Assembly: GCA_963737905.1 (NCBI GenBank)
Contig: CAVTUQ010000002.1
Coordinates: 96,001 to 160,000, forward strand
Reading direction: 5' to 3'
Length of the DNA: 64,000 nucleotides
Source of the DNA: an uncultured delta proteobacterium
GTDB taxonomy: Bacteria > Desulfobacterota > Binatia > UBA9968
Shown here: positions 1 to 64,000 of the stretch, piece by piece
How positions within the stretch are numbered: the first letter of the stretch is position 1
Layout of the letters: every line of letters begins with the position of its first letter
Notes under the pieces: generated by a model
The model's input: the letters and a program-made list of their open reading frames with translations, nothing else
Database searches by the model: none
Told to the model about the DNA's origin: nothing
Position numbers and translations under genes: made by a program

Positions 1-67
1 GGCGTATCGCTTATAGCGTATGCTTCTTATGTCCCAACTATATGCCCTAAGCTATCAGCCCTATGCG
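1..67. repeat. Heptamer-periodic palindromic intergenic element, family A, copy 1 (may be cut by the window edge)
   Basis: The core atgtcccaactatatgccctaagctatcagcc recurs with a few substitutions at ~2991-3023 and, reverse-complemented, at ~54421-54453. Confidence 0.75.
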
Positions 68-109
68 AATCGATATCACGAACCTTTGACAACTGTAAAC
101 AGTATCTGT

Positions 110-502
110 CTAGCGCGCGCAATGCCTGCAGGCGCCATAGAAAGCGGTTTGGTGGGACGTGACCTTAAATCCTCGATGCGGAAGTCTCGTCGGCTTGATC
201 TCATTTTTCGTATCGACCAAAACATCGTAGACCCGCCCGCACTGCTCGCAGATGAAATGCTGATGGCGCTGGACGAGAGGATCGAAATGTTGCGTGCGTC
301 CCAACATTAACACCTGGAGTTTTTCGTCAGCGACCAATTTTTGCAAATTACGATACACGGTTCCGAGGCTCACGTTGGGCAAACGTTCCCGCACTTTGTC
401 GTAAACCTGATCCGCAGTTGGATGAGACGCATCGTCTTTAATCGCCTCCCAGACAACTTGCAACTGCTTCGTGTTTCTTGGCTTCTTATCCACCTTCGGC
501 AT
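110..502 (-). CDS. Fur family transcriptional repressor, PerR-like
   Basis: HPTADQVY...SLGTVYRNL helix-turn-helix, HQHFICEQCG and C-terminal CxxC; last gene of the rubrerythrin operon. Confidence 0.9.
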   Translation of the reverse strand: MPKVDKKPRNTKQLQVVWEAIKDDASHPTADQVYDKVRERLPNVSLGTVYRNLQKLVADEKLQVLMLGRTQHFDPLVQRHQHFICEQCGRVYDVLVDTKNEIKPTRLPHRGFKVTSHQTAFYGACRHCAR

Positions 503-504
503 GG

Positions 505-1080
505 TTATCTCGTAAGATCCTCTACCAAAGATTTTCGCGTATTAGGTTCGATAACTGCGCTTGCCTGGTAACTCGGATGATCGATCACAAGCTCGGCCCT
601 TTCACCTTTGATAAACGCCTGGAGCGCGGCCTCGGAAAAGGGGAATTTCACGTACTGCACCGCACTGATCTTGTCTTCCTTGCTGTGGCCCTCTTCAAAG
701 CGCGCATGCATGGAATGGCTTCCGACCTTGAGGCAAACCGACTCGTCGATGCCTAAGAATTTCAGCAAATCTTCCCGGAGATGGGTCTGATCCTCGATCT
801 CTAAAAAAAGTGTGGCACTCAGCTCTCCGGGCGCCGGGACGAGCTCATTATAGACCTCAATTTCCTCCCGAATCTTATCCAGGTCGGAAATTTTTTCCGC
901 CCGCATCATCTCTTGGATTTGAAAGATCACCGTGTCCCGGTTCTCGAAGACCAGGGTCACTTTGTCTCCCACGGATACTCGTCTCTCCCGTTTGAGCTCG
1001 ATAATGCGCTGGCGAGACTTTTCGCGCAGCTTTTCATAAGCGGCGGTGCCTACGATATCTTCTAACGCAACCTTGTTCAT
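505..1080 (-). CDS. DUF3501 family protein
   Basis: FENRDTVIFQIQEMMRAE, YNELVP and SAVQYVKF motifs; lies downstream of rubrerythrin and an Fe-S oxidoreductase. Confidence 0.85.
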   Translation of the reverse strand: MNKVALEDIVGTAAYEKLREKSRQRIIELKRERRVSVGDKVTLVFENRDTVIFQIQEMMRAEKISDLDKIREEIEVYNELVPAPGELSATLFLEIEDQTHLREDLLKFLGIDESVCLKVGSHSMHARFEEGHSKEDKISAVQYVKFPFSEAALQAFIKGERAELVIDHPSYQASAVIEPNTRKSLVEDLTR

Positions 1081-2354
1081 GATTTACCGCCTTCCGCTAA
1101 ACCGTAAGCCAGCTCCAGAACCTGAACGGGGTGAAGCGGTTTCTTTCGAATCCCTTGCTGAATTTGCAAACCGGCCAAGGAGCAGTCGGATACGGTGAGA
1201 TCCGGCTTCGCCTCGCGAATGTCGCGCAGGAGCGGCTCAGCCACCTTTAATGACAAGTCGAAATACTGTTGCTTCAATCCCCACGTTCCATCGATGGCGG
1301 CACATTTCTCAAAAACCTGTACGGTGGTCCCGGGAATCAGTTCCATCAAGTCCCGAGACTTGAAACCGATATTCTGGGCTCTCAAGTGGCAAGGCATTTG
1401 ATAGGCGATTTTGCCTGCGTTTCGGACAAAACGAGTGTCTAGTTTGCCTCCGCGATGAAGAGACATGAGATATTCACACACATCAAACGTCTTAGCGGCC
1501 ACCTCCCTGGCAGCGTCTGATTTTAGCAGCCATGGATATTCTTGCTTCAACACGTAGCTGCAAGTCGGTTGCGGCACAACGACGTCATAGCCTTTCGCCA
1601 CCCACGCTTGAAGGGAATCAATATTGAATTTGGCGTTATTTTTAGTCGACTCGATATCCCCACCGTCGAGAAACGGCATACCGCAGCAGCGTTGCTCGGG
1701 GCATTGAACCTCGACGCCATTCTTTTCCAAAACTTGCATGCAAGCTTTTCCCACTTGAGGCTCATTGAAATTGACGCTGCAGGTATAGAACAGAACGACT
1801 TTGCTGCCGGCTGCGGGTGCTCTATTCGAAGCACGTTTGTCGAACCACTGGCGGAAAGTTTCCGCAGCATACTGTGGCAATATGCGTCTCCGATGAATGC
1901 CGATCATTTTTTCCATGAACCACCGATTGAGCGAATTGCGGTTGAGCCAATTCACCAGCGGCGCAAATAAGCTCCCCAGACGGCCAATGGCATCCACGTG
2001 TCCTAAGAAGCGATCCTGCAGCGACTGTCCCTCGCGTTTCGTTTGAATTGCCCGAGACCGGAGCATGAGCCGCGGGAAGTCGATCTCCCAGCGATGCGGC
2101 GGCGTATAAGGGCAGTGATTAAAGCAGAGCTTGCACTGATAGCAAAGATCGGTGACGCTCTTGAGATCGGCGGAATTCAGCTTTTCCGCTTCGCCGTCGA
2201 CCTCTCCTCGATCCAACCGCTCAAAAAGGTCGTTGAAAGAGGGACATAGATTATAGCAACGACGACAACCATTACAGATGTCGAAGACGCGCCTGAGCTC
2301 GCCTTCGACATCCGATGGATCCCAAAACGCTCTGCTTTCCGTATCAAGACTCAT
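1077..2354 (-). CDS. Rubrerythrin-associated Fe-S oxidoreductase (GlpC/HdrD-like, CCG domains)
   Basis: CNGCRRCYNLCP and CYQCKLCFNHCP ferredoxin motifs plus CCG domains; ATG 2354 chosen to avoid overlap with rubrerythrin (the ORF track extends to 2444). Confidence 0.85.
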   Translation of the reverse strand: MSLDTESRAFWDPSDVEGELRRVFDICNGCRRCYNLCPSFNDLFERLDRGEVDGEAEKLNSADLKSVTDLCYQCKLCFNHCPYTPPHRWEIDFPRLMLRSRAIQTKREGQSLQDRFLGHVDAIGRLGSLFAPLVNWLNRNSLNRWFMEKMIGIHRRRILPQYAAETFRQWFDKRASNRAPAAGSKVVLFYTCSVNFNEPQVGKACMQVLEKNGVEVQCPEQRCCGMPFLDGGDIESTKNNAKFNIDSLQAWVAKGYDVVVPQPTCSYVLKQEYPWLLKSDAAREVAAKTFDVCEYLMSLHRGGKLDTRFVRNAGKIAYQMPCHLRAQNIGFKSRDLMELIPGTTVQVFEKCAAIDGTWGLKQQYFDLSLKVAEPLLRDIREAKPDLTVSDCSLAGLQIQQGIRKKPLHPVQVLELAYGLAEGGKS

Positions 2355-2409
2355 GATGAGATCCAAGGTCAGGGATGGAGACTGCCATCCCTGACCTACC
2401 CTAGATGGG

Positions 2410-2862
2410 TCAGCTTGCGGCGTCCGCGGGCTCTCTACCGGCAATCTTCTCCAACCCTTTGGAGAATCGCCCGGCGTGAGATTTTTCCGCTTTGGCTAGC
2501 GTTTCGAACCACTCTGCCAATTCCGCATATCCTTCCTCGCGCGCTGTCTTGGCGAATCCGGGATACATCTCGGTATACTCGTACGTCTCGCCCTCGACGG
2601 CAGACTTGAGATTCTTCTCTGTGCTGCCGATGGGAACGTCGGTGACCGGATCGCCTACTTCTTTCAAGAAATCCAGATGGCCGAAGGCATGTCCCGTCTC
2701 AGCCTCAGAGGTGTCACGGAACAAACCTCCGACGTCCGGGTACCCTTCGATATCGGCTACCCTTGCGAAATAGAGATAGCGCCGGTTAGCCTGAGACTCC
2801 GCCGCGAAGGCGTTCTTCAGGTTTCCATGGCTCTTGGAGCCCTCTAAACTTTTTGCCATCAT
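2410..2862 (-). CDS. rbr: Rubrerythrin, short form without a rubredoxin domain
   Basis: [32 protein letters not shown] and EKSHA diiron motifs; GGAGG RBS upstream. Confidence 0.92.
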
Positions 2863-2879
2863 GCTGTCCTCCACTTATT

Positions 2880-2898
2880 AATAATAATTGCTATTATA
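2880..2898. promoter_or_regulatory. Fur/PerR box upstream of the rubrerythrin operon
   Basis: ATAAT-N7-ATTAT inverted repeat at 2881-2897, matching Fur-box geometry. It overlaps a minus-strand TATAAT; TTGACA at 2918-2913 is only 14 bp away. Confidence 0.7.
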
Positions 2899-2954
2899 GA
2901 AAGCACATCCACTGTCAAGGAACGGAGAATGAATTTTCTTTGTTACAAAGCTAA

Positions 2955-3030
2955 ATGGCGTATCCATATAGCGTATAGCGCATGGTTCCATATGTTCGAA
3001 CCATATGCCATAAGCGATCAGCCCTATGCG
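2955..3030. repeat. Heptamer-periodic palindromic element, family A, copy 2
   Basis: atggcgtatccatatagcgtatagcgcatgg...ccatatgccataagcgatcagccctatgcg; same orientation as copy 1. Confidence 0.75.
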
Positions 3031-3064
3031 CTTCGAGGCGCGCGACTCGCCTCTGAGATCCCGT

Positions 3065-3776
3065 TCAGCGAAGGCGATATTTAGCGCGCATCTCGTCCCA
3101 GCCATCAATTCCCGCAAGATCTTCTAAAACTGTGGTTGTCGGAGGCAGGATGGGGAAGTCGTTGTGATAAACTTCCGCCAACGCTTCGGCGGGTTTGAGC
3201 CACACGGCATGTGTTACCTCTTCGGACCGCGACAGCGCCGTTTGCTGCGCGGGCAATAGAGCCAGGTAAAAGCGGGTATCGAATCGCATAGGATAGAATT
3301 CCGGCGTCACGCGATGGAAAAAATAAATCATGCGCGACAGGTTACACCACAGTTCTTCTGATTCGAGGAACTCTCCGAAACTCTAGTTCTTCCCTGACGA
3401 TCGCCTTTCGTTTGAACTCGAACCTTTCTTTTGTCGTCTCGTCGCGCAGTTCAATGGGCTCTCCCGATTTCGCCTCACAAAGAAGAATTCCAACTTCTTC
3501 AAACAATTCTCGAATGCCGGCGATCCAATGACCCAACGCCAACTCCGGCTCATGCCGGCGGCCGAGAAGCTTTTGCGCGTCGCTTACTGATAATCCCCGG
3601 CAACGCTGCAGCACCCTTGCCGAATAGTCGTCGTTGTGGACAGCGCCACCCGGAAAAACGTAGAAGCCGCCCAAAAACTTCATCTCAGCCGGCCGTCGAG
3701 TCAGAAGGAGTTCGAAGCTGCCATCCTCATCCGGCCGGAGGAGAACGACCGTGGAAGCGTAACGCGCCTGCGTCAT
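3065..3776 (-). CDS. NUDIX hydrolase (Nudt19-like), split by a frameshift near 3340-3380
   Basis: VFPGG...IRELFEEVG Nudix box in the 5' ORF and TP...RFDTRFY in the 3' ORF. Confidence 0.8.
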
Positions 3777-3790
3777 AAAAGCGGGAGAAT

Positions 3791-4834
3791 TTACTTTCGC
3801 CCAATGTCCCGCAGCAGTTTCTCCCATTTGCCGGTTTCTTTTTCGTATTGCTCGACGGTCATGCCCGCCTCGGCGTACCAACGCTTGAAATCAGGCTTGT
3901 TCATAGCGCTGTCGAGCCCGAATTTGCCGAGAAACTTCTGTCCCTCGGGGCTGAGCAGGAAGTCGGCCAACAAAAGAGCCGCGTGCGGATGGGGCGCATG
4001 CGCCGGCAGGGCGACTCCTCCCGCGTTAGTCGGAACAACGTCCATGGGCACCCACTTGATCGGCGCGCCTTTTGAAATCGATACCCGCGAGTGGCTGAGA
4101 AATACCGTGGGCGATACGCCCAGTTCCCCGGAAATCACCATGTCCAGTATCGCCCGGCCCGAAACACCATGAAGGGTGATATCCTGCGATTTGAGCTTCT
4201 GGACGAACTCGCCGCCCTTGGTGGCCAACATAGCCCCGATCACTCGGTTCCCCGTATCGCTGGTGGCGAATCCGATCTTCCCTTTGAGCTCGGGCTTTAG
4301 GAGGTCTTCGAATCGTTTCGGCGCCGCGGCGGCTGGCACCACATTGGTATTGTATGCGACTCCGATATAGGACTCGCGGTCGGTCGCCCAGTAGACGAGT
4401 CCCTTTTCGGCTTTTTCTTTAACCTCGTCGGGATAAGAGGCCAGATAGGGTGAGAAGTAGCGGCCAATGATTTTTTCATCCTGCATAACTTTTAGGATTG
4501 GGAACGTGGTCTCGATCGTATCCACCAGATAACGCTTCGCTTGCGCCTCCTGAAGTATCCTCGAGATCAGGGCATCGCTGTCGCCGCGATAGACTTCCAT
4601 CTTGACGCCTGGATACTTTGCCTCGAAGACCTTCGGCGCCTCAATATTCGGTCCACCGGTAAGCGACGTGTACCACATCAACTTGCCCTCTTTTTTCGCC
4701 CCTTCGTAAAGAACCTGCTCGCGATCCGGTTTGTTGTAGGCCGCCAGATCGGCGACTGTCGCCGGCTTTACTTGAGCCCATAGTCTTGGCTGCCAACTCA
4801 ACGCGACGATTAGCGTGAATACGAAAAGTTTCAT
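3791..4834 (-). CDS. Extracellular solute-binding protein (Fe3+/thiamine-type ABC SBP family)
   Basis: Signal peptide MKLFVFTLIVAL..., AKKEGKLMWYTS, APHPHAALLLADFLLSPEGQ; no permease adjacent. Confidence 0.85.
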   Translation of the reverse strand: MKLFVFTLIVALSWQPRLWAQVKPATVADLAAYNKPDREQVLYEGAKKEGKLMWYTSLTGGPNIEAPKVFEAKYPGVKMEVYRGDSDALISRILQEAQAKRYLVDTIETTFPILKVMQDEKIIGRYFSPYLASYPDEVKEKAEKGLVYWATDRESYIGVAYNTNVVPAAAAPKRFEDLLKPELKGKIGFATSDTGNRVIGAMLATKGGEFVQKLKSQDITLHGVSGRAILDMVISGELGVSPTVFLSHSRVSISKGAPIKWVPMDVVPTNAGGVALPAHAPHPHAALLLADFLLSPEGQKFLGKFGLDSAMNKPDFKRWYAEAGMTVEQYEKETGKWEKLLRDIGRK

Positions 4835-4977
4835 TCTTGCTCTCCTTGCTTCGCGAGATCTTACAGAATTGTTATAACCCCTCGATGCGGGAAAACTAAA
4901 GAGGGGTGAAACTCGAGTCGGTATTTGTGTTGGGGCCGCTAGTGTGGTGTTTTCCGAAATCCGTTGAATAAGTTGAG

Positions 4978-5066
4978 CGTCATTCCGGGCAAGCTGGCGA
5001 TAGCTAGCGCGACCCGGAATCCAGAATTTCAAAGACTTCTGGATGCCCACTTTCGCGAGCATGACG
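4978..5066. repeat. REP-like nested palindromic element
   Basis: cgtcattccggg...cccggaatccag...ctggat...atgacg, with nested inverted repeats and complementary ends. Confidence 0.7.
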
Positions 5067-5114
5067 GTCGGGAGACCCTGACTTCTTTTGCGAACTTTAG
5101 TTCCACGACACTAG

Positions 5115-6230
5115 TCAGTCTTTCAGCCGCAGGACATTGTGCGCTGTGATCGGGCGGTGAAAGCCCTTCAGTGTTAGCTCGCCTGCGGGCTCCACTTCCA
5201 CCAAATCTTCCACAGTCCCGAGCAGGCGTTGGGAAACCAGGATCTGACTGGGTTTGGCCTCACCGCAGAGGCGTGACGCAAGATTGGTGACGGTGCCGAT
5301 GGCGCCGTAATCCCAGCGGCCTTCAAATCCGATGCCGCCGATGGTGGCGTAGCCCTGCGCGATACCGACTCCCAAGTCGAGGTCATAACCTAATTTACGC
5401 CATTTTACGATCATCTCTTTCACTCGCTCCCGCATCGCCAGCGCCATCCCAATTGCCCGTTCCGCCGGATTGGGAACCGGCACCGGATCATTAAAAAAAA
5501 TCATCATGCCGTCGCCAGTGAATCGTTCCAAAGTCCCTTCGTGCTCCAGGATCAGCTTCCCCATTTCGGTATGGTACTCGCGCAGGACACCCATAACTTC
5601 TTCCGGCTCAGCGGTCTCGGCGAAAGCAGTGAAGCCCCGCAGGTCGAGAAAAACCACAGTGACCTCTCGCCGGTGGGTCTTCAGCGGGTCATCGGCGCCT
5701 CCGGCCACAATTAACTCGGCAAGCTGAGGCGAAAAGAAACGTTTTAGTCGCCCAAGTTGTTCAAGCTGAGTCACCTGATCTTCGACTCGCTGTTGCAGAG
5801 TCTTGTTCCAATCTGAAAGCTCGGCGGCTTGAACTTGAACGGTGTCATAAAGTTCTTTGATTCTAAGAAGCGACTTCGTTCGCGCGAGAAGCTCAGCCTG
5901 ATTGATCGGCTTCGTAAGAAAGTCATCAGCTCCAGCTTCGATCCCTTTGATTCGCTCTTCAGCGGGATCAAGCGCCGTCACCATCACCACGGGAAGAGTC
6001 CTCGTCTCCGGAATCTCGCGAATTTTACGGCACACCTCATAGCCGCTCATCTCGGGCATCACGACATCAAGAAGCACCAAATCGGGCTGCTCTCGCTCGA
6101 TCTTGTCTAGGGCTTCCTGCCCCGATACCGCGGTCACGACAGCGTATCCTTTGACGGTCAAAAGATCGGCCAGGAGCTTTACGTTCCTGGGAGTGTCATC
6201 GACAACAAGAATTTTGGCCGGTGATTTCAC
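5115..6230 (-). CDS. Response regulator receiver fused to a class III nucleotide cyclase (copy 1)
   Basis: N-terminal REC (VVDD, LLDVVMP, KP), coiled coil, cyclase motifs FLDLRGFT, ERFTGDG and NLASRL. Confidence 0.93.
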   Translation of the reverse strand: MKSPAKILVVDDTPRNVKLLADLLTVKGYAVVTAVSGQEALDKIEREQPDLVLLDVVMPEMSGYEVCRKIREIPETRTLPVVMVTALDPAEERIKGIEAGADDFLTKPINQAELLARTKSLLRIKELYDTVQVQAAELSDWNKTLQQRVEDQVTQLEQLGRLKRFFSPQLAELIVAGGADDPLKTHRREVTVVFLDLRGFTAFAETAEPEEVMGVLREYHTEMGKLILEHEGTLERFTGDGMMIFFNDPVPVPNPAERAIGMALAMRERVKEMIVKWRKLGYDLDLGVGIAQGYATIGGIGFEGRWDYGAIGTVTNLASRLCGEAKPSQILVSQRLLGTVEDLVEVEPAGELTLKGFHRPITAHNVLRLKD

Positions 6231-6243
6231 GTCTCAATCGCAG

Positions 6244-6316
6244 GTGAGGAGTAAGGGATGAAGGGTCAGGCGAGAAAAGCAGGGACGCCCTCACGACTTA
6301 CCCCTGACGCCTTACG
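6244..6316. repeat. Heptamer-periodic inverted repeat element (gtgagga/cctcacg type)
   Basis: Left arm gtgagga-gtaaggg-atgaagg-gtcaggc; right arm cctcacg-acttacc-cctgacg-ccttacg, which contains the stop codon of the receiver gene. Confidence 0.75.
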
Positions 6317-6692
6317 TTTTTGTCTCTCGAAGGACCCTTTCCACTTCCCCGAGAAAGTCCTTCAAGCTGATCGGCTTGGTCTGGTAGCCGTCAAACCCTT
6401 CAGCCAACATCGTTTTTCTATTGTGGGTCATGGCCGACGCGGTAATCGCGATGATAGGTATGCTCTGTGTTTGTGGCTTGGCCCGGAGTTGCTTCAGCGC
6501 GGTAATTCCGTCTATCCCCGGGAGCTGGATGTCCATGAGGATAAGAGCAGGCGATTTGTCCAGCGCGAGCTTTATTCCTTCTTCGGCCGTCTCAGCCTCT
6601 ATGGTCGTATAGCCCTTGACCTGAAGCACGTCTCGAACCAGCTTCCGGTTCTTCTCGTTATCTTCGATGATCAGTACCAGTTCGTTAGGCAT
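6312..6692 (-). CDS. Single-domain response regulator (DivK/CheY-like), copy 1
   Basis: IIEDN, ILMDIQLPGIDG, TKP. Confidence 0.92.
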   Translation of the reverse strand: MPNELVLIIEDNEKNRKLVRDVLQVKGYTTIEAETAEEGIKLALDKSPALILMDIQLPGIDGITALKQLRAKPQTQSIPIIAITASAMTHNRKTMLAEGFDGYQTKPISLKDFLGEVERVLRETKT

Positions 6693-6707
6693 AAAAGTTC
6701 GATGATC

Positions 6708-6800
6708 CTCCCGCAAAGGCGCAAAGACGCCAAGTTTAGAAGAAAAGATGGCTGATAATTCTAATAATAATTCTTCTAACACTTTGCGCCTTTGCGGGAG
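6708..6800. repeat. cgcaaag-type palindromic element with a perfect 19-bp inverted repeat
   Basis: ctcccgcaaaggcgcaaag (6708-6726) and ctttgcgcctttgcgggag (6782-6800) around an AT-rich spacer. Confidence 0.85.
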
Positions 6801-6806
6801 AAATTC

Positions 6807-9800
6807 TTATCTTATCGGAAGCGTGAACGTGAACGTCGATCCCCTTCCCATCTCGCTCTGCACCCAAATTTTGCCTTCGTGCAATTCGACGAATTTTCTG
6901 GTTAGACTCAACCCGAGCCCAGTTCCCTCGCGCTTCTGTGCATAGTTGGTCCCTACCTGGCGGAATTCCTCAAAGATCGCTTCCTGATCTTGCGGCGCGA
7001 TGCCGATGCCCGTGTCGGTGACCGAAATAATCACCGCACTGTCGCCCAGTGTCGCCTCGATCTTAATTCGCCCGCCCTCCGGCGTAAATTTCACCGCGTT
7101 GGACAGCAAGTTGACTAACACCTGCTTCACCTTGCGCTCGTCTCCGGTGAAGTCGCCAAGGCGGTCGTCGATGATACGTTCGAGCTTGATACCATGACGG
7201 CTGGCGCGCTCCCGTATGAGTAACAGCGCGTTCTCGATGGCGTCCGGCATGTAGAACGTCGTTACCTCCAACTCCATGCGTCCCGCCTCGATTTTGGACA
7301 GATCCAAGATGTCGTTGATGAGTGAAAGCAGGTGGCGGCCGGAGGAAAGAATGTCCTCGGTGTACTCAGCTTGCTTTTCATTTAGCTCGCCGAACAGTCT
7401 CTCCCCCAAGACTTCAGAGAAACCGATGATCGCATTGAGCGGCGTGCGCAGCTCATGCGAAACGTTGGCGAGAAATTCAGATTTATGACGGTTCGCCGTC
7501 TCCAGCTCTACACCCTTTGCTTCGATCTCGCGGAATAGCCGCGCATTTTGTATCGCCAATGCCGATTGAGTCGCAAAGGTCTGCAGAAGATTGACGACTT
7601 CCGGCGAAAAGCTGCCTGCTTCGCTTCGCCAGACCGTCAAGGCCCCCATGATTTGCTCCTCGCGGAGTAGCGGCACCGCCAAGGACAGACCGATAGCCGA
7701 GACGCGACAAGCATGGGCCGCATCGCGTAGTACCCGTAATTCCCGTTCCTCTAGAAGGTTCGCGACCTGAACTGGCGCGCGCACGTGTCGCCGCTTGACC
7801 GGTCGCGCCCTTGTCCCGGACGGACCGGGGTCGCCTGAAAGCGCTTGAACTATCTCCTCTTCCATGCGGTAACTGGCCCTGAGATGAAACTCTTGCGCAG
7901 TTTCATCGTACTCGTAGATAACGCCGCCATCGGTTCCGGAGAGTTGAACCGCGTGGCCAACGATGGTGCTAAGCACGGTCTGGAGATCGAGAGTAGAGCT
8001 GACCGCTTGTCCGACCTCCCCCAGCGCTTTCAGTTCTCCGACGGATCGCGCTAACTCGCTTCGTTCGTTGTTGTAGCTCTTGGAACAGGCGAACATTCTC
8101 GATGGCGATCACGGCTTGGTCGGCAAAGGTTTTGAGAAGCGCGATTTGCTTCTCGGTGAACGGTCGGACCTCCGTGCGGCGAATCAAGAATCGCTCCGAT
8201 CGGGACCCCCTCGCGCAGGAAGGCGTGGCTAGGCATCGTCCGAGTCGCCAATTTGTTGCTGATAATGGTCTGGCATCTGGAAACTCGCTTCTGAAGTTCT
8301 GCCGCAGGTCAAGGATGTGAACCGTTTGACGATCCATGACAGCTCGGCCTACCGCAGAACCGCGAGCTAAGGCCGATGAGCCGGTCCGAGTGGAATCGGC
8401 CCATATGCGCAACCGGCCGAAGAATGTCCCCATCAATACGATAGATCGAACCGTCAATGCCTCGCATAATCGCGCTGCGCATTTCCGCCACCGCATCCAG
8501 CACCGGCTGGATGTCGGTCGGCGAGCTAGCGATCACGCCCAGGATTTCACTCGTCGCAGTTTGTTGCTCCAACGCTTCGGTGAGTTGGCGGTTGCGATCC
8601 TCCAATTCCTTGAACAATCGTACATTCTCGATGGCTATCACCGCCTGATCGGCGAAGGTTTCTAGCAGCTTGATCTGCGCCGGTGTGAAGGGGCGTACTT
8701 CGATGCGACGTGCGTTCAATACTCCAATGAATTCTCCGCTGCTGACGAAGCGGAACGACCAATAAGGTGCGCCAGCCGCCGGTGGAACCCACCATTGGGA
8801 AATCGTTCTGCGCGCGGGCGTCTGGAATGTGAAGCGTGCCATGCTCGCGCATCCAGCGATACTGTGGCTCATCAATACTGATCTCGACGCGGCCAATGGG
8901 TATAGGACCAAAATGAGCCCGCGAAACCAACATGTTCCCCTCGTGGAGTCGCAGCACCACGTCATCAATCCCGCAAACCCGTGCGGCGCTCTCGACGATG
9001 GCGTCGAGCACCGGCTGCACGTCCGTGGGCGAGCGGCTGATGATGCCGAGGACCTCGCGGTTGCGGTCTGATGCTCCAGTGCCTCGCGCAACTCCGCGTT
9101 GCGTTCCTGAGTTCTTTGAACAGCCGGACGTTCTCGATAGCGATCACGGCCTGGTCGGCGAAGGTCTTCAGAAGCGCGATCTGCTTTCGGAAAACGGATG
9201 GACCTCGGTTCGGCGGATGAAGAATAGCCCCGACGGGCAGCGCCTTCGCGTAACAAGGGCACGGCCAGCGCGGTGCGAATGCGCTCCTGCTGCACCGCAT
9301 GCCACACTTCCGGAAATTCTTCTTCGCGTTCCGCCAGCATGTCGTGGATGTGCACGGTCTGGCGGTGCACAATCGCTCGTCCGGTGTTGGAACCGCCGCT
9401 GATCCGCCTCGTACTCCCGAGCGGAATGCCAATCCGGGCACGGTGCCGTAGCGCGCAACCTTGCGCATCATGTCGCCGTCGACGCGATAGATCTGTGCGT
9501 CTTGGGCGTCACATAGGCGCGCGGCACTTTCCGCCACAGCATCGAGCACGGGCTGAAGATCGGTGGGCGAGCTGGCAATCACGCGCAGAATCTCGCTCGT
9601 CGCGGTTTGTTGCTCCAGGGCCTCGGTGAGATCGCGGTTGCGGATTTCGGTAGTTCCTAAATAAGCGGGCGTTCTCGATCGCAATGACCGCTTGATCGGC
9701 AAAGGTCTGAAGCAGCGCCACTTGCTTCTGCGAGAATGGGGCGATGGCGGCGTGCCAAACTGTAATTGCGCCGATCGGATCAGCTCCCCCGGAGCATCGG

Positions 9801-12403
9801 CACGGATAACACGCTTCGGAAGCTCGCGATCTCACTGGCCGCATGCTCGGGATCATTCTCCACGTCCGGGACGTGGATGACCGCGCGATCGAAGATTGCT
9901 CGTGCCACGAACAGATGTCGGCCCGGCCGAGTTGGAAAAAGCTGCCGGGATAGCTCCAGGGCTGCTGGTGGATAGTTGTTATCGGCTACCATGTGGATGA
10001 GCTCGCCGTCGAATCGGTATACCGATCCGAAGAGAGCCCACAGAGTTTGACCGAATGTTCGGCGATGGTATCGAACACGGGCTGCAATTCGGTCGGCGCG
10101 CTGCTTATGACCGCGAGGATATCACTTGTCGCTGTCTGCTGTTCCAACGCCTCAGTCAGATCGCCGTTACGGACTTGCAGTTCTTGAAACAGCCGCACGT
10201 TCTCGATCGCGATCACCGCCTGGTCAGCGAAAGTGTGACCAGTGCGATCTGCTTTTCTGCAAAGGGCTCGGACTACACTCCTTCGGATCATGATCCCTCC
10301 GGAGTTGGCCCTCTCGTGAGCAGCGGGACTCCCAAAAGCGTTCTAACGAACCAATTCGGGCTCCCACTTCCCTAAATTAAATCCAGGATCAGTTAGGCAT
10401 CCGGGAAGATGAACTGGCCGTCGCTCAAGAGCGAACGGCCCATAACCGTACCGCGGTCATTAGGGGAGATAGGAGTTCGCTCGAAGAATTCATCTCAATT
10501 CGGGAGTCACGTTGTAAGCAACCGCCAGGCGAAACACGTCGTCATCGACCTATAGATATATCCCTGGTTAGCACCCAAAGGCGTCGCGGCGTTCTCGATC
10601 AGTGTTTCCAGAACGGGATGAAGGTCAAACGTCGAGCGGCTGATGACCTTGAGCACTTCGCTCGTGGCAGTCTGCTGCTCTAACGCCTCGGTGAGGTCGC
10701 GGTTCCGCGCTTCTGAGTTCCTTGAACAGCCGCACATTCTCGATGGCGATCACGGCCTGGTCGGCGAAGGTCTTAACCAATTCGATTTGTCGGTCAGTGA
10801 AAGGCTCGACAACGTCGCGCCAAATTGTGATTGTTCCGATTCCTGCTCCTTCTCGCAATAAAGGCACTGCCAACAACGTTCGCACCCCGGAGTCGGATGA
10901 CGTGGGAATAGTCTGCCGCGCTATAAATTGTGCATCGGCGGCGTGTAGTCGGGCGTCAAGGATGTGGATAGGTTTGCGGTCGAGGAAAGCTCGAGCGCCT
11001 GGAATGTTGGGACTTACTGGGAGGGGGTTGGACTGCAGGACCGCGATCCGTTCGGGACTTTCATTGTGATGAGCGACGACTCGCAAAAACTCTCCATCGA
11101 GTTGCCGGATATGGCCCTGTTTGGCCCCAGAAAGCTTCACAGCGTTGGCAACAAGGGTATCGAGTACTGGTTGGAGCTCAGTCGGTGAGGATGCGATAAC
11201 CCTCAAAACCTCACCGGTCGCCGTCTGTTGCTCCAGCGCTTCAGTCAGGTCGCGGTTCCGTTCCTGTAGTTCTTTGAAGAGCCGCACGTTCTCGATCGCG
11301 ATGACCGCTTGATCGGCAAAGGTTTCAAGCAGCTTTATCTGCTTGTCTGAGAAGGGGCGAACCTCTATCCGACGGATCATGATCGTTCCGATCGGCACAC
11401 TCTCACGCAGTAAAGGCGTGGCAAGCACGGTCCGAAGGCCGATCGTCTTAGCGAGCGACGCATTTGGGAACTCGTCCTCTGGTTCCGCTGCAAAGTCATG
11501 TATGTGAATGGTTTGTCTGTCAATGATGGCTCGACCGGATATCGAGCCACGGTCAATTGAGGTGGGACCTCCACCCAGCGACCCCGGCAGCGATCCATAA
11601 TTAGCCACCCTCTTCAAGGAATCACCATCGATGCGACTAATCAAAGCGTCGTCAGCCTCACACAGCCGCGCAGCACTTTCTGCGACTGCATTTAACACCG
11701 GCTGGATATCCGTCGGCGAGCTGGCGATGACGCCCAAAATTTCACTCGTTGCCGTTTGTTGCTCCAACGCTTCATTGAGTTCTTGAAACAGCCGCACATT
11801 CTCAATGGCGATGACCGCCTGGTCGGCAAAGGTTTCAAGCAAACGGATTTGCTGGTCCGAGAACGGACGAAGCTCCAGGCGACGAAGGTGGATTATCCCA
11901 AGCGGAATTCCATTTCGCAGCAGCGGCACAACTAGCACACTCTTCACGCCTGATGGAATTGCATAGATCTTGGCACCGGGGAACTCATTAATAGCTGCCT
12001 GAACGTCAGGGACATGGATTGTCCGCCGGTCGAGAATGGCTCGGCCGGGCACCGATCCGAAGTCGATGGATACATTTTCCCTTCCGGCCAAAGTTGGGAT
12101 AGAGCCAAAGTGAGAAACCGTTTGGTAGGTCTTACCATCGGTGCGCCGCACTAACACATCGTTGGCATCGCACAACCGCGCCACATTCTCGGCAATGGTG
12201 TCCATGACGGCCTGCAGATTAGCCGGAGCTTTGGCAATCATATGCAGGATGTCGCTAGCCGCAGCGAGTTGTTCCAGCGCCTCGTCGCGCTCCCGCTTTA
12301 GCTCCTCAGCTGCCTGTGGATGCTTGAGCTGAGACTTTTCAGATGAGACACGGGGCGGCTTTGCCCTTGTTTTCTTCGCGCCCTTTTTGGTGGTCGTTGC
12401 CAT
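6807..12403 (-). CDS. Giant cytoplasmic sensor histidine kinase HK1: ~9 tandem GAF domains + HisKA + HATPase (multiple frameshifts in this sequence)
   Basis: Nine TFA(D/T)Q(A/S)xxAIxNxRLF GAF-terminal motifs across consecutive ORF fragments; [11 protein letters not shown]-box; N, G1, F and G2 boxes; no transmembrane segment seen; ~1860 codons if joined. Confidence 0.85.
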
Positions 12404-12581
12404 AAAGCAGATCGAGACGGGACTGAACTGACTTTTACGCCAGGTGGTTGCAGGCGTCAAGGAAAGCTATGAAAGGGTTGCAACGCAACCGCTATGGGTT
12501 CGCTTTAGCGAGTCTACCGAATTTTTCGACGGGAAGACTACCTCACGAATCGCGCAACGTCCCAATTTCGGTCAAAAAAAG

Positions 12582-12610
12582 TTGACACTAAATGCCTCGG
12601 AGGATAAAAC
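12582..12610 (+). promoter_or_regulatory. Putative sigma70 promoter for the SEC-C gene
   Basis: TTGACA-17 bp-TAAAAC. Confidence 0.4.
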
Positions 12611-12752
12611 TCTCACAGATAACGGCCGGATTTTGACGAAAAAATAAAAAACACCGCTGAAGTTTGGGAGGTTCTGCCGCGCCGGTCGGTGCGAGATGTG
12701 CCAGAAGGATCAAATCCTTCTTACGAGGCGATGCAGCGGGGGAGAGACGCTC

Positions 12753-14117
12753 ATGAAACCACAGAGGAACGATCCCTGCCCTTGCGGGAGCGGCAAGAAA
12801 TACAAAAAGTGCTGCCTACCCAAGGAAAGAGACCAACAAGCCGGCGATTCCCCCTGGAGCCATGCCGGCAAAGTGCACCGCATTCAGCACGCCGACGATT
12901 ATCCGGTGGAGGCCTGCTATCTCAATGCTGATTGGAAAGGGCAGGGATTGGCCCGCATCGTGGTTACTCGGAGCCAAGAGAACGGGAAAATCATGGTAGC
13001 AGCGTTCCTGGTCGATATTTTCTGCCTGGGAGTCAAAAACGCCTTTTGTAATGAGGGCCTCGGCAGAAGGCAGATTGAGGCTCAACTTCTGCCTGGATAC
13101 TACCAGAATGAGGAACCCACGAGAGTCGGGATCAACTATGTCAAGGAGATCATCTACGGCGCGGTAGATTACGCCAGAAGTCTAGGATTTGAACCTCATC
13201 CTGATTTTGAACTTTCCCGCCAAGTGCTTGGATCTGAAGAGATTGGCAGGACCCGCAACCTGACCTTTGGCGGGCCGGAGGGAAAGCCGTTTTACGTGGC
13301 CGGCCCCGATGATGATACCGCAACGGTCCTGCAAAAGCTTCGCAAGAGACTAGGGGAAGACGGATTTAACTTTATTGCGCCGGAAGAGGACTGGGAGGAT
13401 ATAAAGGAAGACGAAGACCAGCAGCCCGGACTGGTGAGTCGGGTATTGGGTCAAGCGACGGAGCTTCTGGACGCTGACCTCAAGAGATACAAGCACCTTA
13501 GACAAATTGGGATGCGCTTAATGGGTGCGATCACAAGGTCGCTACCGAGGGAATTGATCCTCCAGGCTGCAAGAGATTTGCGGCTGTTGGATAAAAAGGG
13601 GAGGATCGTCTGCGATACGGAAGATGAAACGTCATTCATCATGGATCGCGCTATCCACGACATACCCTGGCCGGAACAGAGATACATAGAAATCTATCAC
13701 CAAGACGAGGCCTCAAAGCTATCTCTAGATCAGCAGGCGTATCTAGAGGCAAACATACAGCCGGTTTTTTCCTTGTACGAAGTTTTGAAGGTATCCCGCG
13801 GTCGCGGTGTATGGCTAGTGAATCTATTTTCGCCGGAAGAATTTTTTCTCATGGATACTGGATTAGGAACGACAGCCGAAAAAGGATGCCTTTTGGCCAG
13901 CAGGGTAATCCGCCTCAACGGAATCTGTTTCACCTCCGGGGTGACTATGCCTTTTGGCCCCGAACACAAAAGGCGCCTCACGCACCACTTTACTTCCCTG
14001 GCAGATGACAAAGAAGGAGCCGGAAGCTGGGAGAGGCTGATGCAGCGTCATGCTCCATATTTCTTTATTGAGTTTAAGAAGACCGGTGTTGCCGTCGAGT
14101 TTACTACGGTCACTTAA
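12753..14117 (+). CDS. SEC-C motif (zinc-binding) protein of unknown function
   Basis: RNDPCPCGSGKKYKKCC at the N-terminus; two regions separated by an acidic linker. Confidence 0.85.
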   Translation: MKPQRNDPCPCGSGKKYKKCCLPKERDQQAGDSPWSHAGKVHRIQHADDYPVEACYLNADWKGQGLARIVVTRSQENGKIMVAAFLVDIFCLGVKNAFCNEGLGRRQIEAQLLPGYYQNEEPTRVGINYVKEIIYGAVDYARSLGFEPHPDFELSRQVLGSEEIGRTRNLTFGGPEGKPFYVAGPDDDTATVLQKLRKRLGEDGFNFIAPEEDWEDIKEDEDQQPGLVSRVLGQATELLDADLKRYKHLRQIGMRLMGAITRSLPRELILQAARDLRLLDKKGRIVCDTEDETSFIMDRAIHDIPWPEQRYIEIYHQDEASKLSLDQQAYLEANIQPVFSLYEVLKVSRGRGVWLVNLFSPEEFFLMDTGLGTTAEKGCLLASRVIRLNGICFTSGVTMPFGPEHKRRLTHHFTSLADDKEGAGSWERLMQRHAPYFFIEFKKTGVAVEFTTVT

Positions 14118-14743
14118 GCCACGTGCCGTACGGACCAGGATTTTCTTTTTGCTCTTTCGGGCTTACTGTGAAGAAGCATTCACCCGAGGGGGGTCCAATC
14201 GCTCAAGCCGTTAGAACTGAAAGCACGGGCTGACAACCTGAGCGTTTTTAAAAGCCCACGATCTCTGCGAGCGGTTGGGGCTCTTCCGATATTGATGATA
14301 AAAGGAAGTCCTGGTTCAGCGTTTACGTTCTTTACCTGAACGAATTCCTTGTTTCTCTGGGGACCCCGGCGCCAACCTCGCAAAGACTCCAGTCAACCTC
14401 GTCTTTATTTTGGCTTTCCGAAACTTGCCATGTTTTGCGTGAGATGATTCTTCTCCGACTTCGGATCTATTTCCCGCCAACTCGCCAAGATTTGAAGGCC
14501 ATGCCTTTTGTCGAGCGAATCTTCGTTCCGCACACGCGCTGCGTTACTTAATTCCCTTGCAGTAAAACAGTAAAAACTATAGGTCTTCAGGCCTTCCTGT
14601 GAACCAGGACTCGGAGATTGCGCCGCGGATCCGCCAAAGGATGGATCAGCGACAGTTTTTAAGGCTGAGGCGCGGAGGACCCAGAGTAAACGAGTTCTTG
14701 GTAAAAAAATTTTTCTCCTCGCAAACTCTGTCTATGCTTGAAA

Positions 14744-14932
14744 GTTTTCGCCGCTTGCGTAAATTTGCCGATATATGAAACATCTCGGATTCGGATATTT
14801 CTCCCGCCATGCCGCGAAGAACGCCAAGTTTTGATAACTATTATTTCTCTTTCTTTGCAGCCTTTGCGTGTTTTCGGGAAAATATTCCGCTTCTTTGGGT
14901 TGCGGCGCAGCCGCGCTGTGCCTCTGCGGTGA
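14744..14932. repeat. Composite cgccaag/ctttgcg-type repeat cluster
   Basis: 14744-14828 resembles 16443-16528; ctttgcagcctttgcg arm; gcggc-N3-gccgc hairpin at ~14900. Confidence 0.65.
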
Positions 14933-15083
14933 ACACTTCTTCACAGAAAAACCGGAATAACCAAAACTATAAACCGCTACAAAAAGCAGCGAGTGTGAAG
15001 AGGAGAGGCCTAAGTATCGCATTGAGCCAACGGGAAGACGCCCTCGCTCAGCCTCCAAAGAGAGATGTTCGAACGAACTTGTC

Positions 15084-16216
15084 TTAGCTTTTCAGTCGGA
15101 GAATATTGTGGGCGGTGACCGGCCGGTGAAATCCTTTCAGCGTTAGTTCCCCTACAGGTTCCACTTCCACCAGCTCTTCCACAGTCCCCAGCAGCCGTTG
15201 GGAAACCAAGATCTGACTTGGTTTGGCCTCGCCGCAAAGGCGTGAGGCCAGATTAGTGACGGTGCCGATGGCACCGTAATCCCACCGACCTTCAAATCCG
15301 ATTCCGCCGATGGTCGCGTAGCCCTGCGCGATACCGACACCGAAATCGAGCTCGTAGCCTAGCTTACGCCATTTGCCGTCAGCTCTACCACACTCTCCCG
15401 CATCGCAAGCGCCATGCGGATCGCTCGCTCCGCCGGGTTCGGAACCGACACTGGATCATTAAAAAAAATCATCATGCCGTCGCCAGTGAATCGTTCCAAA
15501 GTCCCTTCGTGTTCCAGAATCAGCTTGCCCATTGCAGCATGGTACTCGCGGAGAACTCCCATTACTTCCTCGGGCTCGGAGGTCTCGGCAAAGGCGGTAA
15601 AGCCGCGCAGGTCGAGAAAAACCACCGTGATCTCTCGCCGGTGGGTCTTGAGCGGATCCTCGGTGCCTCCGGAGACGATCAGCTCTGCAAGTTGAGGCGA
15701 GAAAAAACGTTTTAGCCGACTGAGTCTGTCAAGCTGAGCCACTTGCTCCTTTACACGTTCTTCCAGACGCTTGTTCCACTCCTCCAGCTCGTTGCGGAGC
15801 CGAACCTCCTGGTCGCGCAAACGCTTTTTCTCCAGGCACGCGCCGATGCGCGCCCGCAAGAGGACCGGGTCGAATGGCTTGGGCAGATAATCCTCGGCCC
15901 CGAGCTCGATACAACGGACCACGCTGCCGATCTCGTCTAGAGCGGACAGTACAATGACCGGAATGTCGCGTAGTGCATGATCCGACTTCATCTGTTCCAG
16001 AACCTGGTAACCGTTCATCTCCGGCATCATGACATCGAGCAGGACAAGGTCGTACGGATCTGCCTTGATCGTCTCTAACCCAAGTCGCCCGTTTTCCGCA
16101 ACGGCGGTTTTATGCCCGTCCGCCTCCAAAAGCGCGCACAGCATATCCCGGTTCATCTCGATGTCGTCGACGACAAGAACGGAGCGGGATTGAATGTTGG
16201 CATTTTTCTCAGTCAC
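15084..16216 (-). CDS. Response regulator receiver fused to a class III nucleotide cyclase (copy 2), one-base frameshift at ~15372
   Basis: REC + cyclase. Restoring one A in GCAAATGG gives KWRKLGY as in copy 1 and reads through to TAA at 15084-15086. Confidence 0.9.
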
Positions 16217-16261
16217 GATGTGTGCTTCTTGCAGTTTCGCCCATCTGGCTAGGAGACTTTC

Positions 16262-16740
16262 TTAACCGCAAAGAACGCAAAGTTCGCATAGGAAAAATTC
16301 TTTTGCATTTCTTTGCAATTGTCCGACGACCGTTCAACATTCGCCGAAACACCTTCTCACCACGAAGATCAGGAAGACCACGAAGGGCGGGTTTGAAAAG
16401 CACCTCTATTTTTTTGCGTCCTTTGCACTTTATGTTTAAGCGTTTTCGCAGCTTGCGCAAATTTTCCAGTGCCCCGTGGCTATCCAAAACTGGGATTTGC
16501 TCGTGCCAAGACGCGAAGCACGCCAAGTGGCGGGCCAGGCCCGTCATCCCGAGCGGAGACGAGGGATCTGAGAAAGATTTCTCCCTTCGGTCGAAATGAC
16601 AATACGTTTTTCTTTGCGGCCTTTGCGCGAGATATTCCCAGTTCTTCTTTTGTGTTCTTTGCGCCCTTTGCGGTTAATTCTCCGGTTCCGAATCGACTTT
16701 GGTTGCGGCTTTTGCCGCGCTAGGTTCTTTGCGGTTAAAT
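16262..16740. repeat. Cluster of 8-9-nt-periodic cgcaaag/ctttgcg repeats with a nested REP-like element (16542-16600)
   Basis: aaccgcaaagaacgcaaagttcgcatag, caccacgaagatcaggaagaccacgaag, ctttgcggcctttgcgcgaga, ctttgcgccctttgcggttaa; cgtcatcccgag...gggatct...agatttc...gaaatgac. Confidence 0.75.
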
Positions 16741-16754
16741 TCCTCTCCGTCCTT

Positions 16755-16787
16755 AATCTAAAATCGGCAATCTAAAATCCAAAATCA
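16755..16787. repeat. Heptamer tandem repeat (aatc-NNN)x5 overlapping a stop codon
   Basis: aatctaa-aatcggc-aatctaa-aatccaa-aatca. Confidence 0.75.
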
Positions 16788-17150
16788 TAGGAACTCCTGG
16801 ATTTTGGCCAGCAGCTCGGCTGGATCAAACGGCTTCGTTACATAGGCATCGCAGCCGGCCTCGGCCGCCTTAATGTCATCGCCGCTGAGCGCATAGGAGG
16901 TCACTGCGATGATGGGGATATGGCGGAGCGCGGCATTGGCTTTGATCCGCCGCGTCACCTCGTATCCGTCAATGCCGGGAAGCTGGATATCCATAAGGAT
17001 CAGATCCGGCACCTGCGCCTCCGCCGACGTCAACCCTTCCTCACCCGTGACCGCCTCAATCAATTCATAACCAACGCTTGTGAGAAGGTCGCGCAAGAGG
17101 CGCCGATTTTCTTCGTGGTCCTCGATAACCAATATCCGCTTTCCAGCCAT
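16785..17150 (-). CDS. Single-domain response regulator (DivK/CheY-like), copy 2
   Basis: VIEDH, ILMDIQLPGIDG, VTSYALSGD, TKPF. Confidence 0.92.
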   Translation of the reverse strand: MAGKRILVIEDHEENRRLLRDLLTSVGYELIEAVTGEEGLTSAEAQVPDLILMDIQLPGIDGYEVTRRIKANAALRHIPIIAVTSYALSGDDIKAAEAGCDAYVTKPFDPAELLAKIQEFL

Positions 17151-17174
17151 AGCAAATCTCAACTTTAAAGACTT

Positions 17175-17382
17175 TTAACCGCAAAGATCGCAAAGTTCGC
17201 ATAGAATTTTTTTGCGTTCTATGCGTTCTTTGTGGTTAGCCTCTTGGTTTGCTCCTCTTCCCTTGCGCCTTTGCGCGAGATTGATTCTTTCTTTTTTATC
17301 CCGCCAAGACGCCAAGCTCGCAAAGAAAATCTCCTTAACTAATTTTCCTAACTTGGCGTACTTTGCGCCTTTGCGCGAGAAA
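17175..17382. repeat. Two adjacent cgcaaag/cgccaag-type palindromic elements
   Basis: aaccgcaaagatcgcaaagttcgcatag...tttgcgttctatgcgttctttgtggtt; cccgccaagacgccaagctcgcaaag...cttggcgtactttgcgcctttgcgcgag. Confidence 0.75.
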
Positions 17383-20300
17383 ACTCTTCTCCGTACGGTA
17401 GCGTGAAAGTAAACTTACTCCCTTTCCCCACTTCGCTTTCCACCCAGATCTTTCCTCCGTGTAATTCGACGATTCTTTTTGCGATGGCGAGCCCGAGCCC
17501 CGTGCCCCCCTTCTTCTGCGTGATGGAGCCCTCGGCCTGTCGGAACTCGTCGAAGATTTTTTCGCGATCCGTCTCCGGGATCCCTGGCCCGGTATCCGAC
17601 ACCGACACCAGCAAATTCCCGTTCTCCGCTGCCACGTCGATCCGAACCTCCCCCGAGTCCGTGAACTTGATCGCGTTGCCAACGAGATTCAACAACACTT
17701 GCGCAATTCGCCGCTCGTCCCCTAGCGCGGCAGGCAAGTCGGCAGGAACTGTGACCTTCAGCGGAAGATTCTTCTCCGCGGCCAGAGATTGCGTGCCGGA
17801 GACGACGGCCTGAATCACGTCTTTAATCGAATAAGGGTTGATCGCCAAAGTTAGTTGGCCGGCCTCGATCTTGGAGAAATCGAGCACGTCGTTGATCAGG
17901 CCGAGCAGATGACGGCCGCTTTTGTCGATTCGTCCGTGGACGTCTCTAACCTTCTCGGGCAGCTCGCCGTACACGTTCATCAGGAGCATCCGCGTATAGC
18001 CCAGGACGGCATTCATCGGCGTGCGCAGCTCATGGCTCATACTCGCCAAAAACTGCGATTTGTACTTGCTCGCCAGCTCCAGTTGATGTCCCTTTTCCTC
18101 GATCTCTCGAAAGAGCCGTGCATTTTGTATCGCCAAGGCCGATTGAGTCGCGAAGGTCTGAAGAAGTGGACGACTTCCGGCGAAAAGCTGCCGGCCTGCT
18201 TCCGCCACACCGTCAACGCCCCCATGATGCGCCCTTCTCGGAGAAGCGGAACCGCCAGAACAGATCGATATCCGAGCCGAGCCGCGATAGGCCGGAGTCG
18301 CGTAGCCCCGAGTTCCTGCTCCTCTAGCAGATTAACGACTTGAACTGGAGCCCGAGTGATTGTCGCCCGCCCGGTCGCGCCCTCTCCCTGTCGTATCGGC
18401 GCTGCCCGAATGGCTTCGACTAGTTCTTCTTCCATACGGTGGCTAGCCCTGAGACGAAATTCCTGCCCACCTTCGTCGTACTCGTAGATAACTCCACTGT
18501 TGGTACCTGAAAGCTGGACCGCATGGCCAACGATGGTGCTGAGCACGGTCTGGAGATCGAGAGTAGAGCTGACCGCCTGACCGACCTCGCCTAACGCTCT
18601 AAGCTCGCCGACCGACTGTGCCAGCTCGCGGGTCCGCGCCTCCAGTTCCTGGAACAGCCGCACGTTCTCGATTGCGATCACCGCCTGGTCGGCGAAGGTT
18701 TCTGAGCAGTTTGATCTGCTTGTCGGTGAAGGGACGGACCTCCATGCGGCGAATATGAATCGCCCCGATGGGTAGTTCCTTCGCGCAGCAATGGCGTGGC
18801 AAGATCGTCCGAACGCCCACGTGCTGGCAAAGCTGCAGACTCCGGAAAGTCATCTCTCTGCCGCGCAAGTCATCGGAATGTGAATTGTTCGTCGGTCAAT
18901 TATGGCTCGCGCCGTTGGTAGAGCCACGGTCGATTGGAGAATTCCCGCAGGTCCCACCCGGCAAGGCCCGTAATTAGCCACGATCTGAAGCATGTCACCA
19001 TCAACGCGATAAATCACCGCGTCAGTTGCATCGCACAGCCGCGCCGCATTCTCGGCGACCACATCCAGCACCGGCTGAATGTCAGTCGGCGAGCTGGCGA
19101 TGACGCGGAGGATTTCGCTCGTAGCCGTCTGCTGCTCCAACGCTTCAGTGAGATCGCGATTGCGGACTTGCAATTCTTGGAAAAGCCGCACGTTTTCGAT
19201 CGCGATCACGGCCTGGTCGGCGAAGGTCTTGAGTAGCGCGATCTGCTTGTCGGTGAAAGGGTTGACTTCCGCGCGACGAATCAGAATGGCCCCGATGGCG
19301 ACCCCCTCACGGAGCAATGGGGTCGCCAGTCTCGTCTGCAGGCCGAATTGTTTCTGATAATCCATGCTCACCGTGAATTCGTCCTGCGACGCCGCTTCCA
19401 AGTCATGGACATGGATTGTCTCTCGATCAAGCACTGCTCGGGCAGGCACCGAGCCGCGGTCCATAGGTCCTGCTTCTCCGATTGGTCCTGTAGGTAGCGT
19501 CCCATATTTAGCCACTCGCCGAAGGTTGCTACCATCTACACGGAAAATAACTGCGAGGTCCCCACCGCAAACACGTGCGGCACTCTCGGCCACTACATTC
19601 AGCACCGGCTGGATATCTGTCGGCGAACTGGCGATGACACCCAAGATTTCACTCGTAGCCGTTTGCTGCTCCAACGACTCCTTGAGTTCTCGGAACAGCC
19701 GCACGTTCTCGATGGCGATCACCGCTTGATCGGCGAAGGTTTCGAGCAGTTTGATCTGCGCCGGGGTGAAGGGGCGCACCTCGGTGCGACGCGCGGTCAA
19801 TACTCCAATGAGTTCCCCCTGCTGACGAAGGGGAGCGGCCAAGAAGGTGCGGAAGTTGCCGGCGGAACCCAACATCGGGAAATCGTTCTGCGCGCGGACG
19901 TCGGGAATGTGGAGCGCGCCGTGCTCGCGCATCCAGCCATACTGTGGCTCATCAATACTGATCTCGGGGCGGTCAATAGGTATGGGACCAAAATGAGCCC
20001 GCGGAACCATGGCGTTCCCCTCGCGGAGTCGCAGCACCACGTCATCAATCCCACAAACCCGCGCGGCGCTCTCGACGATGGCATCCAGCACCGGCTGCAC
20101 ATCCGTTGGCGAGCGGCTGATGATGCCGAGCACCTCAGCCGTTGCAGTCTGATGCTCCAGGGCTTCCCGCAATTCAGCGTTCCGCTCTTGGATATCCTTA
20201 AACAGCCGGACGTTCTCGATGGCGATGACCGCTTGGTCGGCGAAGGTTTTGAGAAGCGCGATCTGTTTGTCGGTGAACGGCCGGACTTCTTTTCGATGGA

Positions 20301-23300
20301 TTACAATCGCGCCGATCAAATCATTCTCTTTTAGCAAGGGAACGGCTAAGACACTCCGCATCCCCTGGTCACGATAAGGCCCGGTGCGATAAGCGGTCAG
20401 TTCTGGATCGGCAAGAACATCCGGTACATGGACCAACCGCCGTTCCAATGCGACCCGGCGTACCGCGCTCTCTCGCCCTGGACGAAAAGGCGTACCCAGC
20501 GCATACGCCTCCATCGCAGGTGCCACATTGTATAATGCAACGCCTCGAAGGGTCTCGCCATCAAATCTAAACATCGCACCATTTTGCGCCTCGCAGAGGC
20601 GGACTGCATTGTCGAGGATCGTCTGAAAGACGGGCTGCAAATCAGTTGGCGAACTGGCGATCACGCCAAGAATTTCGCTTGTCGCCGTTTGCTGTTCCAA
20701 CGCTCTCGGTACTGGTTCCTTCAGCTCTTGGAACAATCGCACGTTTTCGATGGCGATGACGGCTTGGTCGGCGAAAGTTTCGAGCAGTTTGATCTGCACC
20801 GGGGTAAAGGGGCGCACTTCAGTGCGACGCGTAAACAGCGATCCGATAAGTTCCCCTTGCTGGCGAAGGGGGACGGACAAGAAGGTGCGCCAGCCGCTGC
20901 GGGAATCAACCGTCGGGAAGTGGAAGTCTTTCCGTTCGCGGGCGTCAGGAATATGGAGTGTGCCGTGCTCGCGTAACCAGCCGTACAATGGTGCATCCAC
21001 ATCGGTCTCGACGCGGAGAACGGGTATTGGGCCAAAATGAGCCCGCGCAACCATTGCGTTCCCCTCGCGGAGTCGCAGCACCACGTCATCAATCCCACAA
21101 ACCCGGGCAGCGCTTTCAACAATCGCATCGAGCACCGGCTGGACATCGGTGGGTGACCGGCTGATGATGCCGAGCACTTCGGATGTGGCTGTTTGATGCT
21201 CCAGGGCCTCTCGCAATTCAGCGTTGCGCGCTTCGAGTTCCTTGAAGCAGCCGCACATTCTCGATAGCGATCACGGCTTGGTCGGCGAAGGTTGTGACAA
21301 GCTCGATCTGTCTCTCGGTAAATGGCCTGACTAGCATCGGACCAGATCGAGATCGGCCGATGCGATTCGCCTCGCGAAGCAGCGGAACGACTAGCAGGGT
21401 GCGCGCTCCGAACGTGCTGGAGTCGGCCTTAGACTCCGGAATCTCAGTTCGATGTCCGCAATATAGATCGGCTTGCGCTCCAGGAACGCCTGACCCGACG
21501 ACGTATCACGCCCGGGCCGCACTGACGCTTCGACTGCATAGCTGATCACGCCTTTGGACGCCGACGTCTGAAATAGGCAACAACTTGGAGAAACTCCCCA
21601 TCGAACTGGCGAATATGAGCCTTGCTTCGCGCCGGCAGAGCCTCACCGCATTTTCTACGAACCGTATCGAGCACCGGTTGAAGTATCAGTCGGCGAACTC
21701 GCAATGACTCTTAAGCACTTCGCTCGTCGCTGTCTGCTGCTCTAGAGCTTCCGTAAGATCGCGGTTGCGGACTTGCAATTCTTGGAAAAGCCGCACGTTT
21801 TCGATCGCGATCACGGCCTGATCGGCGAACGTCGTAACTAGCTCAATTTGCTTCTCTGTGAAAGGCTCGAACTACAGTCCTTCGAATCAAGATTACGCCA
21901 ATGAGGGTGCCCTCTCTGAGCATCGGGACTCCGAGAGTCGTCCGAGTGCCTCCCAGAGTGTGAGCTTCCGCAAGTTGATACTCAGGATCCGCGACGATGT
22001 CGTGAATATGAATGACACGGTGTTCAAGGGCGACCCGCGCCACGGTGGTTCCTCGCCCCGGTCGAATCGGGTTTTGCTCGAGGAAATCCTTGAATTCAGG
22101 CGGAACATTGTAAGCGACAGCCCGCCGCAGCACTTCCCCATCGACTCGCAAAATAAACCCGGAATTCGCACCGCACAATCTTGTTGCATTCTCGATGAGT
22201 GTTTCCAGCACCGGCTGCAAGGTCGAAAGTTGAGCGGCTGATGACTTTCAAGCACTTCGCTGGTCGCGGTCTGCTGCTCTAGCGCTTCGCTCAGGTCACG
22301 ATTTCGTGATTGGAGTTCCTGAAACAACCGGACGTTCTCAATGGCGATGACGGCTTGATCGGCAAAGGTTTCAAGCAGCTTTATCTGCTTGTCTGAGAAG
22401 GGGCGAACCTCTATCCGACGGATCATGATCGTTCCGATCGGCACACTCTCACGCAGTAAAGGCGTGGCAAGCACGGTCCGAAGGCCGATCGTCTTAGCGA
22501 GCGACGCATTTGGGAACTCGTCCTCTGGTTCCGCTGCAAAGTCATGTATGTGAATGGTTTGTCTGTCAATGATGGCTCGACCGGATATCGAGCCACGGTC
22601 AATTGAGGCGGGACCCCCACCCAGCGACCCCGGCAGCGATCCATAATTAGCCACCCTCTTCAAGGAATCACCATCGATGCGACTAATCAAAGCGTCGTCA
22701 GCCTCACACAACCGCGCAGCACTTTCTGCGACCGCATTTAACACCGGCTGGATATCCGTCGGCGAGCTGGCAATGACGCCCAAGATTTCGCTCGTCGCCG
22801 TTTGCTGTTCCAACGCCTCCTTGAGCTCTTGAAACAGGCGGACGTTCTCGATGGCAATCACCGCTTGATCGGCGAAGGTTTCGAGTAATTTGATCTGCGC
22901 CGGGGTGAAGGGGCGCACCTCGATGCGACGCGCGCCTAGTCCTCCAATGAGTTCCCCCTGCTGACGAAGGGGCACTACTAATAAGGTGCGGTAGTTGCTG
23001 AAGGGTGCCAACATTGGGAAATCATTCTGCGCGCGGACATCGGGAATGTGGAGCGAGCCATGCTCGCGCATCCAGTGATACCGTGGTTCATCAATACTCA
23101 TCTCGATTTGGGCAACGGGTATGGGACCAAAATGAGCCCGCGCAATCATAGTGTTCCGCTCGTGGAGTCGCAGCACCACGTCATCGATCCCACAAACCCG
23201 GGCGGCGCTCTCGACGATGGCGTTAAGCACCGGCTGCACGTCCGTCGGCGAGCGGCTGATGATGCCGAGCACCTCGGCAGTCGCCGTCTGATGCTCCAGG

Positions 23301-25533
23301 GCCTCGCGCAATTCTGCGTTGCGCTCCTGGAGTTCTTTGAACAACCGCACGTTTTCTATGGCGATCACGGCCTGGTCAGCGAAGGTTTCAAGGAGTTTGA
23401 TCTGTTTGTCTGTGAACGGCCGCACCTCGTTCCGACGGATGGTAATTGCCCCGATAGGAGTACCTTCACGCATAAGGGGAACCGCCAGCCCGGTCCGAAT
23501 ACCCAGACTCTTTAAGCTATGCCAGACATCCGCATAGTCCGCTTCGCGCTCTGCCAACATGTCATGGACGTGGACCGGCTGCTGGTTGAGTATGGCGCGG
23601 CCGCTCAACGAACCACGCCGAATTGGCCGTGTCTCGCCGACGGCGAGCACCGGTGAGACGACCCCGTAGTTCGCCACTTTCCGCGCCATGTCACCTTCGA
23701 CGCGCCAGATTTGAGCATCGACGGAGCCACAACTCGAGCAGCGTTTTCAGCAACAGCAGCCAACACCGGCTGAATATCCGTCGGAGAGCTGGCGATGACA
23801 CGAAGTATCTCACTCGTCGCGGTCTGCTGTTCGAGCGCCTCGGTAAGATCGCGGTTGCGAACCTGTAGTTCGTTCAGCAGTCGGGTATTCTCCATCGCGA
23901 TCACGGCCTGATCGGCAAAGGTAGTTACCAAATCGATCTGCTTGTCGGTAAAGGGCCGTGCTTCCGTTCGACTGAGCGTGATGACGCCGAGCAGGTCATG
24001 TCCCCTAAGCAGTGGCACACCCAGCGCTGCCCGGTATGGTTGCACTTGCCACGCCTGATAGGTGTACTCCGGATCCGACAAAATATCCGGTATGTGAATG
24101 GTCTGTCGTTCAAGCGCAGCTCTCGCAGTGACGCTGTAACGTCCGGGCGTGAGCGGGTTGCGCTCGACAAATTCTCGCAGTTCCGCAGAAACGTTGTAGG
24201 TGACCGCTAGCCGCAATACTCCGTCTTCGAGCCGCAGAATGAACGCCTGCTCCGCCGCGCACAGTCTCGCCGCGTTCTCAACCAGTGTTTCAAGGACCGG
24301 CTGCAGGTCAAAGGCCGATTGACTGATGACTTTGAGCACTTCACTGGTCGCCGTCTGTTGCTCCAACGCTTCGGTGAGATCGCGGTTGCGAACTTGTAGT
24401 TCGTTGAACAAGCGCACGTTTTCGATGGCAATGACCGCCTGATCAGCAAAGGTCTGAAGTAGAGCGACTTGCTTGTCAGAAAAGGGACGAACCTCTAATC
24501 GGCGAATAATAATCGCCCCGAGGGGAATTCCCTCGCGCAGTAACGGGGTGGCAAGCACGGTACGATAACCAAAGCGGCGTGCCAAAGCGATGCCGACTGG
24601 GAATTCATCTTCCGACTCTGCCGCGAGATCATGAATGTGGATCGTTTGCCTGTCGATGACGGAACGAGCAAGTACCGAGCCACGCTGGAGCGGCATTTTA
24701 TCAGCCTCGGTAAGGCCAGGGATATGTCCGTACTGAGCGACCAAGGGAAGGACATCGCCGTCAATGCGCCGGATAAGAGCGTCGCTTGCACCGCATAATC
24801 GAGCTGCATTTTCCGCCACAGTATCCAGCACCTGCTGAATGTCAGTCGGTGAACTAGCAATAACACCGAGAATTTCGCTCGTCGCCGTTTGTTGTTCCAA
24901 TGATTCAGTGAGCTCCTGAAACAGCCGAACATTCTCAATGGCGATGACAGCCTGGTCGGCGAAGGTCTTCAGAAGTCGAATTTGGCCGTCTGTGAACGGC
25001 TTAACCTCGAGGCGCCGGAGCCCTATCAACCCGATCGCTTGCCCCTTCCAGAGGAGAGGCGTGTACACAAGGGTGCGGAGCCCGATTGGCTGTACCCGGG
25101 CGCGGGTTGGCGCAAACATCGGATCTTCTTCAGCCAGAATGTCGTGGATATGCACGGTCTCACCGGACGTAAGAACATGCCGGTTCAGTGGTTCATCGGC
25201 GATCGGGAGCGCGACAATCGTAATCGGGATTGGACCGACATGGGCCATCAGTCGGAGCATGTTACCGTCGACCAGGCGCACTGAGGCATCCTCCGCGCTA
25301 CATAGACGCGCGGTGCTCTCGACGATCGCGTCGAGAACCGATTGAAGTCTGTCGGCGAGCTCGCGATCATCCGCAGGATGTCGCTAGCCGCAGCGAGTTG
25401 TTCCAGCGCTTCGTCGCGCTCGCGCTTTAACTCCTCAGTTGCCTGTGGATACTTGAGACTGAGACTTTTTCGGCAGGGCACGGGGTTGCTTTGTCGTTGA
25501 TTTTTTCGAGCCTCTTTTGGTGGTCGTTGCCAT
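17348..25533 (-). CDS. Giant cytoplasmic sensor histidine kinase HK2: ~14 tandem GAF domains + HisKA + HATPase (multiple frameshifts in this sequence)
   Basis: Fourteen GAF-terminal motifs at ~500-550 bp spacing; ATG 25533 gives MATTTKRG (HK1 starts MATTTKKG); [11 protein letters not shown]-box and G-boxes; ~2700 codons if joined. Confidence 0.85.
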
Positions 25534-26155
25534 TTTCTGCTTTGATTTCAAAGAGGATTCACCGAGGAGACACCGAGTTTACAGAGAGTTTATTCAACGC
25601 CATTATCGTTTGATTTTCTTGGCAACTTCCGCGCGCGGCAGTTAGCCAGCACGGAAGCCCCAATTCCAAAGATGTCGCTGAGGCTATTCCATGTGTGGCA
25701 CGAGCGTCAAGAGCGATCACACCCAAGGTTTAACAATATCGCCGAAGCGAATGAAAGTTACTAAACCCGGTCGAATTTACCATCCTGTAGGATTTAGACT
25801 GAAAGTCCGTGCCTTCAAAGACGAGGAGAGCCAATTAAAAACGGTCGTTATTCTAATGAAGGAACTCGGACCGTTGGAGGCTAGCCGAGCCTTAGCTTTG
25901 CCAAGAAGAAACGGATCGAATCGGTGAAACACCATTGGCGATGGCAATCTCAATTGCAGCAAGGCCAGTTCTTTGACCGAGTGTTTGCGGCAAAGTTTGA
26001 AAGATCTGTGAGAAAGTATGATTATCGGCGGTTCGAGAGAGAATGCAAATCTAAAGACGCCTAGGTTAGCGGCTTCAACACCAATCTAGCGTTAACCAAT
26101 TCGACTTTAGGATCAGATCTATTTTTCAACGGAACTCTGCCGCGTTTAACCGACC

Positions 26156-26395
26156 TCACACGGCTTCTTTAAATTGAACTACATCCACACTGATGCGGGA
26201 GGATGGTTTTACTCGACCAATGACGAGCTTCTCCATCGCTTTATAAATAGTGGCTTGAAAATATTTCTCTCCACATTGTTGGCAAACGCGTGCGGGAACG
26301 TCTTTAAGAACCTTGAGCTTTTTGCCCCAGCGAAAATCGACCTCGGTCTTGGCTTCGACCACTTTACCCTTGCAGAAGTAACATTCCGTAATCAT
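26156..26395 (-). CDS. YgiT-type zinc finger protein (MqsA-like antitoxin)
   Basis: CYFC...DVPARVCQQCGEKYF; directly downstream of the DUF4258 gene. Confidence 0.85.
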   Translation of the reverse strand: MITECYFCKGKVVEAKTEVDFRWGKKLKVLKDVPARVCQQCGEKYFQATIYKAMEKLVIGRVKPSSRISVDVVQFKEAV

Positions 26396-26399
26396 GAAA

Positions 26400-26711
26400 T
26401 CACCTGGCCTTCCTTGTTTGCCAATCGTCCTGCCACTCTTCCGGATCAGGCTCATATGCAGTTACAACCAGAATCTCTTCCGCTTCCAATCGGGCAACAA
26501 GAATATGTAAAGGCCTGTTGCCGATACGGCCAAGGATTAAACAACTGGCCCCCCTGGGATCGTTAGGATAGTCTTCGATGATATTACCCGATTTTACCGC
26601 CCGCTCAATGTCCGCGGCTTTTATCCTTCTCAATCGTAATTTTTCAGTGTGAGTAAAAGAAATCGAGTACCTTCCCTCACCAAACTTCTGCCTGATATCT
26701 TCTATATCCAC
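26400..26711 (-). CDS. DUF4258 family protein (putative RelE-like toxin)
   Basis: IIEDYPNDPRGASCLILG, RPLHI, VVTAYEPDPEEW. Confidence 0.85.
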   Translation of the reverse strand: MDIEDIRQKFGEGRYSISFTHTEKLRLRRIKAADIERAVKSGNIIEDYPNDPRGASCLILGRIGNRPLHILVARLEAEEILVVTAYEPDPEEWQDDWQTRKAR

Positions 26712-26786
26712 ATCTGGCCCTCATCTTGGCCATGCCGCAGCACGACGCTTGCCCGGTATCCGAACGAGTCGTGACTAAAGTCAGTA

Positions 26787-26832
26787 CCACAGGAGACACC
26801 GAGCCTTCAGAATCTACTCCGTGTCTTCTGCG
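26787..26832. repeat. Short palindromic element (caggagacacc/gtgtcttctg type)
   Basis: Imperfect inverted repeat; a related half element ggagacaccgag lies at ~25560-25587. Confidence 0.5.
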
Positions 26833-26989
26833 CCGGGTGGTTAGGGTGGAATACGACTGAGCTGTCTTTTACGCCATGGGACTCGCTATCGTCAAGGCGA
26901 TATGATTCACCGATCTAACAAAACAAAGGCCGACGAAGCCTGAAAATAATTTCACGACATCGCCAAAGAGCGCCAGGGGAATCACTTGT

Positions 26990-27026
26990 TTGACAACGGG
27001 CGCGGAAGTGGACTAACCTTAGTCCA
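26990..27026 (+). promoter_or_regulatory. vapBC promoter with palindromic operator
   Basis: TTGACA (26990)-18 bp-TAACCT; perfect palindrome TGGACTAA-cc-TTAGTCCA at 27009-27026 covers the -10. Confidence 0.75.
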
Positions 27027-27029
27027 GTC

Positions 27030-27269
27030 ATGTCTACGGTCAATATTCATCAGGCAAAAACGCAATTCTCTCGGCTTGTCGATCTGGCAGCCGGCGGTGA
27101 AGAAATTATCATCGCAAAAGCGGGCAAGCCGGTTGCCCGCTTGATACCCTACGCGCCGAAAGGCACGGTGCGCCGGCCTGGGACCATGCGCGGCAAGATT
27201 CGCATCAAAAAGAGCTTCGACGCGCCTCTTCCGAAGGAATTGCTAGACTCCTTCGATGGGAAGTCGTGA
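27030..27269 (+). CDS. Phd/YefM family antitoxin
   Basis: VNIHQAKTQFSRLVD...GEEIIIAKAGKPVARL. Confidence 0.93.
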   Translation: MSTVNIHQAKTQFSRLVDLAAGGEEIIIAKAGKPVARLIPYAPKGTVRRPGTMRGKIRIKKSFDAPLPKELLDSFDGKS

Positions 27270-27272
27270 TCA

Positions 27273-27668
27273 GTGCGGCTGCTCCTTGATACTCACGTTC
27301 TTCTTTGGTGGTTGGCGGATGACCGAAAACTACCGAAACCCGCGCGGGAAATCATTGCTAAACCCGACAACGACGTGCTGGTGAGTTCGGCGTCCGTCTG
27401 GGAAGTCGCCATTAAAGTTGCGTTGGGCCGAATTGAGGTCGAGCTGGACGACCTGGAAGATGCGATTGCACGCAACGGCTTCCGCTCTCTACCGGTCGGG
27501 TTCCGGCATGCCATAAGGGCCGGCCGTCTACCGGCCATACACCGCGACCCGTTTGATCGGATGCTCGTCGCCCAAGCCAGCGTCGAAGAGCTACGGTTGG
27601 TTTCTCATGATCGAGTTTTTGAGCGATACGGTCTCGGTGGTGAAGGTTTGCCGCCGATCATTGTGTGA
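27273..27668 (+). CDS. vapC: VapC family PIN-domain toxin
   Basis: LLLDTHVLLW, SVWEVAIK, HRDPFDRMLVAQA. Confidence 0.93.
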   Translation: MRLLLDTHVLLWWLADDRKLPKPAREIIAKPDNDVLVSSASVWEVAIKVALGRIEVELDDLEDAIARNGFRSLPVGFRHAIRAGRLPAIHRDPFDRMLVAQASVEELRLVSHDRVFERYGLGGEGLPPIIV

Positions 27669-27697
27669 AGGCCTGCAAATTCCCAATTCTGAAAACT

Positions 27698-27726
27698 GTA
27701 GGGGCGGGGTTTGAGACCCGCCCCTA
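27698..27726. repeat. GTAG-type REP hairpin (possible terminator between convergent genes)
   Basis: gtaggggcggggtttgagacccgccccta. Confidence 0.65.
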
Positions 27727-27762
27727 AAACCACCTAAAAAAATTCTGGCCGACTCGTAAAAA

Positions 27763-28875
27763 CTAATGATGCGCAGCCTGCTCGTCCAACGACAGATTCA
27801 CGTAATGGTGCGACTTCGATACCGGACCGATCCCTTTGACGATCGTCTGCCAGTGTTCGCCTTCATCATCGCTGTAGAAGACATCTCCGTCCGTGGTGCC
27901 GGCAAAAATCGCGTAGCCGCCGTTCCACACATCCATCGCCATGCCTTCGATATTGGCGCGGATATGGTCGGGCAGACCGCCGCTCAAGAGGTCCCATGAT
28001 TTGCCGCCATCACGGCTGCGCGCGATGCGCGCGTCTGCTGTGTGGAGGTTCCTCCAGGTCCCCGGGCCGGTCTTGGCTCCGGCCACGAACAGTAAATTAG
28101 CATCCTTGGGATGGACGAAGAACGGGTCGACATAGCCGATTCTAAAATCCCGCGGCGTCATGCTCTTCCAACTCGCGCCGCCATCCGTGCTCACGCAAAA
28201 ACCGGCCGGAACTTCCGGCCCGCAATTAGTCGTCGGCGCGGTGCCGTACAGTTTTCCGGGATCATTGGTAGGAACCAGCACCCGGTGCGCATCGGGGTTA
28301 ATGCTGTCGATCGTCGTCCAAGTTTTGCCGCCATCCGTGCTTCTCAGAAAACCGCCGACCTCGACGGCGACGTGAATGATGTTCGGGTCATTCGGGTGAA
28401 AGGTTATGCTTTTCGCATGCGCCTGATGGGGCGGGCCGGGGAAGGTCCACTTCTCGACGCCGGGCACTTGACGCAGGCCTGGAAGCTCCGTCCAGCTCTT
28501 GCCAAGGTCGTCACTGTAAAACAAGTGCGCCGGTTGCGTCCCGGCATAAACTCTCGGCTTACCGCCGACCAATTGGCTGGCGAGAGAATAGATTTCCTTG
28601 TCGACGATGCCTTGATCTCTTTCATCCCAGCTTTTACCCGAGTCGCCGCTGGCGAAGATTTTGCCGTTATAACTGCCGGCAAAGAGCATCCGGCTCGTCG
28701 GCTCGAAGATGATCGCGCTGATATGCTGGTCGGGTAGCATGGTTTCCTGCCGTTTCCACCCACCGTTGTTTTTCACGAAGGAAAAGATGCCGTTCACCGT
28801 ACCGACGAGCAGCTTGTCCTTTGCCGCCTCGCCAACCGTGACCGACTGACCTCCGGGCGATAAACATACAAACAT
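27763..28875 (-). CDS. BNR/Asp-box repeat beta-propeller protein
   Basis: Repeated SxDxGxxW motifs; no signal peptide. Confidence 0.85.
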   Translation of the reverse strand: MFVCLSPGGQSVTVGEAAKDKLLVGTVNGIFSFVKNNGGWKRQETMLPDQHISAIIFEPTSRMLFAGSYNGKIFASGDSGKSWDERDQGIVDKEIYSLASQLVGGKPRVYAGTQPAHLFYSDDLGKSWTELPGLRQVPGVEKWTFPGPPHQAHAKSITFHPNDPNIIHVAVEVGGFLRSTDGGKTWTTIDSINPDAHRVLVPTNDPGKLYGTAPTTNCGPEVPAGFCVSTDGGASWKSMTPRDFRIGYVDPFFVHPKDANLLFVAGAKTGPGTWRNLHTADARIARSRDGGKSWDLLSGGLPDHIRANIEGMAMDVWNGGYAIFAGTTDGDVFYSDDEGEHWQTIVKGIGPVSKSHHYVNLSLDEQAAHH

Positions 28876-28989
28876 AATTCTGCCTCCTTTCTTCAGTTAC
28901 ATCCTGACGACAATCCGAAATAGGCTGGAGAACCCCAACTGAAGCTACTCTACTTAAGGTTGAGCTGTCTCGTCAAGGCATCAAAAGAT

Positions 28990-29144
28990 GATGCTTCTGA
29001 AAAACCCTAGGAATGCTTCGACTAGGCTCAGCATGAACGGAAAATCACCAACGATTCTAACCGCCGATCCGTTCGTCACTTCGATGAACTCAGTGCAGGC
29101 TCTGAGGATCTCGAAGGATGAACGGAGAGTTTTTCAACAGAATC
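28990..29144. mobile_element. MITE-like palindromic element with imperfect terminal inverted repeats
   Basis: Ends gatgcttctgaaaaac / gtttttcaacagaatc; internal cttcga-N-ctcag and gaacgg/ccgttc hairpins; non-coding. Confidence 0.5.
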
Positions 29145-29237
29145 AAAAAGTCTTGTCCTCTGGAAGGATCTCAAACCCGACCCGACGAGACATGCACCAT
29201 GGAACCTTTTCCGGGCTCGATCGTCTAATCCGCCCAG

Positions 29238-30137
29238 ATGAAGACAAAACCAAACCCGAACTGGTCTTCGACCCTTGTCCGAAGCGACCCACGCTACTAC
29301 CAGATTGCGGCACTATCTTCCCTGCTGATCTACGGCGTCGGCTGGCTCGGGTTCGATGTTGAATGGCCGCAGGTCGTCATCTCGCTAGGAACGGTCCTGT
29401 TAACTCAATACGCCTGCACCGGGATATTTCGCCTGCCTTCTTTCGATCCCCGCAGCCCGCTAATTTCGGGCCTTTCGCTTTGTCTATTGCTTCGCACCAA
29501 CAGTCTGCTGCTAGCGTTCCTGACGGCCGTAGTCACGATCCTTAGCAAATTTGTTCTGAAGCACCGCCGAAAGCATATTTTCAATCCAACCAACTTTGGA
29601 ATCGTTGCCATGATGCTTCTAACCAGCCAGGTCTGGGTTTCGCCGGCACAATGGGGAAGCAAGCTATACTTCGCGTTTTTCATCGCCTGCGCGGGCGGGA
29701 TGGTCATCTACCGTGCGGCGCGAAGCGATGTGACCTACGCTTTCCTGCTAGCCTACGTCGGTATCTTGTTTGGCCGCGCGTTCTGGCTCGGCGATCCGTG
29801 GGCAATACCTCTCAAACAGTTGCAGAGCGGCTCTCTTTTGCTTTTCGCCTTCTACATGATCTCCGACCCCAAAACCACGCCCGATTCACGGATAGGGAGA
29901 ATTCTGTTCGCGATAATCGTCGCGGCCGGCGCCGCCTATGTCCAATTCGGGCTGTACCGCACCAATGGGCTCCTTTGGTCCTTGGCCGGCTGTGCAATCC
30001 TCGCTCCGATCATCGACCGTCTGCTGCCTGGAAGTAAGTACGAATGGACCATTCACTCTTCAGCCAAACAGTTGAAAGGAGAAATCCGTGAAACAAACCA
30101 TCTTATTCCTGGCCACACTGCTTATCCTTTGCGCTAG
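29238..30137 (+). CDS. RnfD/NqrB-like integral membrane protein, short stand-alone form
   Basis: DPRYYQI, SKF...HIFNPTNFG, FYMISDPKTTP; multiple TM helices. Confidence 0.75.
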   Translation: MKTKPNPNWSSTLVRSDPRYYQIAALSSLLIYGVGWLGFDVEWPQVVISLGTVLLTQYACTGIFRLPSFDPRSPLISGLSLCLLLRTNSLLLAFLTAVVTILSKFVLKHRRKHIFNPTNFGIVAMMLLTSQVWVSPAQWGSKLYFAFFIACAGGMVIYRAARSDVTYAFLLAYVGILFGRAFWLGDPWAIPLKQLQSGSLLLFAFYMISDPKTTPDSRIGRILFAIIVAAGAAYVQFGLYRTNGLLWSLAGCAILAPIIDRLLPGSKYEWTIHSSAKQLKGEIRETNHLIPGHTAYPLR

Positions 30138-31443
30138 GCCGGAACTGGCCCGGAGCTTTTGCGGCTTCTACGTCGCTAAGGCCGACACGAAGATCTTTAA
30201 CAAAGCTTCGCAAGTCGTCCTCGCCCGCCAGGACGACAAGACGGTGATCACCATGGTGAACGACTTTAAAGGTGATCCGAAAGAATTTGCCGTGGTTATA
30301 CCCGTTCCGACATTGATCGAAAAAGGTCAGATCCATATCGGCGATAAGAAAATCATCGACCATCTCGACGCCTACACGTCCCCACGGCTCGTCGAGTACT
30401 ACGACGGAAATCCTTGCCGGCTTCAAGCTTTCCGCGAGCGCGCGATGGATCGAACACTTGCGGCACCTTCCTCCCTCAGCTCCTTACGGGCTACGGCCAA
30501 TGCTCTCGGCGTCACGATTCAAGCCCAATACACGGTGGGCGAATACGACATCGTGATTCTATCGGCTAAAGAAGGCCAAGGGTTGGAGGCTTGGCTCAAG
30601 CAAAATGGCTATCGGCTCCCGAAGGGCGCCTCAGAGGTGCTTGGCAGCTATATCAACCAAAAGATGCACTTCTTCGTCGCCCGAGTGAACCTCCGGGAGC
30701 AGTCCAAACTGGGCTACACCTACCTGCGACCCATTCAGGTAGCGTATGAATCGCCCAAGTTTATGCTGCCCCTCAGGCTCGGCACCTTGAACGCCGACGG
30801 CTATCAGGAACTTTTCGTCTACACATTGACCAAAAATGGCCGCGTCGAACCGACAAACTACGGCACCTTGAGATTGCCCACCGGCATGGATCTTCCCTTA
30901 TATGTCAAAGGCCGCTTCCAAGATTTCTATCGCGCGATGTTCGACCGCGCGGTCACAAGGGCGGACATGCGCGCCGTCTTTGTTGAATACGCGTGGGATA
31001 TGAACTGGTGCGATCCCTGCGTCGCTGATCCCCTATCATTTGAAGAGCTAAGAAACCTCGGCGTCTCTTGGACAAGTGAACCCACGCCGGCGGCGATGCC
31101 TCGGCCGGTTATTCCCGGTGCGCGGGATGTTTTCGTCACCCGCATGCATATTCGTTACGATGCCGAGCATTTCCCTGAAGACCTTGTGCTGCAAGAAACC
31201 GCCGATCGCGACAATTTCCAGGGCCGCTACGTGCTGCGCCATCCCTGGACCGGCAACGAAGATTGCCCGGCCACCGAAGAGTATCGGCGCCAATTGGTAC
31301 GACGCAACGAACAGGAAGCACAACAGCTCGCCGACCTCACCGGTTGGGACCTCGCCGACATCCGCACGCAAATGAACCTCCGCAGCACGATGCCCAATGG
31401 GTCCGGCAGCAAGACATGGTGGGAGAAAATCTGGGACAGGTAA
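30088..31443 (+). CDS. DUF2330 domain exported protein
   Basis: Signal peptide followed by FCGFYVAKAD, EFAVVIPVP, PRLVEYYD.NPC, EYAWD...CDPC. Confidence 0.8.
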   Translation: MKQTILFLATLLILCARPELARSFCGFYVAKADTKIFNKASQVVLARQDDKTVITMVNDFKGDPKEFAVVIPVPTLIEKGQIHIGDKKIIDHLDAYTSPRLVEYYDGNPCRLQAFRERAMDRTLAAPSSLSSLRATANALGVTIQAQYTVGEYDIVILSAKEGQGLEAWLKQNGYRLPKGASEVLGSYINQKMHFFVARVNLREQSKLGYTYLRPIQVAYESPKFMLPLRLGTLNADGYQELFVYTLTKNGRVEPTNYGTLRLPTGMDLPLYVKGRFQDFYRAMFDRAVTRADMRAVFVEYAWDMNWCDPCVADPLSFEELRNLGVSWTSEPTPAAMPRPVIPGARDVFVTRMHIRYDAEHFPEDLVLQETADRDNFQGRYVLRHPWTGNEDCPATEEYRRQLVRRNEQEAQQLADLTGWDLADIRTQMNLRSTMPNGSGSKTWWEKIWDR

Positions 31444-31552
31444 ATGCGAAATCCAAGCCCGTCGCGCTATTTCGTTAACACCACAATGACCGGGCCCGTG
31501 CCGCAAACTCGGGCTCGCTAGCCTTGTTAAACACTCGTGGCTGACGAAAGAT

Positions 31553-32077
31553 TCACGACCAGCGGTTGAGAATCAACCCGCGAATGAAACGTTGTAGCCG
31601 CTCCCTCTCACCGTTTTCAAACTGCAGGAATTCCACACCCACGCGACCCGCCCGTAGGGTGCGAATGATGACTGCTTCCACTCTGACGGGAGAGGTCTCC
31701 TCCGGCACATCCAGTCTCATCTGCAAAAGGTTTCCCTCCACGAGTTCGGTTTCGGTGTGAAACGTGCACCCCGCCATGGAAATATCCACGGCCAATCCGC
31801 GGCCCTGGAGCCCACGGGCGTCGAACGTAATCGGAAAACTCGCCGGTATACGTTCGTACTGGCGCCGGTCTTCCTCGATCCTTTTGTATTTGACACCCCA
31901 TTGAAGGAGTTGAAAACGGTGGCCGCACAGTTGGCACCTGAAGGGATATACGTAAAAGAGGCTTAATAAGCGCTCCCCGAGACCGACTCGGCTGACCCGC
32001 TTAACGTATTCTCTGGAACATCTGGGACAAAGCGGTCGTGGCACCGAATTTTTCCCTTCTTTGCCTGTAAACGCCAT
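31553..32077 (-). CDS. PilZ domain protein with N-terminal zinc ribbon
   Basis: CPRC...CQLC, then RRQYER (RxxxR) and DISMAG (DxSxxG) c-di-GMP motifs. Confidence 0.85.
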   Translation of the reverse strand: MAFTGKEGKNSVPRPLCPRCSREYVKRVSRVGLGERLLSLFYVYPFRCQLCGHRFQLLQWGVKYKRIEEDRRQYERIPASFPITFDARGLQGRGLAVDISMAGCTFHTETELVEGNLLQMRLDVPEETSPVRVEAVIIRTLRAGRVGVEFLQFENGERERLQRFIRGLILNRWS

Positions 32078-32173
32078 CGATTGGGAACAATTTTAGGTCG
32101 CAATCGACGGTCTGGCAAACCCTATCGTGAAGGGTTGGACGATGTGAAGGCCCGGCCCGATTTGGTCTGACGA

Positions 32174-32539
32174 TCACTCTCCCAGGAGCTTTTTCATCCT
32201 ATCAACGACCTCCCGGGGTTGGTTGACCGCCTCCTTGGCAATTGCTTCCAGTTGTTCGCCAAAATCGGGATCGGCCTCGAGCTTTCTTGTTTTCACATCC
32301 GCCAAGAAAGCGGGATCCGTCATCGTCTTTTGGAATCCGTCGCGCAGAGTTTTGAGCCGGTCCGCGGCAAGACCGGGTGGGGTAATAAAGGGCCGTCCCA
32401 AGTCGCCTGAGGCCAGGACGGCTGTCACCAAGGAGCGCAACGCAGGCGGTGTCTTGTACTCGTTCATCAGTTCGTGAATCGTCGGCACATCGGCCATTCT
32501 CGGATCCCGCTTGCGGCCGGTCTTCATCAGGCGCCCCAC
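32174..32539 (-). pseudogene. C-terminal fragment of a TctC/Bug family substrate-binding protein
   Basis: DVPTIHELM, GRPFITPPG, DPAFLAD; the N-terminal two thirds are absent and nth ends ~100 bp upstream. Confidence 0.7.
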
Positions 32540-32644
32540 TCACTTCCTTGGCTGGAGTCCAAGTTGGCGCGCACACTACCCGATGACCTTAATCCGTGTC
32601 AATGGTACGTGATGTTTGGCGCATGGCATCGGCGCTGACGGTGT

Positions 32645-33334
32645 TTAGACTTCATTCGACGGGCACAAGTCGTTGAGCACGCATTTATCGCAGGCTGGTT
32701 TACGCGCGTGGCACACACGGCGGCCATGAATAATCAAGCGATGAGACAAGCCGGTCCATTCTTTAGGTGGCAAGAGACGGCTTAGAGCCCGTTCGATCTT
32801 TGTCGGATCTTGTTCCGCCGTGAGACCAAGCCGTCGGGAGAGCCGTTTGCAGTGAGTGTCAACGATGATCCCAGGTATATCGAAGGCATGGCCCAGGATC
32901 ACATTAGCGGTTTTTCTTCCTACGCCCGCAAGCCGGGTTAATTCCTCCATCGTTGCCGGCACCTCGCCGCCGAATTCTTCCGCTAACTGCCGCGCGCATT
33001 CTATTAACGATTTGGCCTTGGCGCGGAAGAGACCCAGACTCCGAATGACCTGCTCGATGTCCGCCCTGGAAGCCTGTGCAAGGGCGTCGGGATCGGGATA
33101 GCGATGGAAAAGTTCCGGAGTGACTCGGTTGACCGCCTCATCCGTGCACTGGGCCGAGAGGATGACTGCGATGAGCAACTCAAAGGTATTTCGATTATGG
33201 AGCGGAACTCTAAGTTCTGGATAGGTTCGGGCCAGACGGGAGGCGATGGCAGTGGCCCTGGCGCTCTTTTGTGCAAGCGTTTCTCTGTTCCAGCGCCGGC
33301 TTCTGGTTTCTTTGCCGGAACGGGACTGAACCAA
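32645..33334 (-). CDS. nth: Endonuclease III
   Basis: ELLIAVILSAQCTD, LAGVGRKTAN HhH, VDTH, C-x6-C-x2-C-x5-C; start uncertain (TTG 33334). Confidence 0.93.
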   Translation of the reverse strand: MVQSRSGKETRSRRWNRETLAQKSARATAIASRLARTYPELRVPLHNRNTFELLIAVILSAQCTDEAVNRVTPELFHRYPDPDALAQASRADIEQVIRSLGLFRAKAKSLIECARQLAEEFGGEVPATMEELTRLAGVGRKTANVILGHAFDIPGIIVDTHCKRLSRRLGLTAEQDPTKIERALSRLLPPKEWTGLSHRLIIHGRRVCHARKPACDKCVLNDLCPSNEV

Positions 33335-33335
33335 G

Positions 33336-34679
<1,344 letters not shown>

Positions 34680-34697
34680 CTATCGGTTTTAAGCCAG

Positions 34698-35075
34698 ATG
34701 AAGTTGCCATTTCAATTGCCGCGACGCTGGACGCTCTACGTCTTGGGATTTTTCATCTTGTCGCTTTGCCTCCTTACCGCCGTCGGAGATCGAGGTGTGC
34801 TCCATCTCTGGCGGCTAAGGGGAGAAAAAACCAGGCTGGACGAAGAAAACTATCGTCTGCAAAAGGAAAACGAAGGCCTGCGCGACCGCATCTCGAAGCT
34901 TCGCAATGACAATTTCTATTTGGAAAAAATGGCCCGGGAAGAATTGAATTTGGTGCGCCCCGGGGAAATTATCTACCGCTTCCCCCCTTCGGAGGCCAAA
35001 AAAAATAGCGGAGGCGCCGTCAGCGTCGATCCTGCCGAATCGCGCCCGTCAACGGGACAAAAACAACCCCGGTAA
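34698..35075 (+). CDS. ftsB: Septum formation initiator FtsB/DivIC family
   Basis: One TM helix, coiled coil, EKMAREELNLVRPGE. Confidence 0.85.
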   Translation: MKLPFQLPRRWTLYVLGFFILSLCLLTAVGDRGVLHLWRLRGEKTRLDEENYRLQKENEGLRDRISKLRNDNFYLEKMAREELNLVRPGEIIYRFPPSEAKKNSGGAVSVDPAESRPSTGQKQPR

Positions 35076-35787
35076 GTTCCTCGACGACTTGTTGACCGTC
35101 GGATTTTGTCACCCGAATCAACTTTTGCGCCCGTTTCTCCGCCCCCAGCGGCATAATCAACCGCCCGCCTTCGCGCAGCTGACGCCACAGGGGTTCTGGA
35201 ATCTTTGGCGCTGAGGCGGTAACTAAGATGCCGTCGAAGGGGCCCTGTTCCTCCCAACCGAAAAAACCATCGCCCGCTTTGAGGTGAACGTTATCGAAGC
35301 CAAGCCGATCTAGAACGGCTTTCGCCCGCTCCCCAAGTTTGGGAATGATCTCGATGGAATAGACTTCTGCAGCAAGTTTCCCTAGCACCGCGGTTTGATA
35401 GCCCGATCCCGTGCCAATTTCCAGCACCCGTTCCGTGCCTTTCAGGCTCAATAGCTCCGTCATGAATGCAACCATATAAGGCTGTGAGATGGTTTGCCCT
35501 TCGCCGATCGACAAAGGCCGATCCTCGTAAGCCAAAGAGCGTAGTTTCTCAGGAACGAATAGTTCACGCTCGATGGAGCCCATGACCTCGAGGACACGCC
35601 TATCCCGAATTCCACGGGCTAACAGATCCCGCTCGATCATCGCGCGGCGTGCGCGGAGCAATGGGTCCTTGTTGCGCTCTACTTGAGCGGCATCGACCTG
35701 AATGAAGGTGGGAAGAAAAAAAGAAAGGAGAGCGGCCAGAACCGATGACTTACGATTTGGGTTCAAAGACAAAATGGTAGTACTCAT
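35020..35787 (-). CDS. pcm: Protein-L-isoaspartate O-methyltransferase (start uncertain)
   Basis: GQTISQPYMVA, VLEIGTGSGYQ, FVPL. Confidence 0.93.
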   Translation of the reverse strand: MSTTILSLNPNRKSSVLAALLSFFLPTFIQVDAAQVERNKDPLLRARRAMIERDLLARGIRDRRVLEVMGSIERELFVPEKLRSLAYEDRPLSIGEGQTISQPYMVAFMTELLSLKGTERVLEIGTGSGYQTAVLGKLAAEVYSIEIIPKLGERAKAVLDRLGFDNVHLKAGDGFFGWEEQGPFDGILVTASAPKIPEPLWRQLREGGRLIMPLGAEKRAQKLIRVTKSDGQQVVEELTGVVFVPLTGAIRQDRR

Positions 35788-36139
35788 CCATGTCCATGAG
35801 GGCGTCGATTTCCGCTTCATTATTCAACCGAACTTCGACGAGCCAGCCTTCATTGTAAGGATCTTCGTTGATCATCGAGGGATGTTCTTCCAAATTCGAA
35901 TTCACCGACAACACCCTGCCCGATACCGGTGCGATCAATTCGTGAACGGTCGACACCGATTCGACTTCGGCAAACGTTTCGCCTTTTTCGATGTTATCGC
36001 CCACTTCCGGGAGCTCCACCGAGATAACTCTGTCCAGCTCGCCCTGGATGTAGTTGGTAAGACCCAAGTGAACCTGCTGGTCATCGACCCCAACCCAGAC
36101 ATGCTGCTCACTTACTTTGACGACCCTCTCCATGATCAT
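35750..36139 (-). CDS. Glycine cleavage H protein-like; lipoyl lysine replaced by Ser
   Basis: VESVSTV in place of VESVK; APVSG, INEDPYNEGW. Confidence 0.85.
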   Translation of the reverse strand: MIMERVVKVSEQHVWVGVDDQQVHLGLTNYIQGELDRVISVELPEVGDNIEKGETFAEVESVSTVHELIAPVSGRVLSVNSNLEEHPSMINEDPYNEGWLVEVRLNNEAEIDALMDMDEYYHFVFEPKS

Positions 36140-36304
36140 CTCGAACCTGGTTCAATATAAAACTTGCCGGTTTTCTGTCAAGAGGAACAGTTATCCGCTA
36201 GATGGCTCTAATCTTCCTTGACAACACCAATGGATTCGCAGTATCGCTCGCGGAGAAACTTCGCGTGTGCAAATGAAAAATCGCTTCATGAGTGGACCCA
36301 AAAT

Positions 36305-36808
36305 ATGGACGCCAAACAACAGGCCGTAAGGATCGTCGCGGGACTCAAGAAGGCAGGAATCGATTTTGTCGCCACTTTGCCGGACGAAAAGATGGTGGAA
36401 GTCATTCGCACCATCGCAATTGACCCTGGACTCAAACATATCTCGCTCTGCCGCGAAGAGGAAGGCATCGGGATTTGCGCCGGCGCCTATCTCGCGGGGA
36501 AAAAAACGGCTCTGGTCATGCAGAATGCGGGTTTTTTGAACAGCTGCAATGCCCTGACGACCACGTCTCTCCAATTTCAGATCCCGACCTTGCTTCTGAT
36601 CTATTATGCCGGAGACATCGGCGACCGCGGTTTCACGACTCTAGGCTCAGTAACAGAACCGGCGCTGCAAGCCCTGGGGATTCGTTACACGATCTTGCGT
36701 AAGGTCGAAGAAATCGACGAAACTCTTTGGGGCGCGCAGATTTTGGCGGAGGACTCCAAAAAGCCTGTGGCCGTACTGCTAACCAAAAACGTTCTCGGGG
36801 TGAAATGA
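36305..36808 (+). CDS. ThDP-dependent decarboxylase alpha subunit (sulfopyruvate decarboxylase ComD-like)
   Basis: CREEEGIGICAGAYLAG, MQNAG. Confidence 0.8.
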   Translation: MDAKQQAVRIVAGLKKAGIDFVATLPDEKMVEVIRTIAIDPGLKHISLCREEEGIGICAGAYLAGKKTALVMQNAGFLNSCNALTTTSLQFQIPTLLLIYYAGDIGDRGFTTLGSVTEPALQALGIRYTILRKVEEIDETLWGAQILAEDSKKPVAVLLTKNVLGVK

Positions 36809-37407
36809 TGCAGCGTTATGATTTTCTGAAAGCCATTGCCGGGGACGCAGGGGATGCTTTGGCGGTTTGCACGGGATGGGGCGCTCGGGAATGGTGGGCG
36901 CTTAGACCCGGCGACGGCAACCTGAAAACAAGGACGCTGGGTCTGGTCTCCTCCATTGCCGCCGGGCTAGCCCTCGCTTTACCTCGCCGCAAAGTCATCG
37001 CCATTGACGGTGACGGCGCTTTTCTTATGAACCTGTGCGGCCTCCCGACCATCGCGCTGCAAAGCCCGCCGAATCTTATCCATCTGCTCTTCGATAACGA
37101 ATGCTACGAAGCCTCGGGAGGCACCCCGACGGCTTCCCATATTGCCGACGCCGTGACTCTTGCCAGAGGAGCCGGCTACAAGCATGCGGCCTGGGTGAAA
37201 ACACCGGCGGAATTCCGCAGCGAGTTTGCCCAAGCCTGGCAGCGCAATGAGCTAACCCTGCTCGCGGCCAAGGTGGATCCGGGGCAACCTGGGAATCTTC
37301 CTCCCCTGCGGCTCGACGAGATCGAAAACAAGTATCGCTTCATGCGCTATTTGGAAGAAACGGAGAAACGAGGCATTCTGAGTCCGGGCTTCGATTCGAA
37401 GCTATAG
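36805..37407 (+). CDS. ThDP-dependent decarboxylase beta subunit (ComE-like)
   Basis: DGDGAFLMN...DN ThDP motif; ATGA overlap with the alpha subunit. Confidence 0.8.
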   Translation: MMQRYDFLKAIAGDAGDALAVCTGWGAREWWALRPGDGNLKTRTLGLVSSIAAGLALALPRRKVIAIDGDGAFLMNLCGLPTIALQSPPNLIHLLFDNECYEASGGTPTASHIADAVTLARGAGYKHAAWVKTPAEFRSEFAQAWQRNELTLLAAKVDPGQPGNLPPLRLDEIENKYRFMRYLEETEKRGILSPGFDSKL

Positions 37408-37454
37408 CCAGCAAGGGTCTCCAATCTCAGCCGGGTAAATCTTTGTTCATTAAA

Positions 37455-38462
37455 TCAGCGATCCGCAATTCGCTCGGGCGCCAGCTCGGTATCGGATGTC
37501 CGTAACGTTCCCTTTTGGTCTTCTGATCGAGGGATTCGGTCGCCGCGCGGGAAGCCCAACCAGTTCCACTGTTCCGGATAACGCCGGATCGCACTCTCCA
37601 AATGACGCGTGAACAGCGCCGTCGTCGCCGCTACGCTTTTCTCGAGATCGCCGAGCCGTATGGGCGAAATCTCCGGTTCGATCAAAAGACCCAATGATCC
37701 ATCGGGCCGCCAGGTCGAAAAAATGGGTAACGTCACCGCGCCAGTACGTAGCGCCAGGGTCGCCGGACCCCGTGGCGCGGGAGCGGTTTGCCCCATGAAA
37801 TCCACCGTCACATCGCCGGATTTGAATTCGTCGGCAACGATCACGACGACTCGGTTTTCCCGCAGGGACTTCAAAATCCCCCGAACGGCATCCTTACGCG
37901 GCTTCGCTGAAATGGTTCGGATTCCAAGGCGCGCACGATAATCGTCAAGGCATCGCGCAAAATGCTCGTCCTTGGGTTGTTTAACCACGACGCTAAAGGG
38001 ATAGCCCGCCGCCCCCATCCGAGCGCCAATCATCGTAAAGGCGCCGAGATGAGCACTCAAGGCAAGAACCCCTTTACCCCTGGCGAGCGCCTGTTTGAGG
38101 TGTTCCTCGCCTTCAATGGCTATGGTCGATACGATCGTCTCCTTGGACAAATGCATGACCGCGCAGGTCTCCAGTACCCCCCGGGCGAAGTTTTTCCATG
38201 CCTTCCAGACCAAGGCTTTTCTGTCAGCGGGATTAACGATTTCATCACCCAAAGCCGTGGCAACATTCTCTTCCATCCGTTTGCGATATTTCCACAGCAG
38301 CCAGAAGGTAATCCCGGCGCCGAACGAGGTGAAACGCACAAGCCATCGATAGGGAACCCAGGGCAGGATTCCGATCAAACCGCGCAAGGCATACTCGCCA
38401 ATCCGGTACCGCACCCGGTGAAAGAAACTCCCTATCGCTGTTCCTGTTCCGCGCCGAGCCAT
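37455..38462 (-). CDS. Lipid A biosynthesis acyltransferase (LpxL/HtrB family)
   Basis: GKGVLALSAHLG, VDFMG, YPEQWNW. Confidence 0.85.
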   Translation of the reverse strand: MARRGTGTAIGSFFHRVRYRIGEYALRGLIGILPWVPYRWLVRFTSFGAGITFWLLWKYRKRMEENVATALGDEIVNPADRKALVWKAWKNFARGVLETCAVMHLSKETIVSTIAIEGEEHLKQALARGKGVLALSAHLGAFTMIGARMGAAGYPFSVVVKQPKDEHFARCLDDYRARLGIRTISAKPRKDAVRGILKSLRENRVVVIVADEFKSGDVTVDFMGQTAPAPRGPATLALRTGAVTLPIFSTWRPDGSLGLLIEPEISPIRLGDLEKSVAATTALFTRHLESAIRRYPEQWNWLGFPRGDRIPRSEDQKGTLRTSDTELAPERIADR

Positions 38463-38510
38463 AGTAAATTTATGAATATGTTTTGTCAGCTTTGCAAGTA
38501 AAAAGCCGGC

Positions 38511-38546
38511 AAATAAAAAAGGCGGTGGGGAAACGCCCACCGCCCC
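38511..38546 (-). terminator. Intrinsic terminator
   Basis: Minus strand ggcggtggg-loop-cccaccgcc followed by TTTTTTATTT, downstream of the 38574 stop. Confidence 0.8.
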
Positions 38547-38573
38547 TATACCAATTGCGATTACAGTTGGAGA

Positions 38574-39032
38574 TTACCGACTCGCAGCTCTGCGAAAGCG
38601 ATGCCGGGCCCTTCTGGCTACAGCAACGCCTCTCTTTCTTTTATCATTCCTTGGCGTCAGCTGATAAACCTTCGCCCTTGCCCGGCTCTCTAGCCGCTCG
38701 GCTTTCCACTGCGTGAGACCTTGCCGCAGATAGTCGGGGTTGAATCCTAACGTTTCGCAGACATTGGCAAATGAAAACAGCCAATCACTGTTCGTATCCT
38801 GAACCCAATCCTCGGCCTCTTGAAAAAGAATCTTGCCCTTACCCTCGCGCGCAAAGACGTACTTCTGAAAGCACGCAATGGCATCCTCCAACACCGCCAG
38901 CATGAGCTTCTTTTCCGGCTCCAAATGCAACTTTCTCCGGAAAGTGTCTAGATATTGCTCCGGCAGAAGGGTGTCAGGTTGAAACAACGAGGTGACTCTT
39001 TCCTCCATGCTCAATCCGGTTTCGTAACTCAT
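38574..39032 (-). CDS. Hypothetical protein
   Basis: Plausible ORF with GGAAGG RBS and a terminator; LFQPDTLLPEQY, PEKKLMLAVLEDAI, FSFANVCETLG; basic tail. Confidence 0.75.
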   Translation of the reverse strand: MSYETGLSMEERVTSLFQPDTLLPEQYLDTFRRKLHLEPEKKLMLAVLEDAIACFQKYVFAREGKGKILFQEAEDWVQDTNSDWLFSFANVCETLGFNPDYLRQGLTQWKAERLESRARAKVYQLTPRNDKRKRGVAVARRARHRFRRAASR

Positions 39033-39096
39033 AAAAACCACCTTCCTATTAGGTGCAGCCTCCTTCAAACTGCGATAAAAGCGTCCTCGAACCTTG

Positions 39097-39553
39097 TCAC
39101 GCGGCGCTTGAGAGCGAAGCCGAACCAAGCAAATCCCGGCAAGGCTTCTTCTTCAAGTCCGCTATCGTCGTACTTGGTAAATACTTCGGTGACTTTTCGT
39201 TGAACCTCACTCCAGACATTTACCATCGAACAACGCGGCAGTTGCTCACAACTCATGTGTTGGTCCATGCAGGCATTGACGGCAATGGGTCCCTCGAGCG
39301 CCTCGATGACCTCGTAGAACGAAATCTCTTCGGGAGAACGAGCGAGAGTATATCCGCCGCACGCACCCCGCTTGGATTTGATCAGGCCGCCGCGTATCAG
39401 ATCTTGAATAATTTTCTCCAAAAACTTCTTCGGAACCCCCTGCTGTTTGGCAATCTCGGTTATCGAGCAGCACCGCTCCGGGTCTTGCACCGAAAGATAA
39501 ATAACGGCGCGTAAACCATAGTCCACCCGGCGAGGAATCTGCATAAGGCCCAT
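39097..39553 (-). CDS. Rrf2 family Fe-S regulator (IscR-like); probable frameshift near 39178
   Basis: DYGLRA, SKRGACGGY, C-x6-C-x5-C; removing one base restores TTIADL and a TGA at 39097-39099. Confidence 0.85.
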
Positions 39554-39557
39554 AGCT

Positions 39558-40784
39558 TTACCCCCTGACCCCGATGCCGTTACCCGCCCTTGGCTTCGCC
39601 TGCTGAGACGGTCGCTGACCCGCCAGCTTTCCCAATGCAGAAAGCCCCTGTAAACGTTGGACGATCAAAGGCACCTTTTCGTTCACATAACGAACTTCTT
39701 CCGCCGTATTAAAACGGCTCAGGCTAAACCGAACCGCCCCCTGCAACCAGTCAGGAGCCACTCCCATGGCCCTGAGCACATGGGAGGGTTCCGAAGAACC
39801 CGCCGTGCAAGCAGACCCTGTCGAGGCGCAAATCCCAAATTGATCCAAAAGAACCAGGATCGATTCCCCTTCCAAATATCTAAAACTGATGTTTGAAGTA
39901 TTCGGTAATCGTTCGCTTGCTCGACCATTCACCAGGCAATCGGGACAAGAGCGAAGCAATTCCTCCTCCAGTTGATCACGCAGAACGCGAATCCGCTCAG
40001 ACTGCTTTACCAGGTTCCGCTGCGCCGATTCCGCCGCCTCCCCCATGCCCACGATGCCCGCGACATTTTCGGTTCCGGCGCGCCGGTTCTTCTCCTGGTG
40101 CCCACCGATAATGAAGGGCGGAAACGTAACCCCGCGACGAACGTACAGAGCTCCAACGCCCTTGGGCCCGTGAAACTTGTGACCCGAAATCGTCAGCAAA
40201 TCCACCGGACTGTCTTTGACTCTGAGAGGAATCTTCCCCGCCGCCTGGACGGCGTCCACATGAAACGGAATCCCTTTCGCCTTGACAATTTCGCCGATCT
40301 TGTCGATGGGGAAAAGCACCCCCGTTTCATTATTCGCAACCATAACCGACACCAACGCGGTGTCGTCGGTCAGCGCATCCTGCAGCCCCTGCAGGTCGAG
40401 CATGCCGTCATGATTTACGTGGAGGTACGTGACGCGGTATCCTCGCTTCTCGAGATGCTGGCATAGCCCCAAAACCGCAGGATGTTCCACCTGGGTGGTC
40501 ACGATGTGACGCTTATCGGGCCGAGCTTCCAGCATTCCGCGGATGGCCGCGTTATCCCCTTCGGTGCCGCAACTCGTGAAAATAATCTCGATCGGATCGG
40601 CCGCTCCGACCAACGACGCAGTTCGCGCTCGCGCTTCGCTGATTTTCTCCGCCACCTGACTACCGAAGCGATGAATGCTCGACGGATTGCCGTAAAGCTC
40701 CGTGAGAAACGGCGACATCGCCGCGACGACCTCAGGCAACGGCCGCGTGGTCGCGTTGTTATCGAAATAAACTTCAGTTCCCAT
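39558..40784 (-). CDS. nifS: Cysteine desulfurase, group I (NifS-like)
   Basis: YFDNNATT, SGHKFHGPKG, STGSACT. Confidence 0.9.
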   Translation of the reverse strand: MGTEVYFDNNATTRPLPEVVAAMSPFLTELYGNPSSIHRFGSQVAEKISEARARTASLVGAADPIEIIFTSCGTEGDNAAIRGMLEARPDKRHIVTTQVEHPAVLGLCQHLEKRGYRVTYLHVNHDGMLDLQGLQDALTDDTALVSVMVANNETGVLFPIDKIGEIVKAKGIPFHVDAVQAAGKIPLRVKDSPVDLLTISGHKFHGPKGVGALYVRRGVTFPPFIIGGHQEKNRRAGTENVAGIVGMGEAAESAQRNLVKQSERIRVLRDQLEEELLRSCPDCLVNGRASERLPNTSNISFRYLEGESILVLLDQFGICASTGSACTAGSSEPSHVLRAMGVAPDWLQGAVRFSLSRFNTAEEVRYVNEKVPLIVQRLQGLSALGKLAGQRPSQQAKPRAGNGIGVRG

Positions 40785-40815
40785 AGTCCGTGATTCCAAA
40801 ATCGCTCCTCAACGC

Positions 40816-42276
<1,461 letters not shown>

Positions 42277-42300
42277 ATCCAGATTCCCTCTTTTTGCCGC

Positions 42301-42630
42301 CTAAACCGTAAAGGAAGCGCCGCAGCCGCAGGCTTTCTTCACATTCGGATTCTGGAAGACAAATCCCGACTGCATCAGCTCTTCTTTATAATCCAGTTCA
42401 GTGCCGCTGAGATAGAGCAAGCTTTTCATGTCGACCAAGACTTTCGCCCCGTCTTTCTCGAAGACCTTGTCGCTGGCCTTGGGCAAATCGAAATCAAGCT
42501 TGTATTGTAACCCCGAGCAACCGCCACCAACGACTTTCAGGCGCAGTCCTTGGCCTTCTCTACTCTCTGCCGCAATCATCTCTTTGATTTTAGCTGCGGC
42601 CTGTTCGGTCACGCTCACCCCACCGGCCAT
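42301..42630 (-). CDS. iscA: A-type Fe-S carrier IscA/HesB
   Basis: GGGCSG, NPN, CGCGASF. Confidence 0.93.
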   Translation of the reverse strand: MAGGVSVTEQAAAKIKEMIAAESREGQGLRLKVVGGGCSGLQYKLDFDLPKASDKVFEKDGAKVLVDMKSLLYLSGTELDYKEELMQSGFVFQNPNVKKACGCGASFTV

Positions 42631-42646
42631 ACGTTCATACCTCCGA

Positions 42647-43879
42647 CTAAGAAACTCTCTCCTGTAATTTGCTTCCCGTCTGTTGTCGCCCGTGCAGTTT
42701 AGTTCTCCTGGTCTTGTAGAGCGGCGATAACTCTCGCAATCGCCTGACCTCTTCAACCACCCGGCGGACCGTATAATCGACCTCTTCCTCGGTGTTGAAG
42801 CGACCCAAACCAAAACGAATAGAGGTGTGAGCCAACTCCTCCTCGACGCCGATGGCCCGCAACACATGAGAAGGCTCCAGGCTTGCAGAGGTGCAAGCCG
42901 AACCAGTTGAAACCGCGATCTCTTTGAGGGCCATCAAAAGCGACTCGCCCTCGACATCAGCGAAGCTCATATTCATATTCCCCGGAAGCCGCTCCGTTGG
43001 ATGACCGTTGATGTAGACTGCCTCGAGTTGGTCGAGAATTTTTTTCCTCAATCGCTCTCTGAGACTTGTGAGTCTTTCCGCCTCCCCTGCCATTTCTTTT
43101 TGGGCGATCTCACAAGCTTTGCCTAAACCCACGATTCCTGGCACATTCAAGGTCCCCGATCTCATACCTCGCTCGTGACCGCCACCATCGATCATCGCCT
43201 TGAGCTTGACTCGCGGTTTCGCCGCGCGAACGTAAAGCGCGCCGATCCCTTTGGGGCCGTACATCTTGTGGGCCGTTAGCGACAATAGGTCAATGCCCAT
43301 CGCTTCGACATTCACGGGGATTTTGCCCACGGCTTGTGTCGCATCGCTATGAAATAGAATCCCTTTTTCATGAGCCAATTGCCCAATCTCTTTGATGGGT
43401 TCGATCGTACCGATCTCATTATTGGCAGCCATGATGGAGATGAGAATCGTCCGCTCCGTAATCGCGTCGCGAAGCCGGTTCATGCTTACCAAACCATCCC
43501 GGTCCACCGGAAGATAAGTCACTCCACAACCTTGTTTCTCCAAAGCCTTGCAAGTGTCTAAGACCGCTTTGTGTTCAGTCACGCAAGTTATAATGTGGTT
43601 GCCCTTGTCGCGGTAGGACTCAGCGACTCCTTTGATAGCCAAGTTATCAGACTCCGTCGCGCCGCTGGTGAAAACAATCTCCCGAGGCGATGACGCGTGG
43701 ATCAATCTTGCGATTTGTTCTCGCGCCAGGTCGACAGCTGCTTCGCTCTCCCACCCGAAGACATGGTTGCGGCTAGCCGCATTACCGAATTTTTCCGTAA
43801 AGTAGGGAAGCATCGCTTCCAATACTCGCGGGTCCGCCCGAGTCGTCGCATGGTTATCCATATAAATTGGAATCTGCAC
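42647..43879 (-). CDS. iscS: Cysteine desulfurase IscS
   Basis: [34 protein letters not shown]. Confidence 0.95.
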
Positions 43880-43884
43880 GTTTC

Positions 43885-43939
43885 TTATCCTACCGAATTA
43901 GTCTGAATTAACATTATCCCATAGAAGCCCATGAGTCAA
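43885..43939 (-). promoter_or_regulatory. sigma70 promoter plus IscR type-1-like operator
   Basis: TTGACT (43939-43934)-17 bp-TAATGT (43916-43911); downstream ATTCAGACTAATTCGGTAGGATAA resembles IscR type-1 sites. Confidence 0.65.
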
Positions 43940-44010
43940 TACCAATTTACCATTTATAAGGACCTGAAATGTATAGTGATTTCAACGCTTGGGCTCAGCC
44001 AACGCCACGC

Positions 44011-46551
44011 TTACGCGGCAGGGCCACTCGGGAGCAGTTTAGCTAAATACTGACCGGTAAAAGAGCCTGAAATTGAGGCAATATCTTCAGGCGTCCCGCT
44101 GGCCACTATTTTTCCACCCTTTTCGCCACCTTCCGGTCCGAGATCGATAACGTAATCGGCGCTCTTTATGAAGTCGAGGTTGTGTTCGATAATTACTACG
44201 GTATTGCCGGCATCCGTTAGACGCTGGAGAAGCTCCAAAAGTTGTTTGACATCATCGAAATGGAGGCCTGTGGTCGGCTCGTCCAAGATATACAGCGTTC
44301 GACCCGTGGCCTTGCGCGCGAGCTCCCGCGCAAGCTTAACCCGTTGTGCTTCGCCCCCGGAAAGTGTTTGTGCAGCTTGACCTAGCCTAAGATAACCAAG
44401 TCCGACCTCGCGGAGAACACGCAACCGCTCGGACAGCGCGGGAATGGGGCTGAGTACCTCTGAGGCCTGCAGCACAGTGAGATCCAATATGTCCGCAATG
44501 CTCAGCCCCTTGTATTTGATCTCGAGGGTCTCCCGATTGTACCGCCTGCCGTGACAATTTTCACAGACCACGTACACCGGCGGGAGAAAATACATATCCA
44601 CTCGCACGGCCCCTTCCCCGGCACAGGCCTCACAGCGCCCGCCCGGCGCATTAAAAGAAAACCGCTCGGGTTTGTAACCCCGGACACGCGCTTCCGGCAA
44701 TTGCGCGAAAAGATTGCGCATGTGATCGAAAAGACCGGTGTAGGTCGCCGGATTAGATCGCGGAGTGCGGCCGATGGGCGCTTGGTCGATACCGACGACG
44801 CGATCAAAAAGATCAGCGCCAATCAGCTCGTCAAATTCTCCCGTCTTTTTTTTTGATTTGTGCAAGCGTCGGGCAACGACGTTGTAGAGAATATCCATGA
44901 TCAGACTCGTCTTGCCTGACCCGGATACCCCGGTGACACAGGTCATTGAGCCCGCAGGTATCTTCACCGTGATGTCCTTCAGATTGTTCTCTTTCGCTCC
45001 TTTAATGACCAGAAACTCACCCGTGCCCCTGCGACGTCGCGCGGGAATTGGCATTTTTACCCTGCCTAAGAGGTACTGGCCGGTTAGCGATCCGGGACTG
45101 TTCATGATTTCCGCCAGTGTGCCCTGCACAACGATTTCTCCACCCTTCACACCGGCTCCGGGCCCGATATCGATGATGTGATCCGCCGCCACTATCGTTT
45201 CCTGATCATGCTCGACGACGACGACGGAGTTGCCAGCGTCCCGCAGCTGTTTGAGCAGCTTAAGCAGCTCTGCGTTGTCCTTCTGGTGCAGTCCGATACT
45301 GGGCTCATCGAGAATGAAAAGTACCCCGGCCAAGCTCGATCCAAGCTGCGTCGCGAGCCGCACCCGCTGCGCTTCGCCCCCCGAGAGAGTCACTGCGGAT
45401 CGATCAAGGGTTAGATATTCCAGCCCAAGCTGAATGAGGAACTGAAGTCGGCCAGTGATCTCCCGGAGCACCTTCTGACCTATGACGGCTTGCTTCTTGC
45501 TCAAATCAAGCTCGTGCAAAAAATCGCGGGCGGCCGTCAACGAGACAGCCGTCAGATCCGCGATACTCCTGCCGCCTAGCTTCACCGCCAAACTTTCCTT
45601 CTTGAGTCGCCTCCCCTGGCATTCCCTACAGGGGAGGGTATCCGGTTCGCTCTCTTCGTTCTTACCGGACCGGCGCGGCCGGGATTCGATCCCCAAGCCC
45701 TTGCAAGCGGGGCAGGCCCCCTGCGGAGTGTTGAAAGAAAACAGCCGCGGCGTAATTTCAGGCAGAAAAATCCCGCATTGTATGCACATGAACTTCTGAA
45801 TGAAAATCAATTCTTCGGAAGGCGCAGCGTGTCCCGGCACAAGTTCCGCTTTGATGACCTGACGACCAATCCGGGACGCTACTTCGAGAGAATCGGCCAG
45901 TCGCCGTTCGATTCCCGGCCGCAGCACCAGCCGATCGACGATCAGGTCGATTTCGTGGGGAGGGTCTGTTTTGATATCGATCTCTTCCGACAGTTCATAG
46001 ACCTCGCCATTGATCTTGGCACGGGCAAATCCGGCGCGCGCCAGCTCTTGCAACACCGGCCGAGGGTCGCCTGCGCCGCCCGCCGCGACGGGCGCCAGCA
46101 CAACCAGGCGCGTCTCCTCCGGCAGCGACAACAATTGATCACTGATTTGCTCGATGGTCTGCGCCGTTATTTCGCGGCCGCATTGAATGCAGGTCGCTTG
46201 GCCTATCCGGGCGAAAAGCAGCCGCAAATAATCGTAGATCTCGGTAAGGGTTCCTACCGTGGAACGAGGATGGGACGGGCCGGCCTTTTGCTGGATGGCG
46301 ATGGCCGGAGAAAGCCCTTCGATGGAATCCACGTCCGGTTTTTCCATCTGTTGCAGAAACTGACGCGCATCCGCGGCGAGCGACTCCAAATACCGTCGCT
46401 GCCCTTCGGCGTAAAGCGTATCAAAGGCAAGCGAAGACTTGCCGGATCCGGAAACTCCGGTGATGACAACCAGCTGATCGCGCGGGATTGCGACATCGAT
46501 GTTTTTTAAGTTGTGGACGCGCGCGCCTTTGACGACGATCTTACCGGCCAT
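44011..46551 (-). CDS. uvrA: Excinuclease ABC subunit A, short variant (846 aa)
   Basis: Two GVSGSGK Walker A and two LSGGEAQR signature motifs; zinc fingers. Confidence 0.93.
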   Translation of the reverse strand: MAGKIVVKGARVHNLKNIDVAIPRDQLVVITGVSGSGKSSLAFDTLYAEGQRRYLESLAADARQFLQQMEKPDVDSIEGLSPAIAIQQKAGPSHPRSTVGTLTEIYDYLRLLFARIGQATCIQCGREITAQTIEQISDQLLSLPEETRLVVLAPVAAGGAGDPRPVLQELARAGFARAKINGEVYELSEEIDIKTDPPHEIDLIVDRLVLRPGIERRLADSLEVASRIGRQVIKAELVPGHAAPSEELIFIQKFMCIQCGIFLPEITPRLFSFNTPQGACPACKGLGIESRPRRSGKNEESEPDTLPCRECQGRRLKKESLAVKLGGRSIADLTAVSLTAARDFLHELDLSKKQAVIGQKVLREITGRLQFLIQLGLEYLTLDRSAVTLSGGEAQRVRLATQLGSSLAGVLFILDEPSIGLHQKDNAELLKLLKQLRDAGNSVVVVEHDQETIVAADHIIDIGPGAGVKGGEIVVQGTLAEIMNSPGSLTGQYLLGRVKMPIPARRRRGTGEFLVIKGAKENNLKDITVKIPAGSMTCVTGVSGSGKTSLIMDILYNVVARRLHKSKKKTGEFDELIGADLFDRVVGIDQAPIGRTPRSNPATYTGLFDHMRNLFAQLPEARVRGYKPERFSFNAPGGRCEACAGEGAVRVDMYFLPPVYVVCENCHGRRYNRETLEIKYKGLSIADILDLTVLQASEVLSPIPALSERLRVLREVGLGYLRLGQAAQTLSGGEAQRVKLARELARKATGRTLYILDEPTTGLHFDDVKQLLELLQRLTDAGNTVVIIEHNLDFIKSADYVIDLGPEGGEKGGKIVASGTPEDIASISGSFTGQYLAKLLPSGPAA

Positions 46552-46557
46552 CCGTCC

Positions 46558-47913
46558 TTACTGACGCTCCAGGCCCTTAAGCTTTTCGTCGACGATGGCG
46601 CGATACTCTTTGAGCTTTTCAGCGGATTGCGCCTCGAATCGAAGCACGAGAGCGGGCTGGGTATTGGACGCCCGAATCAGCCCCCAACCTTCGGGGAATT
46701 GGATGCGGACGCCGTCCACGTCGATGATATCGTAATGTTGGCGGAAATATTCTTTGGCTTTCTCTGCGATGACAAATTTCTTGTCATCCGGGCAATCGAC
46801 TCTGATTTCCGGCGTCGATACACTCCTCGGCAAATCCGACAGCAAAGCGGACAACGGCCGGTCGGAGTTAGCCAGTATTTCCAGCAGTCGGAGAGAAGCA
46901 TAGATGGCATCGTCATAGCCAAAGTAGCGCTCTTTGAAAAACATGTGACCGCTCATTTCTCCAGCCAAAAGAGCGTGCGTTTCCTTCATTTTCGCCTTCA
47001 ACAGGGAATGGCCCGCCTTCCACATAACGGGTGTTCCGCCGTGGCTGGCGATGTCATCATAGAGCCGCTGCGAGCATTTGACTTCGGAGATGATGATGGC
47101 CTTTGGGTTGCGCTGCAAAACGTCCCGCGAGAACAACACCAAAAGCTCGTCGCCCCAGAGAATGTTCCCCTTCTCGTCCACCGCGCCGATCCGATCCGCG
47201 TCGCCGTCATAGGCGATGCCCACATCCGCCTTCTCATGCTTTACCTTGTCGATCAGCAGCTCCAGATTCTCCGGGACCGTGGGATCGGGATGGTGAATCG
47301 GAAATCTGCCGTCGGGTGTGCAAGCGATCTCCCATACCGTGCAACCGAGCTGACGAAAGAGCGGCGGCGCCACCGGTCCCCCTACTCCACTCCCCGCATC
47401 GACTACAACTTTCAATGGGCGTTTTAATTTTGGCACATCCCGCAACAAATGCTTGTGATAGGGGGAACGGATTTCGTAGTGCTCAATTTTGCCGCCGGCC
47501 TTTTCCTGAAACTGGCTTTGTTCCATTTTGATTCGGACATCCTGAATTTGTTGGCCATACAAAGTGTCCTTGGCAATGCAGAGTTTGAAGCCGTTGTACT
47601 CCGACGGATTGTGGCTTGCTGTCACTTGTATCCCGCCATCGACGTCGAGATGAAACAAAGAAAAATAAAGCAGCGGCGTGGGACAAGTACCGATATCGTA
47701 AACGTGCAAGCCCGTCGATGCCAGGCCGGCGATGACCCCCTCCGCATACGAATCGGAGGTCGCGCGGCAATCGCGCCCCACCGCCACCCGCTGGCCGCCT
47801 TTTTCGGCAATGATGGTGCCATGCACCTTCCCTAAGAGCATCGCGAATTCTTTGTCGAAATCCTGTTCCGCCAGACCCCGGATGTCGTATTCACGAAAAA
47901 TCGACTGATTCAC
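46558..47913 (-). CDS. Phosphomannomutase/phosphoglucomutase
   Basis: IFREYDIRG, TASHNP, DGDADR, GEMSGH, RASNT. Confidence 0.95.
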   Translation of the reverse strand: MNQSIFREYDIRGLAEQDFDKEFAMLLGKVHGTIIAEKGGQRVAVGRDCRATSDSYAEGVIAGLASTGLHVYDIGTCPTPLLYFSLFHLDVDGGIQVTASHNPSEYNGFKLCIAKDTLYGQQIQDVRIKMEQSQFQEKAGGKIEHYEIRSPYHKHLLRDVPKLKRPLKVVVDAGSGVGGPVAPPLFRQLGCTVWEIACTPDGRFPIHHPDPTVPENLELLIDKVKHEKADVGIAYDGDADRIGAVDEKGNILWGDELLVLFSRDVLQRNPKAIIISEVKCSQRLYDDIASHGGTPVMWKAGHSLLKAKMKETHALLAGEMSGHMFFKERYFGYDDAIYASLRLLEILANSDRPLSALLSDLPRSVSTPEIRVDCPDDKKFVIAEKAKEYFRQHYDIIDVDGVRIQFPEGWGLIRASNTQPALVLRFEAQSAEKLKEYRAIVDEKLKGLERQ

Positions 47914-48935
47914 TTCTTCCTCCGCTTCATAGCTTGCTGTGCCAATCTCGCGGCCAACACGATCGCCTCTTTCATGCTCAACGCATCCGCCTTCCCTTTG
48001 CCGGCGATGTCGTAAGCGGTGCCATGGTCTACCGACGTTCGAATAAAAGGCGGGCCCAAGGTCAGAGCCACTCCGCCGAAGAAATGATGTAGTTTAAGAG
48101 GGATCAAACCTTGATCGTGATACATGCAAACGACGGCGTCGTAATCGCCGCGGGCCGCTTGATAAAAGAGGCTGTCCGCGGGAAACGGACCGAAGGCTTG
48201 GATCCCTTTACGCTTCGCCGCTCGGACCGCCGGGACAATGGTCTTTTCCTCCTCGTCGCCAAAGATCCCTTCTTCGCCGCCATGGGGATTCAACGCGGCC
48301 ACCGCAATCCGAGGATGCTGGATTCCGAAGAAGTCCCGCAGGCTCCGGTGCGCCAGGTCTAACGTCGTGCCAATTCCAGCACAGCTGAGACCCCGCGTGA
48401 CTTTGGTAAAGGCTATGTGGCCGGTAACCAGAACGACGCGAAGCTTTTTTCCAATCAGCATCATGCGGCACTCGGGCGTTTGGCTCAGTTCAGCCAGCAG
48501 TTCCGTATGACCGGGGTAGTTATACCCGGCGTCTTGGAGAATGCTTTTGCTGATGGGGGCTGTCGCCATGGCATCGACGACGCCAGAGAGGGCAAGCTTG
48601 GCGGCTACGACGATATAACGATAGGCCGCATGCCCACCCGCCCGGGTCGGACAACCAGGGCGTGATGCGCTCGCAGACAGAGAAGAAAGCGAACAAACGA
48701 CGCCCGCGGTGCGGCTTTCCAGCAGCGGCAGCAGCGCTTGTCCCGGTTGCCAACAGACGAGTTTGGAAGAATCGGCTTTGCCTTTCAAAGCCCTCGCCAG
48801 AACCTCCCAGTCACCCAGAACAAGGGGACTGCAAACTCTCCTGACGCGCGGATCGGCCAACGCCTTGCGCACCACTTCAGGCCCAATGCCCGCCGGATCG
48901 CCCATAGTCACAGCGACAATAGGTTTGCGCGCCAT
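47910..48935 (-). CDS. pdxA: 4-hydroxythreonine-4-phosphate dehydrogenase
   Basis: GDPAGIGPE, GHTE, YHDQG, RTSVDHGTA. Confidence 0.96.
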   Translation of the reverse strand: MARKPIVAVTMGDPAGIGPEVVRKALADPRVRRVCSPLVLGDWEVLARALKGKADSSKLVCWQPGQALLPLLESRTAGVVCSLSSLSASASRPGCPTRAGGHAAYRYIVVAAKLALSGVVDAMATAPISKSILQDAGYNYPGHTELLAELSQTPECRMMLIGKKLRVVLVTGHIAFTKVTRGLSCAGIGTTLDLAHRSLRDFFGIQHPRIAVAALNPHGGEEGIFGDEEEKTIVPAVRAAKRKGIQAFGPFPADSLFYQAARGDYDAVVCMYHDQGLIPLKLHHFFGGVALTLGPPFIRTSVDHGTAYDIAGKGKADALSMKEAIVLAARLAQQAMKRRKK

Positions 48936-48998
48936 GGATTGCCGAGAAATCAAAAAAACAGATCGGGTAATTGTCCCCGGTGAGACAGCATCGGGGAT

Positions 48999-50315
48999 TC
49001 AACGTTTGAAGGGATTCAATGCATCAAAAAATCCCCCGGCTTGACCCGACGAAGATTCCCCTCCGCTCGATTTTTCGGGAGGAGTCGAAAGGACATCGGG
49101 GACGTCCTCCACAGTATCCGTGGCAAAAAGAGGTACGCCAAATACATTGACGATACTCTTACCGGCCATTGGACTCTTCGGATCATCGTCTTCTATGGGA
49201 GTTGTCTTGACAATGTAGGACAAAGGATTCAGATAACTTAAAAAAGTCCGGTCTTCCTGCTTCTTGGACCGTGTGGATTTGGCCATCAGGGAATCGACCA
49301 TGCCCTCTTTGGAATCCTCGGGCTTGAACACCACACCGGCAATTTTTACATCGACCCGATGTTTTCTTCTGAGATCGGTTTTGAGCCACTTCACGAATCT
49401 TTCCTCAAGAGCCTTAGACTGGAGTTCTTGTTTGATTCTGGGCGCCACCGTTGCCAGCGGCAAGGGAGCGCCGACCTCCCGCGCCTCCAGCTTAACGATG
49501 TGAACTCCCATGGTCGTTCGAAAAGGAGTGCTGACCTGGCCCACGGACAGCTTTTCGAAAGCGACCTGCTCGATTCCGCCGATGAGAGTTCCGCGGTTGA
49601 CCCAACCGATGTCGCCGCCCTCGGCCTGTCCCGCTCCCTCGGAGTATTCCCGAGCCAACTCCGCAAAATCCGCGCCGGCCACGATCCGTTTGTATAATTC
49701 CATGGCCTTCTCGGTGACGGCTTGCACCTCATCGGGGGGCGCCGTCTTGGAGAGCGCGAGCAGAATATGACGCAAGCGCACCCGGTCCTCAGAGCGAAAC
49801 TTGCTCGGATTGAGCTTGTAATAACGCTCGACGTCGTCGTTGGTAATGTTGACCTTGCTCCTTACCTGGCGATTGATGATCTCACTTTTTTCCAGCTCAC
49901 TCTTAACGGCCACCCGATAGCTTTCGATCGTCTGCCCCTCGCGGCCGAGCGCGGTCTTGAGGTCGTCATCGGTCAACCGATTTCGTTTCTTGATTTCATC
50001 GATGTATTGAGTGACGTCCTGGTCTGTGATTTTGATACCTGACTCCCGCGCTTCCGTTTCCAAGAGTTTCTCTGTGATGAATTGTTCCAAGACCTCCCGA
50101 TCGCCGTCATTGATTTTCTTCAAATCCCCTGATGGAAATTCCCGGTCCATCTTTGCTTTCGCATAGGCACCCAGGTTCGAGAGCGTATACGGCTCCCCGT
50201 CGATCACCACGATGAGTTGTTCAATAACCTTGGCCGTGGCCGTTTGCGGCAGGAGAATTAACAAGGACAATAACAGGAAACCTTTTTGGAATATTCGGCT
50301 CAGCATAAACTGCAT
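48999..50315 (-). CDS. surA: SurA-like chaperone/parvulin PPIase
   Basis: Signal peptide, SurA N-domain, FAELAREYSE...GGDIGW; mfd-surA-pdxA order. Confidence 0.85.
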   Translation of the reverse strand: MQFMLSRIFQKGFLLLSLLILLPQTATAKVIEQLIVVIDGEPYTLSNLGAYAKAKMDREFPSGDLKKINDGDREVLEQFITEKLLETEARESGIKITDQDVTQYIDEIKKRNRLTDDDLKTALGREGQTIESYRVAVKSELEKSEIINRQVRSKVNITNDDVERYYKLNPSKFRSEDRVRLRHILLALSKTAPPDEVQAVTEKAMELYKRIVAGADFAELAREYSEGAGQAEGGDIGWVNRGTLIGGIEQVAFEKLSVGQVSTPFRTTMGVHIVKLEAREVGAPLPLATVAPRIKQELQSKALEERFVKWLKTDLRRKHRVDVKIAGVVFKPEDSKEGMVDSLMAKSTRSKKQEDRTFLSYLNPLSYIVKTTPIEDDDPKSPMAGKSIVNVFGVPLFATDTVEDVPDVLSTPPEKSSGGESSSGQAGGFFDALNPFKR

Positions 50316-50440
50316 TCTCGCCGTATAGCAAGAATATTGTAACAGCTACCATAGTTGATTTGCAAAACCAAACGACGACCCCCTATGGGTAAAGTTCTAA
50401 AATCGTCGTGGCGGTGGTGGAGTGTCCTGGCAACGGTCTT

Positions 50441-53400
50441 TCATCCATGCACCGACTCGAGAGGCAAACTCTGCTGAGGCGGGCTTTCACAAATCCTGTG
50501 CAGCAACTCCACGACTTCCCCCACCAGCGCTTCCCACTCCTGATGTTGCGGCGTGAAGGAGAGGCGACCATCCGGCGCTAAGCGGAATTTATGCTTTTGT
50601 TTTTTGATGAGCTCGAGCAGTTTCTCAACTTGCACCGGCGACTCCGGATGGAATAACAGGAAGACTTGACCCTGGGATACGCTGATCTGTTGCACCAGAA
50701 ACTCTTTAAGCACACGCCTGAGATCCATGACTCTAAATAGATTTTCAACCACCGGCGTGGTGGGCCCGAAACGATCGCGAATCTCCTCCTTGAGTTCCGC
50801 GAGGTCTAGTGTACTGCCCACGCTAGCGAGCCGTTTGTAAAAGAGCAAACGTTGATTGGCGTCCGGAATATAGGTTTCCGGAAAATAAGCCGGAATTTCC
50901 AGACGGATCTCGGGCTCCACTTCCGGCGCGACGACTTCGCCTTTCAGCTCGTTTACGGCTTTCTGCATCATTTCCGTATAGAGCTCGAACCCCACGGCGG
51001 TAATTTGACCCGACTGCTGTTCGCCTAAAAGGTTTCCCGCGCCACGAATCTCGAGATCGTGCAGCGCAAGTTTGAAGCCGCCCCCGAGCCCATCAAGTTC
51101 CTGCAACGCCCGCAGCCTCCGTTCGGCATCCGGCGTGATCGCGTGTTCGCCGGGGATCAATAGATAGGCATAGGCATGGCGATGAGAGCGGCCGACGCGT
51201 CCCCGGAGCTGGTAAAGCTGCGCGAGACCGAAGTGGTCCGCTCGGTTGATGATGATCGTATTGGCGTTGGGAAAATCCAGCCCGGATTCAATGATCGCCG
51301 AGCAAACCAACACCTGGGTTTTGTTTTCCAAAAAATCGAGCATGACTTTTTCTAACTCCTTGGGCCGCATCTGGCCGTGCGCCACCGCCATCTTTGCCTC
51401 GGGCAGCAAATCCGCCAGTTTGAGCGCCAACCGATCGATGGTCTCGACCCGGTTATGGAGAAAAAATACCTGGCCCCCGCGCTGGAGCTCGCGAAGCATC
51501 GCATCGCGGATGACCTGTTCGTCATATCGCGTCACGTAGGTTTGGACCGCCAGCCGATCCGCCGGCGGCGTTTCGATGATACTCAAGTCACGAATGCCAA
51601 CCAGCGACATATGCAAGGTGCGCGGGATCGGCGTCGCTGTCAGACTGACCACATCAACGAGCTGGCGCATCTTTTTCAGCCGCTCCTTGTGGACGACACC
51701 GAAACGATGCTCTTCGTCTATGATCACCAGGCCCAGATCTTTAAACTCGACATCCTTCTGGAGCAACCGGTGGGTGCCGATCAAGACGTCGACCTTGCCC
51801 CTGGCGGTCTGTTGGAGAACTTGCGCGATCTCCTTCGCGGTCAGGAAGCGGCTGACCATTTCAATGCTTACCGGGTGATTGCGAAACCGATGGCGAAAAG
51901 TCTGCAGATGTTGTTGGGCCAGAATCGTTGTTGGCGCCAACACGGCGACTTGCTTGCCGCCTTCGACAGCGAGAAAAGCGGCTCGCATCGCCACTTCGGT
52001 CTTGCCGTAACCCACATCGCCGCAGATCAGCCGATCCATCGATTTCCGGCTTTGCATGCCGGCCAGAGTCTCATCGATGGCCCGTTGCTGATCGGGAGTT
52101 TCTTCGTATTCGAAAGCCGCTTCGAATTCTCGGTACAAGGTATCGGGCGGAGCGAAGGCATTTCCCTGGCGGGCTTCCCGAATCGCATAGAGCTGCACCA
52201 GCTCTTCGGCCATGGCAAAAACCGATTTCCTCGCCTTGGCCTTGACTTTTTCCCAAGCGGTACCGCCTAAACGATCCAGAGAAGGCTGCGCTCCGTCGCC
52301 ACCGATGTACTTCTGCACCATGTTGATGCGATCCACCGGCAAATAGAGGCGATCGCCCGCTTCATATTCCAGATGGAGAAACTCCCCCTCAACACCGGCA
52401 ACCTTGAGAAATTTAAGGCCGCGATAGATGCCGATGCCATGATCCAAGTGCACTACGTAATCGTCCTGTTTGAGCTCACTCAGACTGGTCAAAAAGTGGC
52501 TCGGATGGCTCTTCGTGCTGGCGGACGGTTGTCGCTTTCGGGTGCCGAAGATCTCATCGAAAGTCACCACCACCAGATGAGCTTCTGGCAGGCGAAAGCC
52601 CTGGTTCAGGTGGCCGCCCACGATCGCGCGCGCGAATTCCCCCCGGGCGAGTAAGGCGGGCGCAGGCTACCTCGACCAGAGGCAATTGTAGATCGTAACT
52701 GGCTAACAAGCTCCCGCAACCGCACGGCGTCGCCCTTCGTCGGTGCGACGAAGAACACCCTTTCGCTCCGCCAACCCTTGAGCCGTTCGACCAGCGGCGC
52801 CAACGAAGCGTCTGTGCCGCGGGGCGCGGTCTCATGGCGGATGTCGCTGGTTAGAAACGACTCCATCGTAAGCGTGGATTCGTGGGCTTTCTCTGACGTC
52901 GCCATAATCGTGAGCGACTCGCCCCGCACCTGAGCCCACGGCTGCAATGCGGCCAGCCATTCATGTTCATTGAGATAAAGGGTCTCCACCGGCGGCACCA
53001 GGTGGTGTTCCTCCGCAGCCTTCTCATAGCGCTCCCATGCCAGTTGGCCAAATTTTTCCGCTTCGGCTTCCACGCGATCTCCACCGTCGAGCCAAATCAA
53101 TGTCTCCGGAGAAAGATACGAGAAAATCGAGACGAGCTCAGGATAGAAATAAGGAACCAGAGACTCGATCCCGGGAAAGGGTATTCCTTCCCGCAAAGAA
53201 TCAACCAGCTTGTGTTTCTCCCGCCGATCGATCTCTAACTCCCCAGCCCGTTGGTCGAGCTTGCGTACAATATTTTCTAAATCGGATCGCTTGAGCGAGA
53301 ACTCTTTCATCGGCAACAGAAACATTTCTTCCTGGAGCCGTTCGGAACGCTGATTGGCCGGGCTGAATTCCCGGATCGATTCCAACCGGTCGCCGTCGAA

Positions 53401-53991
53401 CTCCAGCCGGAGCGGTCGCGCGTATCCGGGAGAGAAGATATCGACAATACCGCCGCGAACGCTAAAGTCGCCTCGCTCCTCTACTAACGGGACATTTTGG
53501 AAACCCCATTGCACCAAATGTTGCAGCAGACTTTCGCGCGCCAGCTCTTGCCCGGCGACGAGGTAGAGATAGGACTGCTTGAACTTTTCCTTTGGAATGA
53601 CTTTCTGCAGCAACGCGGGGGGAGTCGCTATGAGGATGGGTGCGTGTTCCTCCACAAGCTTGTAAAGTCCTTCGAGACGGGCCGCCACATTGTCCGGATG
53701 CGGCGACAGTTTCTCGAAAGGAAGGACTTCCCAGGATGGAAAAAGATGGAGTCGCTTGCGAAACGGCGGCAGGGAGCGTTCCTCGCCCAGGAAAAATCCC
53801 AGATCGTCGTAGAGATTCTCCGCATCGCTGGCTGTGGGCGCGACGATGAGAATCGGCCGGCGGCTTTTCTCGGCGACCAGCGAGAGAACATACGCCTTCG
53901 CGCCCCCTTGGATTCCCTGGATACGTTTCACTCCCGTCCAAGTACCCTGGACAAAGGATTCGAGTTTGGCGCGAGGGTCAAAATCGTTCAT
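50441..53991 (-). CDS. mfd: Transcription-repair coupling factor (frameshifts at ~52610-52710)
   Basis: RGGIVDIF, VVHLDHGIG, GDVGYGKT, DEEH, QLRGRVGR, TRCF domain across two ORFs. Confidence 0.95.
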
Positions 53992-54350
53992 GCAAAAATA
54001 CCAAACCCTCGCAGCCAAATCTTGGGGATGGACGAGAGCGGCTTACCGGCTGCGTCCGCCTCCTTGGCCCATGTCTCCATGGATTCGCTGAGATCTTTTA
54101 CCCGGATGTCGAGATGAGGCGATTGATAGTTTTCGAAGCGGATCAGCGCCTGGTAGATCATGCGCACCGGCCCCTTGATCTCTCCGAAATCGGTGAGGAG
54201 TCGGAAAGCGACCGCTAGCTCGATCAATCCCTCGATAAAGGGCTTATTGGCATCTTCGGTCTCCTGATAGAATTGTTCAAGTACCTCATGGGAGTCAAAA
54301 AATCGCCCCTCATTAAACAAACGTATGCCGTCTCGCAAACGAGCATCCAT
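53988..54350 (-). CDS. DUF309 family protein
   Basis: GIRLFNEGRFFDSHEVLE; ATGA overlap with mfd. Confidence 0.8.
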   Translation of the reverse strand: MDARLRDGIRLFNEGRFFDSHEVLEQFYQETEDANKPFIEGLIELAVAFRLLTDFGEIKGPVRMIYQALIRFENYQSPHLDIRVKDLSESMETWAKEADAAGKPLSSIPKIWLRGFGIFA

Positions 54351-54420
54351 AACACAAATTCTGAAATTCAACGTAGCAACTTCTCTTCAGCGCCTCAAGT
54401 TAAACCACGGAAATCGCAGT

Positions 54421-54485
54421 TGGCTGATCGCTTATGGCATATAGTTGGAACATGCGAAACGCTACCAGCCATACACCATAAGCTA
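54421..54485. repeat. Heptamer-periodic palindromic element, family A, copy 3 (inverted)
   Basis: Reverse complement contains atgttccaactatatgccataagcgatcagcc; overlaps the MFS stop codon. Confidence 0.75.
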
Positions 54486-55721
54486 GGCACGCGACCCAAA
54501 GAGTCGCTCGTCGCGATGGGCAACCGACGGCATGGAAGCCAGCCATATGCAGATATCAGAGCAGGCCAAAACTAGCGCCGAGAGTGCAAACGAGACCAGA
54601 TAGCTGCCGGTCCAATCATACAAGGCGCCCCCCAACCAGGAGCCTAGGGCTCCGCCTAAGCCAACCGCGACCGTTGAGTAGCCGAGAATTGAACCAAACC
54701 CTTTACCGGAAAAGATGTCGGCAGTGAGCGCAGAGAAAATCACTGCGCGAGAGCCGAAGCCAATGCCAAAAAAAATGACGTAAACGTAGAGCAACCAGGT
54801 TTGGCTCGGATCACTGAGGATCATCAAGGCACCCACTCCCACCAGGGTCATCAAGACGTTTAACGTATAGGCCGCCTGCTTGGTCAAGAGGTCGGCGATG
54901 AAACCGAATACGACGCGACCAAAGCTGCTGGTGATCCCGGCGAGGCCAAAGATCGTTGCGGCTAATAGTTTACTGTAACCCACATCGACCACATGGGCGA
55001 CTTGGTGGGTCACAATCACCGTCGTGCCGGAGGCCGCGCAGATACGCGCAAAGAACAGGAGCCAGAACTGCAGACTCCGGAGCGCTAGCTTGGCCGTCCA
55101 GCGATGGTCCTCGGGCTTCGACTCTTTTCTCGATCGAAGTCTTTCGCCGAAAGGCCCATGCTGGTAAAAGAGCCATGCCAACGGCAACAGCAATATCAGC
55201 ACGATCCCGGAAAACGTTTGAAAGGCCCGCGGCCATCCCCAGCTCGAGAGCAACCATTCACTGAGCGGCGCAAGAAGTAAGATGCCCACGCCCGTCCCCG
55301 CGTAGACGAAACCGATGGCTGATGCACGATTGGAGACAAACCACTCCGAAACCAAAAACACATGGGGCACCATGCCGGTGAAAGTGATACCAACGGCGGA
55401 AATCAAACCGAAGAAGATGTAGAGTTGCCACAGACTGTCAATCATGCTGCTCAGCAGCAGTCCCAAAGCCAAGACGAGACAGCCACTACAGACGATTGTT
55501 TTAGTGCCGAAGCGATCCAGGAGATAGCCGACAGCGGGCGAGAGGATCGCATCCACGGTCAGTACCATGGAAAAAACTCCGGCGGTTGCGCCGCGGCTCC
55601 AGCCGAAAGTGTCAAGCAGGGCCACATAGAAAACCCCAAACGAAGAATGGAGACCGCGGGTAAAACCAAGAACAACGAAGGCAAGCGCAGCGACCAGCCA
55701 AGGAGTCGGAGAAAAACGCAT
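54483..55721 (-). CDS. MFS transporter (OFA/MCT-like)
   Basis: About 12 TM helices, GYLLDRFG motif A. Confidence 0.92.
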   Translation of the reverse strand: MRFSPTPWLVAALAFVVLGFTRGLHSSFGVFYVALLDTFGWSRGATAGVFSMVLTVDAILSPAVGYLLDRFGTKTIVCSGCLVLALGLLLSSMIDSLWQLYIFFGLISAVGITFTGMVPHVFLVSEWFVSNRASAIGFVYAGTGVGILLLAPLSEWLLSSWGWPRAFQTFSGIVLILLLPLAWLFYQHGPFGERLRSRKESKPEDHRWTAKLALRSLQFWLLFFARICAASGTTVIVTHQVAHVVDVGYSKLLAATIFGLAGITSSFGRVVFGFIADLLTKQAAYTLNVLMTLVGVGALMILSDPSQTWLLYVYVIFFGIGFGSRAVIFSALTADIFSGKGFGSILGYSTVAVGLGGALGSWLGGALYDWTGSYLVSFALSALVLACSDICIWLASMPSVAHRDERLFGSRA

Positions 55722-55816
55722 GATGATCGATAATCATTTTCTTAACAGAGTGAGCAGCCCCCGACAAGCTAATGCAGGTTGAGTTTTCATCGAGTCTATT
55801 CTAATTAAAAGCTTCC

Positions 55817-56665
55817 ATGATCAAGACATGGTTGATTCGCGGGCTAGGGTTTCTATTCATCGTCGCCGGTTGCGCAACTCTAGAATCGGGTGGAGAGTTC
55901 TTGTCCGGCCGGCGGGCCCTCATGAGCGGAGACTCCGCCGTTGCGCTCGGTTATTTCGAGCAAATTGCCAAACGCGATCCCAATTACGTTGCGCCTTTTA
56001 CTTCGTTTAGAGAAAGCATTTGGACCTATCTGGGGCGCGCTCAATATCAGTCCGGTAAGCTCGTCGAGGCCAAGGGGTCATTGGAAAGAGCGCTGTCCCA
56101 AATTCCCGGCGATTCAGTGGCCAAGCTTTACCTCGCATTGACGAACCTGCGCCTGCAAACAACGGAGAAAGCCACCAATCCGTTTACCTTACAGGACATT
56201 TCCTTTGCGCTCCGCGAACGGGTCGAGCCCAAGCGGGTCGCCGCTCTTGTCCGGGAACGCGGCGTTGCTTTTGATCTCACCACCGAGTCCGAGAGCCAAC
56301 TTAGAAAGGCCGGCGCCGATGACTTTCTGCTCGACGAGATCAAGAAAATTCGCGCTGAAGCCTTGAAACGAGGAAAGACCAATGAGAGCCAGCTCGGCGA
56401 ACGGGCTAAAGCACTCGCCGCCGCTCTTGCCGGAATTCGCGATCAGCTGGATTACTTAAACAGCACCCGGCAAGGGATCTTCTGGGATCCTAACAAGGAG
56501 ATTCGCTCGCAAATTCAGACCGGGCTTTCGCTCCTCTCGGCGCCCCAGCCCGACTGGGAGAAAATCTTGAGCACGGGCGAGTGGGTGGGACAGAGACTCG
56601 AAGAAGAGATTGACCTGGTCCGGCGGGACGAGGCCGAAGAGTTACGCCAGCAACAGCGGCGTTAG
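55817..56665 (+). CDS. TPR-containing lipoprotein
   Basis: Lipobox VAGC; TPR-like helices (WTYLGRAQY...AKGSLERAL). Confidence 0.75.
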   Translation: MIKTWLIRGLGFLFIVAGCATLESGGEFLSGRRALMSGDSAVALGYFEQIAKRDPNYVAPFTSFRESIWTYLGRAQYQSGKLVEAKGSLERALSQIPGDSVAKLYLALTNLRLQTTEKATNPFTLQDISFALRERVEPKRVAALVRERGVAFDLTTESESQLRKAGADDFLLDEIKKIRAEALKRGKTNESQLGERAKALAAALAGIRDQLDYLNSTRQGIFWDPNKEIRSQIQTGLSLLSAPQPDWEKILSTGEWVGQRLEEEIDLVRRDEAEELRQQQRR

Positions 56666-56690
56666 CCGGCAGAGCGCGATGCGGAGAGCC

Positions 56691-58269
56691 TTAGCAAGTT
56701 AGATCCACACGACCTAATCGTTTTTCGGCGCTACAGGCTCTTCGCGTCGCTTCGATCTCGTCCAGCACCTCTTGGCTGCCGGGGCTGATGGTGCGCGCCT
56801 TCTCCAGCTCTGCCAGTGCAGCCGCATAGTTTCCCTGTACCCGGTGGCTCTTGGCCCGGTTGATGTAGGACGCGATGCTAATAGTTTGCACGGGGGGTTT
56901 GACCGGCGTTACCTGGGGAGGCTCAACGGCGGGTCTGTAGGGTGGAGGTTCCGGTGGCGGTTTCACGACCGCTTCTCGGACTACGATGTCTAACGCCACG
57001 CTTTCGATTCCACCCCAGTCGGGCAACCACTGCGATCTTGCCCGGTCGTAAAGCCATCAATTCGCCGCGAGAGTTAACCGCGGCGATCGATGTATCGCTG
57101 CTACGCCATTCAACGCCGCTGGCAAGTCCCTTCTCGTTGCCATCGGAGTATCTTGCCTTCACCCGAAGGGGAAGCCGCTCCTGGGTTTTGACCTCGCGCC
57201 TAGCCGCGGAAACCGTGAGAGCAACCAATTGGGCTGCCACTGGAGTTTTTACAGCTGGCTTCTCTTCCGGCACAGTGACAGGCAAAACGGGCTTCTCCTC
57301 TCGCACGGCAAGAGTCCAAGCCGGGCTTGCGAGATCGCCGTATCGCGCGGTGATTTTCGTCTCTCCGGCCTGCCGGGCCGTGACTCGACCTTGATCATCG
57401 ATCGTTGCCACACGCGGTTCGCTGGTGAGCCATCTGACGTCCTCATGGATGTTCTTCTGCGTTCCATCGCTGTAGTGTCCCGTGAGGGCGATATTTAACG
57501 TTTCGTTGGGGCCGATCTCTTGCCGATCGCCGCTCAAGCCGAGACTAACGAGGCTTGGGGCGGAAACGGGTGGCGGTTTTACCGTTGCAACTTCCGGCCC
57601 CGAAGGTTGCCTATCTCCTTCTCCAAACCAAAGGAGGGAGCCGAGCACTGCTACGATGATGAAAGCTCCGGCGACTGCCATTTTCCACCATCCTGGCAGC
57701 TTGCGATCAGACTCTATGGATGTCGGACCGATTCGGAGCGGCGGCGGTGTGGAAAGCCTGGAGCTTTCATCGCTCATTGCCGATCGATCGACGGCGCGGG
57801 CTTCCTCTATACTGGACTCTGAAATCCGCTGCTTTTCTCGAGGGACTTCCTCGACGTCAGAAAGCTTTTGCTGCGCCGGCTTACTCATGAGTGACTGCAG
57901 GTCCGCAATCAATTGCCGGGCTCCGAGCGAATCCGTCGAACCGTCCCAATCCGTCAAGTCCGCCGCCTGAATACTGCGAAATCCAACCGGAGGTTTGACG
58001 GGTTCGATCAGTACCGGAATCAGCTTTCCTATAGCCCGCGCCTCTTCCGCTTCTTCCTTGACCCAATCGCTGTCCACCGAGTGAGTCGACCACAAGACCA
58101 CCATGCAACGCATGTCGCGAAGCGCTTCTTCGATCATCGAGCGCCAGGTACGACCGGCAGGAATGCGCCGGTCCCACCAGACGGTACAGCCGGCGGATTC
58201 GAGAAGACCCGCCACGGCGCGCGCCGTTTCCCGGTCTTCGTTGGCATAGCTGAGAAAGATATCCGCCAT
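56691..58269 (-). CDS. TIR domain + TM + two Ig-like (Big_2) domains + TPR-like tail; one-base frameshift at ~57019
   Basis: DIFLSYA...VWWD...WS..S..SDWVKEEA; hydrophobic MAVAGAFIIVAVLGSLLWF; two YSDG...W.(T/S)S...A...G repeats. Confidence 0.85.
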
Positions 58270-58502
58270 GGGGCTCGCAACCAATGGGCTGAAACAGCCA
58301 ATCCTGGAATTGCTCGATGCTGGATGTTAGCAAATCTTACTGCAATTGTAATTGCAAATTCCACGGCCGCAGCACGGCATGTCCAGCGAGAAGTTCCGGA
58401 TCCAAGAAAAGGATGTTTGCCGTTGACACTCACCCGCTCGGCTTGATAGACGCACAAACAGAATACCGGCACATTAAGCGCACACGTTGTAAGGAGGTCA
58501 CT

Positions 58503-59324
58503 ATGGTTATACGAGAACTAAAAGACGGCTCATCGTTCGTCAGCACCCAGGAAGATCACGCCGAGCTTTCGGCACAATTTGCCGCGCACTGGGGCAACAA
58601 GGATTTCGCCAGGCTCCGCCCTTACGAGACCATGGTGTTCGCCACAACTTATCACGACAGCGGTTACCGGGAATGGGAAGGGAATCCGCCGATGAACGTG
58701 GCAAAGGGGCGTCCCTACGCGTTCCGGGAAGAGATCCCATCTTTCGAACCAGCCGAACTGCAGGCCTATGCGCGTAACGTCGATTGGGTAAGCTCACAAG
58801 ACCGCTACGCCGGCCTTTTGGTTTCTATGCACCGCACCGGCCTGTGGCAAAACCGTTACGACTCTTTGTCGAGCCCCAAGGGTAGACTCCGCGAAAGAAG
58901 CCCGGAGGTCAAAGCCGTGAAGCAACAATTGGAAACCAAGCAGCAAGAAGAGAGACAATCTCTTGGCCTAGAGAACCCGGCCTTCGAAAACGAGTTGTGG
59001 TTCAATTATCGGGTGCTGCAGATCTACGATCTTCTGTCGCTCTATTTTTGCTGTGACGGTTATTCAGACGATGATCATTTTAAGGAAGATGTGCTGGCGC
59101 CCATTCGCTTATCCTATGGTAGCCAAGCCGAAGTGGAGCTGCGGATCATTCCCACCGGTCTCCGCTCGGTGAGAATGGAACCGTATCCATTCGATATCGC
59201 GCCGCTGACGGTGTCGGCGCGGGCAAGGGTCATTCCGCCCGGAAGCTATCCGTCGGAAGCCGCATGCCTGGAGGCCTATCACAAAGCGCCGCGCAAACTG
59301 TTGAGCTTCGAGATTTTCCAGTGA
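58503..59324 (+). CDS. DUF3891 family protein
   Basis: TQEDHAELSAQFAAHWGN, HDSG, LLVSMH, DLLSLYFC; AAGGAGG RBS. Confidence 0.8.
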   Translation: MVIRELKDGSSFVSTQEDHAELSAQFAAHWGNKDFARLRPYETMVFATTYHDSGYREWEGNPPMNVAKGRPYAFREEIPSFEPAELQAYARNVDWVSSQDRYAGLLVSMHRTGLWQNRYDSLSSPKGRLRERSPEVKAVKQQLETKQQEERQSLGLENPAFENELWFNYRVLQIYDLLSLYFCCDGYSDDDHFKEDVLAPIRLSYGSQAEVELRIIPTGLRSVRMEPYPFDIAPLTVSARARVIPPGSYPSEAACLEAYHKAPRKLLSFEIFQ

Positions 59325-59441
59325 TCTTACCAAGAAGAAAAAGTCAATGGTTTGCGGATTAGCTCGATCCCAATTGGTTGACCAGGCTTCGACATTGGTG
59401 CTAAACCGTCGGTCATTGACATTCTTTCAAGGAGCACGTTC

Positions 59442-60923
59442 ATGGCTAATTCTACTCTAGAGGTCGATGTCGCGATTATCGGAGGCGGGGGCGCGGGAAT
59501 CCCGGCAGCGATCGAGGTCGCCCGGGCCGGGGGGAAAGCGGTGGTCTTAGAGCAAGCTGATTCTTGCGGCGGAACGGCCGCTATTTCGGGCGGAGGCTGC
59601 TGCATTGTCGGAACGCCGCTGCAAAAAGCACAAGGCATCGAAGATACCCCTGATCTCGCTTTCGAAGATTGGGTCAAGTGGGGCCAAGGCGCTGCCGATG
59701 AAGTGTGGGCGCGATTCTATCTCGAACATACTCTCCATGACCTTTATCACTGGGCCGAAAACTGTGGCGCGAAGTGGGTCGATATGAAATTTCAGGAGGG
59801 CAACAGAGTGTTCCGCTGGCACCGGCCGGACAATAACGGACTCGGCTTGATGACCGCGTTTATCAAGACCACCGAGTCGTTGCCCAATATCAAGATCATG
59901 ACGTCCACCTCGGCGGGCAACCTCCTCACACAAAACGGCCGGGTTTGTGGTGTAACCGCAACAAATCATAGGAACGAGACCATCGATATTCACAGCAAGG
60001 CTGTGGTGGTCGCTACGGGAGGATTTAACTCGAACCTCGACATGGTCTTGGAGCACCGGCCTGAGTTCAAGAAGTTTAAAGTGATGGAAGGTTCCGGGTT
60101 CGGCGCCAAAGGCACCGGACACAAGATGGTCCGCGAATTGGGCGGTTATTTTACGCACATGGATAACATCTGGTTCTATGTCTATGCCACACCGGATTAC
60201 CGCGATCCCCAAGGCAGACGCGGTCTGGTTTTTCGCCTCACACCCGGCTATATCTGGTTCAATCAGCAAGGGAAACGTTTCCATAACGAATCCCTCACCG
60301 GCGGCGCCTCAGCCACACCCGCGCTGCTCCGGCAAAATCCGCCCCACGCCTGGGCGATCCTCGACACGCCGATGACGGCGAAGATGGAAGTGGCCGATCC
60401 CTACTATCGCGACGGCGATAAAACCAGCAGAGATAAAGTACAGGAGCTGCTCGACACTTCGCCGTACATCAAGAAAGCCAACACCCTGGCCGAGCTTGCC
60501 AGGAAAGTCGAAGTGGATGTGGAGTCGTTTGTTTCTACGATAGAGCGCTACAATAAAGCCTTCGATGACGCCCTGGACCGGGAGCCGGAATTCGGCAAAT
60601 CTTTGAAGCTATCCAAAAAATTTGACGCCCCGCCCTACTATGCGATTCAATTATTTCCCCTGGCGCGGAAAAACTTTGGCGGTGTCAAAACCGATCTCCG
60701 CTGTCGCGTGTTGAACAAATATTTCGAGCCGATTCCTGGGCTTTACGCCGCTGGGGAAGTCGCGGGCATGGCGGGAGGTCATATCAACGGCAAGGCGGGG
60801 CTCGAAGGCACCATGCTCGGTCCGTCCATCTTCAGCGGGCGCGTGGCCGGAGCGTGGGCCGCGCACGAAGCGGGCTTCGGTCCCGGTTTCGTCGGCAAAC
60901 CGAATCGGCCGGAGTTAGACTGA
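59442..60923 (+). CDS. FAD-dependent oxidoreductase (FAD_binding_2: flavocytochrome c/KstD-like)
   Basis: GGGGAG, GGTAAISGG, VVVATGGF, GLYAAGE. Confidence 0.88.
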   Translation: MANSTLEVDVAIIGGGGAGIPAAIEVARAGGKAVVLEQADSCGGTAAISGGGCCIVGTPLQKAQGIEDTPDLAFEDWVKWGQGAADEVWARFYLEHTLHDLYHWAENCGAKWVDMKFQEGNRVFRWHRPDNNGLGLMTAFIKTTESLPNIKIMTSTSAGNLLTQNGRVCGVTATNHRNETIDIHSKAVVVATGGFNSNLDMVLEHRPEFKKFKVMEGSGFGAKGTGHKMVRELGGYFTHMDNIWFYVYATPDYRDPQGRRGLVFRLTPGYIWFNQQGKRFHNESLTGGASATPALLRQNPPHAWAILDTPMTAKMEVADPYYRDGDKTSRDKVQELLDTSPYIKKANTLAELARKVEVDVESFVSTIERYNKAFDDALDREPEFGKSLKLSKKFDAPPYYAIQLFPLARKNFGGVKTDLRCRVLNKYFEPIPGLYAAGEVAGMAGGHINGKAGLEGTMLGPSIFSGRVAGAWAAHEAGFGPGFVGKPNRPELD

Positions 60924-61002
60924 ACAAAAAAGGTCTAGTAACCTAACAGCGCAAATTCAAAGTCTTTGCGCGAACTGCTGGAACCGGATCCAGTCTGACT
61001 TC

Positions 61003-61036
61003 TTGAACGATTTGAACGGCTTGAACATTTGGAACG
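61003..61036. repeat. Nonamer tandem repeat (ttgaacNNN)x4
   Basis: ttgaacgat-ttgaacggc-ttgaacatt-tggaacg. Confidence 0.7.
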
Positions 61037-61075
61037 AAAAGCAGCGCTGAGGCTGCCCGTAACAAAATACTGACC

Positions 61076-63481
61076 ATGCTGGATACCAACGAATCAACAC
61101 CGGCCAAGAAATTGGTTCGCGGCTATTGCGCGCTCTGCACGGCTCACTGTGCGACCATCGCGACAGTGGAAGATGGCCGAGTGATCCGACTCGATCCTGA
61201 CCATGATCACCCCAACGGAGGCGTTATATGCATTAAAGGCAAGGCCGCCCCCGAGCTAGTCTACAATACAGACCGTCTCAATTATCCGCTCAAGCGCACG
61301 CGGCCCAAAGGAGATCCGGATCCCGGTTGGCAGAGAGTGAGTTGGGACGAAGCGCTCAATGACATTTCCCAGCGCTTGAGCTCGATCCGCGACCGTTACG
61401 GCGCCAAGGCGGTCGCTCTAGGTAAAGGCACCAAGAGCGGCACGTCAGTGGATGACGTCGAACGATGGCTCGGCCGTTTTCTCTACCTTTTCGGCAGTCC
61501 CAACTGGGTTTCAACGACTCACGTTTGTAACTGGCATAGGGACACCGGTTTCAGCTTCACCTTCGGCACGAATCTCCCGACACCGGACCTCGCGCACAGT
61601 AAAACGTTCCTACTCTGGGGTCACAATCCAAGCTCCACTTCTCTCGTCTTGGCCCACGACATCGTCGCCGCTCGGGCGCGGGGCATGAAAACCGTCGTCG
61701 TGGATCCGCGGCGTATCGGCATCGGCAGCCAGGCGGACATGCTTCTCCAAGTCCGGCCGGGCACCGACGGCGCCCTCGCCTTGGCGATGATTCATTGTTT
61801 GATGGAAGAGAGCTGGTACGACGCCTCCTTCGCGCGGCAGTGGACCAATGGGCCTTTTCTGTTGAATGGCGCGACAGGACAGGTTGTCACGGAAGCGGAT
61901 CTGACGGGGGACGAAGCGTCCAACCGTTACGTCGTGTGGGATGAATTGAAGGATCAACCGGCGATCTACGATCCTGACACCGGCGTCTACGAACATGACC
62001 AAGTGCTGCCGGCGCTTTTCGGCGCGCGCACGCTCCAGGGAAAGAATGGTAAAGAGATAACATGCAAACCTGTCTTCGAGCGTCTCGGCGAAATCGCCTC
62101 CGCCTTCGCTCCCGAGCGCTCGGAAAAGATCACCTGGGTGCCGGCCGACAAAGTTTGGCAAACCGCTCTGATGCTGGCGCACAACCGTCCCTTGAGCATG
62201 TACATGTGGAACGGCATCGGCCAACACACCAATGCCACGCAAACCAGTCGAGCCATCGCATCGCTTTATGCGCTGCTGGGCGACATCGATCGGCCGGGCG
62301 GCAATGTGATGTTTCCCAAAGTTCCGGTCAACGACGTCAGTGGAAAAGAATTCTTACCAAAGGAAATGGCGGCGGTGCGTGTCGGCCGTGAGAGAAAACC
62401 TCTTGGGCCACCGGCACAACCAGGCAATTGCGCGGCCTACGATATCTTCACTGCAATCTTGGAAGAGCGCCCTTATCCGATAAAAGCGCTGTTAAACTTC
62501 GGCTCCAATACCGTGATGTCCACTGCCGACTCACGGCGAGCACGCGCCGCGCTCGGCGCTTTGGAGCTCGGCGTGGCCGTTGATCTTTTCATGACGCCCA
62601 CGGCGGAACTGTGCGACTACGTCTTGCCGGCGACGAGTTTTCTTGAGATGGCCAATCTCACAACCGCCTTTGAACACAGACCGGCCGGCAAGACTCACTC
62701 ACAGTATCGACCAGCAGTTGTGGAACCTATCGCGGAGCGCCACTCCGACACCTGGATCATTTTTGAATTGGCCAAAAGGCTCGGCTTCGGCGAGCAGTTC
62801 TGGAACGGCGACATTGAAGCGGGCTATGCTTACGAATTGGTGCCTTCGGGACTTACCCTGGAACAAGTTAAGAACTCACCCGGTGGAATATCTTTGCCCG
62901 CAGCCACGACCTACGAGAAGCACGCCACGAAAAGCAAAAATGGCGTCCTGCGTGGATTCACGACGCCGTCGAAGAAGGTCGAGCTCTATTGCCACAAGTT
63001 CGCGGCCCACGGATATCCGACGATGCCCGAATACGTGGAACCCGCTTTGAGCCCAGTCAGCCGCCCGGAGGTGGCGGCGGACTATCCGCTCGTGCTCACC
63101 AACGCGAAGTTCACGACTTTCGTGCATAGCCAGCAGCGCGCACTGCCAAGCCTGCGGAAATCAACCCCGGAACCGACGGCGGATATTCACCCCGATAGCG
63201 CCACCCGTTTCGGCATCGCGAACAAGCAATGGATGATCGTTGAGAGTCCCCGCGGCGCCATCAAAGTCCGCGCTCGCGTCACTCCCAATATCGTCCCCGG
63301 CGTAGTTTGCTGCCAGCATGGTTGGTGGCAGGACTGCAAAGAACTTGAACTACCGGGTTACAATCCGTACGGGAGCGACGGCGCCAATCCTGCCACCCTT
63401 ATCGGCACCGATCTCAGCGATCCCGTCAGCGGCTCTCTGCCCCACCGCTCCTACCTCTGCCGCGTCAGACCGGCGGAATGA
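61076..63481 (+). CDS. Molybdopterin-dependent oxidoreductase (DMSO reductase family) with N-terminal 4Fe-4S
   Basis: CALCTAHC...CIKG, RLNYPLKR, PGTDGALA, DYVLPA; no Tat signal. Confidence 0.92.
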   Translation: MLDTNESTPAKKLVRGYCALCTAHCATIATVEDGRVIRLDPDHDHPNGGVICIKGKAAPELVYNTDRLNYPLKRTRPKGDPDPGWQRVSWDEALNDISQRLSSIRDRYGAKAVALGKGTKSGTSVDDVERWLGRFLYLFGSPNWVSTTHVCNWHRDTGFSFTFGTNLPTPDLAHSKTFLLWGHNPSSTSLVLAHDIVAARARGMKTVVVDPRRIGIGSQADMLLQVRPGTDGALALAMIHCLMEESWYDASFARQWTNGPFLLNGATGQVVTEADLTGDEASNRYVVWDELKDQPAIYDPDTGVYEHDQVLPALFGARTLQGKNGKEITCKPVFERLGEIASAFAPERSEKITWVPADKVWQTALMLAHNRPLSMYMWNGIGQHTNATQTSRAIASLYALLGDIDRPGGNVMFPKVPVNDVSGKEFLPKEMAAVRVGRERKPLGPPAQPGNCAAYDIFTAILEERPYPIKALLNFGSNTVMSTADSRRARAALGALELGVAVDLFMTPTAELCDYVLPATSFLEMANLTTAFEHRPAGKTHSQYRPAVVEPIAERHSDTWIIFELAKRLGFGEQFWNGDIEAGYAYELVPSGLTLEQVKNSPGGISLPAATTYEKHATKSKNGVLRGFTTPSKKVELYCHKFAAHGYPTMPEYVEPALSPVSRPEVAADYPLVLTNAKFTTFVHSQQRALPSLRKSTPEPTADIHPDSATRFGIANKQWMIVESPRGAIKVRARVTPNIVPGVVCCQHGWWQDCKELELPGYNPYGSDGANPATLIGTDLSDPVSGSLPHRSYLCRVRPAE

Positions 63482-63537
63482 CGTCTAGGTAAGCAACCCC
63501 CCTGAGGCAAAGCTGCGGGGGTTCAAACCCGAAGTGA

Positions 63538-63561
63538 TTGAACAGTTTGAACGTCTGGAAC
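63538..63561. repeat. Nonamer tandem repeat (ttgaacNNN)x3
   Basis: ttgaacagt-ttgaacgtc-tggaac. Confidence 0.65.
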
Positions 63562-63599
63562 TCTAAGCTGAAAGGCCAAGCACGCCAATCTGAAACCTG

Positions 63600-64000
63600 C
63601 TATCTGGAACCTTTTACCGTAGCGGCTTTCAGATCCGCCGTAAGGGAAGTCAGGATCTCCTCGAGAGCTTGGTTCCAGCCTTTGACTAGGGCTTCCGGCG
63701 TTCGACCGGTCAAGGGGACAGACTTCGCGTACCTTTTCTGCAAGAGGATGCCGGCCTTCGTGGGAATTTCGCTGGTCAAGAAAAACTCCATCTCCAAAAC
63801 AGCTCGCGGTGAGTCGGTATTGCGAAAATCGCCATAGAGCGTATTCACCGTGCCTTCCAAAACATAAGTCGGCTGCGATTGGTTCGACGGGCTGATGACA
63901 TAGTTGAACAGCTGCGACCCGATCAAATCTTTCCGGACTTCCTCGGTGATCAGCGAGGAAGGAGACACTAAAAACTGGTTATAGAAATCAGATTCGTAGC
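63600..64000 (-). CDS. ABC transport auxiliary lipoprotein (PqiC-like), 5' end outside the window
   Basis: YNQFLVSPSSLI, LEGTVNTLYGD, LVKGWNQALEEIL. Confidence 0.7.
   Translation of the reverse strand, partial: YESDFYNQFLVSPSSLITEEVRKDLIGSQLFNYVISPSNQSQPTYVLEGTVNTLYGDFRNTDSPRAVLEMEFFLTSEIPTKAGILLQKRYAKSVPLTGRTPEALVKGWNQALEEILTSLTADLKAATVKGSR

Follow-up and report, generated by a model that had tools for sequence, protein, structure and literature searches.

Two GAF-array kinase, receiver and receiver-cyclase modules of an uncultured delta proteobacterium as likely functional members of a widespread soil-bacterial family

Introduction

What might two neighbouring sets of genes, each joining a long array of GAF domains and a histidine kinase to a free receiver and a receiver-fused nucleotide cyclase, do for an uncultured delta proteobacterium, and are they working genes at all when neither kinase, as assembled, is a single open reading frame? 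The genes lie at positions 5115-25533 of the window, by which we mean the whole 64,000-nucleotide stretch of contig CAVTUQ010000002.1 (assembly GCA_963737905.1) that was analysed. The account that we favour, and that taken as a whole we consider likely, is that they form two paralogous and functional three-gene two-component modules of a family that is widespread in soil bacteria, and that the interruptions of their reading frames are errors of the assembly.

Both class III cyclases under receiver control and kinases with GAF sensors are known, and the three-gene unit is an uncharacterised variant of these known parts; a literature search, in which few subscription journals were covered, found no description of operons composed of a GAF-array kinase, a receiver and a receiver-cyclase. 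The unit, with its 9-18 GAF domains, DivK-like free receiver and cyclase with an unusual substrate pocket, is common and occurs in multiple copies in single genomes, and it offers an accessible system for studying how long sensor arrays built from one domain transmit and integrate signals, as well as what the non-canonical specificity residues of class III cyclases mean for the choice of product.

Two modules of one gene order

Each module encodes a soluble HisKA/HATPase kinase, a stand-alone receiver and a class III cyclase fused to a receiver of its own, and both Pfam and a motif scan confirm what an earlier note on this DNA had read from the sequence, namely that the modules share their gene order and their orientation, both being on the minus strand. 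Module 1 runs from kinase 1 (6807-12403, minus strand), which carries 9 GAF domains followed by HisKA and HATPase_c (Pfam on frame pieces, a motif map and a unit-HMM frame map), through a DivK-like stand-alone receiver (6312-6782, minus strand; Response_reg E 1.1e-23), for which a likely ATG at 6692 would give about 126 aa, to an intact receiver-cyclase of 371 aa (5115-6230, minus strand) made of a PleD-like receiver (Response_reg E 5.8e-32), a coiled-coil linker and a class III cyclase domain (Guanylate_cyc E 7.3e-22). Relatives align to this stand-alone receiver from residue about 28-36 of its long form. Module 2 repeats the arrangement with kinase 2 (17348-25533, minus strand), in which 14 GAF domains precede HisKA and HATPase_c (Pfam, motif map and unit-HMM frame map), a PleD/DivK-like stand-alone receiver (16785-17162, minus strand; likely ATG 17150; Response_reg E 3.8e-29) and a receiver-cyclase (15084-16216, minus strand) that Pfam recognises on both of its frame pieces, with one frame break near 15400. 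The start ATG of kinase 1 (12403) has its aligned counterpart in module 2 at 25533, and a search of the genome for a near-identical second copy of either module found none, the best non-self match (92.4% over 635 nt) being the one between the two modules themselves.

The sole other gene within 5115-25533 encodes a SEC-C-motif protein (12696-14117, plus strand), and the statement that no DNA-binding output gene lies here holds for that same interval. Elsewhere in the window, a FUR gene at 110-502 is part of a separate rubrerythrin cluster. Spacing and synteny suggest that each module is an operon; promoter and terminator scans of both modules returned counts not above those of shuffled sequences, and cyclase 2 may have a promoter of its own within the 568-nt repeat-rich spacer that precedes it.

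GAF arrays and kinase cores

The counts of about nine and about fourteen GAF domains that had been proposed turn out to be 9 and 14 by motif scan, Pfam and unit-HMM together: the unit-end motif FADQAVIA[IM]EN occurs 8 times in kinase 1 and 13 times in kinase 2, one further divergent, kinase-proximal GAF in each brings the totals to those numbers, and the frame pieces match the Pfam GAF, GAF_2 and GAF_3 profiles with E values down to 4.8e-67. Units inside one array are 65-92% identical at the DNA level and are not identical copies. Both kinases can be called soluble, as claimed, because no 19-residue window in either reaches a Kyte-Doolittle mean of 1.6. The catalytic cores (kinase 1, 6807-7500, minus strand, HisKA PF00512 E 1.5e-24 and HATPase_c PF02518 E 7.6e-34; kinase 2, 17348-18100, minus strand, 6.5e-21 and 8.6e-36) both have the H-box SHELRTP and are 49% identical (tblastn), and the differing 18-residue strings that the earlier note had quoted around the H-box are both present, the DHp helices agreeing at 36 of 70 positions.

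An AlphaFold model of a di-GAF unit (pLDDT 90.2) predicts a connecting helix of 53 residues, and the best fold matches of the modelled unit are the tandem GAFs of CyaB2 and PDE2A (Foldseek E about 2e-16), while a search of solved structures with the sequence of a three-GAF piece gave nothing closer than E 2.7e-6. The arrays would thus resemble CyaB2 (1ykd) and PDE2A (1mc0, 3ibj) in carrying their GAFs on a long connecting helix, as far as the model goes, but they differ from them in having 9-18 units instead of 2, in a sequence identity of 13-19% and in the NKFDE motif, a match to N[KR].[DE][EDQ] being found in 0 of 23 intact GAF units. Since the GAFs are without this cNMP-binding motif, the suggestion that the cyclic nucleotide feeds back on the arrays finds no support. 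Part of one report (PMC7643160) describes poly-HAMP arrays in soluble group III hybrid histidine kinases, and the kinases here are like those, as that part presents them, in being soluble and free of a membrane anchor with a long N-terminal array of one signalling module, and unlike them in that the repeat is GAF and not HAMP, the kinase is non-hybrid and the downstream partner is a cyclase.

Broken reading frames

The difficulty with treating these genes as functional is that the assembled kinases are not single open reading frames and that each needs at least 12 frame switches. A minimum-switch computation that forbids stop readthrough crosses them by frame switches alone (12 and 11, plus one more); all breaks are indels, and no nonsense codon has to be crossed. 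The switches of kinase 1 all fall between about 10700 and 8000, one of those in kinase 2 lies near its start, and the break in cyclase 2 near 15400 is an AAA in the DNA alignment where module 1 has AAAA. Elsewhere in the genome rpoB and rpoC show no such damage, with uninterrupted frames of 1379 and 1381 aa. Independent soil-metagenome contigs from three studies differ from the window by 1-nt indels at 9056, 18703, 21868 and 22217-22250, which are predicted break sites, the one at 18703 being seen in 5 contigs from 3 runs, and the contig pieces that cover 9240-9568 and 9744-10061 align with 2 gaps apiece, matching the 2 breaks predicted for either stretch. Among the indels listed, this directly contradicts 4 site clusters of about 25 breaks; the contigs without indels differ from the window by 3-8% there and therefore come from relatives, and the pieces with 0 mismatches cover unbroken stretches only. 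The cyclase-2 orthologues of genomes G004, G013 and G014 are uninterrupted at 393-408 aa. When intact orthologous kinases (L001, L007, L017, L058 and L016) were compared with the modules by tblastn, the repeats gave many overlapping alignments in which breaks cannot be placed, and the kinase-proximal 414 residues are the only clearly orthologous part (75.5% to L001). Considering that the breaks are indels only, that rpoB and rpoC are intact, that the contig indels fall at predicted sites and that the orthologues are uninterrupted, we read the breaks as quite probably consensus errors of the assembly in repeats, and not as the mark of pseudogenes.

The rival that deserves the most thought is that both kinases and cyclase 2 are genuine pseudogenes, redundant paralogs decaying by slippage indels, since about 25 breaks in about 14 kb stand against none in the 8 kb of rpoB and rpoC, the break density at both loci is far above that in the rest of the genome, which the decay of redundant paralogs would equally produce, GAF arrays elsewhere in this genome stay open for 1175-1861 aa, the family is highly redundant (at least 12 kinase cores), and several of the indels lie outside homopolymers. 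We nevertheless think it rather unlikely, given that readthrough needs no nonsense codon, that no damage is seen in any of the 21 unit-end motifs or in either catalytic core, that the breaks of kinase 1 are packed into a 2.7-kb stretch with 1.7 kb upstream and 2.9 kb downstream free of them, and that at every site that could be checked the independent contigs and orthologues are without the indels; moreover, like breakage is found in arrays C1a, C3, C26 and C36 of this genome, in a split cyclase at C31 and in the L078 array, where 8 units are spread over 7 ORFs, and this points to a technical cause tied to the repeats. A different objection would be that each array is several smaller separate genes, or a shorter array expanded by the assembly, as the ORF lists, with at least 6 pieces per array, might suggest, together with metagenome contigs that join differing units at the conserved motif (20244 to 18703 in 3 runs, for example). 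This strikes us as barely credible: the unit-HMM alignments run through the frame changes in mid-domain, HisKA and HATPase occur once per array, the units are not identical copies (the identities given above), arrays of 9-18 units are single ORFs in 10 other loci, and the sides of the joints are about 31 nt within the conserved motif, as expected of graph artefacts. The reading of consensus errors in repeats also carries a practical lesson, namely that repeat arrays are hot spots for indel errors in metagenome assemblies and that automatic annotation will label them pseudogenes.

Two kinds of contig joint were set aside as graph or repeat artefacts and not taken for structural variants: those between unit-end motifs, with sides of about 31 nt, and those that link 14830/14841 to 16607, which would remove cyclase 2 and have sides of only 21 nt in short intergenic repeats.

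Receivers and cyclases

All four receivers match PF00072 (E 1.1e-23 to 5.8e-32), and inspection of the translations by eye finds the acidic pair, the phospho-acceptor Asp, the Thr/Ser and the Lys kept in 4 of 4. For the stand-alone receiver of module 1, DivK (1m5t; E 4.2e-23) is the only solved structure at E <= 1e-18; that of module 2 matches PleD at E 7.3e-34 and DivK at E 5.1e-30, and the receiver of cyclase 1 matches PleD D1 with 122 bits. An NCBIfam scan found no family specific to the cyclase or to GAF arrays; its hits were generic two-component models that fall short of their cut-offs: the receiver of cyclase 1 scores 186.6 bits against NF007135 (PleD family), below the curated cut-off of 474 and over the first 144 profile positions only, and the kinase 1 core reaches 222.9 bits with the DivJ model, whose cut-off is 1000. 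The receiver-cyclases have neither a second receiver nor a GGDEF domain and hence lack the REC-REC-GGDEF architecture of the PleD family.

That the receivers of the two cyclases differ while their catalytic domains are nearly the same was a correct observation, with identities of 46/116 in the receiver, 38/63 in the linker and 168/183 (92%) in the catalytic domain, and the 3' parts of the genes are 83.7% identical in DNA over 693 nt. The closest solved catalytic domain for cyclase 1 is that of Pseudomonas aeruginosa CyaB (3r5g; E 4.5e-38, 134 bits, 185 residues), nearer than CyaC (1wc0/1wc1, E 1.6e-19), and in the alignment to 3r5g the class III (PF00211) residues are kept, the metal Asp pair as the Asp of FLDLRGFT and of GDG, and the transition-state pair as the Asn and Arg of TNLASRL; these strings recur in cyclase 2. 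The positions that specify the substrate are another matter. Where P. aeruginosa CyaB and CyaC have Lys and Thr, cyclase 1 has Arg for Lys and Gly for Thr/Asp, which departs from the adenylate cyclase pair, and it departs also from the guanylate cyclase pair of the Cya2 type, the first position being Arg and not Glu while the second, Gly, matches Cya2 (2w01 alignment). Among 80 relatives, 69 of them readable, the first position is Arg in 49, His in 14 and Lys or Glu in 0, and the second position in the family is Gly (or Ala); the regulatory domains differ from those of P. aeruginosa CyaB as well. The earlier note had the modules converging on one second messenger, and part of this stands: a shared product is plausible because the catalytic domains agree at 92% of positions and have their pocket residues in common, but it cannot be named, since Arg/Gly is characteristic neither of adenylate cyclases nor of guanylate cyclases. 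Either cAMP or cGMP is the probable product, a choice that the pocket does not let one read.

Wiring and known systems

In the mechanism that we propose, the GAF domains would be strung on long continuous helices above a dimeric-type HisKA kinase, conformational changes caused by signals would travel along this rod to set autophosphorylation, and both receivers of a module would take the phosphoryl group from the kinase; phosphorylation of the cyclase receiver would drive the dimerisation on which class III cyclases depend and thereby switch on cyclic nucleotide synthesis, and the small receiver could either compete for phosphoryl groups as a sink or modulate the kinase by DivK-like feedback. 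The arrays may integrate separate inputs from about 23 GAF modules, as the earlier note had proposed. The genome also shows that to speak of twin operons, real as the two modules are, understates a network of at least 12 paralogous GAF-array kinase cores and at least 4 receiver-cyclases. The DHp of kinase 1 has 62-64 of its 70 residues in common with six other kinases of this genome, of which C26:59228 alone has a receiver next to it, the other five having none, and no near-identical DHp was found for kinase 2 among the genome kinases compared. The description of both modules as insulated can therefore be kept for module 2 alone, which looks private, and several GAF-array kinases probably converge on the stand-alone receiver and cyclase of module 1, because nearly the same DHp helix is found in seven kinases, kinase 1 among them.

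The earlier note had spoken of phosphorelays, and one could imagine a true multistep relay in which the stand-alone receiver passes its phosphoryl group through an unlinked Hpt protein to the cyclase receiver, an arrangement to which the single-domain receiver would lend itself, placed as it is between the kinase and cyclase genes in 54 of the 58 related loci. We consider it very unlikely. The kinases end at HATPase_c without a fused receiver, no Hpt-like ORF lies within 5115-25533, and both receivers of a module, the small one and that of the cyclase, are DivK/PleD-like, a kind of pair that the same kinases phosphorylate in parallel in a model system, as the relevant part of one report has it (PMC7003649); what the genes suggest is simple transfer from each kinase to its two receivers. 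A bolder form of our own account, that fast-evolving rod-like arrays of up to 18 GAFs feed a branched pathway of the DivK/PleD style and that the cyclase with Arg (His) and Gly (Ala) makes cGMP, or a nucleotide new to two-component control, and not cAMP, we regard as unlikely.

The closest known analogue of these modules is the branched DivJ/PleC–DivK–PleD pathway, with a class III cyclase taking the place of GGDEF. In Caulobacter and Agrobacterium several HisKA kinases of the DivJ/PleC (PdhS) kind phosphorylate DivK and PleD in parallel, and the genes of these receivers stand side by side in one operon, according to the part of that report concerned (PMC7003649). The likeness lies in the combination of a single-domain receiver with a receiver-fused nucleotide cyclase and, here, in seven kinases with one DHp type. 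The differences are that the output is class III (cAMP/cGMP-type) and not GGDEF, that there is one receiver domain against the two of PleD, that the kinase gene sits in the same cluster and that the sensors are soluble GAF arrays; the proteins are not orthologues of PleD or DivJ, their NCBIfam scores being far under the cut-offs given above, and the resemblance implies no link of these modules to the cell cycle. A second comparison is with the cyanobacterial CyaC of Spirulina and Anabaena, whose single polypeptide unites receiver, GAF, kinase, receiver and class III cyclase. There too a GAF-sensed histidine kinase activity governs a class III cyclase through a receiver, but here the parts are divided among three genes, with 9-14 GAFs against one or two and with an extra free receiver.

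Relatives in other genomes

The order of kinase, receiver and cyclase, on which the earlier note had staked its proposal, is strongly conserved: among the 58 related loci with at least 3 kb upstream of the cyclase, in the 54 already mentioned the cyclase is preceded, in the same orientation, by a kinase core and a receiver. These loci span many phyla and have 0-18 GAF units, and where an array has at least 2 units it lies in one ORF in 35 of 38 cases, the largest number being 18 units in 3327 aa. Of the 605 matched stretches, 576 encode a cyclase relative. In family-level relatives, cyclase-2-like genes (82-88% identity) stand behind REC2-like genes (83-88%), with kinase-2-like genes (83-85%) in 2 of 3 loci of the module-2 type, those 2 being the loci that reach far enough, and cyclase-1-like genes (80-89%) stand behind REC1-like genes (72-88%). 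The receiver and cyclase partner types are co-inherited in 8 of 8 loci read, and comparison of these sequences supports the view that modules 1 and 2 represent separate, conserved lineages. The cyclase relatives come from metagenome-assembled genomes (MAGs) labelled Methylomirabilota, Nitrospira, Burkholderiales, Actinomycetota, Chloroflexota and others, and the nearest of them carry the labels Syntrophobacteraceae or delta proteobacterium.

Two modules of one gene order

The signalling system of this metagenome-assembled genome (GCA_963737905.1; 6.7 Mb in 46 contigs, completeness 87.5%, contamination 6.7%; window at C2:96001-160000) is a widespread variant, uncharacterised and put together from known parts. 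As an earlier note had claimed, open reading frames and Pfam place two co-oriented modules on the minus strand, each with a kinase, a stand-alone receiver and a receiver–class III cyclase. In module 1, kinase 1 runs from an ATG at 12403 to 6807 and is followed by REC1 (6312-6782, probable ATG at 6692) and cyclase 1 (5115-6230, intact at 371 aa); in module 2, kinase 2 runs from an ATG at 25533 to 17348, followed by REC2 (16785-17162, probable ATG at 17150) and cyclase 2 (15084-16216). Both kinases match HisKA, HATPase_c and, on pieces, GAF many times over, the stand-alone receivers match Response_reg alone, and both cyclases match Response_reg and Guanylate_cyc. Kinase 1 has eight copies of the unit-end motif FADQAVIA[IM]EN and kinase 2 has 13, and with one divergent GAF adjoining each catalytic core the totals come to 9 and 14 GAF domains, the numbers that had been estimated (motif scan, Pfam and unit HMM). 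Since no 19-residue window of either kinase reaches a Kyte-Doolittle mean of 1.6, both are soluble. The H-boxes quoted in the note are correct and the kinase cores differ, with 36 of 70 residues identical in the helix region around the H-box histidine (DHp); the contrast it drew between differing cyclase receivers and near-identical cyclase domains also holds, at 40% (46/116) versus 92% (168/183) protein identity, with the linker at 60% (38/63). At the DNA level the 3' parts of the cyclase genes are 83.7% identical over 693 nt, so the protein likeness reflects purifying selection and not very recent conversion.

The sole gene between the modules (12696-14117, plus strand, 473 aa) is divergent to kinase 1 and has an N-terminal SEC-C/SWIM-type zinc motif as its only recognisable feature. 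The modules are flanked by a solute-binding protein and, downstream of module 1 (110-2874, minus strand), by a row of genes for a FUR-family regulator, DUF3501, a CCG/4Fe-4S protein and rubrerythrin, probably an oxidative-stress or iron cluster; 6 kb upstream of the kinase 2 start lies a small protein (31553-32077, minus strand) with a PilZ domain and a zinc ribbon at its N-terminus, a possible c-di-GMP receptor. The spacers of module 2 are full of short direct and inverted repeats of the CGCAAAG/CTTTGCG type (14797-14837, 16262-16291, 16408-16435, 16496-16527, 16608-16680, 17175-17233, 17263-17280, 17294-17325 and 17363-17380), the pair 16262-16291 and 17175-17204 being 97% identical, and the repeats return in translated form at about 6700-6800, in the spacer ahead of REC1; they look like small intergenic elements of one family.

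Conservation and likeness to known systems

Cyclase 1, searched against one genome per species, matched 605 stretches; a relative is encoded in 576, of which the 80 best were kept; record titles of the matches name Methylomirabilota/Rokubacteria, Nitrospira, Syntrophobacteraceae, Burkholderiales and other Proteobacteria, Actinomycetota, Chloroflexota and others. The alignment reaches the catalytic domain in 77 loci, 58 of them with at least 3 kb upstream, and 54 of these 58 carry a kinase core as well as a free receiver upstream on the same strand, which bears out the gene order that the note had wanted compared across genomes; one locus has a kinase without receiver and three (L063, L069 and L073) have neither. 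Counted within a 10-kb flank, GAF units number 0 to 18 per locus, the longest single reading frames being 3327 aa with 18 units (L061) and 3060 aa with 14 (L058). The N-terminal piece of cyclase 2 is matched at E <= 1e-40 in 23 of 31 same-order genomes, a set that includes this assembly and two unpublished genomes (G006 and G012) used in this tally only. The partner sets of the two modules travel together in relatives' loci: cyclase-2-like genes (82-88%) stand behind REC2-like genes (83-88%), with a kinase-2-like gene (83-85%) in two of three loci, and cyclase-1-like genes (80-89%) stand behind REC1-like genes (72-88%).

Among solved structures, DivK is the only match of REC1 at E <= 1e-18, REC2 matches PleD and DivK, and the receiver of the cyclase matches the first domain of PleD at 122 bits. 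The proteins here are not members of the DivK, PleD or DivJ families; the NCBIfam PleD model scores 186.6 bits on the cyclase receiver (cut-off 474) and the DivJ model 222.9 bits on the kinase 1 core (cut-off 1000). In cyanobacterial CyaC, a second analogue, receiver, kinase and class III cyclase parts are fused, whereas here they are separate genes. In Caulobacter and Agrobacterium, divK and pleD are described as one operon, and DivK and the diguanylate cyclase PleD as both phosphorylated by the DivJ, PleC and PdhS kinases (PMC7003649). By analogy, the modules here may follow this DivJ/PleC–DivK–PleD logic with a class III cyclase in place of a diguanylate cyclase as output; with no receiver fused to either kinase and no Hpt-like reading frame in 5115-25533, they are not phosphorelays, a term with which the earlier note overstated the case.

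Broken frames in the repeats

No single open reading frame spans kinase 1 or kinase 2 as assembled. The note had called for frameshift-aware annotation, and a unit HMM (177 positions, built on 23 intact units found in this assembly) mapped on three frames follows GAF domains from frame to frame in mid-unit, with no nonsense codon needed anywhere to read across. With stop read-through forbidden and HMM anchors honoured, kinase 1 needs at least 12 switches, all between about 10700 and 8000 (the real count is higher, from reading 10720-10300 by hand), and kinase 2 needs 11, plus one directly after the start codon; cyclase 2 has one break, AAA versus AAAA. Of ten sites inspected by eye, six look like 1-nt losses (five of these within short runs) and three like 1-nt gains away from runs; one is ambiguous. 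Two same-strand frames further along (32645-33523 and 33336-34655, minus strand) overlap by 188 nt and may mark another break, outside repeats.

The breaks are most likely technical, with consensus errors in the repeats as the probable cause. The assembly is otherwise sound, with reading frames of at least 200 aa covering 78% of it, 53 exceeding 1000 aa, rpoB and rpoC open over 1379 and 1381 aa and gene sizes ordinary in the remainder of the window; GAF arrays are split again at C1a, C3, C26 and C36, and a cyclase at C31. Logan contigs from four soil-metagenome runs of three studies, compared with 5560-25550, show, among the indels listed, 1-nt differences at 9056 (three contigs, two runs), 18703 (five contigs, three runs), 21868 (two contigs) and 22217/22221/22250 (seven contig records), all of them breaks inferred beforehand from the frames; pieces over 9240-9568 and 9744-10061 have two gaps each, matching the two breaks predicted for either stretch, and one over 10301-10680 has 13. 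Of related arrays with at least two units, 35 of 38 are one reading frame, and the cyclase 2 orthologues of three family-level relatives can be aligned with cyclase 1 without a break. That the kinases are true pseudogenes is unlikely, even though the contigs without the indels are relatives, as they differ by 3-8% from the window at those places, and contigs identical to the window cover unbroken stretches only. Contigs from three runs also join different GAF units at a conserved 11-residue motif (for example 20244 to 18703); these joints are probably assembly-graph artefacts and could be array-length polymorphism among strains.

Partner choice, sensing and output

Residues of the DHp helices set partner choice, and among twelve paralogous kinase cores of this genome kinase 1 and six others (two on C1, one on C10, two on C26, one on C28) have 62-64 of 70 DHp residues in common and a near-invariant first helix. 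A receiver gene downstream is absent in five of these six, and kinase 2 has no close match among the cores compared. By the DHp rule, REC1 and cyclase 1 are probably shared by several GAF-array kinases, with module 2 private, and the insulation claimed for both modules is overstated for module 1. GAF-array kinases built from this repeat family number at least ten more in the genome (regions C1:68388-73814, C1:87960-92837, C3:42014-47698, C10:10380-13256, C26:53994-67964, C26:163735-165926, C28:222682-224487, C36:16866-23440 and C37:137684-144168), several without an adjacent receiver, some intact (1861 and 1175 aa) and some frame-split as in the window. Seventeen cyclase-domain matches include four receiver-cyclases, namely the two in the window, C26:164886 directly behind a kinase and receiver, and C37:142550, 3.6 kb from such a pair.

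Against Pseudomonas aeruginosa CyaB (3r5g, E 4.5e-38) the catalytic domain retains both metal Asp residues and the Asn/Arg pair, and the substrate-specifying pair changes from Lys to Arg and from Thr/Asp to Gly. In a regex reading of the best 80 relatives (69 readable at the first position, 18 pairs incomplete), the first residue is Arg in 49/69, His in 14/69 and Lys or Glu in none of those readable, four "Ile" readings being perhaps mis-matches to an upstream motif as in L005 and L006; the second is mainly Gly or Ala. The C37 paralog has the Arg/Gly pair too, and Lys or Gln is found in the genome's other cyclases; at C31:6678-7221 (minus strand) a class III cyclase domain lies in two frames (375 + 109 aa) with the canonical Lys. 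As non-canonical residues occur in a class III enzyme of Xanthomonas that is described as a guanylate cyclase (PMC3770947), the product is not callable from residues, and the note overstated the case for one second messenger. What holds of its interpretation is that the two modules are distinct and conserved and share their catalytic output. Candidate receptors are nine cNMP-binding domains encoded elsewhere in the genome. The proposed cNMP feedback on the GAFs is unsupported, since an NKFDE-like motif occurs in 0 of 23 units.

A di-GAF model (pLDDT 90.2) has two GAF folds on a continuous 53-residue helix, its best fold matches being the tandem GAFs of CyaB2 and PDE2A, and fits an array acting as a rod along which conformational change would be transmitted to the kinase. 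The units are conserved at their ends and variable in their middles, pocket region included, and one Cys is common to 21 of 23. Unit 11842-11208 of kinase 1 and unit 22888-22254 of kinase 2 are 92.4% identical over 635 nt with no gaps, other pairs reaching 65-77%, which points to a unit having recently been exchanged between the two arrays.

Follow-up and report, generated by a model that had tools for sequence, protein, structure and literature searches.

A GAF core shared almost identically by two neighbouring multi-GAF histidine kinases of an uncultured Binatia bacterium probably reflects recent ectopic recombination

The window analysed here is a 64,000-nucleotide stretch of contig CAVTUQ010000002.1 (positions 96,001 to 160,000) from assembly GCA_963737905.1, the genome of an uncultured delta proteobacterium of the Binatia (UBA9968). 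It contains two kinase operons on the minus strand and, between them, a gene on the opposite strand. The features that matter for our argument are as follows.

5115..6230, minus strand: response regulator-class III nucleotide cyclase fusion (Response_reg and Guanylate_cyc), intact
6312..6782, minus strand: single-domain response regulator downstream of HK1
6807..12403, minus strand: HK1, a cytoplasmic kinase with 9 tandem GAF units followed by HisKA and HATPase_c (profile matches)
11185..11306, minus strand: linker downstream of copy 1 in gene sense, compared with HK2 22231-22352
11307..11725, minus strand: block copy 1, the globular core of GAF unit 2 of HK1 (sequence comparison)
11726..11845, minus strand: linker upstream of copy 1 in gene sense, compared with HK2 22772-22891
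12648..14117, plus strand: SEC-C-motif protein gene between the two kinase operons
15084..16261, minus strand: second response regulator-cyclase, split into two frames near 15400 in the assembly
16785..17174, minus strand: single-domain response regulator downstream of HK2
17348..25533, minus strand: HK2, a paralogous kinase with 14 tandem GAF units followed by HisKA and HATPase_c (profile matches)
22353..22771, minus strand: block copy 2, the core of GAF unit 6 of HK2, identical to copy 1 at 415 of 419 bases

The N-termini of HK2 and HK1 are 85% identical, and HisKA and HATPase_c were found in both genes. The response regulator-cyclase at 5115..6230 is likely to be the output of HK1. The second cyclase has an intact counterpart of 377 amino acids on L132, a syntenic contig from another metagenome-assembled genome. 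Both kinases are read in pieces, with nine frame switches among 14 protein-HMM matches in HK1 and seven among 19 in HK2, compared with 0-3 in six other multi-GAF loci. An earlier note on this DNA, made from the sequence alone, mentioned neither these frame switches nor that the genes lie on the minus strand. The kinases are presumably functional; if the frame breaks were real, both genes would be pseudogenes and the event described below would have had no sensory consequence.

When copies 1 and 2 were aligned, they matched over 419 bp with no gaps and four mismatches (11563/22609, 11570/22616, 11665/22711 and 11687/22733). All four are transitions (T/C, T/C, G/A and T/C for HK1/HK2 on the forward strand); read in gene sense, three are A in HK1 and G in HK2, and the fourth is C/T. 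Three are synonymous and one changes Thr/Ala among the 139 codons of the tract. Thus, the block of about 420 bp that the earlier note had described, with four differences that are all transitions, was recovered exactly, and its placement in GAF 2 of HK1 and GAF 6 of HK2 holds. All four mismatches fall within the gene-5' 163 nt of the block and the 3' 256 nt are identical (chance 0.023). This clustering may reflect two nested events, which is too weak to claim.

The near-identity is sharply bounded within diverged flanks. The first mismatches beyond the block lie at 11306 and 11726. In a 619-column alignment with 46 mismatch columns, 25 of these fall in the left 100 columns and 17 in the right 100, which leaves four for the central 419, and the hypergeometric probability that four or fewer would fall in the central part is 4.6e-18. 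The gene-5' border of identity lies between GVI and ASSPTD and the 3' border between FADQA and VIA, so the near-identity does break down inside the conserved linkers, as had been claimed. The linkers flanking the block are 75-83% identical between HK1 and HK2. In the upstream linker 23 of 120 bases are different, and 19 of these fall in codons that still specify the same amino acid; 38 of 40 residues of its protein are shared. The downstream linker has 44 mismatches in 122 positions, which arise partly from an extra HK2 base near 22250. The neighbouring units do belong to different subtypes, with core identities of 49% (HK1 U1 and HK2 U5) and 50% (HK1 U3 and HK2 U7). Selection is not the cause of the near-identity, because three of the four differences within the block are synonymous, while the linker is alike in protein but not in its bases. 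The identity of the block reaches synonymous sites.

No other pair of units in this genome looks like this one. When the whole 6.7-Mb assembly was searched with the block by blastn, 44 HSPs were obtained: the block itself (100%), its partner (99.05%) and then matches of about 72% and below. We also compared the 94 GAF units of the genome (8 loci) in 3,999 pairs, for which core identity had a mean of 51.0% and a 99th percentile of 79.8%. HK1 U2 and HK2 U6 were the top outlier, with 99.0% core and 83.3% linker identity. The runner-up pair (92.0% core, 96.5% linker) shows the pattern of an ordinary duplicate. The pair described here reverses the usual pattern in that its cores are more alike than its linkers. 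Shorter near-identical tracts were seen in other loci.

The block is a GAF domain (Pfam PF01590 / PF13185 / PF13492) by both profile and fold. With 150.1 and 143.7 bits, the ORF pieces that hold the two copies lie far above the PF01590 cut-off of 22.4. An AlphaFold model of the unit (pLDDT 85.4) predicts a helix at residues 2-37, a GAF core and a second helix at residues 162-214, and its top Foldseek matches are GAF-containing structures (E down to 1e-11), with 11-25% identity to solved GAFs among the matches listed. The tract corresponds to residues A36-A175 of the modelled unit, so that in the model both of its ends sit in the connecting helices. Because both ends lie in linker-helix DNA, the recipient would have retained its reading frame and its helical connectors.

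A pair of similar design was found on L132. There, 7856-8328 and 19305-19777 match over 473 bp with one mismatch and join unit 3 of an intact 2,720-aa kinase (14 GAF, HisKA and HATPase_c in one frame) with unit 5 of the next kinase. The units that adjoin this tract are 50% and 56% alike, and its unit type differs from that of the window block. Its 3' border, between FADQA and V, is 3 nt from the border in the window. Judged by its sequence, the L132 tract is a second, independent case of the same design. The unit order of L132 is not collinear with that of HK1 or HK2. Thus, the GAF order of these kinases is not invariant; nor is the identity of the pair in the window part of a longer duplication.

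Outside the genome, in search sets from which records very near the genome of the window may be absent, the best match was 84.0% in nucleotides over 669 nt, on the 3.4-kb contig L091 (87% in amino acids, with yet another unit order). In the genomes of 40 relatives the best matches were 70-75%, on short contigs; genomes of the same genus gave only 70-72%, again on short contigs, and a scan of metagenome contigs gave at most 75% in amino acids. The two paralogous copies (99%) are therefore closer to each other than to any relative found. A state preceding the copying was not found in the 40 genomes, the metagenome contigs, L091 or L132, and donor and recipient could not be told apart.

We conclude that a recent, non-reciprocal ectopic recombination probably copied one GAF core between HK1 and HK2 at different positions in their arrays. 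The lone outlier pair, the identity at synonymous sites and the recurrence in L132 favour the reading that the earlier note had suggested, a recent conversion or recombination whose ends lie within the linkers, over the others considered. We propose the following sequence of events. The two operons would have arisen by tandem duplication; in each, the gene for a giant soluble histidine kinase precedes those for a response regulator and a response-regulator-cyclase. The GAF sensors of each kinase (9 and 14) form a string in which long conserved helices connect one unit to the next. By gene conversion, or by a template switch with the same effect, the core of one unit would then have been written over a unit of the other kinase. 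Both ends of the tract would have fallen in conserved linker-helix DNA, and the four transitions (about 1% divergence) would have accumulated after the copying.

Two parts of the original proposal need to be qualified. The 'cassette-wise exchange' of sensor domains stands as a one-way copy, which the 419-bp tract represents; a two-way exchange was not borne out, as only one-way copying is seen. Similarly, the borders do lie in the linkers, and we infer that recombination made use of linker homology; that the linkers served as 'homology arms' goes a step further, because exact linker matches today are short (median 12.5 nt; at least 20 nt in 18 of 126 linker pairs). Such runs are meagre for classical RecA-dependent exchange.

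The alternative that survives best is that the overwritten unit was already of the donor's subtype, in which case the event would be ordinary concerted evolution that homogenised two units and left the sensor unchanged. We consider this possible, though less likely than not. A short linker of one class (LFQEL-N/K-EALEQQ, lacking RNRDLT) stands before both copies, with the near-identical linker protein described above, and HK2 has other units of the broad group to which the block belongs (U2, U12 and U13, 62-68% identical to it). Additionally, more internal homology would have eased recombination beyond what linker microhomology alone allows. However, the earlier sequence left no trace, and the 83% linker identity exceeds the mean of the family (71%, SD 9.4) by only about 1.3 SD. 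Nor is linker class tightly tied to subtype: long-linker units of L132 are as similar to the block in protein (72%) as short-linker ones.

The second alternative is an artefact of assembly or polishing, in which only one place truly has the core and the other acquired it through overwriting of the consensus or a wrong join. The quality of the data gives some reason to ask this question. The genome is a metagenome-assembled genome (87% complete, 6.7% contamination), both kinases have unusually many frame switches, and some of these switches are absent from the short-read contigs. The short-read contigs also disagree with the window by indels: single bases are missing at 22217, 22250/22252 and 21248, 12 bases are missing at 20704 and there is one more base behind 9056. 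Because of the frame switches and these disagreements, we regard the local consensus quality as poor. None of the 12 indel places listed between reads and window lies in a homopolymer run; thus, the simple signature of long-read error is absent there.

The short-read contigs themselves give a mixed picture of the context of each copy. Those considered here come from runs X1-X4; runs X5-X20 contributed small shares of the sampled words. In run X1 the block forms a contig of its own (22366-22777, depth 5.67), which does not place it in either context; yet a true two-copy repeat should also come out of a de Bruijn graph as a separate contig of somewhat greater depth. Contig X3 record 23 (22611-22864) runs from inside the block into 93 nt of HK2-specific flank with seven differences in all, over a stretch in which 15 positions distinguish the HK1 flank from the HK2 flank, and so links the block to HK2-type flank. 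On the HK1 side, X2 record 9 (11279-11702) extends no more than 28 nt beyond the block, against a criterion of 31 nt. Among the pieces listed, none covers an entire copy together with unique flanks at its two ends.

Other arguments against an artefact come from the copies. Polishing cannot bring a paralogue of about 65-70% identity to 99% over exactly one in-frame core while the native flanks are kept. The two copies differ at four sites and are thus not one sequence used twice. Moreover, the same design recurs in L132, a contig with a different assembly naming style. We therefore regard an artefact as improbable and infer that the event was real in the cell and not only in the assembly.

Two further observations on the short-read contigs were considered and set aside. 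An X4 contig that leaves the window at 11308, directly at the edge of the block, could be taken for an allele that predates the conversion, but its loose letters encode a linker variant that is common in other GAF proteins; the conserved linkers attract contigs of many organisms, as seen in depth spikes of 20-30 compared with 1-5. Alleles at the mismatch sites are mixed in the contigs (11563 T>C in X2; 22616 C>T in X1 and X3). We do not read these as ongoing exchange, since a de Bruijn graph collapses both copies and the contigs may be chimeric paths.

A third alternative, that unequal crossing-over or slipped duplication recently inserted an extra unit, is very improbable. HK2 does have five units more than HK1, and arrays of this kind gain and lose units, as the different unit orders of HK1, HK2 and L132 indicate. 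An added unit, however, would bring at least one full period including its linker. GAF units span about 505-587 bp, with a repeat period of about 510-570 bp, and the near-identity stops inside both linkers. As the 419-bp tract is shorter than one period, it represents the replacement of a core and not an added unit. Last, the preponderance of A in HK1 against G in HK2 might recall the template and variable repeat of a diversity-generating retroelement, but we dismissed this candidate as having almost no chance of being right, because the only reverse-transcriptase (RVT_1) match of the assembly lies on another contig (C25:346127-346801) and not beside the repeat pair, the fourth difference is C/T, so that the differences, all transitions, are not confined to template adenines, and the tract is mid-gene and several times longer than typical variable repeats (roughly 100-150 bp).

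Conversion between the two kinases, our preferred reading, also leads to a broader and more tentative idea, which we hold to be rather doubtful at present. The conserved linker helices might act as built-in DNA recombination sites, which would make the GAF repertoire of this soil bacterium (94 units in 8 loci) a pool of exchangeable cassettes. Short conversion tracts would keep the linkers alike, and longer ones would now and then carry entire GAF cores to other array positions and to paralogous kinases. The two full-core events, with 3' breakpoints 3 nt apart, and the shorter tracts are compatible with such a pool, without showing selection for exchangeability. The locus itself also yields a prediction that population genetics can test: unit content should vary among strains. 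Additionally, the preserved helical 'wiring' of the recipient, with breakpoints in the connecting helix, suggests where natural or engineered GAF swaps may be tolerated.

How does this locus compare with known systems? Antigenic variation can proceed by gene conversion of cassettes from silent copies, as in pilE/pilS of Neisseria and vlsE of Borrelia. The locus described here resembles these systems in that a variable cassette with conserved flanks would have been copied as a segment and in one direction, and the resemblance is one of outcome only. Unlike them, it has no silent donor array; both partners are parts of full-length genes, and nothing pointed to a dedicated initiation element or to frequent copying. 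At the level of protein architecture, the units resemble PDE2A, PDE6 and cyanobacterial CyaB2 (3ibj, 1mc0, 8ugs, 1ykd) in their GAF fold and in a long helix that runs from the last GAF helix into the next domain. Those proteins have two GAFs, whereas HK1 has 9, HK2 has 14 and the kinase on L132 carries 14 in a single intact frame.

A full-text search for gene conversion together with GAF domain and histidine kinase, within a limited literature collection, found no paper. The process is nevertheless not new in kind. Ectopic gene conversion and concerted evolution are known between bacterial paralogues, for instance in rRNA operons and in the repeat-rich antigen families of Mycobacterium tuberculosis (PMC6053082, PMC8022953, PMC12046097, PMC13061034). 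With such cases our locus shares a sharply bounded, non-reciprocal near-identity between diverged paralogues that are closer to each other than to their orthologues. It differs from them in that the tract is one structural domain of a tandem-domain sensor protein, and in that it links different array positions and can thus change domain order or content, not merely homogenise. What the locus adds, together with L132, are examples at nucleotide resolution of a single GAF core replaced in frame. In signalling-rich genomes, kinases that arose by recent duplication differ in the sensor domains at their N-termini, and rearrangement of individual domains was inferred, with the mechanism left open (Alm, Huang and Arkin 2006; PMC1630713). 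As described there, that work was statistical and used the domain strings of 207 genomes, whereas the locus here represents one event, at nucleotide resolution and with both breakpoints. If the idea of a cassette pool is true, it would provide a mechanism for the domain shuffling that accompanies kinase expansion.

The two paralogous histidine kinases HK1 and HK2 share one GAF core that is nearly identical at the DNA level. In each, Pfam matches show a run of GAF domains with HisKA and HATPase_c behind it, and the GAF units were counted with a nucleotide profile of the repeat:

~12403 down to 6807, minus strand: HK1, 9 GAF units
~25533 down to 17348, minus strand: HK2, 14 GAF units

Two genes lie downstream of each kinase, first one for a single-domain response regulator and then one for a class III nucleotide cyclase with a fused response regulator. 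As the gene order is the same behind HK1 and HK2, the two operons are duplicates of one another. Both kinases look like soluble, cytoplasmic sensors because the translated N-terminus lacks a hydrophobic stretch.

When 11207-11825 was aligned without gaps to 22253-22871, 46 of the 619 columns were mismatched: 25 in the first 100, 4 in the central 419 and 17 in the last 100. An even spread would place four or fewer of the 46 in the centre with P = 4.6e-18. The four differences between 11307-11725 and 22353-22771 (at 11563, 11570, 11665 and 11687) are all transitions, and the nearest differences beyond the block borders are at 11306 and 11726. By the unit profile, the block forms the core of unit 2 in HK1 and of unit 6 in HK2. 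These results agree with an earlier note, which had reported a near-identical pair with four transitions at these GAF positions. When 6001-26500 was compared with itself, the block pair aligned across 635 nt at 92.4% identity; the remaining long pairs were at 64-80%, and no other pair among the best 60 of 146 exceeded 86%. Against the entire 6.7-Mb assembly, the block found itself, its partner at 99.05%, and then matches of at most about 72% (44 HSPs). The four mismatches are confined to the gene-5' 163 nt of the block, leaving the gene-3' 256 nt identical (chance 0.023); this clustering may reflect two nested events or patchy repair.

The assembly contains 94 linker-bearing GAF units, mostly in eight giant loci of 5-14 units each, on contigs C1, C2, C3, C10 and C26. 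Among the 3,999 unit pairs that shared enough comparable columns, the mean identity of the core was 51.0% (SD 8.7, 99th percentile 79.8%). The block pair (core 99.0%, linker 83.3%) reverses the family norm, as its core is more alike than its linker. The second-ranked pair, with a core of 92.0% and a linker of 96.5%, resembles a common recent duplicate. The same values (core 92%, linker 96.5%) hold for the final GAF units of two adjoining multi-GAF kinases, C26:58569-59144 and C26:66663-67236, whose C-terminal part seems to have been duplicated recently in a more ordinary way. The units flanking the block copies belong to different subtypes, as had been claimed: HK1 unit 1 and HK2 unit 5 are 49% identical, and HK1 unit 3 and HK2 unit 7 are 50% identical. 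By clustering, the unit order is '. C M.. L A B K' in HK1 and '. C. L A C N J A. A. B K' in HK2. One conserved subtype, 'A', recurs 19 times across the loci of this genome, at 78-89% identity.

HK1 unit 2 was modelled in AlphaFold together with its two linkers (20 aligned units; pLDDT 85.4). The model consists of a helix (residues 2-37), the GAF core and a second helix of 53 residues (162-214) that continues into the following unit. Its best Foldseek matches are GAF-containing structures (E down to 1e-11). The block covers residues 36-175, starting at the final turn of the incoming helix (GVI|ASSPTD) and ending one third into the outgoing helix (FADQA|VIA). The identity does end inside the conserved linkers, as the earlier note had observed.

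Of the four differences within the block, three are silent and the fourth is a Thr-to-Ala change. Over the 40 codons directly upstream, the proteins agree at 38 of 40 residues, whereas the DNA differs at 23 of 120 bases, 19 of which preserve the residue. Because this linker combines a near-identical protein with many silent differences, selection on the protein is ruled out as the cause of the tract identity. A recent common origin of the DNA can account for it. As the 419-bp tract is shorter than the repeat period and excludes both linkers, the core was replaced within an existing unit and no unit was added. The outcome is a one-way copy with both ends in linker DNA, which may have arisen when the linkers seeded homologous recombination or template switching. 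Exact runs common to HK1 and HK2 linkers have a median length of 12.5 nt, and 18 of 126 linker pairs have a run of 20 nt or more, two of these entries overlapping the block itself. RecA-dependent exchange needs about 20-30 bp in Escherichia coli; against this figure, the present linker homology is at the low end of the requirement.

We found a second case when the same unit profile was run on 165 fetched loci, which gave 1,138 near-full units; within-locus pairs numbered 5,362 and came from 154 loci. The highest-ranking pair (core 99.8%, linker 91.2%) lies on L132, a contig that is syntenic with the window and comes from a MAG titled 'uncultured Syntrophobacteraceae'. Its gene order is kinase, response regulator, response regulator-cyclase (intact) and second kinase; the first kinase is intact, with 2,720 aa, 14 GAF domains, HisKA and HATPase_c. 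Positions 7856-8328 and 19305-19777 of L132 share 473 bp with one mismatch, linking unit 3 of the first kinase with unit 5 of the second, and the adjoining units are 50% and 56% alike. The copied unit is of another subtype than the window block (65% to HK1 unit 3), and the event is therefore separate from that in the window. The 3' border (FADQA|V) is 3 nt away from the window's 3' border, and the 5' border lies farther upstream than the window's, at a stretch of 12 residues. Shorter tracts of 97-100% identity occur within otherwise 70-83% unit pairs in several loci, for example in L161 (362 columns) and L135 (231 columns). In the source genome, C3:48714-48189 and C26:64649-65171 share 122 columns at 100% in an otherwise 80% unit pair; this is possibly a short conversion tract between distant loci on different contigs. 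The multi-GAF region of L161, a Burkholderiales MAG contig, also contains repeated segments in swapped order (X-Y ... Y'-X'), 7808-8403 with 12068-12663 and 6550-7343 with 13016-13809, at 92% and 83%.

It may be that the replaced unit already belonged to the subtype of its donor, in which case the event homogenized two units and did not swap a sensor. A shared subtype would supply more homology, and the same short linker class precedes both block copies. The pre-conversion state, which bears on this reading, was not found in the genomes of 40 relatives, in L132 or in L091, a 3.4-kb MAG contig titled Syntrophobacter. No relative approaches the identity between the two block copies, which speaks for gene conversion; the best match, at 84.0% nt, is in L091. 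Matches reached 70-75% in the 40 relatives' genomes, a tally that includes two flagged unpublished (G006 and G012), and at 75% aa in metagenome contigs.

The reading frames of both kinase genes are broken in the assembly: the 14 protein-profile hits of HK1 include 9 frame switches, and the 19 hits of HK2 include 7. Six other multi-GAF loci of the genome have 0, 0, 1, 3, 3 and 3. Two further genes of the window are split:

15084-16261, minus strand: response regulator-cyclase that follows HK2, broken near 15400 so that the Guanylate_cyc halves fall in different frames
50441-54018, minus strand: mfd (transcription-repair coupling factor), in two overlapping frames, split near 52606-52621

The paralogous cyclase gene (5115-6230) and the L132 counterpart are both intact. 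We attribute most of the breaks to errors in the consensus or to very recent changes, the stretch being difficult and rich in repeats; some may represent real decay. Short-read contigs from public metagenome runs (X1-X4) that cover a kinase frame switch are often without it, and their indel sites coincide with the mapped frame changes: an extra G behind 9056 in X1 (8.3 of 14.9 depth), one base fewer at 21248 in X2 and at 22217 in X3 and X4, one base fewer at 22250 and 22252 in part of the depth of X3, and 12 bases fewer at 20704 in three runs. There are no homopolymer runs at these sites. The 12 extra bases of the window (~20694-20710) encode an odd 'PVPR' insertion within a 16-residue stretch of the linker that leads into HK2 unit 10. 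In both kinases, the block itself stays open and in frame.

The source MAG is 87% complete, with 6.7% contamination and 46 contigs, and the identity of the block could in principle be a product of assembly or polishing. Against this, a paralogue of roughly 65-70% identity cannot be polished into a clean, in-frame 99% copy, there are four differences between the copies, and the same design is present in L132, a different assembly. The best public runs hold at most 0.37 of the sampled words and are low-depth soil metagenomes of one study, available as short-read contigs. X3 record 23 (22611-22864, 7 differences overall) extends from inside the block to 93 nt into the HK2 flank, where HK1 and HK2 differ at 15 sites, and therefore supports the block-HK2 junction. 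X2 record 9 (11279-11702, 4 differences) reaches only 28 nt into the HK1 flank, short of the 31-nt threshold. X1 record 7 (22366-22777) is practically the block alone, at a depth of 5.67 compared with roughly 3-5 for neighbouring single-copy pieces; this is as expected of a true two-copy repeat in a k-mer graph, and proves no context. As none of the pieces listed covers a whole block copy, junction support is partial. A diversity-generating retroelement was excluded, the sole reverse-transcriptase match of the assembly being on another contig.

The earlier note had proposed recent gene conversion or recombination bounded in the linkers. This interpretation is supported, and we consider it likely that the block is a real gene-conversion tract; either kinase may have been the donor, proof from reads is partial, and the genes are frame-broken in the assembly.

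Bacterial paralogues are well known to undergo ectopic gene conversion (PMC6053082, PMC8022953, PMC12046097, PMC13061034). Domain shuffling following kinase duplication has been established statistically, in work that leaves its mechanism open (PMC1630713). A full-text search of the available literature found no paper on gene conversion in GAF-domain histidine kinases, and broader searches gave nothing closer. The block is therefore a clear, sharply delimited instance of a known process, one that in this setting had been inferred and not seen.
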